Assembly: GCA_022788225.1 (NCBI GenBank)
Contig: JALEVO010000159.1
Span: 54,428 to 118,427, forward strand
Reading direction: 5' to 3'
DNA from: Oscillospiraceae bacterium
GTDB lineage: Bacteria > Bacillota > Clostridia > Oscillospirales > Ruminococcaceae
Length of the DNA stretch: 64,000 nt
Below are positions 1 through 64,000 of this stretch, one piece after another (within the stretch, counting starts at the first letter, position 1; each line of letters begins with the position of its first letter). The notes below the pieces were generated by a model that saw nothing but the letters and a program-made list of their open reading frames with translations, searched no databases and had not been told where the DNA came from. The position numbers and the translations under genes were made by a program.

Positions 1-1883
1 TTGAAGATGTGCATAAGCGCACCGTCAAAATAGTGTTCCTTGTAAGGCGGTTCAAGCAGTTTTGCACCGTATGGAGTATTGAGTATATCGTGAACGCTGT
101 TCATAGCCTTTTCAGCCTGTTCAGCGGACGCAAACTTTGAAATAACGCTCCAGCTCTGGGGGTTCAGCCACATATTAGCCTCAGGGTCTTTCTTTGCGCC
201 TACCACTACGCCGTCCTCACGGATTCCTCTGATAAATCTGTCCTCGTCCCAGCACTTTTCAAGTGATGTGCCAAGTTCAGCCTGCACCTTTTCGATGTAT
301 GCCTTGTACTCGCTGTCGTTTCTCTCAGCAGCCATGTCCTTTATAACGTTCATAGCGTAGTAAAGCTGGAATGCAACGAATGTGGACTCGCCCTTTGCAC
401 CCAGTCTCAGACAGTCGTTCCAGTCAGCGTGAAGTCCGGCAGGCATTGAGTGTGCGCCCAGTCTTTCCATTGAGAAACGGATAGCATTTTTCAGATGGTC
501 ATAAACAGTAGCCTCGCCGCCGTTAGCGTAAACGATAACCTCATCTAAGAAAGCCTTGTTTCCGCTTTCACCGATGTACTTCACGATTGTCGGGAACAGC
601 CAGAGAGCGTCGTCAGCACGGTATGACGGATGACCTGTTTCCTTTACATACTCTGGGTCGTCCGGTGTATTTTCGTGACCTGCATTGTGGTTGAACTTAA
701 CCAGCGGAAGTCCGCCGCCGTTGTCAACCTGTGCGGAGAGCATGAAACGAATCTTGTCCGCAGCCATTTCCGGATTAAGGTGGATAATACCCTGTATATC
801 CTGCACTGTATCACGGTAGCCGTAACCGTTTCTAAGACCGCAGTAAACGAATGAAGCGGCTCTTGACCAGATAAATGTGATAAAGCACTGGAAAGCGTTC
901 CATACATTTATCATGTTGTTAAACTCCTCTGACGGTGTTTCAACCTGGAAACGGTCGAGGGTTGCGTGCCAGTAATTTTTCAGTTCAGCAATTTCAGCGT
1001 CGCACTTGCCGGCAGCCTTGTACTCGTTTAAAATAGCATCAGCCTGTGCGTTGTCCTTCTGACCGAGAATGTAAACAAGTTCAATAGTCTGTCCCGGTTC
1101 AAGGGTTATGTCAGACTGTAAAGCACCGCAGGCATTTGAGTTGAAGTTCATTGAGTTGTCAAGCTTACCGTTTTCAACAGCAACAGGGTTTGAATATGTT
1201 CTGTATGAACCGATAAAGTTGTCAAGGTTGCCGCATGATGCAGTAATGTCAGCACCAACCATTCCGAAGAAACGCTCTCTGTGGTTTGAACCTGTTTCGT
1301 CCTTGCCGGAATTTTCATTGATGTGCTGTAAAATCTTGTTGCCCTCAAAGCTTGTTCTTGTAATGAACAGGGTGTACTGGAGGTTTACCTGATCCTGCTC
1401 ATAGTTGTTGTCGTTTGTAAATTCAACGAAACCAAAAACAGAAAGCTTTCTTGCCTTGCTGTCATTGTTTGTAATCTTGCTGCGCCATACTTCGTATGTC
1501 TTGCCGTTTGGCACATAGTAAGTTGTTTCAGCCTTGATGTCAGCGTATTCGGAGCTGATAACTGTATAGGCAGTACCATGGCGGCACTCGCTCTTATACT
1601 TGTCCATAGGCTTGCCCACCGGCTGCCATGAGGCTGACCAGTAATCAGCAGTATCGTTATCTCTTATGTAGATGTAGCGACCCGGGAGAGCCATCATAGA
1701 GTTAAAGCGGTAGCGGCTGATTCTTCCGTTTGCACCGGACTTTACAAAACTGTATCCGGCGGCGTTGTTGGAAATAATTGCACCGTATTCCGGTGAACCG
1801 AGGTAGTTTACCCATGGTGCCGGAGTATCCGGTCTTGTAATAACATATTCCTTGTTTTTAAGGTCAAAGTAACCGTAGTTCAT
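1..1883 (-). CDS. GH94 glycoside phosphorylase (cellodextrin / N,N'-diacetylchitobiose phosphorylase type), 3' end beyond window
   Basis: Not in the ORF track; my translation from ATG at 1883 (RBS GGAG) gives MNYGYFDLKNKEYVITRPDTPAPWVNYLG...YGYRDTVQD...YRADDALWL...GLHADWNDCLRLG, typical GH94 motifs; frame open to position 1. Confidence 0.9.
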   Translation of the reverse strand, partial: MNYGYFDLKNKEYVITRPDTPAPWVNYLGSPEYGAIISNNAAGYSFVKSGANGRISRYRFNSMMALPGRYIYIRDNDTADYWSASWQPVGKPMDKYKSECRHGTAYTVISSEYADIKAETTYYVPNGKTYEVWRSKITNNDSKARKLSVFGFVEFTNDNNYEQDQVNLQYTLFITRTSFEGNKILQHINENSGKDETGSNHRERFFGMVGADITASCGNLDNFIGSYRTYSNPVAVENGKLDNSMNFNSNACGALQSDITLEPGQTIELVYILGQKDNAQADAILNEYKAAGKCDAEIAELKNYWHATLDRFQVETPSEEFNNMINVWNAFQCFITFIWSRAASFVYCGLRNGYGYRDTVQDIQGIIHLNPEMAADKIRFMLSAQVDNGGGLPLVKFNHNAGHENTPDDPEYVKETGHPSYRADDALWLFPTIVKYIGESGNKAFLDEVIVYANGGEATVYDHLKNAIRFSMERLGAHSMPAGLHADWNDCLRLGAKGESTFVAFQLYYAMNVIKDMAAERNDSEYKAYIEKVQAELGTSLEKCWDEDRFIRGIREDGVVVGAKKDPEANMWLNPQSWSVISKFASAEQAEKAMNSVHDILNTPYGAKLLEPPYKEHYFDGALMHIF

Positions 1884-2042
1884 TTAAAATCTCCTTAAAG
1901 CATAATATTCTTTTTCGCATAAAGCTACTTCTATGATAACATTTAAACAGACATATTTCAAGGGGGTAAGAAGAAAAAAATAAGGAAAATTTTATGCTGT
2001 ATTTAATAGAATCAATTTTTCTGACCTGAGCATATCTGTTTA

Positions 2043-2071
2043 TTGACTTTATTATGGTTGTATGTTAAAAT
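2043..2071 (+). promoter_or_regulatory. sigma-A type promoter
   Basis: TTGACT-N17-TAAAAT with TG extension, 26 nt before ATG 2098. Confidence 0.6.
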
Positions 2072-2097
2072 AAAATAAAAATGATATGGAGGTAAAT

Positions 2098-3657
2098 ATG
2101 AAGAATATTCTTAAAAAGACTGCCGTACTTGTTTCAGCTGTATTATGCATGACTAATATCAGTCTGACTGCCGGAGCGTATGACGAAACTGCCAACCTGC
2201 CTGATAACGAGTATGAACTGGAAGTCGTTGATGAGCCTGAAAGCGGATATGTGTACGACGGAATTTACTACGATATTGACGGAGATTTTGCGTATGTTTA
2301 TGACGCTGACGCCGATATCACCAGTGCAGAGATTATGGATATGGTCGATGGTTGTGCTGTAACAATGATAACCGCCTATGCCTTTTCAGCCTGTGAAAAG
2401 CTCGAAGAAATCACAGTGCCAAGCTGTCTCAGCTATATTGACGCAGGTGCTTTTGACAATACCGCATGGTATAAGTCCCAGCCGGACGGTCCTGTTTACA
2501 TAGGAAACGTGCTTTATGACTATAAGGGGGATATTCCGGAAAATACCAGTGTTGAAGTAAGGGAAGGAACAATTTCCATTTCTCCTTATGCCTTTGCCGG
2601 AGAGATGAACACGGAAACCTACGAAGTTGCGGAAACAACTGGTCTTGTATCAGTTCAGCTGCCGGAGATTATTGAACTTATCGGTTACAAAGCCTTTGAG
2701 TCATGCACCGGACTTGAAAATATAACAGTACCGGAAAACCAGCACATTGTAATTGAATATGACGCATTTAAAAATACCGCATGGTATAACGCTCAGCCGG
2801 ACGGTCCTGTTTATGCAGGGTCAGTCCTTTACAGGTATAAGGGAGAAATGCCGGAAAACACTGACCTTGTTCTCAGAGAAGATACAAAAGTAATTTGCGC
2901 AAGTGCTTTTTATCCCGATCAGGACGAAAATTCTGATGAGGAAATCGTAAACACAGGTCTTAAAAGCATAACCTTGCCGGAGGGACTTGAATACATAGGC
3001 GACGGTGCTTTTCAGTCCTGCCAGTCGCTGACAGAAATTTCTATACCGGACAGAGTTTCAGTAATAGGTGACGGTGCTTTCTTTAACTGCACTTCTCTTT
3101 CTTCAGTGAAACTGCCTGAGAATCTCGGCGAAATAGGAATGGCACAGTTTGCACTTTGCGAATCACTCAAAACTATTGAGCTGCCGGAAAACGTTGGAAG
3201 TATCGGAGATATTGCGTTTCTGAAATCAGGGCTTACTGATGTTGAAATTTCTAAATATGTTTCTTATATAGGCAGCGGAGCATTTTACTGCCCTTCACTT
3301 AAAAATATTACAATACCGAATCCAAGATGTATAATTGAAGATGAAAGCTCAGTTTCAAACTATATGGACGATGAGGGTACAATGTATTATTATGGCACAA
3401 TAAAGGGATATGCAAATTCCTGTGCTGACATTTATGCTCAGAAATTTGGATACACCTTTGACGGCAGTCTGGGCGTTATCGGTGATATCAGCGATAACGG
3501 AAAAATCGACCTTTATGACGCCATAAGGATAGCTGAATACATCATGAACATGAGGACGTTTGATGACAATATGCTTATGATTGCGGATTATAATCTGGAT
3601 TATGTAGTTAACCTTTATGATGTTATCGCTATTGCGGCTGAACTTCTTCCCAAATAA
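2098..3657 (+). CDS. Secreted BspA-like leucine-rich-repeat protein with C-terminal dockerin
   Basis: Signal peptide; LRR_5 repeats (SITLPEGLEYIGDGAFQSCQSLTEISIP); duplicated AFxNTAWY..QPDGPVY.G.VLY.YKG; dockerin GDISDNGKIDLYDAI...ADYNLDYVVNLYDVI; start moved to ATG 2098 after GGAGG. Confidence 0.85.
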   Translation: MKNILKKTAVLVSAVLCMTNISLTAGAYDETANLPDNEYELEVVDEPESGYVYDGIYYDIDGDFAYVYDADADITSAEIMDMVDGCAVTMITAYAFSACEKLEEITVPSCLSYIDAGAFDNTAWYKSQPDGPVYIGNVLYDYKGDIPENTSVEVREGTISISPYAFAGEMNTETYEVAETTGLVSVQLPEIIELIGYKAFESCTGLENITVPENQHIVIEYDAFKNTAWYNAQPDGPVYAGSVLYRYKGEMPENTDLVLREDTKVICASAFYPDQDENSDEEIVNTGLKSITLPEGLEYIGDGAFQSCQSLTEISIPDRVSVIGDGAFFNCTSLSSVKLPENLGEIGMAQFALCESLKTIELPENVGSIGDIAFLKSGLTDVEISKYVSYIGSGAFYCPSLKNITIPNPRCIIEDESSVSNYMDDEGTMYYYGTIKGYANSCADIYAQKFGYTFDGSLGVIGDISDNGKIDLYDAIRIAEYIMNMRTFDDNMLMIADYNLDYVVNLYDVIAIAAELLPK

Positions 3658-3661
3658 AAGC

Positions 3662-3703
3662 AAAGGTTTCGCATGACTTATTAAAGTCGGCGAAACCTTT
3701 TTT
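3662..3703. terminator. Bidirectional intrinsic terminator
   Basis: AAAGGTTTCG...CGAAACCTTTTTT between convergent genes. Confidence 0.75.
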
Positions 3704-3708
3704 CTATA

Positions 3709-4329
3709 TCAGAAAATATCAGAAATTTTCCTTTTTATTCCTTTGAACACCTCTGCGCATTTGAATTTGACCTGATAATTTTCCGGGTTTTCCATAACGT
3801 CCAGTTCTTCTTTTGTAAAGTAATCTTCTGCGGTGTCAGTATCTGCACTGACTGTTTCAGCTGCCGGAATGCAAAGCGGCGGATACATAACGCACCACCA
3901 GTTATGCCCCTGCGCTTCCCCTATTGTTATCCTGAGTGCGTCGTAATTTCCAGCGGGCATTGTCAGATTGCCGTAGACACGGTCGTCAAACTCCATATTA
4001 ACAAGGCTGCTCTGTGCGTCGTAGTCAAAACCGTTTTCATCTATAACTTCAAGTACGATATCATTTATATAGTCAAGCTTCTTTTCTGCGGTGTTTTTCA
4101 TTTCCTCAAGGGTACTGCAATTTCCGAAAATCTCCTCAGAATGCTCCAGCAGAGTGTCCCTTACCTTGATTTTAAGCTGCTGGTCCTCTTCACTGTCAGA
4201 ATTTGCAAGAATGTGCATTCTTAAAACTTCGTTTTCCAGTCCGGAAAGAGTTGATTCAAACTTCGCAAAATTTGAAAAGAGTATTGCTCCAATAAGTCCA
4301 CCAAGTAAAATAATGTCTGTTTTCTTCAT
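3709..4329 (-). CDS. spoIIR: Stage II sporulation protein R
   Basis: LRMHILANSDS..DQ.LK.KVRD and PAGNYDALRITIGEAQGHNWWCVMYPPLC motifs; start MKKTD after GAGGTG. Confidence 0.92.
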   Translation of the reverse strand: MKKTDIILLGGLIGAILFSNFAKFESTLSGLENEVLRMHILANSDSEEDQQLKIKVRDTLLEHSEEIFGNCSTLEEMKNTAEKKLDYINDIVLEVIDENGFDYDAQSSLVNMEFDDRVYGNLTMPAGNYDALRITIGEAQGHNWWCVMYPPLCIPAAETVSADTDTAEDYFTKEELDVMENPENYQVKFKCAEVFKGIKRKISDIF

Positions 4330-4383
4330 GTCATTCACCTCACAGGTATCATTGGCAGATTTTTCAGACATTATTCAGAGAAG

Positions 4384-5193
4384 TTATTCCGTTTCCAGAA
4401 AAACAATCTCCGGCGGATTGAAAATCCTCAGTTTCCCGATTCCTCCTGAAACCACCATTGCAGTTTTGCCCGACTTATAAATACCCTTGCTGTATTTCGG
4501 AAAAAACTTCCTCTCCGGCGAAAGCAAGCCGCCTATAAAGGGCAGTCTGACTGCTCCTCCGTGGACATGACCGCTGAAAACCAGATCTGCCCCCCACTGT
4601 GCGTAGGCGTCAAGGCAAAAGGGATTGTGGGCTGAAAGAATGGTGAAACCCTCCTTTTTCCCAAGGGCGTTTTCAAGCTCGTCCGCCGTGTACTTTTCAA
4701 GATTGGAATATCCGCCGTCCGGATTTTTGTAGATACTGCTTTTCAGATTTGCACCGGCAATTTTTATCTGCCTGCCGCCATATTCAAACACAGTCTGACT
4801 GTTTTCAAGATAATTCACGCCGTTTTTCTTCATAATCTGTTTATAGACGCCGTATTCCTTTTCCGGCAGGTCAAGCTCATGATTTCCCGGACTGGCATAA
4901 ACAGGACATATTTTTGTGAGTTCAGCAGTCAGGCGGTCAAGGCGGGAAAAATCCTTTTCCGTTCTGGAGACAATGTCCCCTGTCAGCAGGATAAAATCCG
5001 GTTCAAACTGTTTTACTTTGGCGCATATCTGCTTTTCACAGCGCTTTTTGTGTATATCCGATATCTGTACGATTTTCAGTCCTTTTATGCCGGTTCTGAC
5101 TGTGTACCGTTTAATTAACAGCAGTTTGTTTTCGGCATAAATATAAATTGAAAATAGTATAAGAAAGCATATTATCAGGCAGATAAACTCCAT
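4384..5193 (-). CDS. Membrane-anchored calcineurin-like metallophosphoesterase (YkuE-like)
   Basis: ISDIH, TGDIV, GNHE, SAHNP, SGHVHGG motifs; N-terminal TM helix. Confidence 0.85.
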   Translation of the reverse strand: MEFICLIICFLILFSIYIYAENKLLLIKRYTVRTGIKGLKIVQISDIHKKRCEKQICAKVKQFEPDFILLTGDIVSRTEKDFSRLDRLTAELTKICPVYASPGNHELDLPEKEYGVYKQIMKKNGVNYLENSQTVFEYGGRQIKIAGANLKSSIYKNPDGGYSNLEKYTADELENALGKKEGFTILSAHNPFCLDAYAQWGADLVFSGHVHGGAVRLPFIGGLLSPERKFFPKYSKGIYKSGKTAMVVSGGIGKLRIFNPPEIVFLETE

Positions 5194-5205
5194 TTTAAAG
5201 TCCTT

Positions 5206-5595
5206 TCACTGGGGTGCTAAAAAGTCAAAGCAGGGAATATTTCTCAAAACTCCGAATATCAGCAGAATTGCAATCATGGTATAAATCATGACCTGCATCA
5301 GCTTATTGTAAAGGGGTACGCCTGTTTTTATATAGCCGTATGCCCTCATGGCAAAAAACAGGAGCAGAAAGGGCAGTAAGACAAACACAGCACAGTTGCT
5401 GCGGAATGCACCGTAAAAATCCAGCTTTATCATATGCTGAAACATTCTTGTAACGCCGCAGCCGGGGCAGTAAAAACCAGTCACTAATTTTGTGGGGCAT
5501 TTTATGGAAATTACAAAGGTAGACAGATAATAAACAATGCCTGCTGCTAAAACAGCAGCAAGCATTGAAATAATTTTTAAAAATCTTTTTCTCAT
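5206..5595 (-). CDS. DUF2752-like membrane protein
   Basis: CPTKLVTGFYCPGCGVTR motif plus TM helices. Confidence 0.75.
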   Translation of the reverse strand: MRKRFLKIISMLAAVLAAGIVYYLSTFVISIKCPTKLVTGFYCPGCGVTRMFQHMIKLDFYGAFRSNCAVFVLLPFLLLFFAMRAYGYIKTGVPLYNKLMQVMIYTMIAILLIFGVLRNIPCFDFLAPQ

Positions 5596-5948
5596 TATGC
5601 AGGCATTGAAGACATCTTGTTAAGCTCTGACTGAATAAGGCAGTAGCTTACGATGCCAAGACCGAATAATGCAAGAACGAGGTAGAGTACACCATTGTTT
5701 GTGGCAGGCAGACCTCTCTTCTGCTGAGCGTATTCAATCTTTTCTCCGGCTTTATAGAACCATACCCAGAGATAGATAGAGCAGGTGATGAGTGAAAGCA
5801 GGAAAACAATTCCGCCGCTTGTGTCATTTGGTTTGTCTGAAACTGTGTTAACATCGTTTACCATGCAGATGAACCAGTAGATTCCGTAAATTCCGCAGGT
5901 GACAATAGAAAGAATGATGCATACAGCAATGTTTCTGTTTTGTACCAT
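5595..5948 (-). CDS. DUF4234-like membrane protein
   Basis: RNIAVCIILSIVTCGIYGIYW motif; start MVQNRN after GGAGGT. Confidence 0.75.
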   Translation of the reverse strand: MVQNRNIAVCIILSIVTCGIYGIYWFICMVNDVNTVSDKPNDTSGGIVFLLSLITCSIYLWVWFYKAGEKIEYAQQKRGLPATNNGVLYLVLALFGLGIVSYCLIQSELNKMSSMPA

Positions 5949-6076
5949 AAGTAAAAAACCTCCCAATATTATTTACAAATAGATTATATCATATATTTTA
6001 CTTATGATTAGGGTAAATTCCCCTATAAATCATATACTGTCTGGTTGCATAATTTTCAATACAAAAATTTATATAT

Positions 6077-8848
6077 TTATACAAAAATCGACATTATGTA
6101 ATCTTCATCAAGTCTGAATGACGGCCGGAAATTCTCTGAACCGCAGTAATTGCGCACACTTTTCACAAACCATCTTCCCTCGCTGCTTTGCATCAGTTTT
6201 TCAAGGGACATTGTGCAAACCATAAGTTTACCCTCTGCGACATCTGCCTCAAAGACATTGCCAAGCTTGTGATTGCGCTCCCAGTTGTCGATAGTCTGGA
6301 CTATCGGGTAATAACCCTTTGGGGTGTCGTCTAAAACTGCGCAGACTCCGCTTGTTACAATGTTGTACCACTGGGGCGTTGAATAACGCTCGCTTGGGAA
6401 GAGTGAAAGGGATTGGTGGTGCTTGTCAATAAGCAGTCCCATTGTTCCGGTGGGGACAGGCTTATTCATACTTTCTGATATCGAGCGGAACATTGGGTAA
6501 CACCAGAAATCAGTGCAGTAAACCCCATCGATACTGTTTTTCAGCTTATCGGTTATAAGCAGTACATTGCCGCCGTTTTTAAGCTCTTCAAGAGCCTCTG
6601 CGGGATTTTCGGTCATAAGAACGCTGTCCGTGATTTCCGGCATATCCGTTTCGGGGAATACCCACAGGTCATAGCTGTTTTCGGTGTTTTTTGCAGTAAG
6701 GGTGAGGGTTATCTTTTCAGGTGCAGTATATTCCGGCACTTTCCAGTTTATCACCCCAAGATTTATAAGACCCGTCTGCTTCCGGGTTTCAAATTCTCCC
6801 CCGGCAAGGACACGGCTGTCCTGGGATATCTCCCAGCGGATATAATCGTCAGGGAAACCGCCGGGAATATAGCAGCGGGCGGAAATGTAAGCTGTAAACT
6901 CGCTGCCGGAAATAACATAGTCTTCAAACTGTGCAAGCAGCACCTTGTCCGAGCAGAATCCACGCCACTTTTCAGCAGTTACAAAGCCTTTGTTTTCCAT
7001 GAAGGCGTTGAGTATGCCGACAAGAGCAGTACCCTGTCCGGGAAAATCCTGTAAGTCAAGCAACTGGAATCCGGCAAGCTTTTCGGAGCGCATTGCCGTT
7101 TCAATCTCATTTTTATAGCATTCAGCCGCAAAGTATCCGGCAGCCTTATAGAATTTTTTCCATCTGTCAAGCATACCCTTTTTATCAAGACGTTCTCTGA
7201 ATATCTCAAAATTTTCAGCCTTTAAAACGCCGGAATATTTGCTTATCTCTTCAAGATCAGGGTAGAAGGTGTATTGTCCCACTTCATGGGAAACAACAGG
7301 AATTTTCGGGTCAAGACCGCCGGAACCGCCAGTCACCTTAACTTTCTTTACCCCTGTGCCGTACTGTATCTCAATTTCGCCCTCAGCGGCAGAACCGTCC
7401 ACAGAAACCGGCGGACAGATTATCATGTCGTAGCTGTGGGAGGTGCTGGGCTTGTCCGTCTGAATATGACCTAAAGGAGCGTCACACATTGCATAAGACC
7501 CCCTTATAAGCCTTTCACCGCTTAAACGAACGCCGCAGAAAAAGTCATCATTTTCAACAATTGTAGGGTAAAACTGAAAATTGTTTGAACCCATTGTGTA
7601 TAAATGACGGCGGTCGTATGCCTTGTAATCTTTCATTATACAGTTCATGCGCTGCGGATTTCCCCACAGTTCGTTTCCAAGAGAAAACATACAGAAAGAC
7701 GGGTGATTTCCGAAAGCGTCCATCATTTTATAGCCTTCGTTTATCAGATATTCCTGTTCGGCGGCGTTGAAGCCGTCCTCGTTTTCTGCCGGAAGAGTAC
7801 CCCAGAAAGGCAGTTCAGGTTCCATGTAGATACCAACCATATCAGCCGCTGTAAAGGCAGCGTCCGGCGGACAGCAGGTGTGGAAACGATAGTGATTTAT
7901 GCCGTAGTCCTTTGCTGTTTTAAGCACCTTTACCCAGCTTTCCACATCTGTCGGTGCAGCGCCTGTAATTGGAAATACAAGACCGTCGTGCTTTCCCCGG
8001 AGGAAAACCGGTTCGCCGTTTATCTTAAACTCCATTCCGTCTGCTGTGAACTCTCTCATGCCGAACTTTGTGTGTTCAATATCTCCGTTAGCAAACTCAA
8101 TGGTCATGGTGTAAATATTAGGTGCATATTCGCTCCAGAGGTGTATGTCTTCACCCATGGAATATGTAAATTCCGCAATACCATCCCTGTCTGCGGAAAT
8201 TTCAAACTGCTGCTGGGGACAGCAGTCGTCACCTATGAAAGCAACTGCGTTTATTTCTGCCTTATCACAGCCGCACAGGTGAAGTCTTACTCTGACAGTT
8301 TTGCTGTGAATATCCGGAAATATCTGAATATTTTCCGCATAGCAGTTTTCATAGGTGCGCAGTGAGATTTCGCCGGTTATACCGTTCCAGTTGGTCTGGG
8401 TGTCGGGAGAGGTAAGGTGTCCGCCGGCTGTGGGGTAGTCTGTGTTGTCAACCATGACTGTGATTATGTTTTCGCCGTCTTTCAGATACTCCCCCACATC
8501 GTAGACATGAGGGGTGCTCAGACTGTCAAGAAGTCCCCCTGCCGGTGTGCCGTTAATCCAGAGCATTGTTTTTCTGGTTCTTTCCAGGAAAAGTCTGATA
8601 TTTTTGCTACTGATATCATTTAATATGACCTTGCGCTGAAACCATGCACAGCCCTCAAACTTATATTCCTCTGTGAGAAATCCGGTTTCACGGGCAGTAT
8701 TTTTTTCGCCTTTTCCCGCAATAGAGAGGGTTGCCGGGAGCATAATGCTGTCGTCAAAATCATCATTGTAAAATTTCTTTTCAATACCTTCTTTGGCGGG
8801 GTCAAGGCGAAGTCCCCATAAGCCGTCGAGATATATAATATTTTTCAT
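6077..8848 (-). CDS. Glycoside hydrolase family 2 (beta-galactosidase/beta-glucuronidase-like), no signal peptide
   Basis: LDGLW start, WNGITG, FGMREF, INGEPVFLRG, GINHYRFH, NHPS...LGNE acid/base motif, SHEVG. Confidence 0.88.
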   Translation of the reverse strand: MKNIIYLDGLWGLRLDPAKEGIEKKFYNDDFDDSIMLPATLSIAGKGEKNTARETGFLTEEYKFEGCAWFQRKVILNDISSKNIRLFLERTRKTMLWINGTPAGGLLDSLSTPHVYDVGEYLKDGENIITVMVDNTDYPTAGGHLTSPDTQTNWNGITGEISLRTYENCYAENIQIFPDIHSKTVRVRLHLCGCDKAEINAVAFIGDDCCPQQQFEISADRDGIAEFTYSMGEDIHLWSEYAPNIYTMTIEFANGDIEHTKFGMREFTADGMEFKINGEPVFLRGKHDGLVFPITGAAPTDVESWVKVLKTAKDYGINHYRFHTCCPPDAAFTAADMVGIYMEPELPFWGTLPAENEDGFNAAEQEYLINEGYKMMDAFGNHPSFCMFSLGNELWGNPQRMNCIMKDYKAYDRRHLYTMGSNNFQFYPTIVENDDFFCGVRLSGERLIRGSYAMCDAPLGHIQTDKPSTSHSYDMIICPPVSVDGSAAEGEIEIQYGTGVKKVKVTGGSGGLDPKIPVVSHEVGQYTFYPDLEEISKYSGVLKAENFEIFRERLDKKGMLDRWKKFYKAAGYFAAECYKNEIETAMRSEKLAGFQLLDLQDFPGQGTALVGILNAFMENKGFVTAEKWRGFCSDKVLLAQFEDYVISGSEFTAYISARCYIPGGFPDDYIRWEISQDSRVLAGGEFETRKQTGLINLGVINWKVPEYTAPEKITLTLTAKNTENSYDLWVFPETDMPEITDSVLMTENPAEALEELKNGGNVLLITDKLKNSIDGVYCTDFWCYPMFRSISESMNKPVPTGTMGLLIDKHHQSLSLFPSERYSTPQWYNIVTSGVCAVLDDTPKGYYPIVQTIDNWERNHKLGNVFEADVAEGKLMVCTMSLEKLMQSSEGRWFVKSVRNYCGSENFRPSFRLDEDYIMSIFV

Positions 8849-9141
8849 AAGTTCTCCTTGTTTGAGAGGTTAATGCTTCTTTTAGATATTATTATATCAT
8901 TTCATTATCAAAAATAAAAGAGTAATTTGTATTTTTTCTATATTTAACTAATTAATTCCGGTAATTTTTTTGCATTTTTTGCTCCCTGCTGTTGAAATAA
9001 TGAAAAAAATGTGGTATAATTTCTTTATATAATGTTTTAAAGCGTTCAGGCTTTAATTTTTAAACTGTTGTTATCTCGTTGACTGTCAGCGTGAATTAAC
9101 AGTGGTTATATGTTCAAAATCCACAAAAATGAAATTAGCTA

Positions 9142-9170
9142 TTGCAACTTTTTCACAATCGTGATATATT
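9142..9170 (+). promoter_or_regulatory. sigma-A promoter of ilv-leu cluster
   Basis: TTGCAA-N17-TATATT with TGn extended -10. Confidence 0.6.
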
Positions 9171-9199
9171 AATAAATAGTATTTATAAAAGTATTTCAA

Positions 9200-9440
9200 T
9201 GGGAGGTTCAGCCGCATGACTGACTTGGTTTTTAATAGTTTTTCGGTTATGCCGGGTGAGCCGGCGATATACCGAGTCTGAAAAATATTGATATCATGAT
9301 AATTTATATATTATAGTAAACGAAAAATCAATTTTTAGTTTACTATTAGCCGACACGCACGGAGCGAACGAAGTAAGCAGATGTGCGAGGCAATAAAAAT
9401 ATACATAGTGAATGTAAAAATCTTTTTGCGTTCACTATAC
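9200..9440 (+). promoter_or_regulatory. Structured ilvB leader (candidate attenuator)
   Basis: uORF 9216-9281 with GGAGG; TTA CTA TTA at 9340-9348; hairpin GCC..CGCAC/GTGCG.GGC 9349-9391; 16-bp hairpin 9405-9438. Confidence 0.45.
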
Positions 9441-9462
9441 ACTGAAAGGAACTTGTTTACTT

Positions 9463-11138
9463 ATGAAAATATCCGGTTCACAGATTATAATTGAGGTTCT
9501 GCTTGAACAGGGCTGTGACTGCATTTTCGGTTATCCGGGCGGTCAGGTTATAAACATTTATGACGCCCTCTATCAGAATCAGGACCGCATTAAGCATATC
9601 ATTACTGCTCACGAGCAGGGCGCTGCCCATGCCGCAGACGGCTACGCAAGAGCCACAGGCAAGACTGGTGTTGTACTTGCAACTTCCGGTCCGGGAGCGA
9701 CAAACCTTGTAACAGGTATCGCAACAGCATACCTTGACTCCGTTCCTATAGTTGCCATTACAGGAAATGTACCGTGCAGTCTGCTGGGACGTGACAGCTT
9801 TCAGGAGGTTGACATCTGCGGAGTTACCCTCCCTATCACAAAGCACAATTACATTGTAAAGGACGTAAACGACCTTGCTGATACTCTCAGAGAAGCTTTC
9901 AGAATTGCAAAGTCAGGCCGTCCGGGACCAGTTCTTGTGGACATTCCAAAGGACGTTCAGATTGCTCAGACAGAGTTTGAAAGCAAAAAGCCGGAGCCGG
10001 AGTTTGAAAACCCCAAAGCCTGCGATGAACAGCTTAAAGCAGCTGCTGAATTGATTGCCGAAGCGCAGAAGCCTTATATCTACTGCGGCGGCGGTATAAT
10101 TTCCGGTGACGCTGAAAAAGAGGTTATGGAGTTTGCAGAGCTTATCGACGCTCCGATTGGGTGCAGTATGATGGGCGTTTCAGCTATTCCGTGCTCAAAT
10201 CCGAGATTCCTTGGCATGCAGGGAATGCACGGTCACTATGCGTCCTCAATGGCACAGGCTGAAGCTGACCTTGTAATCGCAGTAGGCGCAAGATTCAGCG
10301 ACAGAGCCACAGGAAACAAGCAGGTTTATGTAAGAAACTGCAATATCATACATATAGATGTGGATGATGCCGAGATTGACAAGAACATCACAAGCCATCT
10401 GGGAATAAACGGCGATGTAAAGGAAACCCTTGCAAAGCTCAATACCATGCTTTCAAAACAGAGCCACCCTGCATGGACTGCCGAAATCGAACAGCTTAAG
10501 GCAAAAGAAGCCGGAATGGTTCAGAAGTCGGATGTCATGACACCTTATGACATTATTGAAACAGTTAACGCAAAAATGCCGGAGGACGCTGTTATCGCAA
10601 CAGACGTTGGCCAGCATCAGATGTGGGTTGCCCAGCACTATAAATTTGAAAAGCCGAGAACATTCATTTCAAGCGGCGGTTTGGGTACTATGGGCTTCGG
10701 ACTGGGCGCTGCAATCGGCGCATACACTGCGACTAAGAAACCGACAGTTTTATTCACAGGCGACGGCAGTTTCGGCATGAATTTACAGGAGCTTGCAACA
10801 GCCGTTTCAACCAATGCGCCGGTAATCGTTGTACTTATGAACAACGGCGTTTTGGGTATGGTAAGACAGTGGCAGACGCTGTTTTTCAACAAGCACTATT
10901 CTAACACAACTCTCTGCCGTCAGACAGATTTTGTAAAGCTTGCCGAGGCTTTCGGCGCACTGGGATTCCGTGCGGAAAACACAGCAGAGCTTTCAGACGC
11001 CCTTGACAAGGCTATCGAAGCAAAGCGTCCGGCAGTTATTGACTGCAAGATTGATATGGACGAATTTGTACTTCCGATGCTCCCTCCGGGCGGTTCAATT
11101 GACGATATCATAACAGAAATCCACGGAGGTGAGATCTG

Positions 11139-11139
<1 letters not shown>
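9463..11139 (+). CDS. ilvB: Acetolactate synthase large subunit
   Basis: IFGYPGG, AHEQGAAHAADGYAR, TSGPGATNLVTG, GDGSFGMN ThDP motif. Confidence 0.96.
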
Positions 11140-12706
<1,567 letters not shown>

Positions 12707-12770
12707 TTCACTTGCCGTATAATTTAATAAGTATCTCCGATTGTAAACGTAATCGGACTGTATGTATTTG

Positions 12771-12812
12771 CTGCTTTCCTGATTTACAAAGTCGGGAAAG
12801 CAGTTTGCGTTT
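12771..12812 (+). terminator. Hairpin/partial terminator between ilvC and ilvD
   Basis: CTGCTTTCCTGATT/AGTCGGGAAAGCAG followed by TTTGCGTTTT. Confidence 0.5.
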
Positions 12813-12848
12813 TAGACAATTTAATCTGAAAAAATGAGGTAAAGAAAA

Positions 12849-14510
12849 ATGGCTGAAAATTTTTTCTGTGACGGAGTTGAAATGGCTCCTCAGCGTTCAC
12901 TTTTCAACGCTCTGGGTATGACCCGTGAAGAAATGAAAAGACCGCTGGTTGGTATCGTTTCATCTTACAATGAGATTGTACCGGGTCACATGAACATAGA
13001 CAAAATCGTCGAGGCTGTTAAGCTCGGCGTTGCAATGGGCGGCGGTACTCCTGTAGTATTCCCTGCAATTGCAGTATGCGACGGTATCGCAATGGGACAC
13101 AAGGGCATGAAGTATTCTCTCGTTACCCGTGACCTTATCGCTGACTCAACAGAGTGCATGGCGCTGGCTCACCACTTTGACGCTCTCGTTATGGTACCAA
13201 ACTGCGACAAGAACGTTCCCGGACTGCTTATGGCAGCGGCAAGAGTTAACGTTCCTACTGTATTCGTAAGCGGCGGTCCTATGCTTGCAGGTCATGTAAA
13301 GGGCAAGAAAACAAGTCTTTCAAGTATGTTTGAAGCTGTCGGCGCATATTCTGCCGGCAAGGCTACTCTGGAGGACGTTGAGGAGTTTGAGAACAAGGCT
13401 TGTCCAACCTGCGGTTCATGCTCGGGTATGTACACTGCAAACTCCATGAACTGTCTGACAGAAGTTTTAGGTATGGGACTTCGTGGAAACGGTACAATTC
13501 CGGCTGTATACTCCGAGAGAATCAAGCTTGCAAAACAGGCTGGTATGGCTGTAATGGAACTGGTAAGAAAGAATATCCGTCCACGTGACATCATGACAGA
13601 AAAGGCATTCCACAACGCTCTTACAGCCGATATGGCTCTGGGCTGTTCAACTAACAGTATGCTCCATCTTCCGGCTATCGCAAACGAGTGCGGAATCACA
13701 ATAAATCTTGACATGGCAAACGAGATTAGTGCAAAGACTCCTAACCTCTGCCACCTTGCACCTGCCGGTCACACCTACATGGAAGACTTGAACGAAGCCG
13801 GCGGCGTTTATGCGGTACTTAACGAGCTGAACAAGAAGGGTCTTATCAACACTGATGTTATGACTGTAACTGGTCAGACACTTGGTGAAAACATCAAGGG
13901 CGTTGTAAACAGGAACCCTGAAATTATCAGAACTATCGACAATCCGTACAGCGAAACAGGTGGCATTGCGGTACTCAGAGGCAATCTTGCGCCGGACGGC
14001 TGTGTTGTAAAGAGAAGTGCTGTTGCACCGGAAATGCTGACACATTCTGGTCCGGCAAGAGTATTCAACAGCGAGGAAGAGGCTATCGAGGTAATCAGAG
14101 GCGGCGGTATCAAGGCTGGAGATGTTGTTGTTATTCGCTATGAGGGACCTGCCGGCGGTCCTGGCATGAGAGAAATGCTCTCACCGACTTCCGCTATTGC
14201 CGGAATGGGTCTTGACAAGGACGTTGCCCTTATTACTGACGGACGTTTCAGCGGTGCAACAAGAGGTGCGGCTATCGGTCACGTTTCTCCGGAGGCTGTA
14301 AGCGGCGGCAACATCGCATACGTTCAGGACGGCGACATTATCTCAATCGACATTCCGAACTACAAAATCACTCTCGAAGTTTCCGACGAGGAACTTACCG
14401 AGAGAAAGAAAAATACAAAGATTCTCGTAAAAGAGGGTATCACAGGCTACGCAAAGAGATATGCGGCTATGGTTTCCTCTGCGGATAAGGGCGCTATTAT
14501 TAATAAATAA
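12849..14510 (+). CDS. ilvD: Dihydroxy-acid dehydratase
   Basis: [55 protein letters not shown]. Confidence 0.97.
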
Positions 14511-14545
14511 GCGGAATTTACGGCAGCTGTATGTGTAACCTTATT

Positions 14546-14706
14546 GAGGGAAACCCTTTTGAAAAAGGGTTCTCCCTCAAACTCCCTTCCTAAAACTTTA
14601 ACCTATTTTTTCTCATAGGGGCACAGCCCCTATGAGAAAAAATGAATCAAAATTCTTTGGAAAGGGGTCTGGGGAAGAACCATTCCTCAGAAAGGTTTGC
14701 CCCAGC
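14546..14706. repeat. Nested palindromic intergenic element
   Basis: GAGGGAAACCCTTTTGAAAAAGGGTTCTCCCTC hairpin, central TTTTTTCTCATAGGGG-CACAG-CCCCTATGAGAAAAAA, terminal GGGGAAGAACC..GGTTTGCCCC hairpin. Confidence 0.7.
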
Positions 14707-14769
14707 AGGGTTGCGTATATACTGCCGCAAATTCCTATTTTTACAATAAATCTGAAAGGAATGATATAA

Positions 14770-16032
14770 ATGGGCATGACAATGACGCAGAAAATACTTG
14801 CGGCTCATGCAGGACTGGACAAGGTTGAGGCTGGACAGTTAATCTTAGTAAACCTCGATTTAGTCCTCGGCAACGATATTACCTCTCCGGTTGCCATAAA
14901 GGAATTCAACAAGCTGGGCGCTGAAAACGTCTTTGACAAGGACAAGGTTACAATGGTTATGGACCACTTTGCTCCTAACAAGGACATCAAGGCGGCTGAA
15001 CAGTGTAAAATGTGCCGTGACTTCTGCGGTGAAAAGGACATTACAAACTTCTACGACGTAGGCGAAATGGGTATCGAACACGCTCTGCTCCCGGAAAAAG
15101 GACTTGTTGTTTCGGGTGACGCAGTAATCGGTGCGGACTCACACACCTGTACATACGGCGCACTGGGCGCATTCTCAACAGGCGTTGGCTCAACTGATAT
15201 GGCTTGCGGCATGGCAACAGGCAAGGCTTGGTTCAAAGTACCATCCGCTATCAAGTTTGAACTGAAAGGCAAGCTTAACAAGTACGTTACCGGCAAGGAC
15301 GTAATACTCCACATTATCGGCATGATTGGTGTTGACGGTGCGCTTTACCGTTCAATGGAATTTACCGGCGAGGGACTTTCCTCACTCTCCGTAAGTGACA
15401 GACTGTGCATGGCTAACATGGCTATTGAAGCTGGTGCTAAAAACGGTATCTTTGAGGTTGACGACAAGACTATTGAATACGTCAAGGAACACAGCAACAG
15501 AGAACCAAAGGTTTACAAGGCTGACCCAGACGCACAGTACGACGAAACCTACGTTATTGATTTAAGCGAAATCAAGCCGACTGTTTCTTTCCCGCATCTG
15601 CCGGAAAACACACATACAGTTGACGAAATTGATGATATAAAAATCGACCAGGTTGTAATTGGTTCATGCACAAACGGCAGACTTGAGGACTTACAGCTTG
15701 CCGCTGAGATTTTAAAGGGCAAAAAGGTTGCTAAAAATGTAAGAACAATCATCATTCCGGCAACACAGAAAATTTACCTTGAAGCTATGGAACAGGGACT
15801 TCTGAAAATCTTCATCGAGGCGGGAGCAGTTGTTTCAACTCCGACCTGCGGACCGTGCCTTGGCGGCTACATGGGTATTCTGGCAGAGGGTGAAAGAGCC
15901 GTTGCAACAACAAACAGAAACTTTGTAGGCAGAATGGGACATGTTGATTCCGAAATTTACCTTGCAAGTCCGGCTGTTGCGGCAGCGTCGGCTATTGCAG
16001 GAAAAATTGCAGAGCCAAAGGAGGTAATGTAA
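14770..16032 (+). CDS. leuC: 3-isopropylmalate dehydratase large subunit
   Basis: [37 protein letters not shown]. Confidence 0.95.
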
Positions 16033-16033
16033 G

Positions 16034-16528
16034 ATGGTTTTTGAGGGTAAGGTTATAAAATACGGCGACAACGTTGACACAGACGTTATCATTCCGGCAA
16101 GATACCTGAACACAAGTGACAAGAAAGAGCTTGCCTCCCACTGCATGGAGGACTTAGACGCTACTTTTGCCGGACGTGTCCAGAACGGCGACATCATGGT
16201 TGCCGGCTTTAACTTCGGCTGCGGTTCTTCCCGTGAACACGCTCCTATTGCTATCAAGGAAAGCGGTATTTCTCTGGTTATTGCAAAAAGCTTTGCAAGA
16301 ATTTTCTACAGAAATTCAATCAACATCGGTCTTGCGATTTTAGAGTGTCCGGAGGCTGTTGACGCTATCGAAGAGGGACACACAGTCGAGGCAGACCTTG
16401 ACAAGGGCGTTATCACTGACAAGACAACAGGAAAGCAGTTCAGGACAGAGCCGTTCCCGGAGTTTATCCAGTCCATTATCACCAACGGCGGACTGGTTGA
16501 GTCAATCAAAAACGGCAGCTTTAAATAA
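16034..16528 (+). CDS. leuD: 3-isopropylmalate dehydratase small subunit
   Basis: [31 protein letters not shown]. Confidence 0.95.
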
Positions 16529-16540
16529 GGAGTAACAACA

Positions 16541-17614
16541 ATGGAATTTAATATAGCATTGCTCAGAGGCGACGGTATTGGTCCGGAAATCGTGGACAGC
16601 GCCGTTGAGATTCTGAAAAAAACAGCAGACAAGTTCGGACACAAATTCAACTTCACCCCTTACCTCATAGGTGGTGCGGCTATTGATGCAACAGGCAAGC
16701 CACTGCCGGAGGAAACAGTAAAGGGCTGTCTTGCAAGTGACAGTGTGCTGCTTGGTGCAGTAGGCGGTCCTAAGTGGGATAATCTGCCGGGTGACCAGCG
16801 TCCGGAAAAGGCTCTTTTAGGTATCCGTGCGGCACTGGAGCTTTTCACAAACCTGCGCCCTGCAAAGCTTTACAAGGCTTTAAAGGACGAGTGTCCGCTT
16901 CGCCCTGATATCGTTGCAAACGGCTTTGACCTTATGATGGTAAGAGAACTGACAGGCGGTATCTACTTCGGCGAAAGAGGAAGAAGAGAGGGCAAGTACG
17001 GCGAAGAGGCTTACGATACAGAGTGTTACAGCAAAATGGAAATCGAGCGTATCGCAAAGGTTGCCTTTGAAACTGCAAGAAAGAGAAACAAGAACGTTAT
17101 CAGCATAGACAAGGCTAACGTTCTCGAAAGCTCACGTCTGTGGAGAGCAACAGTTCACGAAATCGCAAAGGACTATCCGGACGTAACCTGCACAGATATG
17201 CTGGTTGACAATGCGGCTATGCAGCTGGTTAAAAATCCGGCACAGTTTGACGTTGTTGTAACTTCAAATATGTTCGGCGATATCCTGTCAGACGAGTCCT
17301 CACAGATCACAGGTTCAATCGGTATGCTTCCGTCAGCGTCACTGGGTTCAACAAAGAGAGGTATGTACGAGCCTATCCACGGTTCTGCTCCTGACATTGC
17401 CGGACAGAACAAGGCAAATCCTATTGCTACAATCCTTTCAGCCTCAATGATGCTCAGATACTCTTTCGACCTTGACAAGGAAGCAGACGCTATTGACGCG
17501 GCTGTTGACAGATTCCTTGAAGAGGGCTACAGAACTGCTGACCTCGTTGGAAACACTGGCGTTAAGCCGCTTTCAACAACCGAGGTAACAGAAAAGATTT
17601 TAGAGTTTATCTAA
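16541..17614 (+). CDS. leuB: 3-isopropylmalate dehydrogenase
   Basis: [49 protein letters not shown]. Confidence 0.97.
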
Positions 17615-17629
17615 GAAGGTGCTTTTACC

Positions 17630-18835
17630 GTGAATGACAAATTGCAGGAGCTTCATTTCAAATTAAGCTCACTGGTTATTTTCAGGGATATTATGAACTG
17701 CCGCACCATGCAGAGTCTTGAAAAGCTTTTAAGCAGTTTTGATGATGATGACACAGCAACGCAGATTCAGGCGTATTCCGACTTTGTTTCAAACCTTTAC
17801 CGACACCACAATGATTTAAGCTCATACATTCTCACTCTCATTTTAGAGGACGAGAACATCTACATGATAAGAAAGGCGCATAAGCTTGAAATAAGTGATA
17901 AAATGCACGAATGTCTTGTAAATGAGCTTGAATCACTTCAGTCCATTGCTGAAATGACTTCGGAAATGGTGCGCAGAAACATAGCCTATGACGGCTTTCT
18001 GCCGGAATGGGACAACACTCCATACGATTTTAAGGCGGAGTATAAAAACAGAGTTGACAATATTGAGCGTTACGGCTACGGCATTTACGCAAAATATTAT
18101 ATGTTTATTGTCAAGGAAAGCAATATTGTGCCTGTCAAGTACCCTGACGAGATAAAGCTTTCACAGCTTATCGGCTACGAAAAACAGCGTCAGTTGATAA
18201 TCGACAACACGCTGGCGCTGATAAACGGCAAGCCTGCTTCAAATGTACTGCTGACAGGTGACGCCGGCACAGGCAAGTCCTCCTCAGTCAAGGCTATTGC
18301 CAACGAATTCCGTGACAGGGGACTGCGTATAATAGAGGTGCGCAAGGACCAGCTCCGGGATATTCCGGTAATAATCGACAATCTGAGCCGTAATCCGCTG
18401 AAATTTATCCTCTTTATCGACGACCTTTCCTTTGCGTCGGACGATGATAATTTCGGTGCGCTGAAAGCAATACTGGAAGGCTCTGTTTCGGCAAGGGCGG
18501 ACAATATTGCAATCTATGCCACAAGCAACAGGCGTCACCTTGTCAAGGAAAGCTTTTCCGACAGGGACGGCGACGATATGCACAGAAACGACACTGTTCA
18601 GGAGCTTGTCTCTCTTTCAGAGCGTTTCGGACTTAAAATTGCCTTTTCAAGACCTAACAAGGCGGAATACCTTGAAATTGTGTTCGGACTTGCAAAGCAG
18701 AACAAGCTTGATATGTCCGAGGAGGAACTTGAAAAGGAGGCGGAGCGTTACGCTGTTGGCAGGAGCGGACGTTCTGCAAGAGCTGCAAAGCAGTTTATTG
18801 ATAAAATGCTTACCTGCCATGACACACTGAATTAA
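17630..18835 (+). CDS. DUF815-type AAA+ ATPase
   Basis: Walker A GDAGTGKSS, Walker B FILFIDDLSF, YATSNRRHL, SLSERFG, RSARAAKQF. Confidence 0.85.
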   Translation: MNDKLQELHFKLSSLVIFRDIMNCRTMQSLEKLLSSFDDDDTATQIQAYSDFVSNLYRHHNDLSSYILTLILEDENIYMIRKAHKLEISDKMHECLVNELESLQSIAEMTSEMVRRNIAYDGFLPEWDNTPYDFKAEYKNRVDNIERYGYGIYAKYYMFIVKESNIVPVKYPDEIKLSQLIGYEKQRQLIIDNTLALINGKPASNVLLTGDAGTGKSSSVKAIANEFRDRGLRIIEVRKDQLRDIPVIIDNLSRNPLKFILFIDDLSFASDDDNFGALKAILEGSVSARADNIAIYATSNRRHLVKESFSDRDGDDMHRNDTVQELVSLSERFGLKIAFSRPNKAEYLEIVFGLAKQNKLDMSEEELEKEAERYAVGRSGRSARAAKQFIDKMLTCHDTLN

Positions 18836-19075
18836 AAGCTATGACGGGAACCTTTCCGGTTTACGGTCTTACAGAGAACCGCTCCCGGCTGAGAAACGGC
18901 GGACACGATTCCAGAATATTATCCTCCCTGAGCTGACGGCTGAACCCTCAGAAACCGTGTAAACAGGCTGCTGACGAATTAAGCCGCTCCGGTTTCCCCC
19001 GTTAAAAGGGAACGTATTGTCAGATACGATAAAGTATTGTTTTGGGGTGGTTAGCGGAGCATTTGCTTCGTCCCT
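18836..19075 (+). promoter_or_regulatory. T-box riboswitch, Ile specifier (AUC)
   Basis: AG box AGAGA and GCTGAGA apical motifs; GGGA/TCCC basal helix with ATC at 18921-18923; CCGTTA motif; GGGG-TGGT-TAG-CGG...TTCGTCCC antiterminator-like element. Confidence 0.8.
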
Positions 19076-19108
19076 GAAACGAAATTTAATGAAATGAGTG
19101 TATAAAAA

Positions 19109-20305
19109 ATGCTGACTCTTGATAAAATCTACCATGCAAGCTATGTGCTGAAAAATGTAATCAGAAAGACTGACCTTATCCATGCCCCGAAAATCAATCC
19201 GGAGAGCGAAATTTATCTGAAAACTGAAAATCTTCAGATAACCGGTTCATTTAAGGTAAGGGGCGCTTACTACAAAATTTCACAGCTGAGTGATGAGGAA
19301 AAGGCTAAGGGCGTTATTGCCTGCTCTGCCGGAAACCACGCTCAGGGCGTTGCTCTTGCTGCCGCAAAAAACGGTATCAAATCACTGATTTGTCTGCCGG
19401 ACGGCGCACCTATCTCCAAGGTTGAGGCAACCAAAAGCTACGGAGCAGACGTATGCTTAGTCGAGGGCGTTTATGATGACGCATACAACAAAGCGCTCCA
19501 GCTTAAAGACGAAAAGGGATATACTTTCATTCACCCATTTGATGATGAAAATGTTATTGCAGGACAGGGTACTATCGGTCTTGAACTTTTAGACCAGCTG
19601 CCGGATATCGACGCTATAATCGTTCCTATCGGCGGCGGCGGACTTATCTCAGGCGTTGCGTTTGCGGCAAAGCAGCTGAAACCGGACATCAAAATCTACG
19701 GCGTTCAGGCAAGCGGTGCGCCGAGCATGGTAGTTTCTATGGAAAGCGGAAAAATTGAGTGCCTTGATGACGTTTCCACAATTGCGGACGGTATCAAGGT
19801 TAAGGAACCGGGCGTGAACACATTTGATTTCTGCCAGAAATATGTTGATGAGATTGTAACAGTAACCGATGACGAAATTTCATCAGCTATACTTGCCCTT
19901 ATTGAACAGCACAAGCTTATTGCCGAGGGTGCGGGAGCAGTTTCCGTTGCGGCAGCTATGTTCAACAAAGTACCGATAAAGGGCAAGAGGACTGTTTGTC
20001 TTGTTTCCGGCGGTAACATTGACGTTACGATTCTTTCAAGAGTTATTAAGAGAGGTCTTCTGAAATCAGGACGTTCAGACTCCATAAATATTGAGCTGAT
20101 GGATAAGCCGGGACAGCTGCGTGACGTTTCAAGAATCATTGCAGAGCTTGGCGGAAATGTTGTTGCCATTCACCATGAGAGAGCGAGTGAAGGCTCTGAC
20201 ATCAACGGCTGTTATTTAAGAATCGTTCTGGAAACAAGAAACTTCGAGCACAAAATGACTATCAGAAAAGCCCTTGCAGACGCAGGTTTCAAGATAGTTG
20301 AATAA
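19109..20305 (+). CDS. ilvA: Threonine ammonia-lyase with C-terminal ACT domain
   Basis: KTENLQITGSFKVRGA PLP lysine, SAGNHAQG, GGGGL, SGGN. Confidence 0.95.
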   Translation: MLTLDKIYHASYVLKNVIRKTDLIHAPKINPESEIYLKTENLQITGSFKVRGAYYKISQLSDEEKAKGVIACSAGNHAQGVALAAAKNGIKSLICLPDGAPISKVEATKSYGADVCLVEGVYDDAYNKALQLKDEKGYTFIHPFDDENVIAGQGTIGLELLDQLPDIDAIIVPIGGGGLISGVAFAAKQLKPDIKIYGVQASGAPSMVVSMESGKIECLDDVSTIADGIKVKEPGVNTFDFCQKYVDEIVTVTDDEISSAILALIEQHKLIAEGAGAVSVAAAMFNKVPIKGKRTVCLVSGGNIDVTILSRVIKRGLLKSGRSDSINIELMDKPGQLRDVSRIIAELGGNVVAIHHERASEGSDINGCYLRIVLETRNFEHKMTIRKALADAGFKIVE

Positions 20306-20318
20306 GGAGGAAATTATC

Positions 20319-20693
20319 ATGTCAAAAACAATTTACACACCGGACGCACCGGAAGCATTAGGACCATATTCACAGGCTGTTGTTACAGGCGGACTGGTTT
20401 ATACTTCCGGTCAGATTGCGATAAATCCGGCAACAAATGAAATCGAGGCACAGGACATTGAGGGACAGACAACACAGGTTATGAAGAATCTGGGAGCAGT
20501 ACTCAAGGAGGCTGGTTCTTCCTTTGAAAAGGCTGTAAAGACAACCTGTTTCCTTAGAAATATGTCTGATTTTGCGTCATTCAACAAGATCTACGGCGAA
20601 TATTTTACATCAAAGCCGGCAAGAAGCTGTGTAGCAGTAAGAGAACTGCCGAAGGGCGTGCTTGTTGAGGTTGAGGTTATTGCAGAGGTATAA
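20319..20693 (+). CDS. ridA: Rid (YjgF/UK114) enamine/imine deaminase
   Basis: APEALGPYSQA, SGQI, KPARSCVAV..LPKGVLVEVE; ATG 20319 after AGGAGG. Confidence 0.9.
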   Translation: MSKTIYTPDAPEALGPYSQAVVTGGLVYTSGQIAINPATNEIEAQDIEGQTTQVMKNLGAVLKEAGSSFEKAVKTTCFLRNMSDFASFNKIYGEYFTSKPARSCVAVRELPKGVLVEVEVIAEV

Positions 20694-20724
20694 AAGCAAA
20701 ACTATGCCCGCCGAAGGTTGAATC

Positions 20725-21257
20725 AAAAGTTTCGCCAGCCTTTTCAAAGGCTGCAGGGGTTCAAAGGGGACGGCGATCCCCTTGTCGCCCTCCGCAGAGG
20801 GCGAAACTCTCTAAAGCCGCCGTTCTTTGTGCAAAAATACGTTAACTTTACAACACAATTAAACTAAGAAAAATCCAAATTACCCACGGCGGCTTTGTCA
20901 TTCAACAGCGACAGCGCATTGAATGACCGCCGACAGGCGAGAAAAACTAACGATGCGAAAAAAGTAACCCTCTGAGAAATTATCAGAGGGTTGTCTGTTT
21001 ATATTCTTAGATTTTACTTGATTCATACCGTCAGTTTTTCGCCGCCTGACGGCGGTTCATTTAATTCGCTGTGCTCTTAAATGAAAAAGCCGCCGTGAGT
21101 AATTTGAATTTTGGTTATTTCCCTTTGACTGAAAGTTTGCATGGTTTTGCTTTCTATAAGCGGCGGCTTTTAAGGAGTTTCGCTGTCTGCGGACAGCGAC
21201 AAGAGGGCTCTGCCCTCGTTGACTCCCGCAGCCTTTGAAAAGGCTGGCGAAACTTTT
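20725..21257. repeat. ~530 bp imperfect palindrome (inverted pair of a ~230 bp multi-hairpin repeat)
   Basis: AAAAGTTTCGCCAGCCTTTTCAAAGGCTGC (20725-20754) exactly inverted at 21228-21257; inner arms also complementary. Confidence 0.85.
20958..20992. terminator. Terminator at centre of the palindrome between convergent ridA and spoVS
   Basis: AACCCTCTGA/TCAGAGGGTT stem preceded by an A-run. Confidence 0.6.
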
Positions 21258-21329
21258 GCCTCTGGTGCGGCAGCTCCTGTGGAGTCCGGCATATACAAAA
21301 AAAACGGCGGAAAACTCCGCCGCTTTTAT

Positions 21330-21590
21330 TTATCTCTGTTCGCAAATAAGCTTGATAGCTGTTCTCTCTTCGCCGTCAATCTGAATGTTGGCAAACGCCG
21401 GAATGCAAATCAAATCAACGCCGATTGGTGCCAGATAACCTCTGGCAATTGCGATTGACTTTATTGCCTGATTAGCGGCTCCGGCTCCGACTGCCTGAAC
21501 CTCAACTGCTTTCTGTTCACGAATTACTCCTGCGATTGCTCCTGCAACTGAATTAGGAGAGGAGTGTGATGAAACCTTTAAAATTTCCAT
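21330..21590 (-). CDS. spoVS: Stage V sporulation protein S
   Basis: MEILKVSSHSSPNSVAGAIAG...AVGAGAANQAIKSIAIARGY; ATG 21590 after GGAGG. Confidence 0.93.
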   Translation of the reverse strand: MEILKVSSHSSPNSVAGAIAGVIREQKAVEVQAVGAGAANQAIKSIAIARGYLAPIGVDLICIPAFANIQIDGEERTAIKLICEQR

Positions 21591-21714
21591 TGTTTTGACC
21601 TCCATGAAAAATTAGCGATGTTAAATTTTAACTGCATATAACGTTGATTTTAATATAGTTTCATTATACAACATCATGATTTTTTTTTCAATAGGCAGAT
21701 TTGAAAATTGTGAA

Positions 21715-22485
21715 TTATCTCTCAATTATTCTTGTAATTTTAGTACATTTGCCCATTTTTTCATCAAATGTTATTACGACCCCGTTGATAAAACACGGTG
21801 TTTCCGCCTCTCTGAACCTGACCGGATACTTAAAACGCAGCTTATCCACCGCCGGTTTTACCTCAACTCCCAGAACTGATTCCTCCGGTCCTGTCATGCC
21901 TGCGTCGGTGATATAGCCTGTGTGACCTGCAATTATCCCTTCGTCAGAAGTCTGGACATGAGTATGCGTACCCATAACAGCTGTGACCTTTCCGGCAAGA
22001 TGATATCCCATGGCTTTTTTCTCAGCGGTCGCCTCGGCATGAAAGTCCACAAAAATATTAGGGGTATCTATCTCTTTCAGAACATTGTCTATGACTGTAA
22101 ACGGATTGTCAAGGGGTTCCATGTAAACAGTACCCATAAGATTCACAACTGCCGCCTTAAAAGAACCCATATCAATTATGCTGATACCCTTTCCGCAGCA
22201 GCCCTCCGGAAAATTCACCGGACGGATTATATTATCCTCGTTATAGATTGCCAGTGAATCACGCCTTTTGAAACAGTGATTTCCGGTAGTTATCACGTCC
22301 GCACCGCAGTTATTCTTTATAAGTCCGGCGGAATATGCCGTAATACCGTTTCCCTGCGCCGAATTTTCGCCGTTTACAACGGTTATATCAATGGAATATT
22401 TCTTCTTCAGACTATAAATGCGTGACGCAAGAAAGTCGCATCCGCTTTTGCCTACAACATCGCCTATAAACAGTAAATTTTTCAT
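21715..22485 (-). CDS. ymdB: YmdB-like 2',3'-cyclic-nucleotide phosphodiesterase (TIGR00282 type)
   Basis: LFIGDVVG, NGEN, TTGNH, DFHAEATAEK, GTHTHVQT, DAGMTGP. Confidence 0.88.
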   Translation of the reverse strand: MKNLLFIGDVVGKSGCDFLASRIYSLKKKYSIDITVVNGENSAQGNGITAYSAGLIKNNCGADVITTGNHCFKRRDSLAIYNEDNIIRPVNFPEGCCGKGISIIDMGSFKAAVVNLMGTVYMEPLDNPFTVIDNVLKEIDTPNIFVDFHAEATAEKKAMGYHLAGKVTAVMGTHTHVQTSDEGIIAGHTGYITDAGMTGPEESVLGVEVKPAVDKLRFKYPVRFREAETPCFINGVVITFDEKMGKCTKITRIIER

Positions 22486-22498
22486 ATTGATCCTTCAA

Positions 22499-23341
22499 TC
22501 ATATTATTTGTGACGCATGACGGGTAACGTGACAGCCGATATTTACCGCAACAGGAAGTCCTGCTATGTGAGTAGGCGCTTCCTCAATGTTTACGCACAA
22601 TGCGGTAATTTTGCCGCCGAATCCCTGTGGTCCTATGCCAAGACGGTTTATCTTGTCCAGCATTTTTCCCTCAAGGTCAGCGTAAAGGCTCTTCTGGTTT
22701 CTTATGGCAACGTCACGGCACAGCGCTTTCTTTGCAAGATATGCACACTGTTCAAAGTTGCCGCCGATACCAACTCCTATAACCATAGGAGGGCATGGAT
22801 TGCTGCCAGCCTTTGAGGCAGTTTCAGTAACAAAATCCACAATATCCTCCACTGATGCTGACGGAGTGAACATTTTAAGGGCGGACATATTTTCACTGCC
22901 GAATCCCTTAGGGCACACATCTATTTTAACCTTATCTCCCGGAACTATTCTTGTATGTAACACAGCCGGAGTATTATCCCCTGTATTCACCCTTTCAAGA
23001 GGGTCGCCCACAACGGAACAGCGCAGAAAACCTTCAGTATAGCCCCTTGAAACTCCCCTGTTGACTGCGTCCTCAAAGCTGCCGCCTGTGAAATGAACGT
23101 CCTGACCGATTTCAGCAAAAATCACAGCCATACCAGTGTCCTGACAGACAGGAATATTTTCATCAGACGCCGCTTTGATGTTTGCTTTAAGGTCATCAAA
23201 AACACTTTTTCCAGCCGGAGATATCTCCTCCTCTGCCGCCTGAGATATCCTTTTTTCGAGATTTTCAGGAAGATGGATATTAGCCTGAATGCAAAGATTT
23301 CTTATAGTATTTTCTATTTCACTGACGTTTATTTCACGCAT
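22499..23341 (-). CDS. Fe-S hydro-lyase alpha subunit (class I fumarate hydratase / tartrate dehydratase)
   Basis: PVCQDTG, PKGFGSEN, NPCPP..IGVGIGG, CHVTRH. Confidence 0.9.
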   Translation of the reverse strand: MREINVSEIENTIRNLCIQANIHLPENLEKRISQAAEEEISPAGKSVFDDLKANIKAASDENIPVCQDTGMAVIFAEIGQDVHFTGGSFEDAVNRGVSRGYTEGFLRCSVVGDPLERVNTGDNTPAVLHTRIVPGDKVKIDVCPKGFGSENMSALKMFTPSASVEDIVDFVTETASKAGSNPCPPMVIGVGIGGNFEQCAYLAKKALCRDVAIRNQKSLYADLEGKMLDKINRLGIGPQGFGGKITALCVNIEEAPTHIAGLPVAVNIGCHVTRHASQII

Positions 23342-23390
23342 AATGCAGTTTTCCTTTCATGTAATTTTAAAATGATGTCATTGTACTTCC

Positions 23391-23415
23391 GTAGGGGCGA
23401 CCACTGGTCGCCCGT
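23391..23415 (+). repeat. GTAG-type REP palindrome
   Basis: GTAGGGGCGACCA-C-TGGTCGCCCGT. Confidence 0.75.
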
Positions 23416-23512
23416 GTATTTATGCAATTTATTGGTTTCCCATTCCAATAATGAATTTCTTCTGACAAGCTTAAAGGTGCAAAAAATGCACCTTTTAAAA
23501 TATTATCTGTGG

Positions 23513-23899
23513 TTATTTTATAACATCAAGCAGTTCGCCTATTACGGGAAGTTTCTTTGCCTTTCCCTGTGCGGCATTTACAATGCCGATAACGATATAC
23601 GCCAGCACAGCCACCCCTAAAGCCACCGAAACAACAGTACTTACAATTCCTCCGATAACCGGAATCCAGCCGATTATAAAGCCTATCAACTTGTCGATTA
23701 CTGCACTGACAAAAGCAAAAATCGTAAGTATAAGTCCCTGATTAGCGTGAAATTTAGCGTATTTTGATGTACTTGCCGCAAGCAGCGGTATCAGAAAAAG
23801 CAGCGGTATATATCCTACCATGGTCAGTGCCTGATTCTGCTGTATGTCATTTGTATCAAACATTCCGGTCAGATCGTCTGAGTCAAACTTTTTATCCAT
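23513..23899 (-). CDS. Small membrane protein (DUF4870-like)
   Basis: YAKFHANQGL and NAAQGKAKKLPVIG motifs, 3 TM helices. Confidence 0.7.
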   Translation of the reverse strand: MDKKFDSDDLTGMFDTNDIQQNQALTMVGYIPLLFLIPLLAASTSKYAKFHANQGLILTIFAFVSAVIDKLIGFIIGWIPVIGGIVSTVVSVALGVAVLAYIVIGIVNAAQGKAKKLPVIGELLDVIK

Positions 23900-24002
23900 A
23901 GATAATTTCCTCTTTTCATAGTTATTATTTTAATGATATCACATTACAGTTTATTTTTCTACAGCAAATCAGCTTTTCAGCAGTTTGGACAATTTTTCTT
24001 TA

Positions 24003-24464
24003 TCACTTTTGTCTGTTTTGCCTGAAGCCCAAGTCACTTATTGCATTTACAAATTCTTCAACACTTGTAAACGCCTTATAAACCGACGCAAACCTTATAT
24101 AGGCAACATCGTCCACATCTTTAAGTATTTCCAGTGTCATGTTTCCGATTTCCTCGGACGTCACCTGATTTATCATAGCGTTGGCGAAGTGGTTTTCAAC
24201 GTCCTCTGCAATCTTGTTTACCTGTTCAATATTCACAGGGCGCTTTTTTATGGCGTTGAATATTCCACGCATCAGCTTGTTGCGGTCAAAAGGCTCGAAA
24301 GTCCCGTCTTTTTTTACAACCATTATCATGGGGCGCTCTATTACCTCAAAGGTCGTGAAACGCCGTCCGCATCTGCCGCATTCACGGCGTCTGCGCTTTT
24401 TCTGCTCCATTGAACGGGAATCTACAATTTTTGTGTCTTCATTTCCGCAGTAGGGACATTGCAT
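24003..24464 (-). CDS. nrdR: Transcriptional repressor NrdR
   Basis: MQCPYC..DTKIVDSR...RRRRECGRCGRRFTTFE, ATP cone, AYIRFASVY. Confidence 0.96.
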   Translation of the reverse strand: MQCPYCGNEDTKIVDSRSMEQKKRRRRECGRCGRRFTTFEVIERPMIMVVKKDGTFEPFDRNKLMRGIFNAIKKRPVNIEQVNKIAEDVENHFANAMINQVTSEEIGNMTLEILKDVDDVAYIRFASVYKAFTSVEEFVNAISDLGFRQNRQK

Positions 24465-24484
24465 AAATTTTTCCTTTCTTTGTT

Positions 24485-25270
24485 TCAGAGTTTGCCTATC
24501 ATGCTGACAAGGGTATTGTAATTTTCAACAAGGTCTGAAATGCCGTCAAAATTACTCCTGTAAAGCTCCAGCATGACTGATGAGTCCGGAGAATACTCGT
24601 TTAAAAGGGACAGAAACTGCTTTATATTAAACCTGCCCTTTCCTATCTGAAGGCAGTCACCTGCTTCTCCGTGGTCACTGATATGAACGTGTACAACATG
24701 ACTTCCAAGCGAACGCAGTATATCAAAATTGCTTTCCCCTGAGCGCACCGACTGCTTTGTGTCAATAACAAATTTAGCGTCGTCCCCAAGATTTTCAACC
24801 ATTTCCTTCATAAAATCAAGTGAACCGCTTGTACACCTCGAAACATTTTCCTGTGCAACTGTTATGCCGAATTTCTTTCCGGTATCCACAAGCCGCTGAA
24901 AGCTTTCAAAATACAGGTCATTCTGAACATTCAGGATTTTCTTGTTTCCATGAAAGACAAATATTTCTGCTCCCAGTATATTCATTGCTTCAAAATACCG
25001 TTTGTAGAAATCCAGAGCATCATCAACTCTTCGGCTGTAGCCGGAAAAGAACATCATAGGCTCTAAAGCACAGGTAAAGGGATGCAGCGAACGGCAGGTA
25101 ACCTCAAAGCGTTTAAGCGTTTCGGCAAGACCGTTGACATAATTCTTTTTAAGTTCACTGGAAGTATTAATAAAAATTTCGGTATGAGCAATGCCATTTA
25201 CGGCGAGATCATAAACCGATTCCTCCAGCAGCTTTGGATAAAGGCAAGCTGTTGAAACACCGGCCCTCAT
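24485..25270 (-). CDS. Sugar-phosphate isomerase/epimerase-like TIM barrel (AP endonuclease 2 fold)
   Basis: QENV, DTKQ, HVHISD, MLE metal-ligand pattern; start MRAGVST after GGAG. Confidence 0.7.
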   Translation of the reverse strand: MRAGVSTACLYPKLLEESVYDLAVNGIAHTEIFINTSSELKKNYVNGLAETLKRFEVTCRSLHPFTCALEPMMFFSGYSRRVDDALDFYKRYFEAMNILGAEIFVFHGNKKILNVQNDLYFESFQRLVDTGKKFGITVAQENVSRCTSGSLDFMKEMVENLGDDAKFVIDTKQSVRSGESNFDILRSLGSHVVHVHISDHGEAGDCLQIGKGRFNIKQFLSLLNEYSPDSSVMLELYRSNFDGISDLVENYNTLVSMIGKL

Positions 25271-25370
25271 TGCTCCTATCACCTCAATCTCTATGTTTAC
25301 TATTAATATTATAGCAAAAAAAGCTTTTAAATTCAATCCCTCACACAGAAAAAATTATATTTTGTGGTAT

Positions 25371-25862
25371 GTATTTTCATTGCCTGCACAAAGAAACAAA
25401 TGCACTTTTGGTGTTATGTACTTTCTTGTCTTGCAACAAGAAAGTACCAAAGAAATGCACCCACTCATGCGCCGTGGGCGGCTTGTGCGGCATAAAGCCG
25501 CAAATCACTGGGATTTTGTTTTCTGACTAAACTGCTTTGTTTAAACTGACTACACCATAATTGCAGCTAAAGTCGTTCTAATAAAGCAAAGCCTTGGAAA
25601 ACTTTAACTGCCCTTAAATTAGCTATGCAGTTAAAGTTTTCTTTCCGCTTTAAAAGCGTTAGCAAATGATTTTTGCAGGTATGAGTGAACAAGTATGTAC
25701 CGACCCAGCTGTCTTATACTCACAAGATAACCCGTCTTTGCCGCCTCCGTGCGGCATGGCAGTCCGGCGGCAGCCGGTGCATTTCTTTGGTTCGTTTCTT
25801 TGGGCAAGCAAAGAAATGAACAATCCCTACAGCTTTTGTTTCTTTTCACCGAAAAGAAAAAC
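25371..25862 (+). mobile_element. ~490 bp TIR element, copy 1 (MITE/REPIN-like)
   Basis: Core shared with copies at 35.9, 38.5, 55.7 and 58.4 kb; TIR CAAAGAAATGCACC / GGTGCATTTCTTTG. Confidence 0.75.
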
Positions 25863-25922
25863 AGCATACTCAAAAGAGTATGCTGCCACATTTTATTAAT
25901 CTGATTGCTTAAATTTCAAAAA

Positions 25923-26183
25923 TCAGCCTGCTGCGTTCAGCTTCTTTGCGAGCTGTGACTTCTTTCTTGCAGCACAGTTCTTGTGCATAAGACCCTTAGC
26001 TGCTGCCTGGTCAACCTTCTTTATAGCAACTCTGATTGCCTCTGCCTTGTCAGCTGAATTAGCCTCGCAAGCAGCACCGGCATTCTTGAGAACAGTTTTA
26101 AGATTTGATTTTCTTGACTTGTTGGCTGCTGCCTTTGTCTTGTTAACTTTAACTCTCTTCATTGCGGATTTGATATTTGGCAT
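25923..26183 (-). CDS. rpsT: 30S ribosomal protein S20
   Basis: MPNIKSAMKRVK...MHKNCAARKKSQL. Confidence 0.97.
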   Translation of the reverse strand: MPNIKSAMKRVKVNKTKAAANKSRKSNLKTVLKNAGAACEANSADKAEAIRVAIKKVDQAAAKGLMHKNCAARKKSQLAKKLNAAG

Positions 26184-26372
26184 TTTACTGCACCTCCTTA
26201 AAATTGAAATATCCTGAATTATTATTTACAGAATTTATCTTAATAATTCAAAAAATTCAGCATAATATAAAAACAGCGCAAGCTAAAAAAAGCAGGACAC
26301 GACCGCTGTTTTTTTAATCCGGACGTAATGAGCATCCGGACGGTGCATTTTACTGCACCAACGCTAATAATT

Positions 26373-26401
26373 ATTTTACCATTTTACAGCGCAAATTGCA
26401 A
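26373..26401 (-). promoter_or_regulatory. sigma-A promoter of rpsT
   Basis: TTGCAA-N17-TAAAAT with TGn on the minus strand. Confidence 0.6.
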
Positions 26402-26498
26402 TAGGCAAAATCAAAACAAAATCACGAAATTAAAGCGTTGATTTAAAGCATAATGCACAATAAAATCAAAAATTCACAAAAAAGGAGCTGAATTACTT

Positions 26499-27347
26499 AT
26501 GAATATCAGAACCGACCTTGCCCTTGAAAGCGTCAATGCCGCCAGAATAAGCGAGGGCATAACCCAGACAACACGGGGAAAGGCTTTTAAAATAACGGAA
26601 ATCAAAATCGCCGAGGACAGGCACGGCGAAAAAATCGGCAAGAAAAAGGGCAGATATATTACTCTTGAGGGTGAACCGCTGGGGCGTTTTTCCGATACGT
26701 TCAAGGAAATGGCGGCGGAGCTGTCACAGGAGCTTTCAGAGCTTCTCCCCGACGGTCCCGCACTTGTTATCGGTCTTGGAAACAACGATATCACCCCCGA
26801 CGCTCTGGGTCCTCTGACTGCGTCAAGAGTTCTTGCGACACGCCACCTCAAAGAGGAACTGGGAGACGAGGACGAGTTTCTCACCAGTCTGCGGCAGGTG
26901 AGCGTTATGGCAAGCGGTGTTCTGGGGCAGACTGGTATTGAAACCGCCGAAATTATCGAGGGGCTTCTTGAAAAGCTTAAACCCGCCTCCATAATCGCCG
27001 TTGACGCCCTCGCCTGTTCAGACGTAAGCCGTCTTGGCACAACAATTCAGCTTTCCGATTCCGGTATTTCTCCCGGCAGCGGCGTTGCCAACAGGCGCAG
27101 GGAAATTTCAAAGGATTCTATCGGAATACCTGTTATTGCCGCCGGAGTTCCAACAGTTGTGGATATGTACACGATTGTTCAGAACATTACCGGCAGGCGT
27201 GTGACAAACCAGATTCCCAACATGATGGTTACGCCGAGAGATGTGGACAGGCTTATTGAACGTTCCTCTGCCCTTATGGCTATGGGAATTAACCTTGCCC
27301 TCCACCCTGAACTAACCTTTGAAGATGTTGAAAACATTATGTTTTAA
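26499..27347 (+). CDS. gpr: GPR spore germination protease
   Basis: IRTDLALE, VIGLGNNDITPDALGP, IIAVDALA, TIQLSDSGISPGSGV.NRR, GVPTVVD, MMVTPRDVD. Confidence 0.93.
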   Translation: MNIRTDLALESVNAARISEGITQTTRGKAFKITEIKIAEDRHGEKIGKKKGRYITLEGEPLGRFSDTFKEMAAELSQELSELLPDGPALVIGLGNNDITPDALGPLTASRVLATRHLKEELGDEDEFLTSLRQVSVMASGVLGQTGIETAEIIEGLLEKLKPASIIAVDALACSDVSRLGTTIQLSDSGISPGSGVANRRREISKDSIGIPVIAAGVPTVVDMYTIVQNITGRRVTNQIPNMMVTPRDVDRLIERSSALMAMGINLALHPELTFEDVENIMF

Positions 27348-27584
27348 ACTTGCTTTTCAACAGCCTGTTGAAAACGGTGTTGAATTACTTTTGGAAACAC
27401 TCGTCAAAAGTCGTGTTTTTCCCATGAATATGTGGGTTAAGCGACTGTTAAATTGTTGAAAAACTTTCAAGAGTGAAACAATGTGTTTTTTTACTGAAAA
27501 TTTGTTGAAAATGCCTATTGACGTCATAAATCTCTGAAACTCTATGGATAAATCAGCGGTTTATGGAAAAACTAAAGGCAGAAC

Positions 27585-27738
27585 CACATAATTATTGTCG
27601 TGCAGATGCGACGTCAGATTTTTCGTCAGATTGCACGAAAAGCTTGCAGGCATACTGCCGTATGTCAAGAGTTTTTTGTGTGATATGACGGAAAATCTGC
27701 AAGCAGATGTGCGGCAAAGGCGTAAGCCGCTAATTGTG
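27585..27738 (+). repeat. ~155 bp palindromic repeat, copy A
   Basis: CACATAATTATTGTCG...GCAGGCATACTGCCGTATGTCAAG...TAATTGTG; homologous to 49074-49230. Confidence 0.75.
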
Positions 27739-27795
27739 GGGTTATGCCTATGTATTGCAGAAAGTGCAATAGCAAAAACGAAAGGATTGAATTCT

Positions 27796-28143
27796 ATGAA
27801 AAAAACTCTTCCTATACTCTTTTCCCTCGCTCTCGTATGCTGTTCATTCACAGCCTGTGGAAACAGAGAAAAAAACAACAATAACAAAAATGCGACAGAA
27901 GCGCCTACAACAGTACACGAAACCACAAATCCGGCAACGGAGAAGGCAACAGAAGCAACTGTTAACAATAACGGCAACAACAACGAATCTGCCACTGACA
28001 AGGGCGGTATCGTCGGAAACATCGTAACTGACGCTGAAGGTATCGTTGACGACCTCGTTTCAACTGGTGAGGACATCGTTGACGATGCAGGATCAGTTGT
28101 TGAGGGCGTCGGTGACGCAATTACAGGTACTGACAATCACTAA
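27796..28143 (+). CDS. Small lipoprotein of unknown function
   Basis: MKK + hydrophobic core + FTAC lipobox; N/T-rich linker; acidic 11-mer repeats. Confidence 0.7.
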   Translation: MKKTLPILFSLALVCCSFTACGNREKNNNNKNATEAPTTVHETTNPATEKATEATVNNNGNNNESATDKGGIVGNIVTDAEGIVDDLVSTGEDIVDDAGSVVEGVGDAITGTDNH

Positions 28144-28148
28144 GAAAT

Positions 28149-28178
28149 AAACAGGGTACTTTCAAGGTACCCTGTTTT
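28149..28178 (+). terminator. Intrinsic terminator
   Basis: AAACAGGGTAC/GTACCCTGTTTT. Confidence 0.75.
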
Positions 28179-28204
28179 CATGTTACATACTAATCGAAAA
28201 TAAT

Positions 28205-28227
28205 GGGCGACCAAGGGCCGCCCCTAC
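28205..28227 (-). repeat. GTAG-type REP palindrome
   Basis: Reverse complement GTAGGGGCGGCCCTTGGTCGCCC. Confidence 0.65.
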
Positions 28228-28287
28228 ATATTGCTCGCTGGAACATTAAAAAAACCTTTTCAACTGCCCCTGCACATTTTATCAATA

Positions 28288-29706
28288 TTACCTCTTGAGA
28301 ATCTTCCTTATCGTCGCCATAAGCTCCGGGAAGTTGACTGCTGTTATAAACACCGTTATTCCAACCTGCATGAGCACATAGTAAGGCGGCTGATTGATGG
28401 CAAGCAGTGACATTCCCATAAGAATTGACAGGTTCATGACTGTTTTTGTGTGGTCAACCTTAAAGTAAATATACCTTCTTGCGTCCACAACTCGTATAAG
28501 ATAGCAGGCAATGTAGCTTATAAAACTTGCCGCAACTGCGCCGTGTACACCGAATTTTTTTATCAGAATCACATTCAGCACAATGTTCAGCACCATAGAA
28601 ACAAGGCTGGTCCAGAATGAATTCTGGGTATGCTTTGAAGCTGTGTAAATACTGCTGAAAAACAGGTTAAAGCACATCATCAGCACCGACAGAACAAGCA
28701 CAGGAGTGTATATATAAGCCTGTGAATACTCGGGGTGATTATTATAATTCAGGAGTATTCTCGAAACCGGCTGGACAAGCAGTATCAGAAAGGCCGAAGC
28801 GATATACATTATAGACTGGTATGCCGAATATATGGTGGCGTAAAACTTCCCCTCACCCTGATTTCCGTGTTCAGTTATTGCGGACATATTCCACGCCTGA
28901 AAGAAAATCGTTGAAACCATTGAAATAAGGTTCGGAATCTTTGATGCGGCTGTGTATAGTCCCACTGCGGTATCTCCTGTTTGTCCGGCGGGTCCGTCAA
29001 CATATTTTATGAGAATACGGTCGGAAAAGCCGGTTATAGTCCACATTACAGCCGTCGGGATAAGGGGCAGAGAAAATCTCACCATTGAATGAATCATGTC
29101 CTTATCAGCATAGGCAAGGCTGAAATATTTTCCCAGTCCCGCCATTTTCCAGAGGAAAAGTCCGGAGCAGAAATCGGAAAGAATCATTGCTATCATAAAG
29201 CCTTTAATTCCGAGGTCAAGCTTTGATATGAAAATTATATTGAATATAAAAAGCGAAAGGGTCGCAAGCATACCGTCAAAGGCGTAAAGCTTTACATAGC
29301 CCTTTGCCCTTATGAAGTTTGCACAGGTAAGGCGGAAAACCGATGTACACACATAGAGCATGAGCCATGGGGTATAGCCTTTGATGAACGGTATCAGCGA
29401 AAACAGCGGCGACAGCAGGAGCATTATGAACAAGCCGAAAAGCTGTACCACGACTGATGTTGAAAAGACCTGTCGTTTGTCGTATTCCTTGTCAAGTCCG
29501 AACCGGAGGATGGCGTCTGACATTGAAAACGAGAAAACCGGTATCATAAACGCTGCTGACGCTTCAATAAGTTCCTTGCTGCCGAGGATATCCGCACCCA
29601 TGTAAGTCGTATATAGACGGGTAAGGAAAAGGGTCAGTATCTTCGAGCCGAAAGTTCCAATTGCAAAGACAACTGTGTTAAAGGCAAGATTTTTATATTT
29701 ATTCAT
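28288..29706 (-). CDS. Polysaccharide flippase (Wzx / MOP superfamily)
   Basis: NTVVFAIGTFGSKILTLFLTRLYT start, many TM helices, VGLYTAASK, NIVLNVILIKKFGVHGAVAAS. Confidence 0.85.
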   Translation of the reverse strand: MNKYKNLAFNTVVFAIGTFGSKILTLFLTRLYTTYMGADILGSKELIEASAAFMIPVFSFSMSDAILRFGLDKEYDKRQVFSTSVVVQLFGLFIMLLLSPLFSLIPFIKGYTPWLMLYVCTSVFRLTCANFIRAKGYVKLYAFDGMLATLSLFIFNIIFISKLDLGIKGFMIAMILSDFCSGLFLWKMAGLGKYFSLAYADKDMIHSMVRFSLPLIPTAVMWTITGFSDRILIKYVDGPAGQTGDTAVGLYTAASKIPNLISMVSTIFFQAWNMSAITEHGNQGEGKFYATIYSAYQSIMYIASAFLILLVQPVSRILLNYNNHPEYSQAYIYTPVLVLSVLMMCFNLFFSSIYTASKHTQNSFWTSLVSMVLNIVLNVILIKKFGVHGAVAASFISYIACYLIRVVDARRYIYFKVDHTKTVMNLSILMGMSLLAINQPPYYVLMQVGITVFITAVNFPELMATIRKILKR

Positions 29707-29807
29707 GTTTTAGCTCCAATTTTATCTTTGATTATGCATATATAGTTATATTATAACAGATTTTCTGAAAAATTCAAATAGATTTCTGACTTTTTTCTTT
29801 GCAAAAT

Positions 29808-29834
29808 AAAAAAGCCTTCCATAAGGAAGGCTTT
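29808..29834 (-). terminator. Intrinsic terminator
   Basis: AAAGCCTTCC/GGAAGGCTTT with U-tract on minus strand. Confidence 0.7.
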
Positions 29835-29846
29835 ATTTATAGAAAA

Positions 29847-30731
29847 TTATTTCTTTCTTGATCTCATTGCAACTGCTGCTGCGCCGATACCTGCTGTAAT
29901 AACAAGTCCTGCAACTGCTGCTGCAACACCAGCATCACCTGTTGATGCTGAATTTGTCTGTGTGGAATTGCCAAGAACTGCACCGCCGCCGCTTGTTGAA
30001 CCGTTGTTGGTTGAATTGTTTGTGTTGTTATTCTGCTGCTGTGCCTGTGTCTGTGTGTTGTTGTTATTGTTATTGGCAGGAGCCTGTGTTGGTGTCTGTG
30101 TATCTGTGCCGTTATCAGAAGCCTGTGTTGGTGTCTGAGTATTGTTATCAGGAGTTACAGCTGCACCGCCTGTTGTAACCTTGTCAACCTTGATTGTAAT
30201 ACCTGTGTTTGCAGGCTTGCCGTCTGATGCATAGTTAAATGCATTGATATTAGTTGTAAGAATAAGGCAGAGAATAGTATCAGCTGGTTTTGCAAGCTTA
30301 AATGATGCAGTATACTGTCCATCGCCTGTAATTGCAACCTGGTCATTTGTTACAGTATTCTTTGAAGGGTCAGAAGTACCCCAGTAATTGTCTTCACCGA
30401 TGCTGCCTACAAGTTCTGCATAATAAGGGTCACCGTTGGAACCGTCTTCATTTACATTGCAGCCGCCTTTCAGACCGGAAATTGTAAATGTTACATTAAT
30501 TGATTCAGAGAATGAACCAGACTTTGCAACGTCAGCTGTTTCCTTTCCCTTTGACCATTCGTTGAGAAGGTTCAGACGAAGTGTAGAACCGTCATCGTTT
30601 ATTGCAAATGCATTTTCGGAAGGACCTGTGTAAGTGAGTTCTGTTTCAGCCGCACTTACAGTCATTGCAACTGTTGAAAATGCTGCTACTGCGCAAGCTG
30701 CTGCTGCAGCAAAAAACTTCTTAAAATTCAT
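29847..30731 (-). CDS. Secreted, sortase-anchored surface protein (non-catalytic module + N/T/Q linker + SASTGDAG sorting signal)
   Basis: Signal peptide MNFKKFFAAAAAC; C-terminus NSASTGDAG-hydrophobic-RSRKK; ATG 30731 after GAGGTG. Confidence 0.8.
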   Translation of the reverse strand: MNFKKFFAAAAACAVAAFSTVAMTVSAAETELTYTGPSENAFAINDDGSTLRLNLLNEWSKGKETADVAKSGSFSESINVTFTISGLKGGCNVNEDGSNGDPYYAELVGSIGEDNYWGTSDPSKNTVTNDQVAITGDGQYTASFKLAKPADTILCLILTTNINAFNYASDGKPANTGITIKVDKVTTGGAAVTPDNNTQTPTQASDNGTDTQTPTQAPANNNNNNTQTQAQQQNNNTNNSTNNGSTSGGGAVLGNSTQTNSASTGDAGVAAAVAGLVITAGIGAAAVAMRSRKK

Positions 30732-30879
30732 ATATAACACCTCTGTAAATTATTTTTTTAAGCGGTATGAACACTCTCGCCGCCGCTTTTACAGCAATAC
30801 CGGCAACTGCAATTGCAATGCCTGCATCATTTGTTTAAGGAACATTGAATATGCTGCCGGTTTGCCGTTTGTGGTGATT
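30721..30879 (-). pseudogene. Relic sortase sorting-signal sequence in frame with the upstream dockerin gene
   Basis: After TAA 30880: NHHKRQTGSIFNVP*TNDAGIAIAVAGIAVKAAARVFIPLKK... Confidence 0.6.
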
Positions 30880-32124
30880 TTATTTTCCCATAATGATATT
30901 GCATACTGCAATAGCATCGTAAAGGTTAACAACGCTGTCGCCGTTCATATCGCCAACTGTAAGCTGTTCTTCATCAAGTGTGATCATCTTCATCATGTAC
31001 TTTGCAATTTCAATTGCGTCATAGAGGTTAACAACACCGTCTCTTGTTACATCGCCTTTATCGTAATTGGAAACGTTTGATGTACCTTCTGCGCCTGTAC
31101 CTGAAACTGTGAATACAACCTTAAGACTTTCTGTAATAGCTGTGTCAGCTGCGAGGTCAGCAACGCCTGTACCAGCCCAGCCATCAATAAGGTAAATTCT
31201 TGTGCATGCAGCACCGCCTTCTGTGTATGCGAGGTTGATTGCTTCTGCGCTTGTTGTGTAGCCTTCAACTTCCTTACCGTCAACATAAACGCCGTCTACC
31301 TTAACAGCAAGGTCAGCGTACTTGTCGCTTGAAAGTCCGGGAATCTGAACTGCGAGGAATTCGATTTTCTCTGTTCCGCCGTCTGTTACTTTCCATTCAA
31401 CTTCATACTGTGCGTCACCGTTTACATTAGCTACCTTTGAGCCTTCTGTAACTTCATCTGCGCCCCATACGCTTGTTGCACCGATAGAGCCAATGATTGC
31501 AGCTGTTCCGATTGTTCCCTCCGGAACGTCAGGATCTGTTATAGAGCCTTCAGCCATTGTTGTAACGCTGTCAATGGAGAATGTGATGCCTGAATCAGCC
31601 GGCTTACCTGTTTCTGTGTACTGATATACGTTGATATTTGTTGAAAGAATCAGGCAGAGGATTGTGTCAGCAGGGTCATTGAGCAGGAATTCTGCTGTGT
31701 ATGTGCCATCGCCTTCAATTGCAACTGATTTGTTTTCAACTGTGTTGTCATCAGCTGTCGGACCCCAGTATGAGTCAGTTCCGATTGAACCTGAAAGGAA
31801 TGCCTCATATGGTGTTTCTGTACCGTCTTCTGCGATATTTGCAGAATTGTCGCCAAGACCGTCAACTGTAAATGTAACAGAAATCTTTTCCTGGAAAGCA
31901 CCAGTATTTGCAAGGTCAGTAGTTTCCTGTCCCCATGTATTATAAAGGTTCATACGCAGTGATACGCCATCATTTTCAAGGTTAAAAGCGTTTTCAGAAG
32001 GACCTGTGTATTCGATTTCCTTTTCTACCATGTCAACCGCAGATACACTAACTGCTGAGAACATTGCTGTTGCTGCAAGAGCTGCGGCTGAAACAGCAGC
32101 GATTATTCTCTTAAAATTCTTCAT
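30880..32124 (-). CDS. Secreted dockerin protein with two related non-catalytic modules; paralogue of 29847-30731
   Basis: YTGPSENAF...PADTILCLIL.TNIN shared with neighbour; dockerin GDVTRDGVVNLYDAI...GDMNGDSVVNLYDAI; ATG 32124 after GAGGTG. Confidence 0.82.
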   Translation of the reverse strand: MKNFKRIIAAVSAAALAATAMFSAVSVSAVDMVEKEIEYTGPSENAFNLENDGVSLRMNLYNTWGQETTDLANTGAFQEKISVTFTVDGLGDNSANIAEDGTETPYEAFLSGSIGTDSYWGPTADDNTVENKSVAIEGDGTYTAEFLLNDPADTILCLILSTNINVYQYTETGKPADSGITFSIDSVTTMAEGSITDPDVPEGTIGTAAIIGSIGATSVWGADEVTEGSKVANVNGDAQYEVEWKVTDGGTEKIEFLAVQIPGLSSDKYADLAVKVDGVYVDGKEVEGYTTSAEAINLAYTEGGAACTRIYLIDGWAGTGVADLAADTAITESLKVVFTVSGTGAEGTSNVSNYDKGDVTRDGVVNLYDAIEIAKYMMKMITLDEEQLTVGDMNGDSVVNLYDAIAVCNIIMGK

Positions 32125-32390
32125 TTTTAAGCACCTCATCATTTTTATTTTTAAAGTTTGCTGTCATTTCTTAAAAGCAAATTTTCACGTCTTAATTATA
32201 ACATTATGAGAGCCGAAATGTCTATGTTAATGCTAACCAAAGATTAGATAATTTATTTGTTGGTTATGCTCAATTTGCACAATTTCATACAAATCAGGGA
32301 TTTTATCACATTACCGGAGTAATAAGAGAACATTTTCAAAGCCTCATTACATTATTTATCGGTTCTTTTTCGATTTTTTTAACGATAAAA

Positions 32391-35300
32391 TTATCCGGCG
32401 TTTTTCATAGTTTTCAGCACTTCCTCCATAAGCTTTTCCGGCGGCTGTCCAGCGGCAAGCTTTACGCTGATATACGGTTTTGCAAGGCTGTTGAAAAGTA
32501 TTCTTCCCTTGAAACCGCTGGAAAGTGCGCTTATCTGCTCCGGCTTCGGACTGGTTACATAGAAAAACAGGTTTTCTTTCCTCTGCTGTATCTCTGTTAT
32601 GCCTAAAGATGCGGCAGTGTTTCTAAGCAGTGCGGCGTCAAGAAGTCCTGTGACTGCTTTTGGCGGGTCACCATAACGGTCTATCAGCTCGTCAAGCATT
32701 TCCATTTTGTCCTCCGGCGTTTCGATAGCCGCAATTTTCTTGTACACGTCTATTCTCTGGGCAGTACTTTCAATATAATTCTCCGGAATATGTGCGTCAA
32801 TGCGGATATCCACGGAACAGTCGGCGGCTTTCTGAACAGGCTCACCCTTTTCCTCTGCAATAGCCTCTGTCAGCAGACGCAGGTACATATCGTATCCTAC
32901 CGCCTCCATGTGACCGTGCTGACGACCGCCGAGAATACTTCCCGCTCCTCTTATTTCAAGGTCACGCAGGGCAATTCTGAAACCGCTGCCGAACTGGGTA
33001 AACTCCCTCATGGCGTTAAGCCTTTTTGAAGCGACTTCCGTCAGCACCTTTTCACGCCTGAACGTGAAGTACGCATAGGCTCTCCTGTTGGAGCGTCCCA
33101 CACGTCCCCTCAACTGGTAAAGCTGTGAAAGACCGAATCTGTCGGCGTCCTCTATAATAAGTGTATTGACATTGGGCACGTCAACGCCGGTTTCTATAAT
33201 AGTAGTACACACGAGAATATCAATTTCATGCTCCACAAGGCTGTTCCATATATCCGACATTTTTTCCTCTGTCATCTGACCATGGGCGTAGGCTATTCTT
33301 GCGTCGGGCAGCAGCTCCTGAAGTCTTGCGGCACAGCCGGAAATACTGTCCACTCTGTTGTGGATATAGTAAACCTGACCGCCTCTTTTAAGCTCCCTTG
33401 TAATAGCCTGCAAAATCATGGCCATGTTGTACTCCACAACATAGGTCTGGACAGGGTGTCTGTCCTGTGGCGGCTCTTCAATGACCGACATATCACGGAT
33501 TCCGCTCATTGCCATGTTAAGGGTTCTCGGAATTGGTGTGGCAGAAAGTGTCAGCACGTCAACTCCGGAAAAATACTCCTTGAACTTCTCCTTGTGCGCC
33601 ACTCCGAAACGCTGTTCCTCATCTATAATAGCAAGCCCCAGATTTTTAAACTCGATATCCTTCTGCACAAGCCTGTGAGTACCTATTATAATGTCAATAA
33701 GACCTTTTTTCAGCCGCTTTATGATATCCTGCTGCTGTTTAGGTGTGCGGAATCGTGAGATAAGCTCGATATTTACCGGAAACTGCTCAAATCTGCGCAG
33801 AGCAGTCTGATAATGCTGCATGGCAAGGACTGTGGTGGGGACAAGTATTGCACACTGCTTTCCGCTCATAACGCATTTCATTGCCGCCCTCAGTGCAACC
33901 TCTGTCTTGCCGAAACCAACGTCGCCGCAAAGCAGTCTGTCCATAGGACGGCTTTTTTCCATATCTTCCTTGATTTCGCTTATGGACTGCAACTGGTCAT
34001 CAGTTTCCGCATAGGGGAAACGTGCCTCGAAATCCCTCTGCATCTCGTCGTCCGGCAGAAAGGCAATACCCTTGCTCTGCTCCCTTTTTGCATAAAGCTT
34101 TATCAGCTCCTCCGCCATGTCCTTTACGGCTCTCTTTACGTTGTTTCGGGTTTTCTGCCACTCCGCAGAGGACAATTTGTTAAGTTTTACGCCCTTATCA
34201 TCTCTCGGACCGATATACTTTGAAACCATGTCAAGCTGTGTGACCGGAACATATAAAACGTCCTTTCCGGCATACTGAATGGTGATATAATCCTTTGTGA
34301 CGCCCTCCAGCTCCAGCTTTCTGATACCGGCAAAACGCCCGATACCGTGGAGAGAATGTACCACTAAATCTCCGGCAGTAATGTCCGAAAGACTGCGTAT
34401 TTCCTCGCCTTTTTTGTGCTTTTTCTTCTTTTTCTTTGAGGACGCCGCCTTTGCCTGAGTTATGACCGCTGTTTTGTTTTCAAGGTACTCAAATCCCCCC
34501 GAAAGACTTCCTGTCATAAGAAGCACCCTGCCCGGCTGACAGATACTGTCCGGCTTTGCGATATCACAGCCTATTCCGGCGTCTTCAAGATCCTGCTTTA
34601 TAATAGGAAGAGTTTTCTCACTTCCGGCAATGAGCATTGTCCGGAATCCTCTTTCGCAGTAGCTGTGCAAATCCTCGTTAAGCTGGCGCATTTCTCCGCC
34701 CCACGGGGCATTCTGAACACCCTCGAAGTTTACGATTTTCTTATAGCATACTCTGTCCAGTCCGGAAACGAAATTGCTCATAAACAGGCACTTGTTCTGC
34801 TGTGCCATTTCCACTACCTTCGGGAACTCGAAATAGTGTCCCTCTAACCCCCGGCAGAGTACCCCTTCTTCAAGGAGAATTTTGCAGTCCTCGTTATACT
34901 GGGCGGTAACGCCCTTTGCTGTTTCCACTGCGTTGGTGTACTCCGCAAATACCACAATACCCTTTGCATATTCAAAAAGGGACGGTATTTCCTCGTAAAT
35001 AAGCGGAATGTACTTGTCAATACAGTCAAGCTCGTTTCCCTCTCTCAGTTTTTCCACATCACAGGAGAGGTTTTCCCTTATAATATCCGCCTTTTTACTG
35101 CGGATTGATTTTGCAAGCTTTTCAATTTTGTCCGCAAGAGCGTTTCGGTCGGTGATTGTTTCAACAGCTGGTGCAATTTTAAATTCGTCAATGCTGTCAG
35201 TACGGCGCTGTGTTTCAGGGTCGAAATAAGACATACTGTCAATATCGTCCCCCCAGAGTTCAATTCTCACCGGCTGTTCCGACTGTACCGGAAAAATATC

Positions 35301-35840
35301 CGCAATGGCTCCCCTTACGGAAAACTGCGACGGTCCCTCAACCTTGTCACTGCGCACATAACCCATATTCACAAGCTTTGATTTCAGCGTTTCAAGGTCA
35401 AGCTGTGAGCCGCTTTTTATTGTCAAGGTATACTCCGAAAGCACCTCCGGCGGAATTACCGGCTGCATTGCCGCTTCCACCGACGCAGCAAGAATACGGC
35501 ATTCTCCGTCAAGCACAGCAGAAAGGGATTCAATGCGCTGATGTTCGTAGTCTCTGGACATTCCCTCGGCTGAGGTCAGAAATATCTCTCTTGCCGGAAA
35601 AAGCATTGCAAGGCGATTGGTCTGCGCCATCATGTTTATATCGTCGCAAAGCTTTTTAGCCTCTGCCTCGGTATCGGTTATAACCAGCAGAAAGCCTTTT
35701 TCGCTGAGTGTGTAAAGCAGCTGCGACTTGTGAATATGTGACAGTCCGGCGGCGCATATCGGTGATATACCGGAATTTATGCAGTTTTCAACAGTTTTCC
35801 AGCCGTCGAGTTCTTTGAAAGTTTGTTTAAAAAATTCCAT
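32391..35840 (-). CDS. mfd: Transcription-repair coupling factor
   Basis: GDLVVHSLHGIGRF, GDVGFGKTEVA, IIDEEQRFG, LSATPIPRTL, QLRGRVGRS, DLEIRGAGSILG. Confidence 0.97.
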   Translation of the reverse strand: MEFFKQTFKELDGWKTVENCINSGISPICAAGLSHIHKSQLLYTLSEKGFLLVITDTEAEAKKLCDDINMMAQTNRLAMLFPAREIFLTSAEGMSRDYEHQRIESLSAVLDGECRILAASVEAAMQPVIPPEVLSEYTLTIKSGSQLDLETLKSKLVNMGYVRSDKVEGPSQFSVRGAIADIFPVQSEQPVRIELWGDDIDSMSYFDPETQRRTDSIDEFKIAPAVETITDRNALADKIEKLAKSIRSKKADIIRENLSCDVEKLREGNELDCIDKYIPLIYEEIPSLFEYAKGIVVFAEYTNAVETAKGVTAQYNEDCKILLEEGVLCRGLEGHYFEFPKVVEMAQQNKCLFMSNFVSGLDRVCYKKIVNFEGVQNAPWGGEMRQLNEDLHSYCERGFRTMLIAGSEKTLPIIKQDLEDAGIGCDIAKPDSICQPGRVLLMTGSLSGGFEYLENKTAVITQAKAASSKKKKKKHKKGEEIRSLSDITAGDLVVHSLHGIGRFAGIRKLELEGVTKDYITIQYAGKDVLYVPVTQLDMVSKYIGPRDDKGVKLNKLSSAEWQKTRNNVKRAVKDMAEELIKLYAKREQSKGIAFLPDDEMQRDFEARFPYAETDDQLQSISEIKEDMEKSRPMDRLLCGDVGFGKTEVALRAAMKCVMSGKQCAILVPTTVLAMQHYQTALRRFEQFPVNIELISRFRTPKQQQDIIKRLKKGLIDIIIGTHRLVQKDIEFKNLGLAIIDEEQRFGVAHKEKFKEYFSGVDVLTLSATPIPRTLNMAMSGIRDMSVIEEPPQDRHPVQTYVVEYNMAMILQAITRELKRGGQVYYIHNRVDSISGCAARLQELLPDARIAYAHGQMTEEKMSDIWNSLVEHEIDILVCTTIIETGVDVPNVNTLIIEDADRFGLSQLYQLRGRVGRSNRRAYAYFTFRREKVLTEVASKRLNAMREFTQFGSGFRIALRDLEIRGAGSILGGRQHGHMEAVGYDMYLRLLTEAIAEEKGEPVQKAADCSVDIRIDAHIPENYIESTAQRIDVYKKIAAIETPEDKMEMLDELIDRYGDPPKAVTGLLDAALLRNTAASLGITEIQQRKENLFFYVTSPKPEQISALSSGFKGRILFNSLAKPYISVKLAAGQPPEKLMEEVLKTMKNAG

Positions 35841-35920
35841 TCTGACCTCCTTTTATAAAGCACAAAACAGCATACCCCCATAAAAGGGGGAATGCCGTGA
35901 AAAAGTATTTTAATATGTAT

Positions 35921-36401
35921 TTTCTTTAATGCAAAGAAACAAAGCGTAAGGGTTAACTTTCTTTGTCTGCACAAAGAAAGTTACAAAGAAATGCACCCAC
36001 TCATACGCCGTGGGCGGCTTGTGCAGCTAAAGCTGCAAAGAAAGGTTATCTTGTATATAAAGTCAGCTGGGTCGGTACATACTTGTTCACGTTCGCTTGC
36101 AATCCTTACTCGCTAAAGTTTTTAAAGCGGAAAGAAAACATTAACTGCAAGGCAATTTTAAAGGCAGTTTAAGTTTTCTTTGGCTTTATTAAATTAGAAC
36201 GACTTTAGCCGCAATTATGATGTAGTCAGTTTAAACAACGCAGTTTAGTTCATTAACAATATTACAGTGATTTGCGGCTTTATGCCGCACAAGCCGCCCA
36301 CGGCGATTGAGTGTGTGCCCTTTCTTTGGTTCGTTTCTTTGGGCAGGCAAAGAAATGAACAATACCCCGCATTTGTTTCTTTGAGCGGTCAAAGAAAGTA
36401 C
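35921..36401 (-). mobile_element. ~480 bp TIR element, copy 2 (subtype with symmetric CACCCACTC ends)
   Basis: Reverse-complement match to copy 1 core; lies between pth and mfd. Confidence 0.75.
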
Positions 36402-36411
36402 ACCCCACAGC

Positions 36412-37038
36412 TTATGAATTAAACTTATTCATCGCCTCGTCAGTCTTTCCGCTGACCATCAGTTCCAGTGCCTCGCAGGCATTTTCAGCCGCTTTATCCA
36501 TCTTTTCCTTGTCCTCGTCACTGAAATGCCCCAGAACCCAGTCTGCAAGGTCATACTTAGGGTGCGGTTTCTTGCCTACCCCCATTTTTATCCTGGGGAA
36601 AGTGTCCTCCCCGGTAAGATAAATAATGCTCTTGATACCGTTGTGTCCGCCGTCACTGCCCTTGCGCCTAATGCGCAGTCTGCCCGGTTCAAGGGATATA
36701 TCGTCATATACTATTATAACGTGGTCAATATCCAGCTTGTAAAAGTTCATTGCCTCGGCTATAGCCTGACCGCTGTTATTCATATATGTCGTGGGTTTCA
36801 GCACCACGCAGTGCTTTCCCCCGATTGAAACGTCCCCGCAAAGGGACTTGAACTTCATCCTCTTTATATCAAAACCCAGCTTTTCCCCAAGCTTATCCAT
36901 AACCATGTATCCCGCATTATGCCTTGTACCCTCATACTGCAAACCGGGATTTCCCAGTCCGGCTATGATATACTCCACCGGACCGGACGGCAGATTCTCT
37001 TCCCTTGATATCTGCCTGAATTTGTCAAATATACTCAT
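36412..37038 (-). CDS. pth: Peptidyl-tRNA hydrolase
   Basis: GLGNPG..Y..TRHNAG, KPTTYMNNSG, YDDISL, GGHNGIKS. Confidence 0.96.
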   Translation of the reverse strand: MSIFDKFRQISREENLPSGPVEYIIAGLGNPGLQYEGTRHNAGYMVMDKLGEKLGFDIKRMKFKSLCGDVSIGGKHCVVLKPTTYMNNSGQAIAEAMNFYKLDIDHVIIVYDDISLEPGRLRIRRKGSDGGHNGIKSIIYLTGEDTFPRIKMGVGKKPHPKYDLADWVLGHFSDEDKEKMDKAAENACEALELMVSGKTDEAMNKFNS

Positions 37039-37043
37039 TTATA

Positions 37044-38423
37044 TCACGCTTTTTCCAGTCTTTTTTTCAGTTTTCTAAGGCTGTAGCCCTCTTTTATCTG
37101 GACTGTTCCCCTGTCAATTGCAAGAGCATAGTCGGGAACATCTTTGGTAACGGTAGTGCCTGCGGCGGTGTAAACGCCCTTTCCAAGCTTGACAGGTGCT
37201 ACAAGGTTTGTGTTGCAGCCGATAAAGCAGTTATCACCGATTTCACAGCGGCTCTTGACAATGCCGTCGTAGTTTACGGTAACTGTTCCGCAGCCGAAGT
37301 TTACCTTTTTGCCGACGTCGGAGTCACCAACATAGGTAAGGTGAGCAACCGCAGTACCCTCGCCGATTGTGGAATTTTTGATTTCAACAAAGTCGCCGAT
37401 TTTAACACCGCTCCTGATATGGCTGCCAGGTCTGATGTGTACCCACGGACCGATTTTAACCCCTGCGTCAATTGTTGACTTGAACGCCTGAACGTAATTT
37501 AAGCTTACGCCGTCCTTGATGTCACAGTCGTCTATAATGCAGTTAGGACCGATAAGGCAGTTTTTGCCTATAACTGTCTTTCCTCTCAGATGTGTACCTG
37601 CCATTATCTCAGTACCTGCGCCAATCTCAACATCACGTCCGATAACAACTCCGTCAATGCAGTTGAACTCAACGCCGTTTTCAAGGTGCTTTTCGATAAC
37701 AGCCATTCTTGCCACTGTGTTAAGCTCCAGCAGACCCTTTCTGTCGTTTGCGCCCAGAACAACGTCCGGATTTTCGGAAATGTATGCGTTTACTCGTCTG
37801 CCCTTGTTAAGTGCAATGAAAACGCTGTCTGTCAGGTAGTATTCGCCCTGTGAGTTGTTTGTGGTAAGCTCTCCTAAGTACTCCATAAGGTCGGCTGTAT
37901 TGAACCAGTAAGCGCCGGAATTGATTTCCTTTATCTCTTTCTGCGTAATTGTTGCATCCTTTTCCTCAACGATTGAAGTGATACCGTTTTCACCTCTTAT
38001 GATTCTGCCGTAGCCCTTTGGATTCTCGGAAACGGCTGTGATTACTGTGATTGAGTTACCCTCGTTTTCATGCATTTCAAGGGATTTCTTGATTGTTTCA
38101 GAATCAATAAACGGTGCATCGCCGCAGAGTACCAGCGTATTTCCGCCGCCGTTTTCTTTCATAAAAGGTACTGCCTGCATAACCGCATGACCAGTACCCA
38201 GTCTTTCGCTCTGGAGGACTGTTTCATAGCGTCCGTTTAAGTACTCGTCTATCATCTCGGCCATAAAGCCCTTTACTATGCAGAGCTTTTCAATGCCTGC
38301 TCCATCGCACGCCTTGATTACCCATTCCAGCATAGGCTCGCCAAGTACCTTGAACATTGGCTTTGGTATATCAGCTTTCATTCTCTTTCCCTGACCGCCA
38401 GCCAGTATTACAGCATTATTCAT
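37044..38423 (-). CDS. glmU: Bifunctional UDP-GlcNAc pyrophosphorylase / glucosamine-1-P N-acetyltransferase
   Basis: LAGGQGKRMK, QSERLGTGHAV, EINSG, QGEYYLTD, hexapeptide repeats, HLTYVGDS. Confidence 0.96.
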   Translation of the reverse strand: MNNAVILAGGQGKRMKADIPKPMFKVLGEPMLEWVIKACDGAGIEKLCIVKGFMAEMIDEYLNGRYETVLQSERLGTGHAVMQAVPFMKENGGGNTLVLCGDAPFIDSETIKKSLEMHENEGNSITVITAVSENPKGYGRIIRGENGITSIVEEKDATITQKEIKEINSGAYWFNTADLMEYLGELTTNNSQGEYYLTDSVFIALNKGRRVNAYISENPDVVLGANDRKGLLELNTVARMAVIEKHLENGVEFNCIDGVVIGRDVEIGAGTEIMAGTHLRGKTVIGKNCLIGPNCIIDDCDIKDGVSLNYVQAFKSTIDAGVKIGPWVHIRPGSHIRSGVKIGDFVEIKNSTIGEGTAVAHLTYVGDSDVGKKVNFGCGTVTVNYDGIVKSRCEIGDNCFIGCNTNLVAPVKLGKGVYTAAGTTVTKDVPDYALAIDRGTVQIKEGYSLRKLKKRLEKA

Positions 38424-38471
38424 TCTTAAAATTCCTCTTTTCCTTTATACTAAAGATTTTTTAATCTGTTT

Positions 38472-38927
38472 TTGTGTTATGTTCATTTGTGTTATGTTCA
38501 TTTCTTTGCTTGCACAAAGAAACGAACCAAAGAAATGCACCGGCTGCCGCCGGACTGCTATGCCGCACAGGGCGGCAAAGACAGGTTATCTTGTAAGCAT
38601 AAGACAGCTGGGTCGGTACATACTTGTTCACTCTTGCTTGCAGACCTTACTCGCTAACTCTTTTAAAGCGGAAAGAAAACATTAACTGCATAGTTATTTT
38701 AAGGGCAGTTAAATTTTTCTATGGCTTTACTTTCTTAGAACGACTTTAGCCGCAATTATGGTGTAGACAGTTTAAACAAAGCAGTTTAGTTCAATAACAA
38801 TATTGCAGTGATTTGCGGCGCAAGCCGCACAAGCCGCCCACGGCGTTTGAGTGGGTGCCCTTTCTTTGGTTCGTTTCTTTGGGCAAGCAAAGAAATGAAC
38901 ATATTCCATGCTTTCAAACAAAGAAAC
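38472..38927 (-). mobile_element. ~450 bp TIR element, copy 3
   Basis: GTTCATTTCTTTGCTTGCACAAAGAAACGAACCAAAGAAATGCACC (38496) inverted to ...TTTCTTTGGTTCGTTTCTTTGGGCAAGCAAAGAAATGAAC (38900). Confidence 0.78.
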
Positions 38928-39166
38928 AAACTTATCCACTATAATATATTATGACAATAAAATGAATATTTTTCAAGTGATTTTTCAAAAAAATTCAGAA
39001 ACTTAAAATTTTTGTGAATATTGCTACAAAATTAACAGCAAGATTTTTTTCAAAAACATATGGAATTTTGCTTTAATATATGTTATAATAATAATTAACC
39101 GGACCGAAAGGGCGAATTCTGTCTTTTTTCCGGTCTTTGTAAAAAAAATCTGGAGGTATAAAACCA

Positions 39167-41794
39167 ATGGCAAAGAAATATTGCTACCTTTTCTCTGAAG
39201 GTAATGCTAACATGAGAGAACTCCTTGGCGGTAAGGGTGCTAACCTGGCTGAAATGACAGGTATGGGACTTCCTGTTCCACAGGGCTTCACAATTTCAAC
39301 AGAAGCTTGTACACAGTACTACGAGGACGGCCGTCAGATCAATCCTGAAATCATGGCTGAAATCAACGAATACATCGGCAAGATGGAAGAAATCACTGGC
39401 AAGAAGTTCGGTGACCACGAAAATCCGCTGCTCGTATCTGTTCGTTCAGGTGCAAGAGCATCTATGCCTGGTATGATGGACACAATCCTTAACCTCGGTC
39501 TTAACGAAGAGGTTGTTGAGGTTATCGCTGAAAAGTCAAATAACCCAAGATGGGCTTGGGACTGCTACAGAAGATTCATTCAGATGTACTCTGACGTAGT
39601 TATGGAAGTTGGTAAGAAGTACTTTGAAGCGCTTATCGACGAAATGAAGGCTAAGAAGGGCGTTACTCAGGACGTTGACCTGACTGCTGAAGACCTTAAG
39701 GAACTCGCAGGCCAGTTCAAGGCTGAATACAAGGAAAAGATTGGTCAGGACTTCCCGTCTGATCCTAAGGAACAGCTCATGGGCGCAGTTAAGGCTGTAT
39801 TCCGTTCATGGGACAACCCAAGAGCTAACGTTTACAGACGTGACAACGATATCCCTTACTCATGGGGTACTGCTGTTAACGTACAGTCAATGGCATTCGG
39901 TAACATGGGTGACGACTGCGGTACTGGTGTTGCATTTACCCGTGACCCTGCTACAGGCGAAAAGAAGCTCATGGGCGAATTCCTGACAAACGCACAGGGC
40001 GAAGACGTTGTTGCCGGCGTTCGTACACCAATGCCAATCGCTCAGATGGCTGAAAAGTTCCCTGAAGCTTTTGAACAGTTCCAGAACGTTTGCAAGACTC
40101 TTGAAGACCACTACAGAGATATGCAGGACATGGAATTTACTGTTGAACACGGTAAACTCTTCATGCTCCAGACAAGAAACGGTAAGAGAACAGCTCAGGC
40201 TGCTCTGAAGATTGCTTGTGACCTCGTTGACGAAGGCATGAGATCAGAAGAAGAAGCAGTTGCTATGATTGACCCAAGAAACCTCGACACACTGCTCCAC
40301 CCACAGTTCGACGCTAAGGAACTCAAGGCTGCAACTCCTGCTGGCAAGGGTCTTGGCGCTTCACCTGGTGCTGCCTGCGGTAAGATCGTATTCACAGCTG
40401 ACGACGCTGTTGAATGGGCTGAAAGAGGCGAAAAGGTTGTTCTGGTTCGTCTTGAAACATCACCTGAAGATATCACAGGTATGAAGTCTGCTCAGGGTAT
40501 CCTGACAGTAAGAGGCGGTATGACATCACACGCTGCCGTTGTTGCACGTGGAATGGGTACATGCTGCGTTTCAGGCTGCGGTGACATCAAGATGGATGAA
40601 GCTAACAAGAAATTTGAACTCGCTGGCAAGACATACCATGAAGGTGACTACATCTCAATCGACGGTTCAACAGGTAACATCTACGACGGTATCATTCCTA
40701 CAGTAGACGCTACAATTGCTGGTGAATTCGGCAGAATCATGGCTTGGGCTGACAAGTACAGAGTACTTAAAGTAAGAACAAACGCTGATACTCCTGCTGA
40801 CGCTAAGAAGGCAAGAGAACTGGGTGCTGAGGGTATCGGTCTCTGCCGTACAGAGCACATGTTCTTTGAACCAGACAGAATCGGTGCATTCCGTGAAATG
40901 ATCTGTTCAGATACAGTTGAAGAGAGAGAAGCTGCTCTCGCTAAGATTGAACCAATGCAGCAGGCTGACTTTGAGGCTCTCTACGAGGCTCTTGAGGGTT
41001 GCCCTGTTACAATCAGATTCCTCGACCCACCGCTCCACGAATTCGTTCCTACAGAAGAAGCTGACATCAAGGCTCTTGCTGACGCACAGGGCAAGTCAGT
41101 TGAAGCAATCAAGAACATCATTGCTTCACTCCACGAATTCAACCCGATGATGGGTCACAGAGGATGCCGTCTTGCTGTAACATATCCTGAAATCGCAGTA
41201 ATGCAGACAAAGGCTGTTATCAAGGCTGCTATCGCAGTTTCCAAGAGACACCCTGAATGGAATATCGTTCCTGAAATCATTATTCCGCTGGTTGGCGAAA
41301 TCAAGGAGCTGAAATACGTTAAGAAGTTCGTTGTTGAAACTGCTGACGCTGTTATCAAGGAAGCAGGCGTTGACCTCAAGTACGAGGTTGGTACAATGAT
41401 CGAAATCCCAAGAGCTGCTCTTACAGCTGATGAGATTGCTAAGGAAGCTGAATTCTTCTGCTTCGGTACTAACGACCTGACACAGATGACATTCGGTTTC
41501 TCAAGAGACGATGCTGGTAAGTTCCTCGGCGCTTACTACGACGCTAAGATTTACGAAAACGATCCATTCGCTAAGCTCGACCAGACAGGCGTTGGCAAGC
41601 TTATGGACATGGCTGTTAAGATGGGTAAGGAAGTTCGTCCTGAAATGCACATCGGTATCTGCGGTGAGCACGGCGGCGATCCTTCATCTGTTGAATTCTG
41701 CCACAAGCTTGGTCTGACATACGTTTCTTGCTCACCTTTCCGTGTGCCAATCGCAAGACTCGCTGCTGCTCAGGCTGCAATCGCTAACAAGTAA
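39167..41794 (+). CDS. ppdK: Pyruvate, phosphate dikinase
   Basis: LLGGKGANLAEM, SVRSGARASMPGMM, GGMTSHAAVVARG phospho-His, GLCRTEHMF, GICGEHGG. Confidence 0.98.
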   Translation: MAKKYCYLFSEGNANMRELLGGKGANLAEMTGMGLPVPQGFTISTEACTQYYEDGRQINPEIMAEINEYIGKMEEITGKKFGDHENPLLVSVRSGARASMPGMMDTILNLGLNEEVVEVIAEKSNNPRWAWDCYRRFIQMYSDVVMEVGKKYFEALIDEMKAKKGVTQDVDLTAEDLKELAGQFKAEYKEKIGQDFPSDPKEQLMGAVKAVFRSWDNPRANVYRRDNDIPYSWGTAVNVQSMAFGNMGDDCGTGVAFTRDPATGEKKLMGEFLTNAQGEDVVAGVRTPMPIAQMAEKFPEAFEQFQNVCKTLEDHYRDMQDMEFTVEHGKLFMLQTRNGKRTAQAALKIACDLVDEGMRSEEEAVAMIDPRNLDTLLHPQFDAKELKAATPAGKGLGASPGAACGKIVFTADDAVEWAERGEKVVLVRLETSPEDITGMKSAQGILTVRGGMTSHAAVVARGMGTCCVSGCGDIKMDEANKKFELAGKTYHEGDYISIDGSTGNIYDGIIPTVDATIAGEFGRIMAWADKYRVLKVRTNADTPADAKKARELGAEGIGLCRTEHMFFEPDRIGAFREMICSDTVEEREAALAKIEPMQQADFEALYEALEGCPVTIRFLDPPLHEFVPTEEADIKALADAQGKSVEAIKNIIASLHEFNPMMGHRGCRLAVTYPEIAVMQTKAVIKAAIAVSKRHPEWNIVPEIIIPLVGEIKELKYVKKFVVETADAVIKEAGVDLKYEVGTMIEIPRAALTADEIAKEAEFFCFGTNDLTQMTFGFSRDDAGKFLGAYYDAKIYENDPFAKLDQTGVGKLMDMAVKMGKEVRPEMHIGICGEHGGDPSSVEFCHKLGLTYVSCSPFRVPIARLAAAQAAIANK

Positions 41795-41840
41795 TCAGTT
41801 AAAACGGCTAATCGCTGTAAATTTTAACTTTGAAAATAAC

Positions 41841-41876
41841 AAAACAGGGCTGTGGATAATTCCGCAGCCCTGTTTT
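41841..41876 (+). terminator. Intrinsic terminator of ppdK
   Basis: AAAACAGGGCTG/CAGCCCTGTTTT. Confidence 0.8.
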
Positions 41877-41903
41877 CATATTGGAAAACAGCCGGAGCCA
41901 CAC

Positions 41904-42206
41904 TCAGTTGCGGTTCTGGCTGTTTTTTCTGAATATATCTATTGTACTCTGTAAAACGCCTATTTCTTCTTCCGAAAGATCAGTTACATCCAAAGTCTGT
42001 TTTTTCTCCTCAATGCCTAAAAGATAATCGGCTGAGACATGAAATACCTTTGCCAGCTTTATAAGTATTTCTGGCGAAGGATAGCGCAGCGACTGCTCAT
42101 AATAGCTTACAGTGGCTTTTGAAAGCCATAATCTTTCCGCTAACTGCTGCTGCGTCATTCCTGCATTCTGTCTTAACTCTTTGAGTGTTTTTCCGAAGTC
42201 AACCAT
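41904..42206 (-). CDS. XRE-family HTH regulator
   Basis: LKELRQNAGMTQQQLAERL..SKATVSYYE...PSPEILIKLAKVFHVSADYLLG. Confidence 0.9.
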   Translation of the reverse strand: MVDFGKTLKELRQNAGMTQQQLAERLWLSKATVSYYEQSLRYPSPEILIKLAKVFHVSADYLLGIEEKKQTLDVTDLSEEEIGVLQSTIDIFRKNSQNRN

Positions 42207-42280
42207 AACAATACCCTCCGTTTAAATACAGTTTACCACATAATGATATAACTATTTTTGTACTTTGTGTTAGATTACGG

Positions 42281-42309
42281 TTGACTTTATCGAAAAAAGG
42301 TGATATAAT
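42281..42309 (+). promoter_or_regulatory. sigma-A promoter, divergent from the XRE gene
   Basis: TTGACT-N17-TATAAT with TGn. Confidence 0.7.
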
Positions 42310-42359
42310 GAAAAAGTGCTGAAACACAGCCGCATAAAAAAATTGACAGGAGAGATCTT

Positions 42360-43402
42360 ATGGAAGCTCAAAGTGCAAAACGCAAATTTCACCCCACATT
42401 CTTACTTATTATTTTATATCTGGCAGCCGGTCTTATCGTTATTACCTATGGTCTGATTCAGATAGAAATGATATTTGACATTATCCCTCCGGATATTGTT
42501 TATATCGGTCAGGGAGTTATATTTTTTCTGGTTGTACTGATTTTCAGCTGTTCCCCCGCTGGTGAAGCAATATCACGCAAAAGAGCAAAATGCACTGAAA
42601 TAAGCGACCAGCAGCTCAGAGCAAAAGTTGACGCTCTTTACAATCAGGCTTTTGCAAAGGCAAAGGAACTGAATCCTAAACTCAGGGATGATATAAAAAT
42701 TTTCATAAACAATGAAAAAAGTCCCAACGCTGTTGCTGTCGGAAACAAATCCATTTGCATAACAAGCGGACTTCTTAAAAGAGCAGATAATGAAATTATT
42801 GCAGTACTTATCCACGAACTTGCCCACATATCCTATAAGGATACTCTTATTAAAGCCATTATCGGCGGCGGAGATATGGGAGTAAGATTTTTCTGTTTTT
42901 ATTCAGAATAATGATTACTGTTGTTTTTGCACCCATCGTTCTGATTCTTTGTGTGGTTACGCCATCAAAGGGAGATACAAAGGCTAAGCCTACTAATTTT
43001 ATCACTGTAAAAAGATTCGGAAACAGAATCAGCGCCACCAGCAGAATTGGTTATAAAACAGAAGATGTTTCTGATGCAGTAGGAAATACCGCTCTCAGAG
43101 GCGGTATCGGCGTTCTTCTGAAACTGATCTGCAAAGTGCGTGATATCATTGCTAATCTGCCTGCTGTGGTGTGGTCGGCTATAACAATACTTTTCGTTCA
43201 GTCTGCTCAGCGTGATATGGAATACGATGCAGACATGTTTACTTTTAACGCCGGCTCTGGTGACGGACTATGCAAATTTCTCCATTACATACAGGTAACA
43301 TACTACAATAAAAAACAGAGTTTTATGGACAAGCTTTCATCATCTCACCCTGATCCGGAATCCCGTGTCAGCAGATTACAGCAAATGGGCGCAAAGTACT
43401 GA
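42360..43402 (+). pseudogene. M48 (HtpX-like) zinc metallopeptidase split into two ORFs by a 1-nt frameshift near 42896-42900
   Basis: ORF1 has PNAVA and HELAH; ORF2 has EYDAD and SHP..ESRVSRL; adding one T restores ..FCFLFRIMITVVF.. Confidence 0.7.
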
Positions 43403-43530
43403 CCCGATTTTTATTACTCCCCGTACTGAAAAGTATGGGGAGTTTTGTGCTGTAACTCAGATTTTTTGTTGAAAACAGACAGCTTTATGCTATACTTATA
43501 AAAAATACCGCAATAATACCGGAGAAAAAT

Positions 43531-43970
43531 ATGAAATGTACATCTATAAATGGATTCCGAAAATTTTATTTTCACGATTCCATATTGCAAAAATCAGGTT
43601 TGAGAACACCAGCATGATTTTGGAAATTGACGGTGTAAAAATACCCGATGAAAACGCAGAAAAACATGAAGTTATTCTTACATTCAAGGATTTTGAAATT
43701 TCTCAGATAATGCTTCATGGTTATAAAACCTATAACTGTAACAAGCAAATCATACAAACCGATGATAAATTTCTTTCGCCAGAAAACTATCTGCAATTTA
43801 TTGATGACATGATTGATAATTTATCCATGGACATTATGGACGGCGGACTTGAAGATGACGGTTCATTTTACTTTGATTTCTTTTTTAAAAACAATGATTT
43901 TTACCATTTAGCATTCAAATCCAGTCAGTTTGCAGCTATACATAAAAATAAAAGCACCGCCCTGCAATAA
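43531..43970 (+). pseudogene. Hypothetical protein, probably frameshifted near 43580
   Basis: ATG 43531 carries the RBS (GGAG) but stops after 28 codons; one extra C after FHDS joins it to the 144-aa ORF 43536-43970. Confidence 0.45.
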
Positions 43971-44013
43971 CAGAGCGATGCTTATTAATGTATGAAGAAG
44001 AGACAATTATAAA

Positions 44014-44562
44014 TTAACCGAAATATCTCTTGAGAAGTCCTTCAAATGCACAGCCGTGACGAGCCTCGTCCTTAGCCATTTCATGTACAGTATCGTGGAT
44101 AGCATCGAGGTTGAGTTCCTTAGCTTTTGCAGCAAGCTTTTTCTTGCCCTCACAAGCGCCGTTTTCAGCCATAACTCTCATTTCAAGGTTCTTCTTTGTT
44201 GAGTCTGTTACAACTTCGCCAAGGAGTTCAGCAAACTTTGCAGCGTGTTCAGCTTCTTCGTAAGCTGCCTTTTCCCAGTAAAGGCCGATTTCAGGATAGC
44301 CTTCTCTGTGAGCAACTCTTGCCATTGCAAGGTACATACCAACTTCTGAACATTCGCCGTTGAAGTTTTCTCTTAAGCCTTCAATGATTTCCGGGTCAAC
44401 ACCCTTTGCAACGCCTACAACGTGCTGGTCAGCCCATGCCATACCTGCTGTTTCCTTAACCTCTGTGAACTTTGAAGCCGGTGCCTTACACTGCGGACAT
44501 TTTTCCGGAGCAGCCTCGCCCTCATATACATAACCACAAACTGAACAAATAAATTTCTTCAT
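44014..44562 (-). CDS. Reverse rubrerythrin / NADH peroxidase
   Basis: N-terminal CSVCGY...CPQCKA rubredoxin knuckle then ferritin-like ExxH motifs (EAEHA, EARHG). Confidence 0.9.
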
Positions 44563-44799
44563 TTTAAAATCCTCCAAATCAATTTCAAAAATGTTATATT
44601 CAAACATCAAAAAGTTTATTCTTTCTGTGTTTACAATCTTATTATAATATATTTTTTCTGTAATGTCAACCGTTTTCAATAAATATTCACAAGCTTTTCA
44701 CACTTCTGCTGTGAAATATGCAATATCAAGCAGTAATCATTATCAGTTATTTTAAAAAATAAAGAAAGACGTTATTAGCGTCTTTCTTTAACCAAACAC

Positions 44800-45555
44800 T
44801 CATTTAGAAATGATTTCTCCCCATGCGCTGTCCTTATTAGAAGCCATACCGTACCTGCAGATACCGATAGCATCATAAAGATCAACTGCACCGTCTTCAT
44901 TAACGTTTGCAAAGAAATCCTGCTTCTTGTTGAATTTTTCCATAGACATCATTCTCTTTGTTACGAGGATAGCGTCATACAGATCAACCTTACCATCACC
45001 ATTAGCGTCGCCTCTGAGAGCAACTTCTGTAGATGTAGTATTGCCTTCTTCAACATAAACCATGTGGTTAGTAACGGATTTCGCGCTTTCAAGAACTTCG
45101 ATAGTGCTGTTATTGATAACAACATTCTCAAATTCACAAGTATCTGTACAGAAGTTTGTGATAGTCTTGATTCTAACGTCAAATTCTTCGCCTTCTTCAG
45201 CGTCTTCAGGAATCTCGAATGTTAAAGTTGAAAGAACTGTATCATCCTTGAAATATGTTCCTGTAAAGTTAACTAATGAAACAACGTTATCGATCTGGCA
45301 GCTTGAAACAACGCCTTCAATCTTTTTCAGCTCGAGGTCGCTGTCGAAAGCAACGTCAATATTGTAACCTGCGCAGAGGTTACCTGTGTTAACCATAAGG
45401 TCAACTGTAACGTACTTGCCAGCAACTGATGTAGCATCAGTTAATGTGATGGAAGCTGTACCTGACTGTGCGGATAATCTCATTGTGCTGCATGAAACAG
45501 CCATAACTGCTGTTGCGAATAATGCAGACAGTCTTCTTAATGTAGTTTTTTTCAT
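44800..45555 (-). CDS. Secreted single-cohesin + dockerin protein (adaptor-scaffoldin-like)
   Basis: Signal peptide; cohesin-like beta pattern (GKYVTVDL..AGYNIDVAFD..L..LTFEIPEDA); dockerin GDANGDGKVDLYDAI...ANVNEDGAVDLYDAI. Confidence 0.7.
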   Translation of the reverse strand: MKKTTLRRLSALFATAVMAVSCSTMRLSAQSGTASITLTDATSVAGKYVTVDLMVNTGNLCAGYNIDVAFDSDLELKKIEGVVSSCQIDNVVSLVNFTGTYFKDDTVLSTLTFEIPEDAEEGEEFDVRIKTITNFCTDTCEFENVVINNSTIEVLESAKSVTNHMVYVEEGNTTSTEVALRGDANGDGKVDLYDAILVTKRMMSMEKFNKKQDFFANVNEDGAVDLYDAIGICRYGMASNKDSAWGEIISK

Positions 45556-45941
45556 AATTAGCCCTTCTTTCAAAATTTAAGGGCAATCTCATTGTTTGGG
45601 ACGTATGATTTCTGAATCGGACACTTTTATTGTTCAAAACAGACATCATAACCTTTGTGCAACTGGCAATCATACCGTTTCTGATGAAAAAACGGGTTAG
45701 ACCCTTAGCTTTGCGTCCTTACTTTTCAATAAGTTTGCCAAAATTGTGTTTTTAAAACTGGTTTATATTCGTATGGTTTGCTTTAGCAACTTTAAGCATT
45801 AATGCCTTTGCTATGGTTATAGTATACCACCATTTTCCTGCAATGTCAACTGTTTATGGCGTTTTCTCCATTTTGTTATATTTACAGCGGAACGAATTGT
45901 ATACATTGCCTAAATCGTTTAAATATCCTGTAACCTTTTAG

Positions 45942-46433
45942 TTACTTTTGTTTTCTGATTGCAAGAATCGGATACCCTTCTATATATTTTTTTGTTACAC
46001 CAGGATTCTTTTCAGCGTACTCAAACACCGTAGTTTCAAGCTTTTCTTTTACAAATTCCGACAGCTGTGAAAGGGGTCGGCTGTAAATTTCCGGACAAAC
46101 CGGTGAAACAGTTATCATACGAAAACGTTTATCCTCCGTTTCCATGACTCTGAACGGCCAGATACGACAGTCAAAGGGCTTGTCCTCCCCCAGAATACAG
46201 CCTTTTTCATGGTCAAGAGCCGGGCAGTAAAACAGTTCGCCGTCGGAAAGTTCTCCGGCGTAAGTTACATAACCGACACCGCAGGGTTGAAAAATTGTAT
46301 CCGGTCTGAGTTCTTTCAGTTTTCGGGCTGTTTTCCCGTTCATTACCGGCATTTCCCACAAATCAGTATTGTCAAAGCCGCAGCATATTTTACAGGCGGC
46401 ACAGGTTTTATTGTCAAGCAGTCCTTTTAACAT
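45942..46433 (-). CDS. YkgJ-like cysteine-cluster protein
   Basis: CAACKICC, CPAL....GCILGEDKPFDCRIWPF. Confidence 0.8.
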   Translation of the reverse strand: MLKGLLDNKTCAACKICCGFDNTDLWEMPVMNGKTARKLKELRPDTIFQPCGVGYVTYAGELSDGELFYCPALDHEKGCILGEDKPFDCRIWPFRVMETEDKRFRMITVSPVCPEIYSRPLSQLSEFVKEKLETTVFEYAEKNPGVTKKYIEGYPILAIRKQK

Positions 46434-46446
46434 AGTAATCTCCTTA

Positions 46447-48366
46447 TTATTGTTCCGAAACGATTCTGCTCAGTGCGTCAAGATCCTTCTGGTCGTAAAG
46501 ACCGTCACCGTTTATATCGGCAAGGTAAACTCTGTCTGACGGGAATTCCTCCCTGCCCTCGTTGATAAATCTGTTAAGCAGGACAAGGTCAAAAATGTCC
46601 CTCACTCCATCGTCATTTACGTCGCCGGGAAGTTCGTACATATCAGGTTCGCTGACGGTAACGTCAAAACTCTGGCGGAATCCGTTATATGCAATAGTTA
46701 TTGTCTGAACGCCCTCAATCTGCGGATTATAGCCGTCAAAGGAATATGCGGTAATCTGATTTTTGCTGCCGTTGTCAAAATAAGCGTACACTATCATACC
46801 TGTCAGGTCAAGCTGCTGTCCCAGTACATATTCGGTCTTGTCGGGAAGTCTTGTTATGGCAAGTTTTGTCATCTGCTTTTCAGTCACTTCAACAACAAAA
46901 TACGCCTTAAAGTCCTTATATTCCACCTGAATCGTTTTAGTTCCGGCTGTTGAATCCAGTTCCCCCACTGCATAATCGATTATTTCCTCACGGCTGTCGT
47001 TGTCATAGACTGCCTCAACTACCATGCCTGTGGTGTCAAGTTCCTCCCCCTGCTTGTAGACAGTCTTGGTGGGGGGAGTTGTTATCTCGATTTTTTTCAG
47101 CTGTTTCTTTGAAACTGTGACCTTGAATTTCGCCGTCTTCTCCATGTATGTTATCACTACCTCATGCTCTCCGGCAGTAGGTTCATAACCGTCAACGGTG
47201 AAATCTGTTACTGTTTTTTCAGTACCGTCACTGTATTTTGCCACAACTTCAATTCCCTCAAGGGACAGCATATCCCCCTCGTTATACTTTTTCTTTTCAG
47301 GCTCGGACTTAAGATATATTCCGGTCAGCACAGCCGCCTCAAATTCCTGATCGCTGACTCTTTCCGCATAGGTAAGAGCGACCCAGCCGTCCTTGTTATT
47401 GTACCTGGTCTTGCCCCAGATATGCTCGTCCGCTTCTACTGTGTTTGTAACGCTGAATTCAGTTTTGTAGTCAAGAACGTCAAGGGATTTGTAGCCAAGA
47501 CCCGGTCCCTCACGGAGATTTACGCCGTTTTCAGAGGTTATGCGCCATTTTTCCGACTTTCCGGTATTTTCACTGCCGCCCTCATAGTCGATAGGACCGC
47601 CCACCATGTATTTTGAAAAGTCAAGTACGCACCACTGCTCTTTTCCGTCGGCATAGGTCTTGCCCCACAGACTTCCGTCACACATTTTCTTTTCGGTTAC
47701 CTCATATATGGTGTTATACATCAGAAAGCCCGATTTTTCGGCAGAAGTACCGGCGTCCTCTCTCAGATTGATACCGCTTTCCGTGTTGACTCTCCAGATT
47801 TCAGAATCACTGTCTGTTCTGTCCGAAAGAAAAAGCTTTGTTTCCTCCTCACGGCGGTTTACAAGTCCCTGAAGAACACTTCCTCCGGCTTTTCTCCATT
47901 CACCGAAGCCCTTTGCGATTTCAAGAAAGCTATGCTTTTCCGAGCCGTCGATAAGATAATTTTTCAAATCAAAATCATCATAAGCACTCCAGATATTGCC
48001 CATATTGTAGGAAAGTGACACAAGGGCGTCAAACTGGTTCTGCTTCAGTTCAATGTCATACTTATCGGCAAACTTGTTGACATATCCCTCGTATGTACCG
48101 AGTGCGTCTTTCAGCAGCTGTTCGGCTTCCTCCTCCGTAATACCGTCGGGGTATTCGTCAGCGCCGACGCCTGTTCCGTAGCCTATAGTCCACTGGCTGT
48201 AATCCCAGTATTTATACTGGCTGAACCCCTCAGCCTCTTTGATAAGGTCAATGCAGTCCTGACCAGCTTTCATGGCGTTGCCCGCCTTAACACAGAAAAG
48301 AGGCATCAGCATTGCCGCTGAAAGCAGCAAGGACATTGCTCTGATACAAATTTTTCTTGCTTTCAT
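46447..48366 (-). CDS. Secreted GH24 muramidase-SH3b-SH3b-Ig-like x3-dockerin
   Basis: LIKEAEGF..Y.D...WTIGYG, QNQFDALVSLSYNMG, LQGLVNRR; two INLRE..G SH3 repeats; three P.K..Y..G..LD..G Ig repeats; dockerin GDVNDDGVRDIFDL. Confidence 0.88.
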   Translation of the reverse strand: MKARKICIRAMSLLLSAAMLMPLFCVKAGNAMKAGQDCIDLIKEAEGFSQYKYWDYSQWTIGYGTGVGADEYPDGITEEEAEQLLKDALGTYEGYVNKFADKYDIELKQNQFDALVSLSYNMGNIWSAYDDFDLKNYLIDGSEKHSFLEIAKGFGEWRKAGGSVLQGLVNRREEETKLFLSDRTDSDSEIWRVNTESGINLREDAGTSAEKSGFLMYNTIYEVTEKKMCDGSLWGKTYADGKEQWCVLDFSKYMVGGPIDYEGGSENTGKSEKWRITSENGVNLREGPGLGYKSLDVLDYKTEFSVTNTVEADEHIWGKTRYNNKDGWVALTYAERVSDQEFEAAVLTGIYLKSEPEKKKYNEGDMLSLEGIEVVAKYSDGTEKTVTDFTVDGYEPTAGEHEVVITYMEKTAKFKVTVSKKQLKKIEITTPPTKTVYKQGEELDTTGMVVEAVYDNDSREEIIDYAVGELDSTAGTKTIQVEYKDFKAYFVVEVTEKQMTKLAITRLPDKTEYVLGQQLDLTGMIVYAYFDNGSKNQITAYSFDGYNPQIEGVQTITIAYNGFRQSFDVTVSEPDMYELPGDVNDDGVRDIFDLVLLNRFINEGREEFPSDRVYLADINGDGLYDQKDLDALSRIVSEQ

Positions 48367-49056
48367 TTATAGCTCCTTTATAATCATGCAGACATAGTTC
48401 ATGATAAGTCCGCTGTCATCTGTGTTAACAATCTTGTCCCCCGAAACCTCCGCATTTGCCTGACGGGTATAGGAAAAATTATATTTCTCAGGATTAAGCA
48501 GGTACATATTCAGCGAAACAACGTCCGAAACGCTGACATCACCGTCGTCGTTGACATCTCCCCTGTTTATTTCCCCGGCAATTTTCAGAGTGCCGTCTTC
48601 CATTTCAAATTCCGCCTCGCTAAGGTCGTCAGCGATTATCGAATATCCTATAGTCACCGGAGTATCCGTTTCCGCAGTACCGTAAGCCGGTCTGAATTTC
48701 AGGACAGCGGCTGTTCCGTCAGCGATCTGGTTTCTGCTGTCAGACCATACAAGTCTTACTGCATTGTCCGAGTAATCACCGTTGCAGTAAAATGTCCCGC
48801 CGTCAAGTGCGTCACCCTGTTCGGCGTCCATAAAATACAGGACACGGGGGTCGTAATTCACCTCAATGGAATAAGCGGATATTCCTGTGTTGTTTCTGAT
48901 ATTCAGTTCAATTTCTGTTGTTTCACACTCTGCGCCGTAGCCGGCATTTATATATATAGCCGGAGCGTCCTGTGCGGAGACATTTATCGGTGATACCGAG
49001 CCAAGCATTACCGCTGCGGCGGCAAGTACGGCAGTTTTACGTTTCAATCTCATCAT
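48367..49056 (-). CDS. Secreted single-cohesin + dockerin protein (adaptor-scaffoldin-like)
   Basis: Signal peptide; cohesin-like (IRNNTGISAYSIEVNYDPRVL...VRLVW...AVLKF); dockerin GDVNDDGDVSVSDVV; stop abuts next ATG. Confidence 0.78.
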   Translation of the reverse strand: MMRLKRKTAVLAAAAVMLGSVSPINVSAQDAPAIYINAGYGAECETTEIELNIRNNTGISAYSIEVNYDPRVLYFMDAEQGDALDGGTFYCNGDYSDNAVRLVWSDSRNQIADGTAAVLKFRPAYGTAETDTPVTIGYSIIADDLSEAEFEMEDGTLKIAGEINRGDVNDDGDVSVSDVVSLNMYLLNPEKYNFSYTRQANAEVSGDKIVNTDDSGLIMNYVCMIIKEL

Positions 49057-49073
49057 CTCCCGTTAAGGCAATA

Positions 49074-49230
49074 CCGCATAATTATTGTCGTACAGATGCG
49101 CAGTCAGATTTTTCGTTAGATTGCATAAAAATCTCGCAGGCATACTGGCGTATGTCAAGAGAATTTTGCGTAATATAACGGAAAATATGCAAGCAGATGT
49201 GCGGCAAAAGCGATAGCTGTTAATTGTGCG
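49074..49230 (+). repeat. ~155 bp palindromic repeat, copy B
   Basis: CCGCATAATTATTGTCG...GCAGGCATACTGGCGTATGTCAAG...TAATTGTGCGG. Confidence 0.75.
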
Positions 49231-49268
49231 GTGTTGCCTTAAATATTTTCGTATAGTTCTTCATTTTA

Positions 49269-49297
49269 ATTTTATCATAAAACTGCCCATTTGTAAA
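49269..49297 (-). promoter_or_regulatory. sigma-A promoter of the cohesin-muramidase operon
   Basis: TTTACA-N17-TAAAAT with TGn on the minus strand. Confidence 0.5.
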
Positions 49298-49409
49298 CAG
49301 AAAAGTTTGTCCAAAGCAAAAGAAAGGTACGATCAGAGCAGCCACTGATGTGTCCGGCAGCTATAAGCGTACTTTTTGTTTTTCTTCCTCTGTTTTGATT
49401 CGCACCAGC

Positions 49410-49440
49410 AAAAAACTGCTGTACCATCCGGTACAGCAGT
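49410..49440 (-). terminator. Intrinsic terminator of typA
   Basis: ACTGCTGTACC/GGTACAGCAGT + U-tract on minus strand. Confidence 0.8.
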
Positions 49441-49445
49441 CCATA

Positions 49446-51269
49446 TCACTGTTTTGCTCTGTTCTTCGCTCTCTGTGTATTACTTAATATCCTCTTTCTG
49501 ATACGGATATTCTCCGGCGTTACCTCCAGCAATTCATCATCTGCAAGAAATTCAAGGCTGTCCTCAAGGCTCAGACGTCTTGGGGGAACAAGTCGCAGTG
49601 CATCGTCAGAACCGCTTGCACGGGTATTTGTCAGATGCTTTTTCTTACATACGTTTACAACTAAATCCTCTGTCTTAGGTGACGCACCGACTATCATGCC
49701 CTCATAAACCGGAGTGCCTGCGCCGATAAACAGCTGTCCTCTCTCCTGCGCATTATAAAGACCGTAGGTTACAGCCTCGCCTGTTTCAAAGGACACAAGA
49801 GAACCTGTGTTTCTTCTCGGAATTTCGCCCTTATATGGCTGGTAGCTGTCGAACACGCTGGACATGATTCCCTCACCCTTTGTATCAGTCAGGAACTCAC
49901 TCTTATAGCCGAAAAGTCCTCTTGCCGGAATGAGAAATTCAAGCTTCATTCTTGAACCCTGCGGGTGCATTTCAACAAGGTCTGCCTTTCGTGTACCCAT
50001 TTTCTCCATAACAGAACCGACACATTCCTCCGGCACGTCGATAACAAGTCTTTCAACAGGTTCAAGCTTTTTGCCGTTTTCGTCCTCCTTGAAAAGTACT
50101 CTCGGAGTGGAAACTGAAAGCTCATAGCCCTCTCTTCTCATATTCTCGATAAGGATTGAAAGGTGCATTTCACCTCTTCCGGCAACTCTGAAAGCGTCGG
50201 TGTTGTCAGTTTCCTCAACACGCAGTGAAACGTCCTTTAAGGTTTCCTTGAAAAGTCTTTCTCTCAGCTGACGTGAAGTAACAAACTTACCCTCTTTTCC
50301 GGCAAACGGTGAATCATTTACGGAGAAGGTCATTTCAACAGTCGGTTCGCTGATTTTTGTGAACTCTATAGGTTCAACGCAGTTGGGGTCGCAGACAGTA
50401 TCGCCGATTGTGATACCCTCAATACCGCTTACCCACACAATATCTCCTACCTGTGCAGTTTCCGCCGGAACTCTCTGAAGTCCCTCAATCTGGAGAAGTG
50501 AAACAAGCTTTGCGTTATTGATTTTCTTGTCCGGATTCTGGTGATTGCACACCGCAACATTCTGATTAACCTTGACAGAACCTCTCTGAATTCGTCCGAT
50601 ACCGATTCTGCCCACATACTCGTTATAGTCAATAGAGGAAACAAGCATCTGGAAAGGACCGTTTTCGTCACCCTTAGGCGGTTCTATATAGTTTATAATA
50701 GTGTCAAAGAGAGGGATAAGGTCTGTGCCGGCTTCGTACTGGCTGAGTGAGGCAGTACCCGCCCTGCCTGAACAGAAGAGTATCGGGCTTTCAAGCTGTT
50801 CATCATTGGCATCAAGGTCAAGGAGAAGTTCAAGAACCTCGTCGCCTATTTCGTCAAGACGTGCGTCCGGACGGTCAATTTTATTTACCACAATGATAAT
50901 CTTGTGATTCATTTCAAGTGCCTTTGAAAGCACGAATCTTGTCTGCGGCATTGCGCCCTCTGCGGCGTCAACAAGGAGCAGTACGCCGTCAACCATGCTG
51001 AGAACTCGCTCAACCTCGCCGCCGAAGTCAGCGTGTCCCGGAGTGTCGATGATGTTGATTTTTGTTCCCTTGTAGCATACTGAGGTATTCTTCGCAAGGA
51101 TAGTGATACCTCTTTCACGCTCAATATCGTTGTTGTCCATAACTCTTTCAGCAACGACCTGATTTTCTCTGAATGCACCGCCCTGTTTGAGCATTTCGTC
51201 AACCAGTGTTGTTTTACCGTGGTCAACGTGGGCGATAATCGCAATGTTTCTTAAATCTTCTCTTACCAT
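49446..51269 (-). CDS. typA: Translational GTPase TypA/BipA
   Basis: [54 protein letters not shown]. Confidence 0.97.
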
Positions 51270-51313
51270 TTTTTCATTCCTCCTGAAAATTTAGGATATT
51301 TATCTATGTGAAT

Positions 51314-51853
51314 TTATAATCTGATTATAAATTTTTTTCCAAGCTGTTTTTTCAGATATACGCTTAAATCCTCCGGACAGCCCATTACAAAGGCTGATTT
51401 TTTTATTATATAAGCGTGCTGTTTGTCAGAATACAGGAAAAAATAGTCCTTTACTTCCTTAGCTTTTATCAGTTTATCGTATTCTATACTGATATTTTCT
51501 GAATTTACGCCTTTTTCAACATTCACCGTAAAATACTTTTCTTCAAAATCAAAATGAACAGGATTGTCGCCGTATTTTGATTTTATATTTTTCAGATTGT
51601 TTTTCGGCGAAATCACATACCTGTTAATCATGTTGTATATTATTACACTGCTTCCGACAGCCAGTAAAAACAATGGCAATGCCAAATTCGAAAAACTTGT
51701 GCCGTTTGCTATAGCAATAGCAATGACAAGCATATAAAAACCAGAAAATGAAAGCAAAATTATACAATACAAAATAAATAAAAAGTTATTATGAGCTTTC
51801 CGGCTGAATGCTTTCATATCCTCAATAGTGTAGTTCATAACTGCTTTTACCAT
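51314..51853 (-). CDS. YcxB-like membrane protein
   Basis: Two TM helices then YDKLIKAKE..DYFFLY......YIIKKSAF C-terminal pattern. Confidence 0.65.
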   Translation of the reverse strand: MVKAVMNYTIEDMKAFSRKAHNNFLFILYCIILLSFSGFYMLVIAIAIANGTSFSNLALPLFLLAVGSSVIIYNMINRYVISPKNNLKNIKSKYGDNPVHFDFEEKYFTVNVEKGVNSENISIEYDKLIKAKEVKDYFFLYSDKQHAYIIKKSAFVMGCPEDLSVYLKKQLGKKFIIRL

Positions 51854-51920
51854 TAAATCCCCCTAAAACACTCAACACATTGCAAAACATTTTGTTTAAA
51901 GAGCGTTTTTTTCATTGCAT

Positions 51921-51954
51921 AAAAAATTCCTGCATAAAAATGCAGGATATTTTT
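51921..51954 (-). terminator. Intrinsic terminator
   Basis: TCCTGCAT/ATGCAGGA flanked by A/T runs. Confidence 0.65.
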
Positions 51955-51963
51955 CGTCTTATT

Positions 51964-52497
51964 TTAGCCTCTTTCATTAAAATCAGCTGAAAGAAGATTC
52001 ATTGACTTAAAGAGCTTGTGCAGATAAATAAGCGGACCTACAATAATAAGTGAACCCAGAACATTCCAGCCCCAGAAACTGCCTGCGCCGAATGAATAAG
52101 CTATATTTCTTCTGCTGAGTTCACGTCCGATACGTGCTGAAATCTTATGATACCATACAATCGGTACAATGCCGAATGTAAGCCATGAAAAAATAAAATA
52201 TACAAGGCAGAAGTGCATTGTTTTTCTGCCGTCATATCTGCTTGCAATAAGATTGATGTCAGTTGAAACTGAGGACATTGCAACAATTCCGTATATTCCG
52301 AAAGTAATCAGAGAAAGCAGAATATACTTGAGAAGTCCTCTTTTTGTATTCAGTCTTGCAAGCGGCTGATTGTTCATCGGCTGATTATACGGCTGATTGT
52401 AATTGTTAGCCGGCTGACTGTCCACAGACTGATTGCTTGTCGGCTGACCATTCAGCGGCTGTAAGCCCGATGATTCCTGTCTGAAATCCTGTTCCAT
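51964..52497 (-). CDS. DUF4234-like membrane protein with N/Q/P-rich N-terminus
   Basis: RGLLKYILLSLITFGIYG, LTFGIVPIVWYHK motifs; ATG 52497 after GGAGG. Confidence 0.7.
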   Translation of the reverse strand: MEQDFRQESSGLQPLNGQPTSNQSVDSQPANNYNQPYNQPMNNQPLARLNTKRGLLKYILLSLITFGIYGIVAMSSVSTDINLIASRYDGRKTMHFCLVYFIFSWLTFGIVPIVWYHKISARIGRELSRRNIAYSFGAGSFWGWNVLGSLIIVGPLIYLHKLFKSMNLLSADFNERG

Positions 52498-52613
52498 AAT
52501 AAAATCCTCCAAAAACCCATAATACATACATAATTATACATTATATCATTTAATCTGTCAATAGAAATCAGGAAATTTCTTTGAATAATATGCAGGATTT
52601 TATATCGCAAAAA

Positions 52614-52641
52614 AGAAAAAGTACGCTTAATGCGTACTTTA
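52614..52641 (-). terminator. Terminator after tRNA-Tyr
   Basis: AAAGTACGC/GCGTACTTT. Confidence 0.7.
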
Positions 52642-52642
52642 C

Positions 52643-52727
52643 TGGTGGGAGAAGATGGATTCGAACCATCGAAGCTGAAAGCAACAGATTTACAGTCTGC
52701 CCCCTTTGGCCACTCGGGAATTCTCCC
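52643..52727 (-). tRNA. tRNA-Tyr (GTA)
   Basis: GGGAGAATTCCCGAGTGGCCAAAGGGGGCAGACT-GTA-AATCTG...GGTTCGAATCC...CCA with long variable arm. Confidence 0.96.
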
Positions 52728-52760
52728 ATAAAAATTCCGCCGACTATTGCCGGCAGATAA

Positions 52761-52836
52761 TGGAGCTGGTGGACGGACTCGAACCCCCGACCTGCTGATT
52801 ACAAATCAGCTGCTCTACCAACTGAGCTACACCAGC
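52761..52836 (-). tRNA. tRNA-Thr (TGT)
   Basis: GCTGGTGTAGCTCAGTTGGTAGAGCAGCTGATT-TGT-AATCAG...GGTTCGAGTCC...CCA. Confidence 0.96.
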
Positions 52837-52858
52837 ATCTTGTTCAGAATGCTTAATT

Positions 52859-52887
52859 ATTATATCACAGTTTTCTAAGCTTGTCAA
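52859..52887 (-). promoter_or_regulatory. Consensus sigma-A promoter for tRNA-Thr/Tyr
   Basis: TTGACA-N17-TATAAT with TGn. Confidence 0.85.
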
Positions 52888-52935
52888 GTCTTTTTTAAAG
52901 ATTTTTTCAAGTTTTTTTAAACTGCTTAAAGAAAA

Positions 52936-53012
52936 TGGTCGAGGCGACAGGACTTGAACCTGCGGCATCTTGGTCCCAAACCAAGCACTCTACCAAACTG
53001 AGTTACGCCTCG
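52936..53012 (-). tRNA. tRNA-Pro (TGG)
   Basis: CGAGGCGTAACTCAGTTTGGTAGAGTGCTTGGTT-TGG-GACCAAG...GGTTCAAGTCC...CCA. Confidence 0.96.
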
Positions 53013-53053
53013 TTCATTCTCGTTTATGCTGTCTTTCGTCAAACAGCTTTATT

Positions 53054-53082
53054 ATTATACACGTTTCTTGCTGAAATGTCAA
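53054..53082 (-). promoter_or_regulatory. Consensus sigma-A promoter for tRNA-Pro
   Basis: TTGACA-N17-TATAAT. Confidence 0.85.
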
Positions 53083-53148
53083 GCGCTTTTTTGCGATTTG
53101 TCATGTTGCACAAAATTTAATGTTTCATTTGTGCAATATGCTTTATTT

Positions 53149-53217
53149 GTAGGGGCGAGCATTGCTCGCCCGTGACTGTGAATACGTTTTTTACGGGCGA
53201 CCAATGGTCGCCCCTAC
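53149..53217. repeat. Inverted REP doublet (REPIN-like)
   Basis: GTAGGGGCGAGCATTGCTCGCCCGT ... ACGGGCGACCAATGGTCGCCCCTAC. Confidence 0.8.
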
Positions 53218-53250
53218 AATTGATTTTCAAAATATAAAAAATGTCAAGAA

Positions 53251-55011
53251 CTATTCTATCTCATAAAGCTTTGCAGTTCCGTCAATTAACTTTTCGGGCA
53301 TGAATCCTGAGCCGATTTCGTTTTCAACTGCAAAGGCACAGTACCCGGTTTCAATCTCACTTTCGGGTACTATATAGCCGTAAGTTATGGTCTTGGTTTC
53401 ATAGGGTGCAAAGGTGTATTTGTAGAGACTCTTTCCGCCGTTTTCCGTGTATGAAATGTATTCGGGGTCAGACGGAAGCAGGGTCCAGTCACTGCCTGCT
53501 CTTAAATCCTTTGAAACCATTTCAAAACCGCAGAAATACATATCCTTTTCCACATTTATGGTGTTCTCAACCTCATAGGTCACAAGCAGCAGCTTTGCGT
53601 CATCTATGCCGCCGCACAGGTCTTCATAACGCTGTATATACTCAGAATCAATGTCATAATCAGAAATTTCTCCGACTTCACTTCCGGTTATCCTTACATT
53701 TAACAGGTAGTTGTCGTAAAGCAGCGGTATAGTCGTACCAACAGGTTCGTACACAGCCTTTTCCATTGCCTCGTCATACTGCTCCTGCAATACGCTTTCA
53801 TAATCCGCCTCTACTTCTTCCATAGGCGGATTTAAGATTGGCTCACCAAAGTCCGGTTCAACAATATGTTTTTCATCAAAACCTTTCTCTATCGGTACTT
53901 CAAATACGTAATCTACAGGGAAACCGTCCTGATCAAGTCTGAACACTTCAACATAAAGTGCTGTAGCTGTTTTAAGCGGTGTACGATATAAAGAACCGAT
54001 AATCTGTTCACCGTAATCGTCACTTAATGCACCGTAACACTCGAGTTCATTTCCATCTTGGTCTTTTACTGTGAAATCATGGGTGCTGTAGTCGAGTCCG
54101 CTTATATAAACAGTTGTGTCAAAAGGAGTAACAACAACGCTTTCAAGAGTAATACCGCTCTGCGTTTCGTTTACCTCATAGGTTCTGTTATTGCTTGAGT
54201 CCGGCGTCAGCTTTCTTTCAAATACAAAGTCGCCAGATAAAACTCCGGTAGTTTCCGGCACATAAGTACCAGACATATCATCATTCGGTACCCAGTTCTG
54301 AACCAGTCCGTTTACGCCCTGAATGTCATAGATATGGATTTGCAGTTCTGAATCTTCTCTGATGTCAAGGTATGAATAGTAAAGACGGGTGTAATAATTG
54401 CCGTCCACGTCGGCTGAAAAGCCTATATACAGTTCCTCAGTTTCTTCAACAACGTCCTTGCCGTCAATTTTTACGGTACACTTTGCCTGAACTCCAGTGA
54501 GATTTTTAAGCTGTTCATCCTTTGGTGTAAGCGCAAGGTAGACTGCAAGGTGGCTTTCATCGCAGTAAACATTCTGCATTTCAATGTCGGCGCACTGGCT
54601 GTCTTCATACCTTTTGTCCTCTAAAGCCAGAATATTCTCTTTTGTGCTTTCCTCTGTTGGGACAATACTGTCTGTTTCCTCGTTTACAGTACCGAATGCA
54701 CTCTTAATGGACGGTGTATACTCCCACACAGCAGGTATTGTAATTCCGGCAAGTACGGCAACACAAGCCGCAATCGCCCCGAATCTTTTGAAAGCAATCC
54801 TCTTTTTCCCCTTATTATCCTGTTCGCAGTTTTCAAAAACCACTTCTTCCGGCTTATTTTTTTCTGAAACCGCAGTATAACTGCTGACTTCTGCTCTATT
54901 TCTATTCTTTTGTTCACATTCTTTATATATTATCTCATAAGCCTCATTGCATTTTCTGCTGACAATTTCCGGAACTGCTGTATTATCAAAAAAATCCTTT
55001 TCGTTTTTCAT
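53251..55011 (-). CDS. Membrane anti-sigma factor-like protein (DUF4179-like) with large extracellular region
   Basis: Overlaps sigma gene by 4 nt; single TM helix after KKRIAFKR; acidic extracellular part. Confidence 0.7.
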   Translation of the reverse strand: MKNEKDFFDNTAVPEIVSRKCNEAYEIIYKECEQKNRNRAEVSSYTAVSEKNKPEEVVFENCEQDNKGKKRIAFKRFGAIAACVAVLAGITIPAVWEYTPSIKSAFGTVNEETDSIVPTEESTKENILALEDKRYEDSQCADIEMQNVYCDESHLAVYLALTPKDEQLKNLTGVQAKCTVKIDGKDVVEETEELYIGFSADVDGNYYTRLYYSYLDIREDSELQIHIYDIQGVNGLVQNWVPNDDMSGTYVPETTGVLSGDFVFERKLTPDSSNNRTYEVNETQSGITLESVVVTPFDTTVYISGLDYSTHDFTVKDQDGNELECYGALSDDYGEQIIGSLYRTPLKTATALYVEVFRLDQDGFPVDYVFEVPIEKGFDEKHIVEPDFGEPILNPPMEEVEADYESVLQEQYDEAMEKAVYEPVGTTIPLLYDNYLLNVRITGSEVGEISDYDIDSEYIQRYEDLCGGIDDAKLLLVTYEVENTINVEKDMYFCGFEMVSKDLRAGSDWTLLPSDPEYISYTENGGKSLYKYTFAPYETKTITYGYIVPESEIETGYCAFAVENEIGSGFMPEKLIDGTAKLYEIE

Positions 55012-55529
55012 ACCGAAACAGCCTCCCTGTCTGTGTAAATCATTTTAAACTCCGCCCGCCCTCTTGAAAGTCTGGTCTTGACAGTGTTTTCCTTCATATC
55101 AAGCAGTTCTGAAATCTCCTTTATGGTCATGCCCTGAGTGTAATAAAGGGTGAGGATAAGGCGGTAGTTATCGCTTAAACCCTCAAAGCTTTCCTTTATA
55201 TCCCTGTCTGAAAGGCTTGTATCAGTGCCTGTGTCAACGCCGTCATAGCTTTCGATGTATACTGTATTGCCGTTTTTCCGGATAATGTCCTTACAGCAGT
55301 TTATCAGTATCCTTGTAAGCCACGTTTTGAAGTACTTATCCTGTCTTAGCTTGCCGATATTCTTCCAGCAGGACAAAACAGCGTCCTGTATTGCGTCCGC
55401 TGCGTCAGCGTCATTGTGGAGTATGGAAACTGCTGTTTTGTACATTGCGGACTTGTTCTGCTCCATAAGCTCCACAAAAGCGTCCGGATCGCCGTTTTTC
55501 GCCCTTTTTATGAGCGTATCAGCTTTCAT
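55008..55529 (-). CDS. ECF RNA polymerase sigma factor
   Basis: DAADAIQD, FKTWLTRILINCCKD, YYTQGMTIKEISELL...TVKTRLSRGR. Confidence 0.92.
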   Translation of the reverse strand: MKADTLIKRAKNGDPDAFVELMEQNKSAMYKTAVSILHNDADAADAIQDAVLSCWKNIGKLRQDKYFKTWLTRILINCCKDIIRKNGNTVYIESYDGVDTGTDTSLSDRDIKESFEGLSDNYRLILTLYYTQGMTIKEISELLDMKENTVKTRLSRGRAEFKMIYTDREAVSV

Positions 55530-55575
55530 ATTCAACGCCTCCTTTTTTCCGAACCAAAGCTTTGTTTCTGTACAT

Positions 55576-55604
55576 TAGACGTAAAAGCCTTCGGTATGGT
55601 TTCA
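55576..55604 (-). promoter_or_regulatory. ECF-type promoter (probable autoregulation)
   Basis: TGAAAC-N17-CGTCTA about 45 nt upstream of the sigma ATG. Confidence 0.7.
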
Positions 55605-55638
55605 GCTTTTTTGAAAAAAGCTTTGCAAAAACTATTTT

Positions 55639-56160
55639 TTTGCCTTTACAAGGCGGTGGGTATTGTTCATTTCTTTGCTTGCCCTTTGATTTTGCCTTTA
55701 CAAGGCGGTGGGTTATGTTCATTTCTTTGCTTGCCCAAAGAAACGAACCAAAGAAATGCACCCACTCAAACGCCGTGGGCGGCTTGTGCGGCTTGCGCCG
55801 CAAATCACTGCAATATTGTTAATGAACTAAACTGCGTTGTTTAAACTGACTACATCATGATTGCGGTTAAAGTCGTTCTAATCTAATAAAGCCAGAAAAA
55901 ACTTTAACTGCCTTTAATAGCTATGCGGTTAAAGTTTTCTTTCCGCTTTAAAAACGTTAGCGCAGAAAGTTTGAAATTATGAGTCAGCAAGTATGTACCG
56001 ACCCAGCTGTCTTATATTTACAAGATAACCCGTCTTTGCAGCTCCCGCTGCACAGCCGCCCACGGCGTCTGAGTGGGTGTCCTTTCTTTGGGACTTTCTT
56101 TGGACAAGCAAAGAAAGTACAATAAAACACGCATTTGTTTCTTGTTGCGGTACAAGAAAA
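55639..56160 (+). mobile_element. ~520 bp TIR element, copy 4 (symmetric-end subtype, duplicated left end)
   Basis: Core shared with other copies; 46-nt left end repeated at 55639 and 55691. Confidence 0.75.
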
Positions 56161-56223
56161 TGTATCGGACATACCATATTCCTCATATCATTTAAATGAT
56201 AAGCAATAAACAAGGAGGAAAAT

Positions 56224-58350
56224 ATGGGACTAACTTCACAGTCAACGGGAAAAAGAGCCAGTCAGGGCAATATTCCCGAAAAAAATAACGGAGAATTTCT
56301 TATTGCACTTGCCGGAAATCCCAACGTTGGGAAATCCACAGTTTTCAACGCTCTCACCGGCATGAAACAGCACACCGGAAACTGGGCGGGCAAGACCGTT
56401 TCAAATGCCGCCGGGCGGTGTGAACACAAGGGGAAAAAGTACATTCTCGCCGACCTCCCCGGTACATACTCCCTTATGGCACACTCCGCCGAGGAAGAAG
56501 CCGCACGGGATTTCATCTGCTTTGGTATGCCGGACGCTGTTATTGTAGTGTGCGACGGTACTTGTCTTGAAAGAAATCTTAATCTGCTGCTCCAGACGCT
56601 GGAAATTACGCCTAAGACAGTGCTGTGTATAAATCTGCTTGACGAGGCTGAAAAAAAGGGTATCAGCATTGATACGCAAAGGCTTTCAGAAATTCTGGGA
56701 ATACCAGTTGTGGGCGTCACCGCAAGAGATGAAAAGGGGCTTGACCAGCTTATGGACGCAGTACAGCAGGTTATTGAAAATCCCCCAGACAGCGCATATC
56801 TGCCCTCATACAGCCGTCAGCTTGAAGAGGAGATATCAAGAGTCGCCGCAAAGCTTGAACCCTTTACATCCGGCAGACTGCCTGCAAGGTGGACGGCGAT
56901 AAAGCTTATTGACCGGAACGAAAAGCTGACCGACTCCATAAACAGCTTTCTGGGCAACGATATCGAGGAGGAGATTTTCGGTACACTTAATGTCTGCCGT
57001 GAGGCACTGGCACGGAAAAGCTACAATCCCCAGAGTATCAGCGACGAGATTATTTCCTGCATAATCCACTCGGCAGAGGAAATAGCCGGGGCGGCGGTGT
57101 CTTTTAAAAACGACAGTTACTACGAGCGTGACCGGAAAATTGACCGCATTCTCACAAGCCGTGTTTTCGGCATTCCCATAATGCTGGGTATTCTCGGCAT
57201 GGTTTTCTGGATAACCATAGTCGGGGCAAACTACCCCTCAAAGCTTTTGTCGGACGGTCTTTTTTATCTGGGCGGAAAAATAGAGGATTTCCTCAATTTC
57301 GTGAACTGTCACCCCACTGTCACTGACCTTGCCGTCAACGGCGTTTACCGTGTGCTTGCGTGGGTGGTTTCGGTAATGCTGCCCCCTATGGCGATTTTCT
57401 TTCCGCTTTTCACGCTCCTTGAAGACTTAGGATATCTCCCACGTGCGGCGTTTAACCTCGACCGCCAGTTCCGCCGTGCCAACGCCTGCGGCAAACAGGC
57501 TCTTACAATGTGCATGGGACTTGGCTGCAATGCCGCCGGAGTTACAGGCTGCCGCATTATTGATTCCCCCAGAGAACGGCTTATAGCCATACTTACAAAC
57601 AATTTCGTCCCCTGCAACGGGCGTTTCCCCTCTCTTATCTCCCTTATCACCATGTTTTTTACTGCCTCTGTTACCGGCATAGGCGGCTCTGTCACCTCTG
57701 CGCTTATTTTACTTGCGGTCATAGTGGCAGGAGTTGGGGCGACTCTGCTGGCGTCGTGGATTTTATCTGTTACCGTCCTAAAGGGTGTACCCTCCGCTTT
57801 CACCCTTGAACTTCCCCCCTACCGCAAACCGCAGATAGGCAAGGTAATAGTCCGCTCCATATTCGACAGGACTATTTTCGTTTTAGGCAGAGCCTGTGCA
57901 GTTGCGGCTCCGGCAGGACTTGTGATATGGCTGCTGGCAAACACGTCGGTATGCGGAAACACCATACTCATGCACCTTGCCTCGTTCCTTGACGCTCCGG
58001 GCAGGTTTCTGGGCATGGACGGTGAAATCCTGCTGGCGTTCATACTGGGTTTTCCGGCGAATGAAATCGTGATACCCATAATTCTGATGTCCTACACCTC
58101 TGCCGGAATGCTGATTGAAACTGAAAACACCGACGTTATGCGCACCATCCTTACGGACAACGGCTGGACGTGGGTGACCGCCCTGTGCACCATGATTTTT
58201 ATACTTTTCCATTTCCCCTGTTCCACAACCTGTCTTACCATAAAAAAAGAAACGGGCAGTCTGAGATGGACAGCCGCCGCTATAATTCTGCCTACTGCCT
58301 TTGGCGTTGTGCTATGCGCACTCATAAGCAATATTGCAAGGCTGATATAG
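56224..58350 (+). CDS. feoB: Ferrous iron transporter B
   Basis: GNPNVGKST, GNWAGKTV, DLPGTYS, NLLDE, MGLGCNAA, PCNGR, FPANEIV, HFPCSTT. Confidence 0.93.
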   Translation: MGLTSQSTGKRASQGNIPEKNNGEFLIALAGNPNVGKSTVFNALTGMKQHTGNWAGKTVSNAAGRCEHKGKKYILADLPGTYSLMAHSAEEEAARDFICFGMPDAVIVVCDGTCLERNLNLLLQTLEITPKTVLCINLLDEAEKKGISIDTQRLSEILGIPVVGVTARDEKGLDQLMDAVQQVIENPPDSAYLPSYSRQLEEEISRVAAKLEPFTSGRLPARWTAIKLIDRNEKLTDSINSFLGNDIEEEIFGTLNVCREALARKSYNPQSISDEIISCIIHSAEEIAGAAVSFKNDSYYERDRKIDRILTSRVFGIPIMLGILGMVFWITIVGANYPSKLLSDGLFYLGGKIEDFLNFVNCHPTVTDLAVNGVYRVLAWVVSVMLPPMAIFFPLFTLLEDLGYLPRAAFNLDRQFRRANACGKQALTMCMGLGCNAAGVTGCRIIDSPRERLIAILTNNFVPCNGRFPSLISLITMFFTASVTGIGGSVTSALILLAVIVAGVGATLLASWILSVTVLKGVPSAFTLELPPYRKPQIGKVIVRSIFDRTIFVLGRACAVAAPAGLVIWLLANTSVCGNTILMHLASFLDAPGRFLGMDGEILLAFILGFPANEIVIPIILMSYTSAGMLIETENTDVMRTILTDNGWTWVTALCTMIFILFHFPCSTTCLTIKKETGSLRWTAAAIILPTAFGVVLCALISNIARLI

Positions 58351-58359
58351 AAATTTTCT

Positions 58360-58857
58360 TTTCGGCAAAAAGAAACAAAAGCGGTGGTTTTGCCTTTTGC
58401 AAGGCAGGGGGTGTTCATTTCTTTGCTTGCACAAAGAAACGAACCAAAGAAATGCACCCACTCAGACGCCGCAGGGGGCTTGTGCGGCTTGCGCCGCAAA
58501 TCACTGCAATATCGTTATTAAACTAAACTGCGTTGTTTAAACTGATTACTTCATAATTGCAGATAAAGTCGTTCTAATAAAGCAAAGCCATAGAAAACTA
58601 TAACTGCCTTTAAATAGGCTTAGTAGTTAATGTTTTCTTTCCGCTTTAAAAATGTTAGCGCAGGAAGTCTGCAATTATGAGTGAACAAGTATGTACCGAC
58701 CCAGCTGTCTTATGCTGACAAGATAAACCGTCTTTGCCGCCACCGTGCGGCATAGCAGTCCGGCGGCAGCCGGTGCATTTCTTTGGTACTTTCTTGTTGC
58801 AGGACAAGAAAGTACAGTAAACCTGCGTTCGTTTCTTTGGGCAAGCAAAGAAAGTAC
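58360..58857 (+). mobile_element. ~500 bp TIR element, copy 5
   Basis: Core shared with other copies; same orientation as copy 4. Confidence 0.75.
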
Positions 58858-58885
58858 GTGCTAAACACTAAATCTATATTATGGC

Positions 58886-58923
58886 AAAAAGAAACTGCTG
58901 CATAAAACGTGCAGCAGTTTCTT
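58886..58923 (-). terminator. Terminator of acc-acp operon
   Basis: AAGAAACTGCTGCA/TGCAGCAGTTTCTT. Confidence 0.8.
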
Positions 58924-58946
58924 ATATTTAATCAGCATTTCGTTTA

Positions 58947-59174
58947 TTACTGATTGCTCTCAATGTAGCTTACGATGTCGCCGACTGTCTTGATCTTCTC
59001 AACAGCTTCATCCGGAATTTCCATATCAAATTCTTCTTCAATTGACATAACCAGATCAACAACATCAAGTGAATCAGCGCCCAGATCGTCAATAATAACT
59101 GACTCCATCTTTACAGCATCTTCTTCAACATCAAGCTGGTCAACAATAAGTTCTTTTACCTTGTCAAAAACCAT
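58947..59174 (-). CDS. acpP: Acyl carrier protein
   Basis: [20 protein letters not shown]. Confidence 0.96.
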
Positions 59175-59246
59175 CTTATTCTTTCCTCCATTGTCTAATA
59201 TTTATATAAAGGCGTGTTTCGCCAATATAGCTTTTGTAGATTTTCA

Positions 59247-60050
59247 CTACTCGATGTACTCACCGATTTTTCTAAACTTAGTGTACCTTGCTTCAAGCAA
59301 AATGTCAATATCTTTTTGCAAATTTTCTCTTATAGTATCTGACAAAAATTCTTTAATATTTTCTGCAATTTTATCTAAATCGTAGTGAGCACTGCCATTC
59401 GGTTCTTCAATGATTGCCTCTGCGACACCCATTTTCAGCATATCCTCGGCAGTTATCCTGAGAATTTCGCAGGCTTCCTTTTCCCTGCCGGCATCCTTCC
59501 AGAGTATGCTTGCACAACCTCTCGGTGAAATTACCGAGTAAAGGGCATTCTCCAGCATAGCCAGCCTGTCGCACACGCCAAGAGCCAGCGCACCGCCGCT
59601 GCCGCCCTCGCCCAGTACAACAGAAGTAACAGGAGTTCTAAGACGCATAAATTCCATAATGTTTTTGGCAATAGCCTCGCCCTGTCCTCTTTCCTCAGCT
59701 TCAACGCCGCAGAATGCGCCGGGAGTGTCGATAAAGCAGATAACCGGTCTGTGGAACTTTTCAGCCTGCTTTGCAAGTCTTAATGCCTTTCTGTAACCCT
59801 CGGGGTGGGGCATTGCAAAATTGGTTTTCTTGTTCTCGTTGAGATTTCTGCCCTTGACCTCGGCTATAACCGTTACCGGAATGCCGTCCAGACTTGTAAC
59901 ACCGCCCAGTATCGCAGCATCATCACCGTAATACCTGTCACCGTGCATTTCATAAAACCTGTCGAAAATAAGCGGGATATAGTCGTTTATTGTGGGACGG
60001 TTCTTGTCACGCAGTATCTCCTGTCTTTCCCACGGAGTTTTTGTGTTCAT
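59247..60050 (-). CDS. accA: Acetyl-CoA carboxylase carboxyltransferase alpha
   Basis: HGDRYYGDD, PHPEGYRKALR, IDTPGA, GEGGSGGAL, YSVISP. Confidence 0.95.
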   Translation of the reverse strand: MNTKTPWERQEILRDKNRPTINDYIPLIFDRFYEMHGDRYYGDDAAILGGVTSLDGIPVTVIAEVKGRNLNENKKTNFAMPHPEGYRKALRLAKQAEKFHRPVICFIDTPGAFCGVEAEERGQGEAIAKNIMEFMRLRTPVTSVVLGEGGSGGALALGVCDRLAMLENALYSVISPRGCASILWKDAGREKEACEILRITAEDMLKMGVAEAIIEEPNGSAHYDLDKIAENIKEFLSDTIRENLQKDIDILLEARYTKFRKIGEYIE

Positions 60051-60051
60051 A

Positions 60052-60936
60052 TCAGTGTCCCTCCATTTCAGGCAGATAGCCGTGCAGCTTCATAATATGG
60101 GAAAGTACGCTCCTCATTTTCCGCCTTTCAACTATCATGTCGATAAATCCCTTTTCAAGCAGAAATTCCGCCAGCTGGAAATCGTCGGGGAGTCTTTGCT
60201 TTATAGTACCCTCGATAACACGTCTGCCGGCAAATCCCACAAGGGCTTTCGGCTCTGCGATTATAATGTCGCCTAAAGACGCAAAGGAGGCTGTGACACC
60301 GCCTGTTGTCGGGTCTGTCAGGACTGTTATATAAAGCTGTCCTGCATCGTCATGCCTTGAAACTGCGCCGGAGGTCTTAGCCATCTGCATAAGAGAAATG
60401 ATACCCTCCTGCATTCTTGCACCGCCGGAGGCTGTAAACAGTATCACTGGCATTTTATTTTTTGTGGCATGCTCAAAGGCTCTTGTCAGCTTTTCACCCA
60501 CAACACTGCCCATTGACGCCATCATGAATCTTGAATCCATAATGCCGATTACAACAGGAATATTCCTTATTTTGGCCTCGCCGGTAATAACAGCGTCGTT
60601 AAGACCTGTACTTTCACGCAGCTGCTGCTGTTTTTCCTCATAACCGGGGAAATCAATAGGATTTTTGCTCTTCATGTCAGCGTCGATTTCCCTGAACGAA
60701 TCCTTGTCAACAGTTATTTTAAGACGCTCCTGTGCGGTAAGCCTTGCATGGTAGTTACACGCCGGACAAACCATGTTCATAGCCTTTATTTCATCCTCGA
60801 AAACCACATTGCGGCATCTCGGACACTTAAAAAGCAGGTCGTCAGGAATACTGTTGTTTTCTGCGGCAGACTTTGTTTCAGTTTTCTCGCTGCCGTTGAA
60901 TCTTGTTGTAACGACCTTGAAAAGATCCTCTAACAT
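60052..60936 (-). CDS. accD: Acetyl-CoA carboxylase carboxyltransferase beta
   Basis: KCPRC..CPAC Zn finger, MASMGSVVGEK, SGGARMQEG, PTTGGVTAS, FAGRRVIE. Confidence 0.95.
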   Translation of the reverse strand: MLEDLFKVVTTRFNGSEKTETKSAAENNSIPDDLLFKCPRCRNVVFEDEIKAMNMVCPACNYHARLTAQERLKITVDKDSFREIDADMKSKNPIDFPGYEEKQQQLRESTGLNDAVITGEAKIRNIPVVIGIMDSRFMMASMGSVVGEKLTRAFEHATKNKMPVILFTASGGARMQEGIISLMQMAKTSGAVSRHDDAGQLYITVLTDPTTGGVTASFASLGDIIIAEPKALVGFAGRRVIEGTIKQRLPDDFQLAEFLLEKGFIDMIVERRKMRSVLSHIMKLHGYLPEMEGH

Positions 60937-60954
60937 TTTTTATCCGCCGCCTTT

Positions 60955-62301
60955 CTATTCATCAAATTTAAATGTATCAAGAAAACGGTTGCTGTATTCG
61001 CCGCTTTCAAAAGCATCGCACTTTATAAGCGCAAGCTGGAAGTCTATGTTTGTGTCAATTCCCTCAACGATAAATTCTGACAATGCCCATCTCATTTTCA
61101 TTATAGCCTCTTCCCTTGTGGGAGCATAGACGATAAGCTTTGCTATCATTGAATCGTAGTACGGGGAAATTGTATAACCCTGATATGCCGCTGAATCTAT
61201 TCTTATTCCGGGACCGCCGGGAGTATGCAGAGCAATTATCTTTCCCGGTGACGGACGGAAGTTAAGCTTCGGATTTTCAGCGTTTATACGGCACTCAATT
61301 GCGTGGCCCTTAATCTGTATATCCTCCTGTGTGTAATCAAGAGGAAGTCCGGCAGCAATTTTTATCTGTGCCTTTACAAGGTCAACGCCTGTTACAAATT
61401 CAGTAACGGGGTGTTCAACCTGTATTCTCGTATTCATTTCCATGAAATAGAAGTCTTTGCCGTTTTCCACAAGAAATTCTATCGTACCTGCATTGTAGTA
61501 GCCGCACACCTTTGCCGCCTTTACCGCAGCCTCGCCCATTTTCGCTCTCAGTTCATCTGTCATGACAGGGCTTGGGCTTTCCTCCAGAACTTTCTGGTTT
61601 CTGCGCTGCATACTGCAGTCACGCTCGCCTAAATGTATAACATTTCCCTGCTTGTCGGCAAGAATCTGTATTTCAACGTGTCTTGGATTTTTTACAAAGC
61701 GTTCCATATAAACGGCGTCGTCTCCGAAAAAGCTTTTAGCCTCGGACTGTGCCGCTGTAATCTGCGCCGCAAGCTGATCCATGGACTCAACCATGCGTAT
61801 TCCTCTTCCTCCTCCGCCGGCTGACGCCTTTACAAGCAGAGGGAAGCCGATTTTTTCAGCCGCCTTTTGCGCCTCCTCAACGGTTCTCACAGCGCCGTCT
61901 GAACCCGGTATAACGGGTACTCCGGCTTTTTTCATGGACTCCTTGGCGTTTGCCTTGTCACCCAGCATTTCAATAGATTCCGGAGAAGGTCCTATAAATT
62001 CAATATTGCATTTTCTGCACATTCTTGCAAATGCCGCATTTTCAGAAAGAAAACCAAAACCCGGGTGAACAGCGTCACAGCCTGTAATCTCACAGGCGGC
62101 AATGATAGCCTTCATGTTGAGATAGCTGTCCTTTGTATCGGCAGGACCTATGCACACCGCCTCGTCAGCTATCTGTGCATGAAGTGCGTTTCTGTCGGCA
62201 GTGGAATAAACTGCAACACAGCGTATTCCCAGTTCACGGCAGGCTCTTATTATCCTGACGGCAATTTCGCCACGGTTGGCAATCAGTACCTTTTTAAACA
62301 T
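60955..62301 (-). CDS. accC: Biotin carboxylase
   Basis: [50 protein letters not shown]. Confidence 0.97.
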
Positions 62302-62317
62302 TTTTGTCGTTCACCTT

Positions 62318-62752
62318 TCACTTTATGGCAAATGTAATTTCCGCAGAAACTGCCTTTTGTCCGTCAACCGTCGCAACAGCCTTTCCTACGCCAACAGGGC
62401 CTTTTACCTTGATAATCTCCACTTCAAGTCTTAAAGTATCCCCCGGAACTACCTGTCTTTTGAACTTTGCCTTGTCGATTCCGGCGAAAAGTCCCAGCTT
62501 GCCCTTGTTTTCCGGTAGTACCAGCATTGCAACACAGCCAGCCTGTGCAAGCATTTCAATCATCAGAACACCAGGTGTTACAGGATATTCCGGAAAGTGT
62601 CCCTTAAACCAGAAGTCCTCTTCCTTAATATATTTTGTTGCGACTGCCCTTTTGCCCGGTTCAATCTCGTTTATCTCGTCGATTAACAGAAAAGGGTCAC
62701 GGTGGGGAATGATTTCCATTATCTGCTCTTTATTGTAAACAACTTCAGCCAT
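62318..62752 (-). CDS. fabZ: 3-hydroxyacyl-ACP dehydratase
   Basis: [27 protein letters not shown]. Confidence 0.96.
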
Positions 62753-62763
62753 TTTTATCCCCC

Positions 62764-63258
62764 TTAACCTATAATCATTACCGGCTGGTCAAATTCAACA
62801 GCCGTACCGTCTGAAACCAGTATTTTCTTTACAACGCCGTCAAATTCGCTCTGAACCTCATTCATAAGCTTCATTGACTCGATTATCATAAGTACGTCGC
62901 CTTTTTTGACTGTACTGCCCACTTCCACAAACGGAGCTTTGTCCGGACCCGGCTTTGAATAGTATGTGCCGACAATAGGCGCTTTAACAACGTTTCCGCT
63001 GATTTTTTCTTCTGCCGGTTCATTTGTCTGTACTTCTGCCGCAGCAACTGCAACAGCGGCTGACGGAGCAGCAGCTGCAACTCCGACAGGCGGCATCATA
63101 GGCACAGGCGGAGGAGGCATCTTGTTTTCCTTTTCGATAACCACCTCGCAGTCGCCGTTTTTAATCTTTATCTTTGAAAGCTTGCCGTTTTCAACCTTGT
63201 CAGCAAGCTTGTTTATCTCGTCAAAGGTGAGATTACACGCAATCATGTTTTCGCTCAT
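62764..63258 (-). CDS. accB: Biotin carboxyl carrier protein
   Basis: [19 protein letters not shown] biotinylation motif. Confidence 0.95.
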
Positions 63259-63269
63259 AGTCGTTCTCC

Positions 63270-64000
63270 TTAATCAGTAACCTTTTTCATACAGATAGTC
63301 GCATTGTGTCCGCCGAAGCCAAGAGAGTTTGAAAGTGCCGCATTAACAGGCATTTCAACGTTGCTCTCAACACAGTAATCAAGGTCGCATTCCTCGTCGG
63401 GAGTTTTATAGCCTATGGTCTTGTGAATGAAGTCATTCTTTACGCTAAGTGCTGTAACAACCGCTTCAACACCGCCTGCCGCACCTAAAAGGTGTCCTAT
63501 CATGGACTTTGTGGAGTTTATCTTCACTGTCTTTGCGGCGTCACCCAGTGCTTTCTTTATTGCGATTGTTTCATACTTGTCATTAAGACCTGTTGATGTA
63601 CCGTGTGCATTAATATATGTTACTTCTTCCGGTTTAAGACCAGCTTCTGTGTATGCATTTCTCATTGCGGCAGCTGCGCCCTCGCCCTCCGGGTCAGGAG
63701 AAGTGATGTGATATGCGTCACAGGTTGCGCCGTATCCGGCAAGCTCTGCGTAAATTTCAGCACCTCTTGCCTTTGCGTGTTCATACTCTTCAAGCACCAG
63801 CATACCGCAGCCCTCGCCCAGTACAAAGCCGTTTCTTTCCTTGTCAAAAGGAATTGACGCTCTTTCAGGGTCTTCTGTCTTGGACAGCGCTTTCATATTG
63901 TTAAAGCCTGCAAGGGTAAACTGCAAAACTGTTGATTCAGTACCGCCGCAGAGTGCCACATCAAGATAGCCGTCCTTTATCTTTCTGAAGGACTCGCCGA
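63270..64000 (-). CDS. fabF: Beta-ketoacyl-ACP synthase II, 5' part beyond window
   Basis: PFDKERNGFVLGEG, YINAHGTST, KSMIGHLLGAAG, NSLGFGGHN; frame open to the window edge (..IGESFRKIKDGYLDVALCGG). Confidence 0.95.
   Translation of the reverse strand, partial: GESFRKIKDGYLDVALCGGTESTVLQFTLAGFNNMKALSKTEDPERASIPFDKERNGFVLGEGCGMLVLEEYEHAKARGAEIYAELAGYGATCDAYHITSPDPEGEGAAAAMRNAYTEAGLKPEEVTYINAHGTSTGLNDKYETIAIKKALGDAAKTVKINSTKSMIGHLLGAAGGVEAVVTALSVKNDFIHKTIGYKTPDEECDLDYCVESNVEMPVNAALSNSLGFGGHNATICMKKVTD

Follow-up and report, generated by a model that had tools for sequence, protein, structure and literature searches.

The repeats carried by the window, that is, the whole 64,000-nucleotide stretch of DNA from an Oscillospiraceae bacterium that was analyzed here, are interpreted as a selfish, non-autonomous interspersed DNA element of MITE-like size, which is defined by triplex-type inverted end modules and would be turned over through recombination; we put the probability of this reading at roughly 0.55. 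The first-pass annotation of the window had proposed either a non-autonomous mobile element or a multicopy structured RNA. The non-coding, non-autonomous nature was supported by the core consensus, which has stops in six of six frames and thus no open frame, and by presence/absence polymorphism of the element.

Copies of the element in the window and in the host genome

All five copies claimed for the window were confirmed in place. Copy 1, including its outer hairpins, spans positions 25371–25862 on the plus strand, with the rpsT terminator on one side and the next gene's promoter on the other, and is antiparallel to both neighbors. Its left end module (25417–25461, plus strand) consists of a pyrimidine block, a 6-nt loop, a purine block, a spacer, a second purine block and a tail, with GTAC/GTAC as its stem variant, and the right end module (25776–25821, minus strand) is an inverted copy. 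Copy 2 (35921–36401, minus strand; end modules 35953–35997 and 36315–36360, both of type A) is bordered by the pth stop codon and by a terminator-like hairpin upstream of mfd, and copy 3 (38472–38927, minus strand; end modules 38496–38541 and 38855–38900) is flanked by a promoter-like site (38976–38948) and a glmU-like gene. Copy 4 (55639–56160, plus strand; end modules 55717–55762 and 56077–56121) is flanked by a promoter-like site (55611–55638) and feoB, with an additional truncated end upstream. Copy 5 (58354–58857, plus strand; end modules 58413–58458 and 58772–58816, outer hairpins 58354–58375 and 58832–58853) begins a few bases past the feoB stop codon and stops before the convergent acpP terminator hairpin (58889–58923).

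When the assembly that contains the window (G000, 2.27 Mb) was searched by BLAST, 16 full copies and a half copy were recovered, none of the 17 being located at a contig end, and at least 11 copies were found in a sister species (G001). The elements measure about 410–560 bp, and all copies are intergenic and non-coding. Hairpin motifs of the element type are confined to their vicinity, since all 46 in the host genome are no more than 200 bp away from one of the 17 elements, and the reversed pattern, used as a control, gave no match in any genome searched. Copies within a genome are just 80–83% identical, and the host genome gives no evidence of recent transposition. Across the genus, the occurrence of the element is patchy.

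Anatomy and predicted fold of the end modules

The terminal inverted repeats of about 45 bp described in the first-pass annotation were borne out by an inner inverted repeat of about 46 nt, CTTTCTTTG-N6-CAAAGAAA-N4-5-CAAAGAAA plus a tail, which was mapped at both ends of all five copies. The ten end modules of the window all fit CTTTCTTTG-N6-CAAAGAAA(G)-N4-5-CAAAGAAA(G), as did every locus from other taxa inspected for this block plan. Each module is composed of a 10–13-bp hairpin, (G)TTCATTTCTTTG-N6-CAAAGAAACGAAC, a spacer of 4–5 nt, a second purine block CAAAGAAA with the same sequence as the 3′ arm of the hairpin, and a 4–5-nt tail complementary to the hairpin loop. A 9-bp box is present three times at each end, twice direct and once inverted, and each element holds 6–10 CAAAGAAA boxes. 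End types are combined in the host genome as A-B (10 copies), A-A′ (5 copies) and B′-B (one copy). As for the end hairpins that had been described as stacked, the outer TTTCTTT..AAAGAAA hairpins proved to be real, but they are optional and vary among copies.

The pairing of loop and tail was analyzed in 83 distinct loop/tail pairs, comprising 54 distinct loops. The mean complementary run was 3.63, compared with 2.35 in permuted pairings (sd 0.086, highest 2.67). Because the loop co-varies with the tail, the data support a putative pseudoknot or triplex clamp of a single strand, in which the purine block would lie along the hairpin and be clamped by the loop-tail helix, giving an H-type pseudoknot or a triplex. 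Such a module could fold only as single-stranded DNA or as RNA. The AAAGAAA stretch is mirror-symmetric and the two purine blocks are identical. In hairpin arm variants (TTTCTTGT/ACAAGAAA), the second purine block stays unchanged, an invariance for which a pseudoknot or a site bound by protein accounts no less well than a strict triplex does.

Relation to BoxC/PIT/TMECO repeats and spread beyond the genus

By architecture, not by sequence membership, the inverted ends are an A/T-rich relative of the BoxC/PIT/TMECO intrastrand-triplex repeats of E. coli, which have long been known but not explained (Hoyne and Maher, 2000, as cited in Holder et al., 2015, PMC4666352). The passages of PMC4666352 that deal with TMECO give it as CCCTCNCCC-N3-6-GGGNGAGGG-N3-GGGNGAGGG and describe it as intergenic, without strand bias, arranged in inverted pairs and forming origin-proximal clusters in E. 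coli K-12; according to the same passages, a stable TMECO triplex in vivo has not been found in published work. Both systems share a 9-nt pyrimidine block, a loop of 3–6 nt, a 9-nt purine block, a short loop and an identical second purine block, and both, as far as that account goes, are strictly intergenic, strand-unbiased, frequently paired in inverted orientation, strain-variable, clustered near the origin, and devoid of a known enzyme or function. In contrast to TMECO, whose blocks CCCTCNCCC/GGGNGAGGG are G/C-rich, the blocks of the element are A/T-rich (CTTTCTTTG/CAAAGAAAG), and its second loop has 4–5 nt instead of 3. Compared with the BoxC/PIT/TMECO repeats of those passages, the modules of the element form the ends of a 410–560-bp unit with a conserved core, their loop-tail pairing is backed by co-variation whereas the account describes no such pairing, and their hosts include Bacillota, Bacteroidota and phage contigs. 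The repeat had been called undescribed, which holds in so far as Rfam covariance models at the gathering threshold gave no match on the window elements or on three further copies, but not for the end module, which has this published architecture.

An exact-pattern scan of the genome collection matched at least 120 genome stretches and 11 viral contigs, with matches in Burkholderiales, Xanthomonadales, Negativicutes, Bacteroidota, other Clostridia and phage contigs. Among the matches listed, the module often occurs as inverted pairs 400–630 bp apart, and 19 inverted pairs among them enclose 358–593 bp. In the phage contigs, the module is located between genes that read, from their sequences, as terminase-like and portal-like.

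The core as exchangeable cargo

The core stem was confirmed as perfect in copy 1, where a hairpin formed by GAAAACTTTAACTGC and GCAGTTAAAGTTTTC (25597–25641, plus strand) was delimited by folding and compensatory pairs; its arms, 25597–25611 and 25627–25641, give a DNA fold of −13.6 kcal/mol (z −5.3). In 26 copies from two species, double changes preserve the pairing of this stem: at 194/283, 14 copies have AT and 5 have TA, and at 204/273, 14 have CG and 10 have TA. The co-variation reported for the GCGGC/GCAGC hairpins was likewise found, pair 84/94 occurring as GC (14 copies), AT (11 copies) and CG (one copy). The two wobbles that had been taken as strand-specific exist, and core-stem G.T pairs outnumber A.C pairs by 22 to 7, many of these pairs being inherited together; their strand specificity, on the other hand, is unsupported, since the alignment folds equally well on the two strands (−59.7 vs −61.7).

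The same ends bracket genes for XRE/Cro-type HTH regulators in the congeners G015 and G010, and different non-coding cores in G150 and G013. Because the end module is shared across phyla with differently loaded elements, the core of about 300 nt is lineage-specific non-coding cargo of the host and its sister species, not the defining part of the element.

Turnover at individual sites

Polymorphic sites were found when alleles and species were compared. At the rpsT site (copy 1), a solo-hairpin allele is present in eight metagenome contigs and the filled allele in two; both are missing from the outgroup genome G007. The solo hairpin may be the footprint of an excision, or a target that was there beforehand. 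At two sites shared with G001, the flanks are about 97% identical and the cores only 74% and 69%; the core identity at shared sites equals the random between-genome mean (69%), compared with the 80–83% seen among copies of one genome. At the site of copy 3, the core is inverted in G001 relative to G000, with ends and flanks conserved, and since the inverted cores are only 69% identical, this is core replacement and not a simple flip. Both copies flanking gyrB were lost in G001, where a different repeat family stands in their place.

We propose that turnover would proceed via recombination at the hairpin modules. Gene conversion may replace one copy by another, with the inverted ends serving as homology arms in either orientation, and deletion between hairpin arms may leave a solo hairpin. 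For the first insertion, either a trans-acting enzyme or events coupled to replication, on single-stranded DNA, would be responsible.

A further proposal, which we consider tentative and rather unlikely, is that the modules are recombination sites of an unrecognised mobility system that acts on folded single-stranded DNA during replication and installs, excises or exchanges cassettes at gene ends. If so, the system would prefer the vicinity of oriC and span several bacterial phyla and phages, its cassettes would include non-coding cores as well as XRE regulators, and either an enzyme or an activity of the host's replication or repair would be newly linked to such repeats. The modules would then resemble dispersed integron attC sites, which are likewise imperfect palindromes thought to be active as folded single strands, with variable cargo between conserved structured sites; two-site recombination would leave one hybrid site, comparable to the solo-hairpin allele. 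Unlike integrons, the element has neither an integron integrase nor an attI platform, and its sites are dispersed, not arrayed. In contrast to attC, its sequence is conserved and not the structure alone, so that the likeness is one of working principle only.

Orientation and a possible role as RNA

It is unlikely, in our estimation, that the element acts as RNA, as part of the 5′ or 3′ untranslated region of a neighboring gene whose hairpins or pseudoknot modulate mRNA stability, processing or termination. REP/BIME, ERIC and Correia elements have been suggested to modulate mRNA in this way, and MITEs such as Correia/CREE, RUP and bcr1 are often co-transcribed with neighboring genes. A promoter-like site and a start codon enclose each of copies 3 and 4, a stop codon and a terminator-like hairpin enclose each of copies 2 and 5, and 8 of the 10 copies located between same-direction neighbors share the direction of these neighbors. 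The excess of G.T over A.C pairs in the core stem points the same way, as do the geometry of the module, which is typical of H-type pseudoknots (loop 1 of 1–2 nt, stem 2 of 4–5 bp, A-rich loop 3 of 12–14 nt), and the outer arm of related elements in Caballeronia, which matches the Rfam candidate sRNA RF02421 with 48.6 bits (threshold 44). However, the orientation bias is weak: copy 1, the copies on contig C86 and the copy at C24:60002 are antiparallel to their neighbors, and solo modules (n = 31) show no bias relative to genes. Equal folding of both strands, the opposite core orientations at the copy 3 site in the sister species and an inverted-repeat design that puts the module on both strands also argue against a role as RNA, and published tests of PIT/TMECO gave neither promoter nor terminator activity (PMC4666352). 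A multicopy functional RNA or an RNA intermediate is thus left unsupported by the equal folds, the unbiased solo modules and the weak bias of the elements.

Search for a partner enzyme

We regard it as improbable that the element is an ordinary MITE derived from a DDE-type insertion sequence, whose transposase binds the CAAAGAAA boxes and whose parent is absent from the incomplete assemblies. The size, inverted ends, intergenic location and patchy distribution are all compatible with such an origin, as are the three 9-bp boxes per end, which recall multi-site transposase ends, and the many identical end modules in G150 and G013, some of them at contig ends. Like the MITEs Correia/CREE of Neisseria, RUP of pneumococcus and bcr1 of the Bacillus cereus group, the element is small, non-coding, intergenic, multicopy and patchy and has inverted ends.

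Unlike in those MITEs, comparison of the rpsT, pth-mfd, gyrB-upstream and gyrB-downstream sites with alleles or species devoid of the element revealed no target duplication, in agreement with what had been noted for the window, and the only sequence shared by the flanks at the compared sites is the hairpin arm TTTCTTT. Nor was a parent insertion sequence with the same ends found: no transposase gene is flanked by these ends in the host assembly, and across phyla, none of the loci inspected (about 130 among the matches listed, in draft assemblies) has a transposase-like ORF between its ends. The host assembly is 91% complete, and therefore a partner gene could simply be missing from it. DUF559 (PF04480) gave no match in the element-bearing genomes G000, G001, G013, G015 and G150. 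In addition, the outer boundary is modular and variable, with no fixed terminus, the ends are structured modules common to several phyla whose cores are swapped at fixed sites, and the loop-tail co-variation points to selection on a folded single strand, for which a double-strand binding site has no need.

Clustering near the origin of replication

The genomic distribution of the copies is strongly uneven, 15 of the 17 host copies being located on two contigs that make up 8.7% of the assembly (P = 1.5e-14), one of which, C24, is the site of dnaA and of the minimum in cumulative GC skew. In G010, the dnaA contig holds 17 of 23 modules (P = 1.5e-14), and every spacer from dnaA to gyrA has one element. 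This clustering around dnaA, seen also in G001, would be expected if the elements served a protein that organises the chromosome or is linked to replication as binding-site arrays, kept near oriC like the parS and RacA sites, with the repeat character being secondary; the 6–10 boxes per element and the origin-proximal position of TMECO in E. coli K-12 (PMC4666352) are in line with such arrays. Nevertheless, the modules are scattered across many contigs in G150, G013 and G015 and occur in phage contigs, G001 is without the two gyrB-flanking copies, and the copy at the rpsT site is lost in other strains, which makes binding arrays decidedly improbable. Highly improbable are invertible DNA switches (invertons) flipped by a recombinase in trans to alter read-through or promoter output at many loci, as the inverted repeats of at least 46 bp around a segment of about 320 bp, the opposite segment orientations at the copy 3 site in G000 and G001 and the many loci with shared ends, reminiscent of the many invertible loci of the Mpi regulon of Bacteroides, stand against inverted cores that are only 69% identical, the lack of a consistent promoter within the core, copies found as often downstream of genes as upstream and no recombinase gene adjoining any copy.

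For the selfish element that we favor, a single-stranded DNA stage is plausible, because both the co-variation of loop and tail and the origin-proximal clusters agree with it. Weighing against the selfish-element reading are the absence of a partner enzyme and of a target duplication from the genomes and sites compared, the modest identity of the host copies and the two possible origins of the solo-hairpin allele. Presumed movement as single-stranded DNA is also a feature of REP/BIME and REPIN-RAYT systems, which resemble the element as hairpin-based intergenic repeats with inverted pairing and mosaic modules. Unlike REPIN-RAYT, the element has no GTAG-type 5′ signature, its unit is far longer, and the RAYT/Y1 transposase gene (PF01797) is absent from the host and two element-bearing congeners (G000, G010 and G013); within the genus, the presence of this gene does not track the element.

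Alongside the elements, a distinct REPIN-like family rich in GC was observed, which takes their place at some sites.

Copies and modular architecture of the element

A DNA search of the window's assembly (G000; 2.27 Mb in 159 contigs, 91% complete and a draft, like the other assemblies compared) revealed 16 full copies and one half copy of the element, a non-coding repeat of about 410-560 bp with inverted ends. The five copies that the first-pass annotation had placed in the window were borne out at 25371-25862 (+), 35921-36401 (-), 38472-38927 (-), 55639-56160 (+) and 58354-58857 (+), hereafter copies 1 to 5. All copies in the assembly are intergenic, and contig ends carry none of the 17. Translation of the consensus met stops in each of the six frames, and thus the element has no coding capacity. 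The annotation had regarded it as undescribed, and no Rfam match was obtained on the elements of the window or on three other copies, either at gathering thresholds or at E < 1. At C24:62909-63561 of the same assembly, a 3' half copy lies 57 bp beyond a full copy; the half copy belongs to another subfamily, common in the sister species G001, and the layout is nested or truncated.

Two alignments, one of 16 copies together with flanking sequence and one of 27 copies drawn from two species, revealed a modular build with a constant unit of about 410 bp running from TGTTCA to TGAACA. Both ends carry the module (G)TTCATTTCTTTG-N6-CAAAGAAACGAAC-CAAAGAAA-TGCAC, which comprises a hairpin, a spacer of 4-5 nt, a second purine block with the sequence of the 3' hairpin arm, and a short tail. 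Inward of each end lie two small GC hairpins in two alternative versions of common layout and different sequence, namely type A (CCCAC..GTGGG and GCGGC..GCCGC) and type B (CCGGC..GCCGG and GCCGC..GCGGC); in G000, the ends are combined as A-B in 10 copies, A-A' in five and B'-B in one. Outside the ends, many copies have an optional GCCTTTACAAGGC hairpin plus a further TTTCTTTG..CAAAGAAAC hairpin, with which the inverted repeat reaches about 130 bp. The assembly contains 46 hairpins of the form TTTCTTKK-N4-8-MMAAGAAA, all of them within 200 bp of the 17 elements, and the module pattern read backwards gave 0 matches in every genome searched.

The structure-preserving core proposed by the annotation is upheld by co-variation in the stems. 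Double changes were found at core-stem pairs 194/283 (AT in 14 copies, TA in five) and 204/273 (CG in 14 copies, TA in 10), and, in other stems, TTTCTTTG/CAAAGAAA is exchanged for TTTCTTGT/ACAAGAAA, GCGGC for GCAGC, and CCCAC/GTGGG for TCTGC/GCAGA. The annotation had further held that wobbles in the core stem are tolerated on one strand only. The imbalance itself stands, with 22 G.T against 7 A.C wobbles, and this excess suggests that the element may be read as RNA from one particular strand; however, many of these wobbles are co-inherited, and the alignment folds equally well on both strands (-59.7 versus -61.7; column shuffles -4.1, sd 2.6). A cis-acting RNA element is weighted lower than the mobile-element reading set out below.

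The end module is shared by a wide range of taxa

The whole element is also present in G001 (Pth 97% and S20 99% identical to the proteins of G000) in at least 11 copies, with 70-81% identity to the consensus, and G003, a relative, harbors partial copies; the element is absent from most other congeners. Two further congeners have nothing but the ends in common with the element, and there these bracket small XRE/Cro-type HTH genes, either single or in divergent pairs. In G015 (L035, C10:68712-71770), three such genes lie between ends whose inverted repeats measure about 180 bp, a divergent HTH pair is bracketed by the same modules in G010 (L034/L039, C64), and G013 and G150 contain other non-coding repeats built on the same module.

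A cross-taxon scan of one genome per species, which required exact blocks and so under-sampled sequence variants of the module, detected the exact pattern in at least 120 genome stretches and 11 viral contigs. Among the matches listed, the taxa included Burkholderiales (Caballeronia, Paraburkholderia, Burkholderia, Ralstonia, Herbaspirillum and others), Neisseriaceae, Xanthomonadales and other Gammaproteobacteria, Desulfuromonadales, Negativicutes (Selenomonas, Quinella), Bacteroidota and other Clostridia. The Burkholderiales modules listed typically form inverted pairs enclosing 358-593 bp, and the inner sequences are often long palindromes devoid of a credible ORF; the ORFs called there were rejected as genes, being spurious-looking and lacking a Pfam match. 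Solo modules occur too. The sequence of the A/T-rich module hardly varies between hosts as different as gut Clostridia (43% G+C) and Burkholderiales (elements at 58-66% G+C), which points to a specific fold or specific recognition and not to base composition alone.

In four Bacteroidota-like phage contigs from IMG/VR (L171, L174, L176 and L180), the module is located 3' of a terminator-like hairpin, near putative terminase and portal genes. In Caballeronia (L051 6058-6175 and 6713-6820; L054), the outer arm of the elements matches RF02421 (Bp1_Cand684_SIPHT) at or near threshold, and this Rfam candidate sRNA entry may describe part of a repeat element.

The block plan of the module is that of a known repeat. 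In Holder et al. (2015; PMC4666352), TMECO (= BoxC = PIT) is defined as CCCTCNCCC-N3-6-GGGNGAGGG-N3-GGGNGAGGG, and is described as always intergenic, without strand bias, in some cases arranged in inverted pairs, clustered near the origin in E. coli K-12 and variable from strain to strain, with no known function or link to a mobile element. Compared with TMECO as defined there, the blocks of the present module are A/T-rich. Literature queries with the module sequence string returned unrelated papers only. The best-supported reading is that the element is a non-autonomous, MITE-like representative of the BoxC/PIT/TM class, in which the ends are the functional part and the core is cargo.

The loop of the end hairpin co-varies with the tail

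The 6-nt hairpin loop of the module was compared with the bases 3' of the second purine block at the loci listed, which gave 83 distinct loop/tail pairs with 54 distinct loops. The longest Watson-Crick complementary run averaged 3.63, against 2.35 for permuted pairings (sd 0.086, highest 2.67), a permutation figure that overstates independence because the sequences share kinship. Examples are CTTGCC/GGGCA, CTTCGC/GGCGA, CTGCTG/CAGC, CTCCTG/CAGG and TGCGTA/ACGCA. This co-variation, which is evolutionary evidence for selection on a single-stranded fold, implies that the tail pairs with the loop and thereby lays the second purine block along the hairpin. As judged from sequence, the fold would be an H-type pseudoknot or a clamped triplex. 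The AAAGAAA of the module is mirror-symmetric, as a purine-motif triplex requires; the second purine block, however, stays unchanged in the stem variant TTTCTTGT/ACAAGAAA, and in G000 the pyrimidine arm can alternatively pair with this block, so that a strict triplex is a candidate only.

Elements cluster around the origin and in housekeeping operons

Contigs C24 and C100 (the latter containing the window) together represent 8.7% of the assembly and harbor 15 of the 17 copies (P = 1.5e-14). Both dnaA and the minimum of the cumulative GC skew are on C24, and all nine copies of this contig are found no more than about 35 kb to either side, two of them flanking gyrB. Similarly, the dnaA contig of G010 (217 kb) has 17 of the 23 modules of that genome, and each spacer from dnaA to gyrA contains one element; pth is on this contig as well, 138 kb from dnaA, and the window region is therefore origin-proximal in the genus too. 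Three copies in G001 are at most 32 kb from dnaA, and the modules of G150, G013 and G015 are more dispersed. The elements cluster around oriC and inside housekeeping operons. An origin-proximal array of protein-binding sites would accord with the clustering and is weighted lower than a MITE-like element, modules in the last three genomes being more dispersed.

Inside transcription units, copies 3 and 4 are between a promoter-like site and a gene, and copies 2 and 5 between a stop codon and a terminator-like hairpin. Elements have the orientation of their neighbor genes in eight of 10 same-direction cases, a weak bias that is not significant; copy 1 is opposed to both neighbors, solo modules elsewhere have no orientation bias, and the bias relative to replication direction is also weak and not significant.

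Three gene units each lie between two same-direction copies, namely feoB (window 55639-58857), gyrB (G000 C24:30587-33504) and glmU-pth (window 35921-38927). As gyrB and glmU-pth are housekeeping genes with synteny in relatives, this arrangement reflects insertion into operon-end spacers rather than a composite transposon carrying feoB.

Cores are replaced and inverted at fixed sites

The rpsT site of copy 1 is polymorphic. Two metagenome contigs have the filled allele, whereas eight, with identical S20 protein, carry a single hairpin TTTTTCTTTGTGCAGGCAAAGAAATGAACA directly 3' of the rpsT terminator in place of the element; the outgroup G007 is without a hairpin. The solo hairpin consists of the left arm of one element hairpin and the right part of another, and can be read as a deletion between hairpin arms, or else as a target that was there beforehand. 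In the search for empty sites, look-ups by exact Pth and GlmU proteins returned contigs that all break inside the element, those by accA contigs that break at copy 5 and one differently arranged contig, and those by feoB and its upstream gene no record.

At the sites of copies 1 and 3, flanks are about 97% identical between G000 and G001, whereas the cores share 74% and 69%, against a mean of 69% for random G000/G001 pairs and 80-83% for copies within a genome. Shared-site cores being no closer than random pairs, replacement of the cores must postdate the split of the two species. At the site of copy 3, conserved ends enclose a core of opposite orientation. An inverton would likewise present an inverted core; given that this core has been replaced, it is weighted lower than the MITE-like reading. 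Within the species, the element of one strain at the copy 1 site shares 92% identity with copy 1 and 91% with three paralogues, with flanks at 97%. GC-rich REPIN-like repeats take the place of the element in G001 or another strain at three sites, namely pth-mfd, gyrB-upstream and gyrB-downstream, and short remnants of the element termini are still visible. The modules thus bound exchangeable units, whose cores are swapped or inverted at fixed sites, whose cargo differs in relatives and which may leave solo hairpins behind. Target duplications, none of which had been obvious to the annotation, were seen at none of the compared sites, and a classical DDE-type MITE, which the inverted ends would suit, is also weighted lower.

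For the turnover of the MITE-like element we infer a mechanism in which the element would pass through a single-stranded stage during replication and recombination would occur at the hairpins; one copy would convert another, in either orientation, by means of the inverted ends, and deletion would yield the solo hairpin. We know of no explanation of the BoxC/PIT/TM repeats since the 1990s, and the locus supplies sites, alleles and culturable hosts (Caballeronia, Paraburkholderia, Ralstonia) for concrete tests of such a mechanism.

Candidate partner enzymes

Several candidate partners were rejected. DUF559 (PF04480) is absent from five element-bearing genomes, and the RAYT/Y1 transposase (PF01797) is absent from G000, G010 and G013, its presence not tracking the element. 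The XRE cargo regulators of G015 and G010 have a single distant homologue in G000, which lies some 3 kb from copy 3 and is unflanked by modules. When ORFs lying up to 2.5 kb from a module were compared all against all, no neighbor protein recurrent across taxa emerged at the 131 loci listed, only spurious overlaps and ordinary neighbors; the phage loci have putative terminase and portal genes in common. Two loci considered as autonomous elements were also dismissed: L109, whose distant inverted modules enclose a gabD-like housekeeping gene, and L060, with solo modules around proB.

Other repeats and structured RNA in the window

A second, GC-rich family of hairpin repeats (GGGCGACCAATGGTCGCCC type) comprises 48 hairpins in the G000 assembly, often in inverted pairs like REPINs. 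Members are located at 53153-53213, 23395 and 28205 of the window, and, at the pth-mfd and gyrB sites, in G001 and L239; in the sister species or other strains, the family occupies the exact intergenic sites that are held here by the A/T-rich element. Two two-copy direct repeats unrelated to the element were also found, at 27575-27749 / 49065-49239 (85% identity) and 2449-2572 / 2764-2887 (73%). Finally, a c-di-GMP-I riboswitch (68 bits) at 45655-45749 (-) is located upstream of a gene.

Follow-up and report, generated by a model that had tools for sequence, protein, structure and literature searches.

Cellulosomes are usually treated as machines for plant fibre, and the locus described here raises the question of what a peptidoglycan-cutting enzyme with a dockerin is doing in one of their producers: to which complex the enzyme would be delivered, and against whose cell wall it would act. 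The window, a stretch of 64,000 nucleotides, comes from an uncultured Porcipelethomonas, a fibre-degrading gut bacterium with a true cellulosome; in its genome, a fragmented assembly of 159 contigs, about 89 dockerins were counted, alongside a scaffoldin with several cohesins and a cohesin anchored by sortase. At positions 46447–49056 of the minus strand, the open reading frames and their junction matched an earlier description of a gene for a cohesin-dockerin protein, here called adaptor A, followed directly by one for a multimodular muramidase, with the following modules:

48367–49056, minus strand: adaptor A gene, 229 aa, with a signal peptide (aa 1–28), a cohesin and a dockerin
48577–48969, minus strand: adaptor A cohesin, aa ~30–160 (Pfam, PDB sequence match, AF2 and Foldseek)
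48370–48567, minus strand: adaptor A dockerin, aa 164–229 (Pfam Dockerin_1)
46447–48366, minus strand: muramidase gene, 639 aa, with a signal peptide (aa 1–30), GH24, two SH3b, three Big_3 and a dockerin
47842–48240, minus strand: GH24 module, aa 43–175 (Pfam Phage_lysozyme)
47602–47799 and 47347–47553, minus strand: the two SH3b modules (Pfam SH3_3, twice)
46642–47334, minus strand: the three Big_3 modules (Pfam)
46450–46635, minus strand: muramidase dockerin, aa 578–639 (Pfam Dockerin_1, 31.7 bits)

The upstream protein had been taken by the earlier note for a ScaC-like adaptor with a single cohesin and a dockerin, and both the identity of the cohesin and this architecture were confirmed. 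Adaptor A gave Pfam matches to Cohesin (PF00963, E 2.8e-9, 37.7 bits with a cut-off of 24.1) and to Dockerin_1 (25.1 bits), and its cohesin matched the A. cellulolyticus ScaB cohesins in a sequence comparison with the PDB (E 4.8e-6). The cohesin was modelled by AF2 with a pLDDT of ~90, and type I cohesins were its best Foldseek matches (1g1k, TMt 0.82, rmsd 2.0 Å), with ScaC itself (TMt 0.63) ranking below the clostridial type I cohesins (0.82). As in ScaC-type adaptors, the signal peptide is N-terminal, there is one cohesin, and the C-terminal dockerin belongs, at the level of sequence class, with those of the main enzymes: it clustered in a 15-member class with GH48, GH9, GH5 and GH26+CBM35 proteins, among others. 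No paralogue of the cohesin was found in its own genome at E≤1e-5, and the strands making up its canonical face for dockerin binding were slightly more conserved (0.59 vs 0.51, p=0.02).

The muramidase likewise proved to contain everything previously read from it, namely a signal peptide, an E-x8-D-x4-T catalytic region, two SH3b modules, three Ig-like modules and a dockerin, as judged by Pfam and residue alignment. Its GH24 module scored 88 bits against Phage_lysozyme (PF00959), above the curated threshold of 22.3, and the catalytic residues E46-x8-D55-x4-T60 are in place, with E46 and D55 invariant among 21 homologues and T60 shared by at least 90% of them. The enzyme is the sole GH24 of the genome, and its homologues across the genus share 46–94% identity and have intact catalytic residues. 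The dockerin is C-terminal and has the make-up of PF00404, with two calcium-binding repeats (DVNDDGVRDIFD... and DINGDGLYDQKD...), each followed by a helix (821–833 and 856–868, in the numbering of an AF2 fusion model). That model, of the 869-aa in-frame fusion obtained by reading through the TAA between the two genes, had folded domains (pLDDT 78, pTM 0.38), and adaptor homologues entered its alignment as cohesin-only fragments. The asymmetry of the repeats suggests that the dockerin has a single binding mode. It is also set apart within the genome: its nearest-neighbour score of 0.31 was the second lowest of 87, and dockerins of this type occur as a single copy in each genus genome that has one, with one strong match per genome (44–133 bits) and the next dockerin at 36 bits or less.

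The two genes are arranged as a transcriptional unit would be, with these signals and one further gene around them:

48373–48378, minus strand: Shine-Dalgarno AAGGAG of the muramidase, within the 3' end of the adaptor A gene
49269–49297, minus strand: promoter-like site TTTACA-17-TAAAAT, TG extended (promoter scan, 10/12 matches)
49410–49440, minus strand: intrinsic-terminator-like hairpin and T-run at the end of the upstream typA (ACTGCTGTACCGGATGGTACAGCAG followed by TTTTTT; sequence reading)
45942–46433, minus strand: CxxCxxCC protein, 163 aa, cytoplasmic (weak PF03692 match)

Direct reading of the minus strand bore out the reported junction: the adaptor A gene ends in ...AAGGAGCTATAA, and its stop codon TAA (48369–48367) abuts the ATG of the muramidase (48366–48364). 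The pair junctions in orthologues were abutting, overlapping (ATGA) or separated by at most ~30 nt. As for the one promoter proposed earlier, the scan recovered the site, but since promoter-like sites were only 1.6 times commoner here than in shuffles, it counts as a consensus match and not as evidence. The hairpin at 49440–49410 sets the adaptor operon apart from typA (49446–51269). In the ~210-nt leader of the adaptor A gene, an Rfam search found no element, and the fold of the leader (z = -1.96) was not compelling. Between the muramidase stop and the start of the CxxCxxCC gene lie 13 nt that contain no terminator-like site, so that this gene may be the third of the operon; behind the muramidase it was seen in the more closely related loci only (L050, L051, L209, L211, L212 and G301), and it was not at that position in the loci L213–L215.

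Comparative genomics strongly suggests that the adaptor A and muramidase genes are coupled. The synteny comparison proposed in the earlier note turned out in favour of this: of the 22 species in the genus, 18 have either gene, and in all 18 adaptor A immediately precedes GH24, with variable flanks on both sides. The pair was also found in six further metagenome contigs. In L213–L215 both flanks are entirely different and the pair is still together, while in the window its neighbours are housekeeping genes (typA, rubrerythrin) and the CxxC protein. Both genes are missing from two genomes, G319 (99% complete) and G314 (89%), and G301 (100% complete) is without adaptor A and encodes a 455-aa form of GH24 that ends after the first Big_3 and has no dockerin. 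Five full-length orthologues came from the scan of genome contigs; among the matches listed in the scan of metagenome contigs there was none. Conservation is highest in the catalytic domain, with a mean pairwise identity of 74%; that of the GH24 dockerin is 57% and that of the adaptor A cohesin 38%, a much faster divergence than that of the dockerin it would bind. A mirror-tree comparison of domain distance matrices for 23 pairs gave 0.75 for the cohesin vs the GH24 dockerin and 0.85 for the cohesin vs the catalytic domain, and thus no signal above phylogeny.

We consider it rather likely that the adaptor A–muramidase pair is plugged into the fibre-degrading cellulosome and most likely lyses other bacteria. 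The two-gene, perhaps three-gene, operon would give rise to two Sec-secreted proteins, a monovalent adaptor scaffoldin consisting of a cohesin and a dockerin, and a GH24 muramidase with two wall-binding SH3b modules, a spacer of three Big_3 modules and a dockerin of a type unique in the genome. This private dockerin would bind the equally private cohesin of adaptor A, whose own dockerin would in turn plug both proteins into one of the enzyme-binding cohesins in the cellulosome, held on the cell by the sortase-anchored cohesin. A peptidoglycan-cutting enzyme would thereby be displayed among cellulases on a long flexible arm, and its most probable use would be the lysis of bacteria crowding the same plant particle, for competition and nutrient release. 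Because the adaptor A dockerin falls into the cellulase class, the fibre-degrading cellulosome is the most likely destination, and the muramidase probably feeds into it rather than into a separate complex, as judged from these class assignments. Of the dedicated complex postulated earlier, the inner cohesin-dockerin pair does look private, but its separation from plant fibre was not supported, as the adaptor A dockerin belongs to the GH48/GH9/GH5/GH26 class. A starch-degrading complex (amylosome) was rejected on the same dockerin cargo.

A real, though lesser, possibility is that the tethered pair remodels the wall of its producer, as an autolysin or spacemaker for cell separation, sporulation, germination, or the passage or turnover of the bulky cellulosome. 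A housekeeping enzyme would be expected to have so conserved a catalytic domain, the peptidoglycan bound by SH3b modules is commonly of the producer's type, and the shorter GH24-SH3b-dockerin gene of Ruminococcus relatives adjoins a membrane-anchored GH25-like gene. In addition, no immunity or wall-modification gene was seen near the pair, which leaves its use as a weapon without a self-protection mechanism. However, the absence of the muramidase gene from two species, one of them with a 99% complete genome, indicates that it is dispensable, and the cellulase-class dockerin of adaptor A suggests a place among the enzymes, in the distal part of the cellulosome, and not at a wall-proximal anchor. 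The cellulosomal lysozyme of R. champanellensis is also said to be non-autolytic.

Close to the pair lies a second cohesin-dockerin protein, adaptor B, with its own set of signals:

44800–45573, minus strand: adaptor B, signal peptide, cohesin and symmetric 'LYDAI' dockerin (neighbour, outside the pair)
44790–44760, minus strand: terminator-like site of adaptor B (terminator scan)
45655–45749, minus strand: c-di-GMP-I riboswitch aptamer in the adaptor B leader (RF01051, 68.1 bits with a gathering score of 35, E 2.6e-12)
45849–45821, minus strand: promoter-like TTGACA-17-TATACT of adaptor B (promoter scan)

Pfam recognized only the dockerin of adaptor B, which falls in a 22-member class, and the cohesin was seen as a fold (AF2 pLDDT 79, Foldseek TMt up to 0.77). 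Adaptor B forms a separate transcription unit under the predicted c-di-GMP riboswitch, and its linkage to the pair is variable. All 7 related loci that were compared have kept the riboswitch ahead of adaptor B, and the searchable literature yielded no link between c-di-GMP and a cohesin-dockerin architecture.

With such a protein nearby, adaptor A and the muramidase could be neighbours and not partners, the muramidase dockerin binding another cohesin (for example that of adaptor B, or a wall-anchored one) and adaptor A recruiting other cargo. The faster divergence of the adaptor A cohesin relative to the GH24 dockerin would fit, as would the case of R. flavefaciens, where those group-4 dockerins that were tested attach straight to the wall-anchored ScaE (PMC5301203) and the single GH24 carries a group 4a dockerin (PMC2930009). 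We nevertheless hold this to be unlikely, since the adjacency in all 18 species survives full turnover of both flanks, adaptor B was not found in the neighbourhood of the pair in L213–L215, and there is no other GH24-type dockerin for adaptor A to serve. In G301, furthermore, the loss of adaptor A coincides with that of the muramidase dockerin, and adaptor B is retained. It is highly improbable that the muramidase is a prophage endolysin relic that does nothing for the cell itself: the GH24 family consists of lysozymes of the phage type, endolysins head the PHROGs matches and NCBIfam gave partial matches to a GTA endolysin, but the PHROGs matches are limited to the lysozyme domain, the protein has a Sec signal peptide and combines the lysozyme with cellular modules (Big_3, dockerin), this only GH24 of the genome is conserved genus-wide with its catalytic residues, and, as the earlier note had observed, neither a holin nor any other phage gene is nearby. 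A phage endolysin cassette was likewise rejected, on the signal peptide and on the neighbours typA, CxxC protein and rubrerythrin.

If the pair does deliver a muramidase to the fibre-degrading cellulosome, a wall-cutting enzyme would come with its own plug, socket and connector to the cellulase scaffold, found genus-wide and lost together, which suggests that bacteriolysis belongs to the modular, selected functions of cellulosomes in the gut. A bolder version, which we would regard as rather doubtful, makes adaptor A a one-client connector that arms the cellulosome with a bacteriolytic enzyme to kill and feed on competitors on the shared plant particle, and the adaptor B riboswitch a means of rewiring cellulosome composition through a second messenger. 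The pair is a candidate for a natural orthogonal cohesin-dockerin couple in designer scaffolds, and, with two small proteins and the natural dockerin-less variant of G301, it offers a defined system for the question of competitor versus self. Riboswitch-controlled adaptor B would provide a direct handle on the signalling that reshapes the complex.

The kind of machine is not new, as cellulosome-borne lysozymes are already known, and the present pair differs in its adaptor arrangement. Cohesin-dockerin pairing for enzymes with targets other than plant fibre is also known from the non-cellulosomal complexes of Clostridium perfringens, and the GH84C cohesins of that species (2jh2, 2w1n) were among the Foldseek matches of the adaptor A cohesin; those complexes, however, join free secreted glycosidases and have neither a scaffoldin hierarchy, nor a wall hydrolase, nor such operon pairing. 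In ruminococcal cellulosomes, lysozyme modules have been described as the GH25 of ScaK (PMC9210761, PMC6780208, PMC13463774) and as a GH24-dockerin protein of R. flavefaciens FD-1 (PMC2930009, Table 2). ScaK of R. champanellensis combines a GH25 lysozyme and a cohesin in one polypeptide and has no dockerin (Morais et al. 2016, Environ Microbiol 18:5112, as cited in PMC9210761). On that description, the two systems are alike in placing a peptidoglycan hydrolase in a ruminococcal cellulosome of the same bacterial family through cohesin-dockerin contacts, here predicted, and differ in that the present enzyme is a GH24 with a dockerin, SH3b and Big_3 modules, and its cohesin comes from a separate adaptor gene; the pair would thus be ScaK-like in its working and not a member of that type.

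The FD-1 protein, which bears out the earlier statement that dockerin-bearing lysozymes had been reported, likewise consists of a GH24 lysozyme module and a dockerin at the C-terminus, and its producer, too, makes a cellulosome. Its dockerin was assigned to group 4a (Rincon et al. 2010, PMC2930009, Table 2), a large class whose tested members bind the wall anchor ScaE (PMC5301203), whereas the dockerin described here is single-copy and its own cohesin is supplied alongside. Shorter GH24-SH3b-dockerin homologues, with two SH3b modules, Big_3 and 40–43% identity, were found in Ruminococcus MAGs, with no adaptor gene beside them. For adaptor A, the closest model is ScaC of R. flavefaciens, an adaptor whose gene belongs to the sca cluster (Rincon et al. 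2004; PMC5301203; structure 5lxv), with which it shares a signal peptide, one type-I-like cohesin and a dockerin of the core-enzyme class. Through ScaC, dockerins of a different class are redirected to the main scaffoldin, and adaptor A is predicted to act likewise; but whereas ScaC has dozens of client enzymes (dockerin groups 3 and 6), adaptor A apparently has a single one, encoded together with it.

The two genes lie on the reverse strand downstream of typA, within the following features:

49440–49410, reverse strand: hairpin and T-run closing the upstream typA gene, read in the sequence
49297–49269, reverse strand: promoter-like site upstream of adaptor A, from a promoter scan
49056–48367, reverse strand: adaptor A, 229-aa ORF
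48366–46447, reverse strand: muramidase, 639-aa ORF, with no gap after the adaptor A ORF
46433–45942, reverse strand: gene for a 163-aa cytoplasmic CxxCxxCC protein, beginning 13 nt past the muramidase stop

As the earlier note had claimed, the adaptor A stop codon (TAA, 48369–48367) abuts the muramidase ATG. The junction reads ...AAGGAGCTATAAATGAAA, and the muramidase Shine-Dalgarno sequence AAGGAG is found 6 nt upstream of the ATG, within the adaptor A gene. The two genes are translationally coupled, and both products start with a Sec-type signal peptide. A site scan of the window revealed no terminator-like site between the muramidase and CxxCxxCC genes, and the latter may be the third cistron of the operon. 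The CxxCxxCC protein contains a CAACKICC motif with a weak match to PF03692, and its gene holds this position in closer relatives only.

The Pfam domains of the muramidase matched the order proposed from the sequence, with Phage_lysozyme/GH24 (residues 43–175, 88 bits) followed by two SH3_3, three Big_3 and a C-terminal Dockerin_1 domain. Among 21 homologs, Glu46 and Asp55 were invariant and Thr60 nearly so, and nothing in the sequence thus points to an inactive enzyme. The proposed cohesin upstream was borne out by several lines of evidence: Pfam assigned adaptor A a Dockerin_1 domain and a Cohesin domain scoring 37.7 bits against a cut-off of 24.1, and in a PDB sequence search its cohesin matched the ScaB cohesins of Acetivibrio cellulolyticus (E 4.8e-6). 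As both ORFs share a frame, their fusion was translated with the TAA as a residue and folded using a block-clean alignment of 39 rows; residues 30–160 formed a nine-strand sandwich (pLDDT ~90), for which the top Foldseek matches in the PDB were type I cohesins (CipC of C. cellulolyticus, 1g1k, TMt 0.82, rmsd 2.0 Å), with R. flavefaciens ScaC (5lxv) also among the matches. Across 20 adaptors, strands 3, 5, 6 and 8, which make up the canonical dockerin-binding face of the cohesin, were slightly more conserved (0.59) than the remaining strands (0.51; one-sided p=0.02), a pattern lending weak support to the partnership with the GH24 enzyme.

To assign dockerin classes, 87 dockerins of the genome were extracted and clustered. 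The muramidase dockerin (...RDIFDLVLLNRF...DQKDLDALSRIVSEQ-end) was a singleton with a nearest-neighbor score of 0.31, the second lowest of all, and the adaptor A dockerin (...SVSDVVSLNMYLLN...DDSGLIMNYVCMIIK) belonged to a 15-member class. Since the carriers of that class include GH48, GH9, GH5 and GH26+CBM35 enzymes by Pfam, and further GH9 and GH5 enzymes as well as BNR-repeat, pectate-lyase-like and LRR proteins by sequence reading, the output plug of the adaptor is predicted to be that of the core cellulases.

The pairing is conserved in the genus. An adaptor ortholog was found directly upstream of GH24 in 18/22 species, five of which were met again in a separate scan of genome contigs, and in six metagenome contigs; identities range from 26–82% for the adaptor and 46–94% for GH24. 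At the junction the two genes abut, share 4 or 8 nt, or lie no more than ~30 nt apart. Closer relatives retain a block of adaptor A, GH24, CxxC, adaptor B (a neighboring cohesin-dockerin gene) and rubrerythrin behind a variable upstream flank (typA, alpha-amylase, Asp-Al_Ex or gyrA), and in three distant metagenome contigs (L213–L215) both flanks are wholly different and the pair alone survives. Two genomes, G319 (99% complete) and G314 (89%), lack both genes, and G304, only 64% complete, is uninformative on the presence of the pair. In G301 (100% complete) adaptor A is absent and the GH24 protein, in the same neighborhood (an HTH gene precedes it, the CxxC and adaptor B genes follow), has 455 residues, ending after the first Big_3 without a dockerin; this dockerin-less type corresponds to cluster P0067 (363 members). 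At this locus (L226/L229, G301:C64:64173–68591), the riboswitch of adaptor B persists together with the CxxC and adaptor B genes.

When the 65-aa dockerin of the muramidase was searched against the genus, each genome returned a single strong match, in every case the GH24 protein (44–133 bits; next-best dockerin ≤36 bits), and the adaptor A cohesin had no paralog in its own genome at E≤1e-5. A mirror-tree comparison of cohesin and dockerin gave an unspecific signal. Mean pairwise identity is 38% for the adaptor A cohesin and 57% for the muramidase dockerin, the cohesin thus being the faster-evolving of the two. A small conserved interface could accommodate this difference, which a naive model of co-evolution would not predict.

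Outside the genus, 300 sampled genomes of the family and collection scans yielded only shorter GH24-SH3b x2-(Big_3)-dockerin genes. These came from two other genera and from Ruminococcus MAGs, and no cohesin gene adjoined any of them. In two Ruminococcus-like genomes (G127 and G249; loci L004 and L005) the shorter gene adjoins one whose 286-aa, membrane-anchored product has a GH25-like motif (...WQYTDEG...D.NL...) at its C-terminus. Such a locus would encode two muramidases and no cohesin.

Close homologs carry the label Porcipelethomonas sp. This Oscillospiraceae genus, whose earlier GTDB name was UBA1394, was described on the basis of strain Sanger_90, and by 16S its closest relative is R. 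flavefaciens. The 2.27-Mb assembly contains 89 Dockerin_1 matches and seven Pfam cohesins. Among the cohesin proteins are two encoded outside the window, on contig C64:

C64:3–2750: multi-cohesin scaffoldin with repeated cohesins and a LYDAI-type dockerin
C64:2835–3527: single-cohesin protein of 231 aa, with a Pro/Thr linker and a sortase signal (SPKTG, hydrophobic stretch, KKKH)

The latter, directly following the scaffoldin, is a ScaE-like wall anchor, and the two form a sca-cluster-like arrangement (ScaB/ScaE type) in Porcipelethomonas. The genome also encodes a second wall-hydrolase-like dockerin protein (contig C5:1199–2539, reverse strand, outside the window; 446 aa), comprising a signal peptide, a cysteine-peptidase-like N-terminal domain, two SH3_3, a Thr-rich linker and an isolated dockerin (nearest-neighbor score 0.34), with no cohesin gene among its neighbors.

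Adaptor B forms a transcription unit separate from the pair:

45849–45821, reverse strand: near-consensus promoter-like site, from a promoter scan
45749–45655, reverse strand: c-di-GMP-I riboswitch in the adaptor B leader (RF01051, 68.1 bits, E 2.6e-12)
45573–44800, reverse strand: adaptor B, gene for a secreted cohesin-dockerin protein

The aptamer, located between promoter and gene, is kept upstream of the adaptor B ortholog in 7/7 related loci, and a downstream hairpin (GCCCUU...AAGGGC) could cover the adaptor B Shine-Dalgarno sequence. In the searchable literature, no paper was found to connect cohesin or dockerin genes with riboswitches for c-di-GMP. The N-terminal domain of adaptor B had no Pfam cohesin match in this genome and folded as a cohesin (AF2 pLDDT 79; top Foldseek matches all cohesins, with TMt values reaching 0.77). 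The symmetric LYDAI dockerin of adaptor B falls in a class of 22 members, the largest in the genome, and the C64 scaffoldin bears the same kind of dockerin, judging by its LYDAI-type sequence.

In the mechanism we propose, Sec would export both proteins, the private dockerin of the muramidase would bind the adaptor A cohesin, and the adaptor dockerin would plug into one of the cohesins with which the scaffoldin system accepts enzymes, a system that the sortase-anchored cohesin fastens to the wall. The muramidase would then sit among cellulases on an arm of three Big_3 modules, its two SH3b modules gripping a peptidoglycan surface at the catalytic end. Remodeling of the producer's own wall is a less likely alternative, consistent with a catalytic domain that is highly conserved and with no immunity gene being seen nearby; the cellulase-class output plug and the dispensability of the gene in two species speak against it. 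For these two reasons, and because lysozyme activity has already been published for the cellulosome of R. champanellensis, the enzyme more likely acts on other bacteria present at the fiber surface. The lysozyme of that cellulosome is reportedly non-autolytic.

Cellulosome-borne lysozymes and monovalent adaptors are already known. Lysozyme activity is published for the R. champanellensis cellulosome, whose ScaK combines GH25 with a cohesin (PMC9210761, PMC6780208, PMC13463774), and the one GH24 protein of R. flavefaciens FD-1 has a dockerin of group 4a (PMC2930009). Adaptor A follows the same logic as R. flavefaciens ScaC, whose dockerin enters enzyme-binding cohesins and whose cohesin takes another dockerin class (PMC5301203). 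What is new is the combination of an apparently single-client adaptor co-encoded with a GH24-SH3b-Big_3 muramidase bearing a single-copy dockerin. The pair would feed into a true cellulosome; it is conserved across the genus, and the adaptor is lost together with the dockerin.
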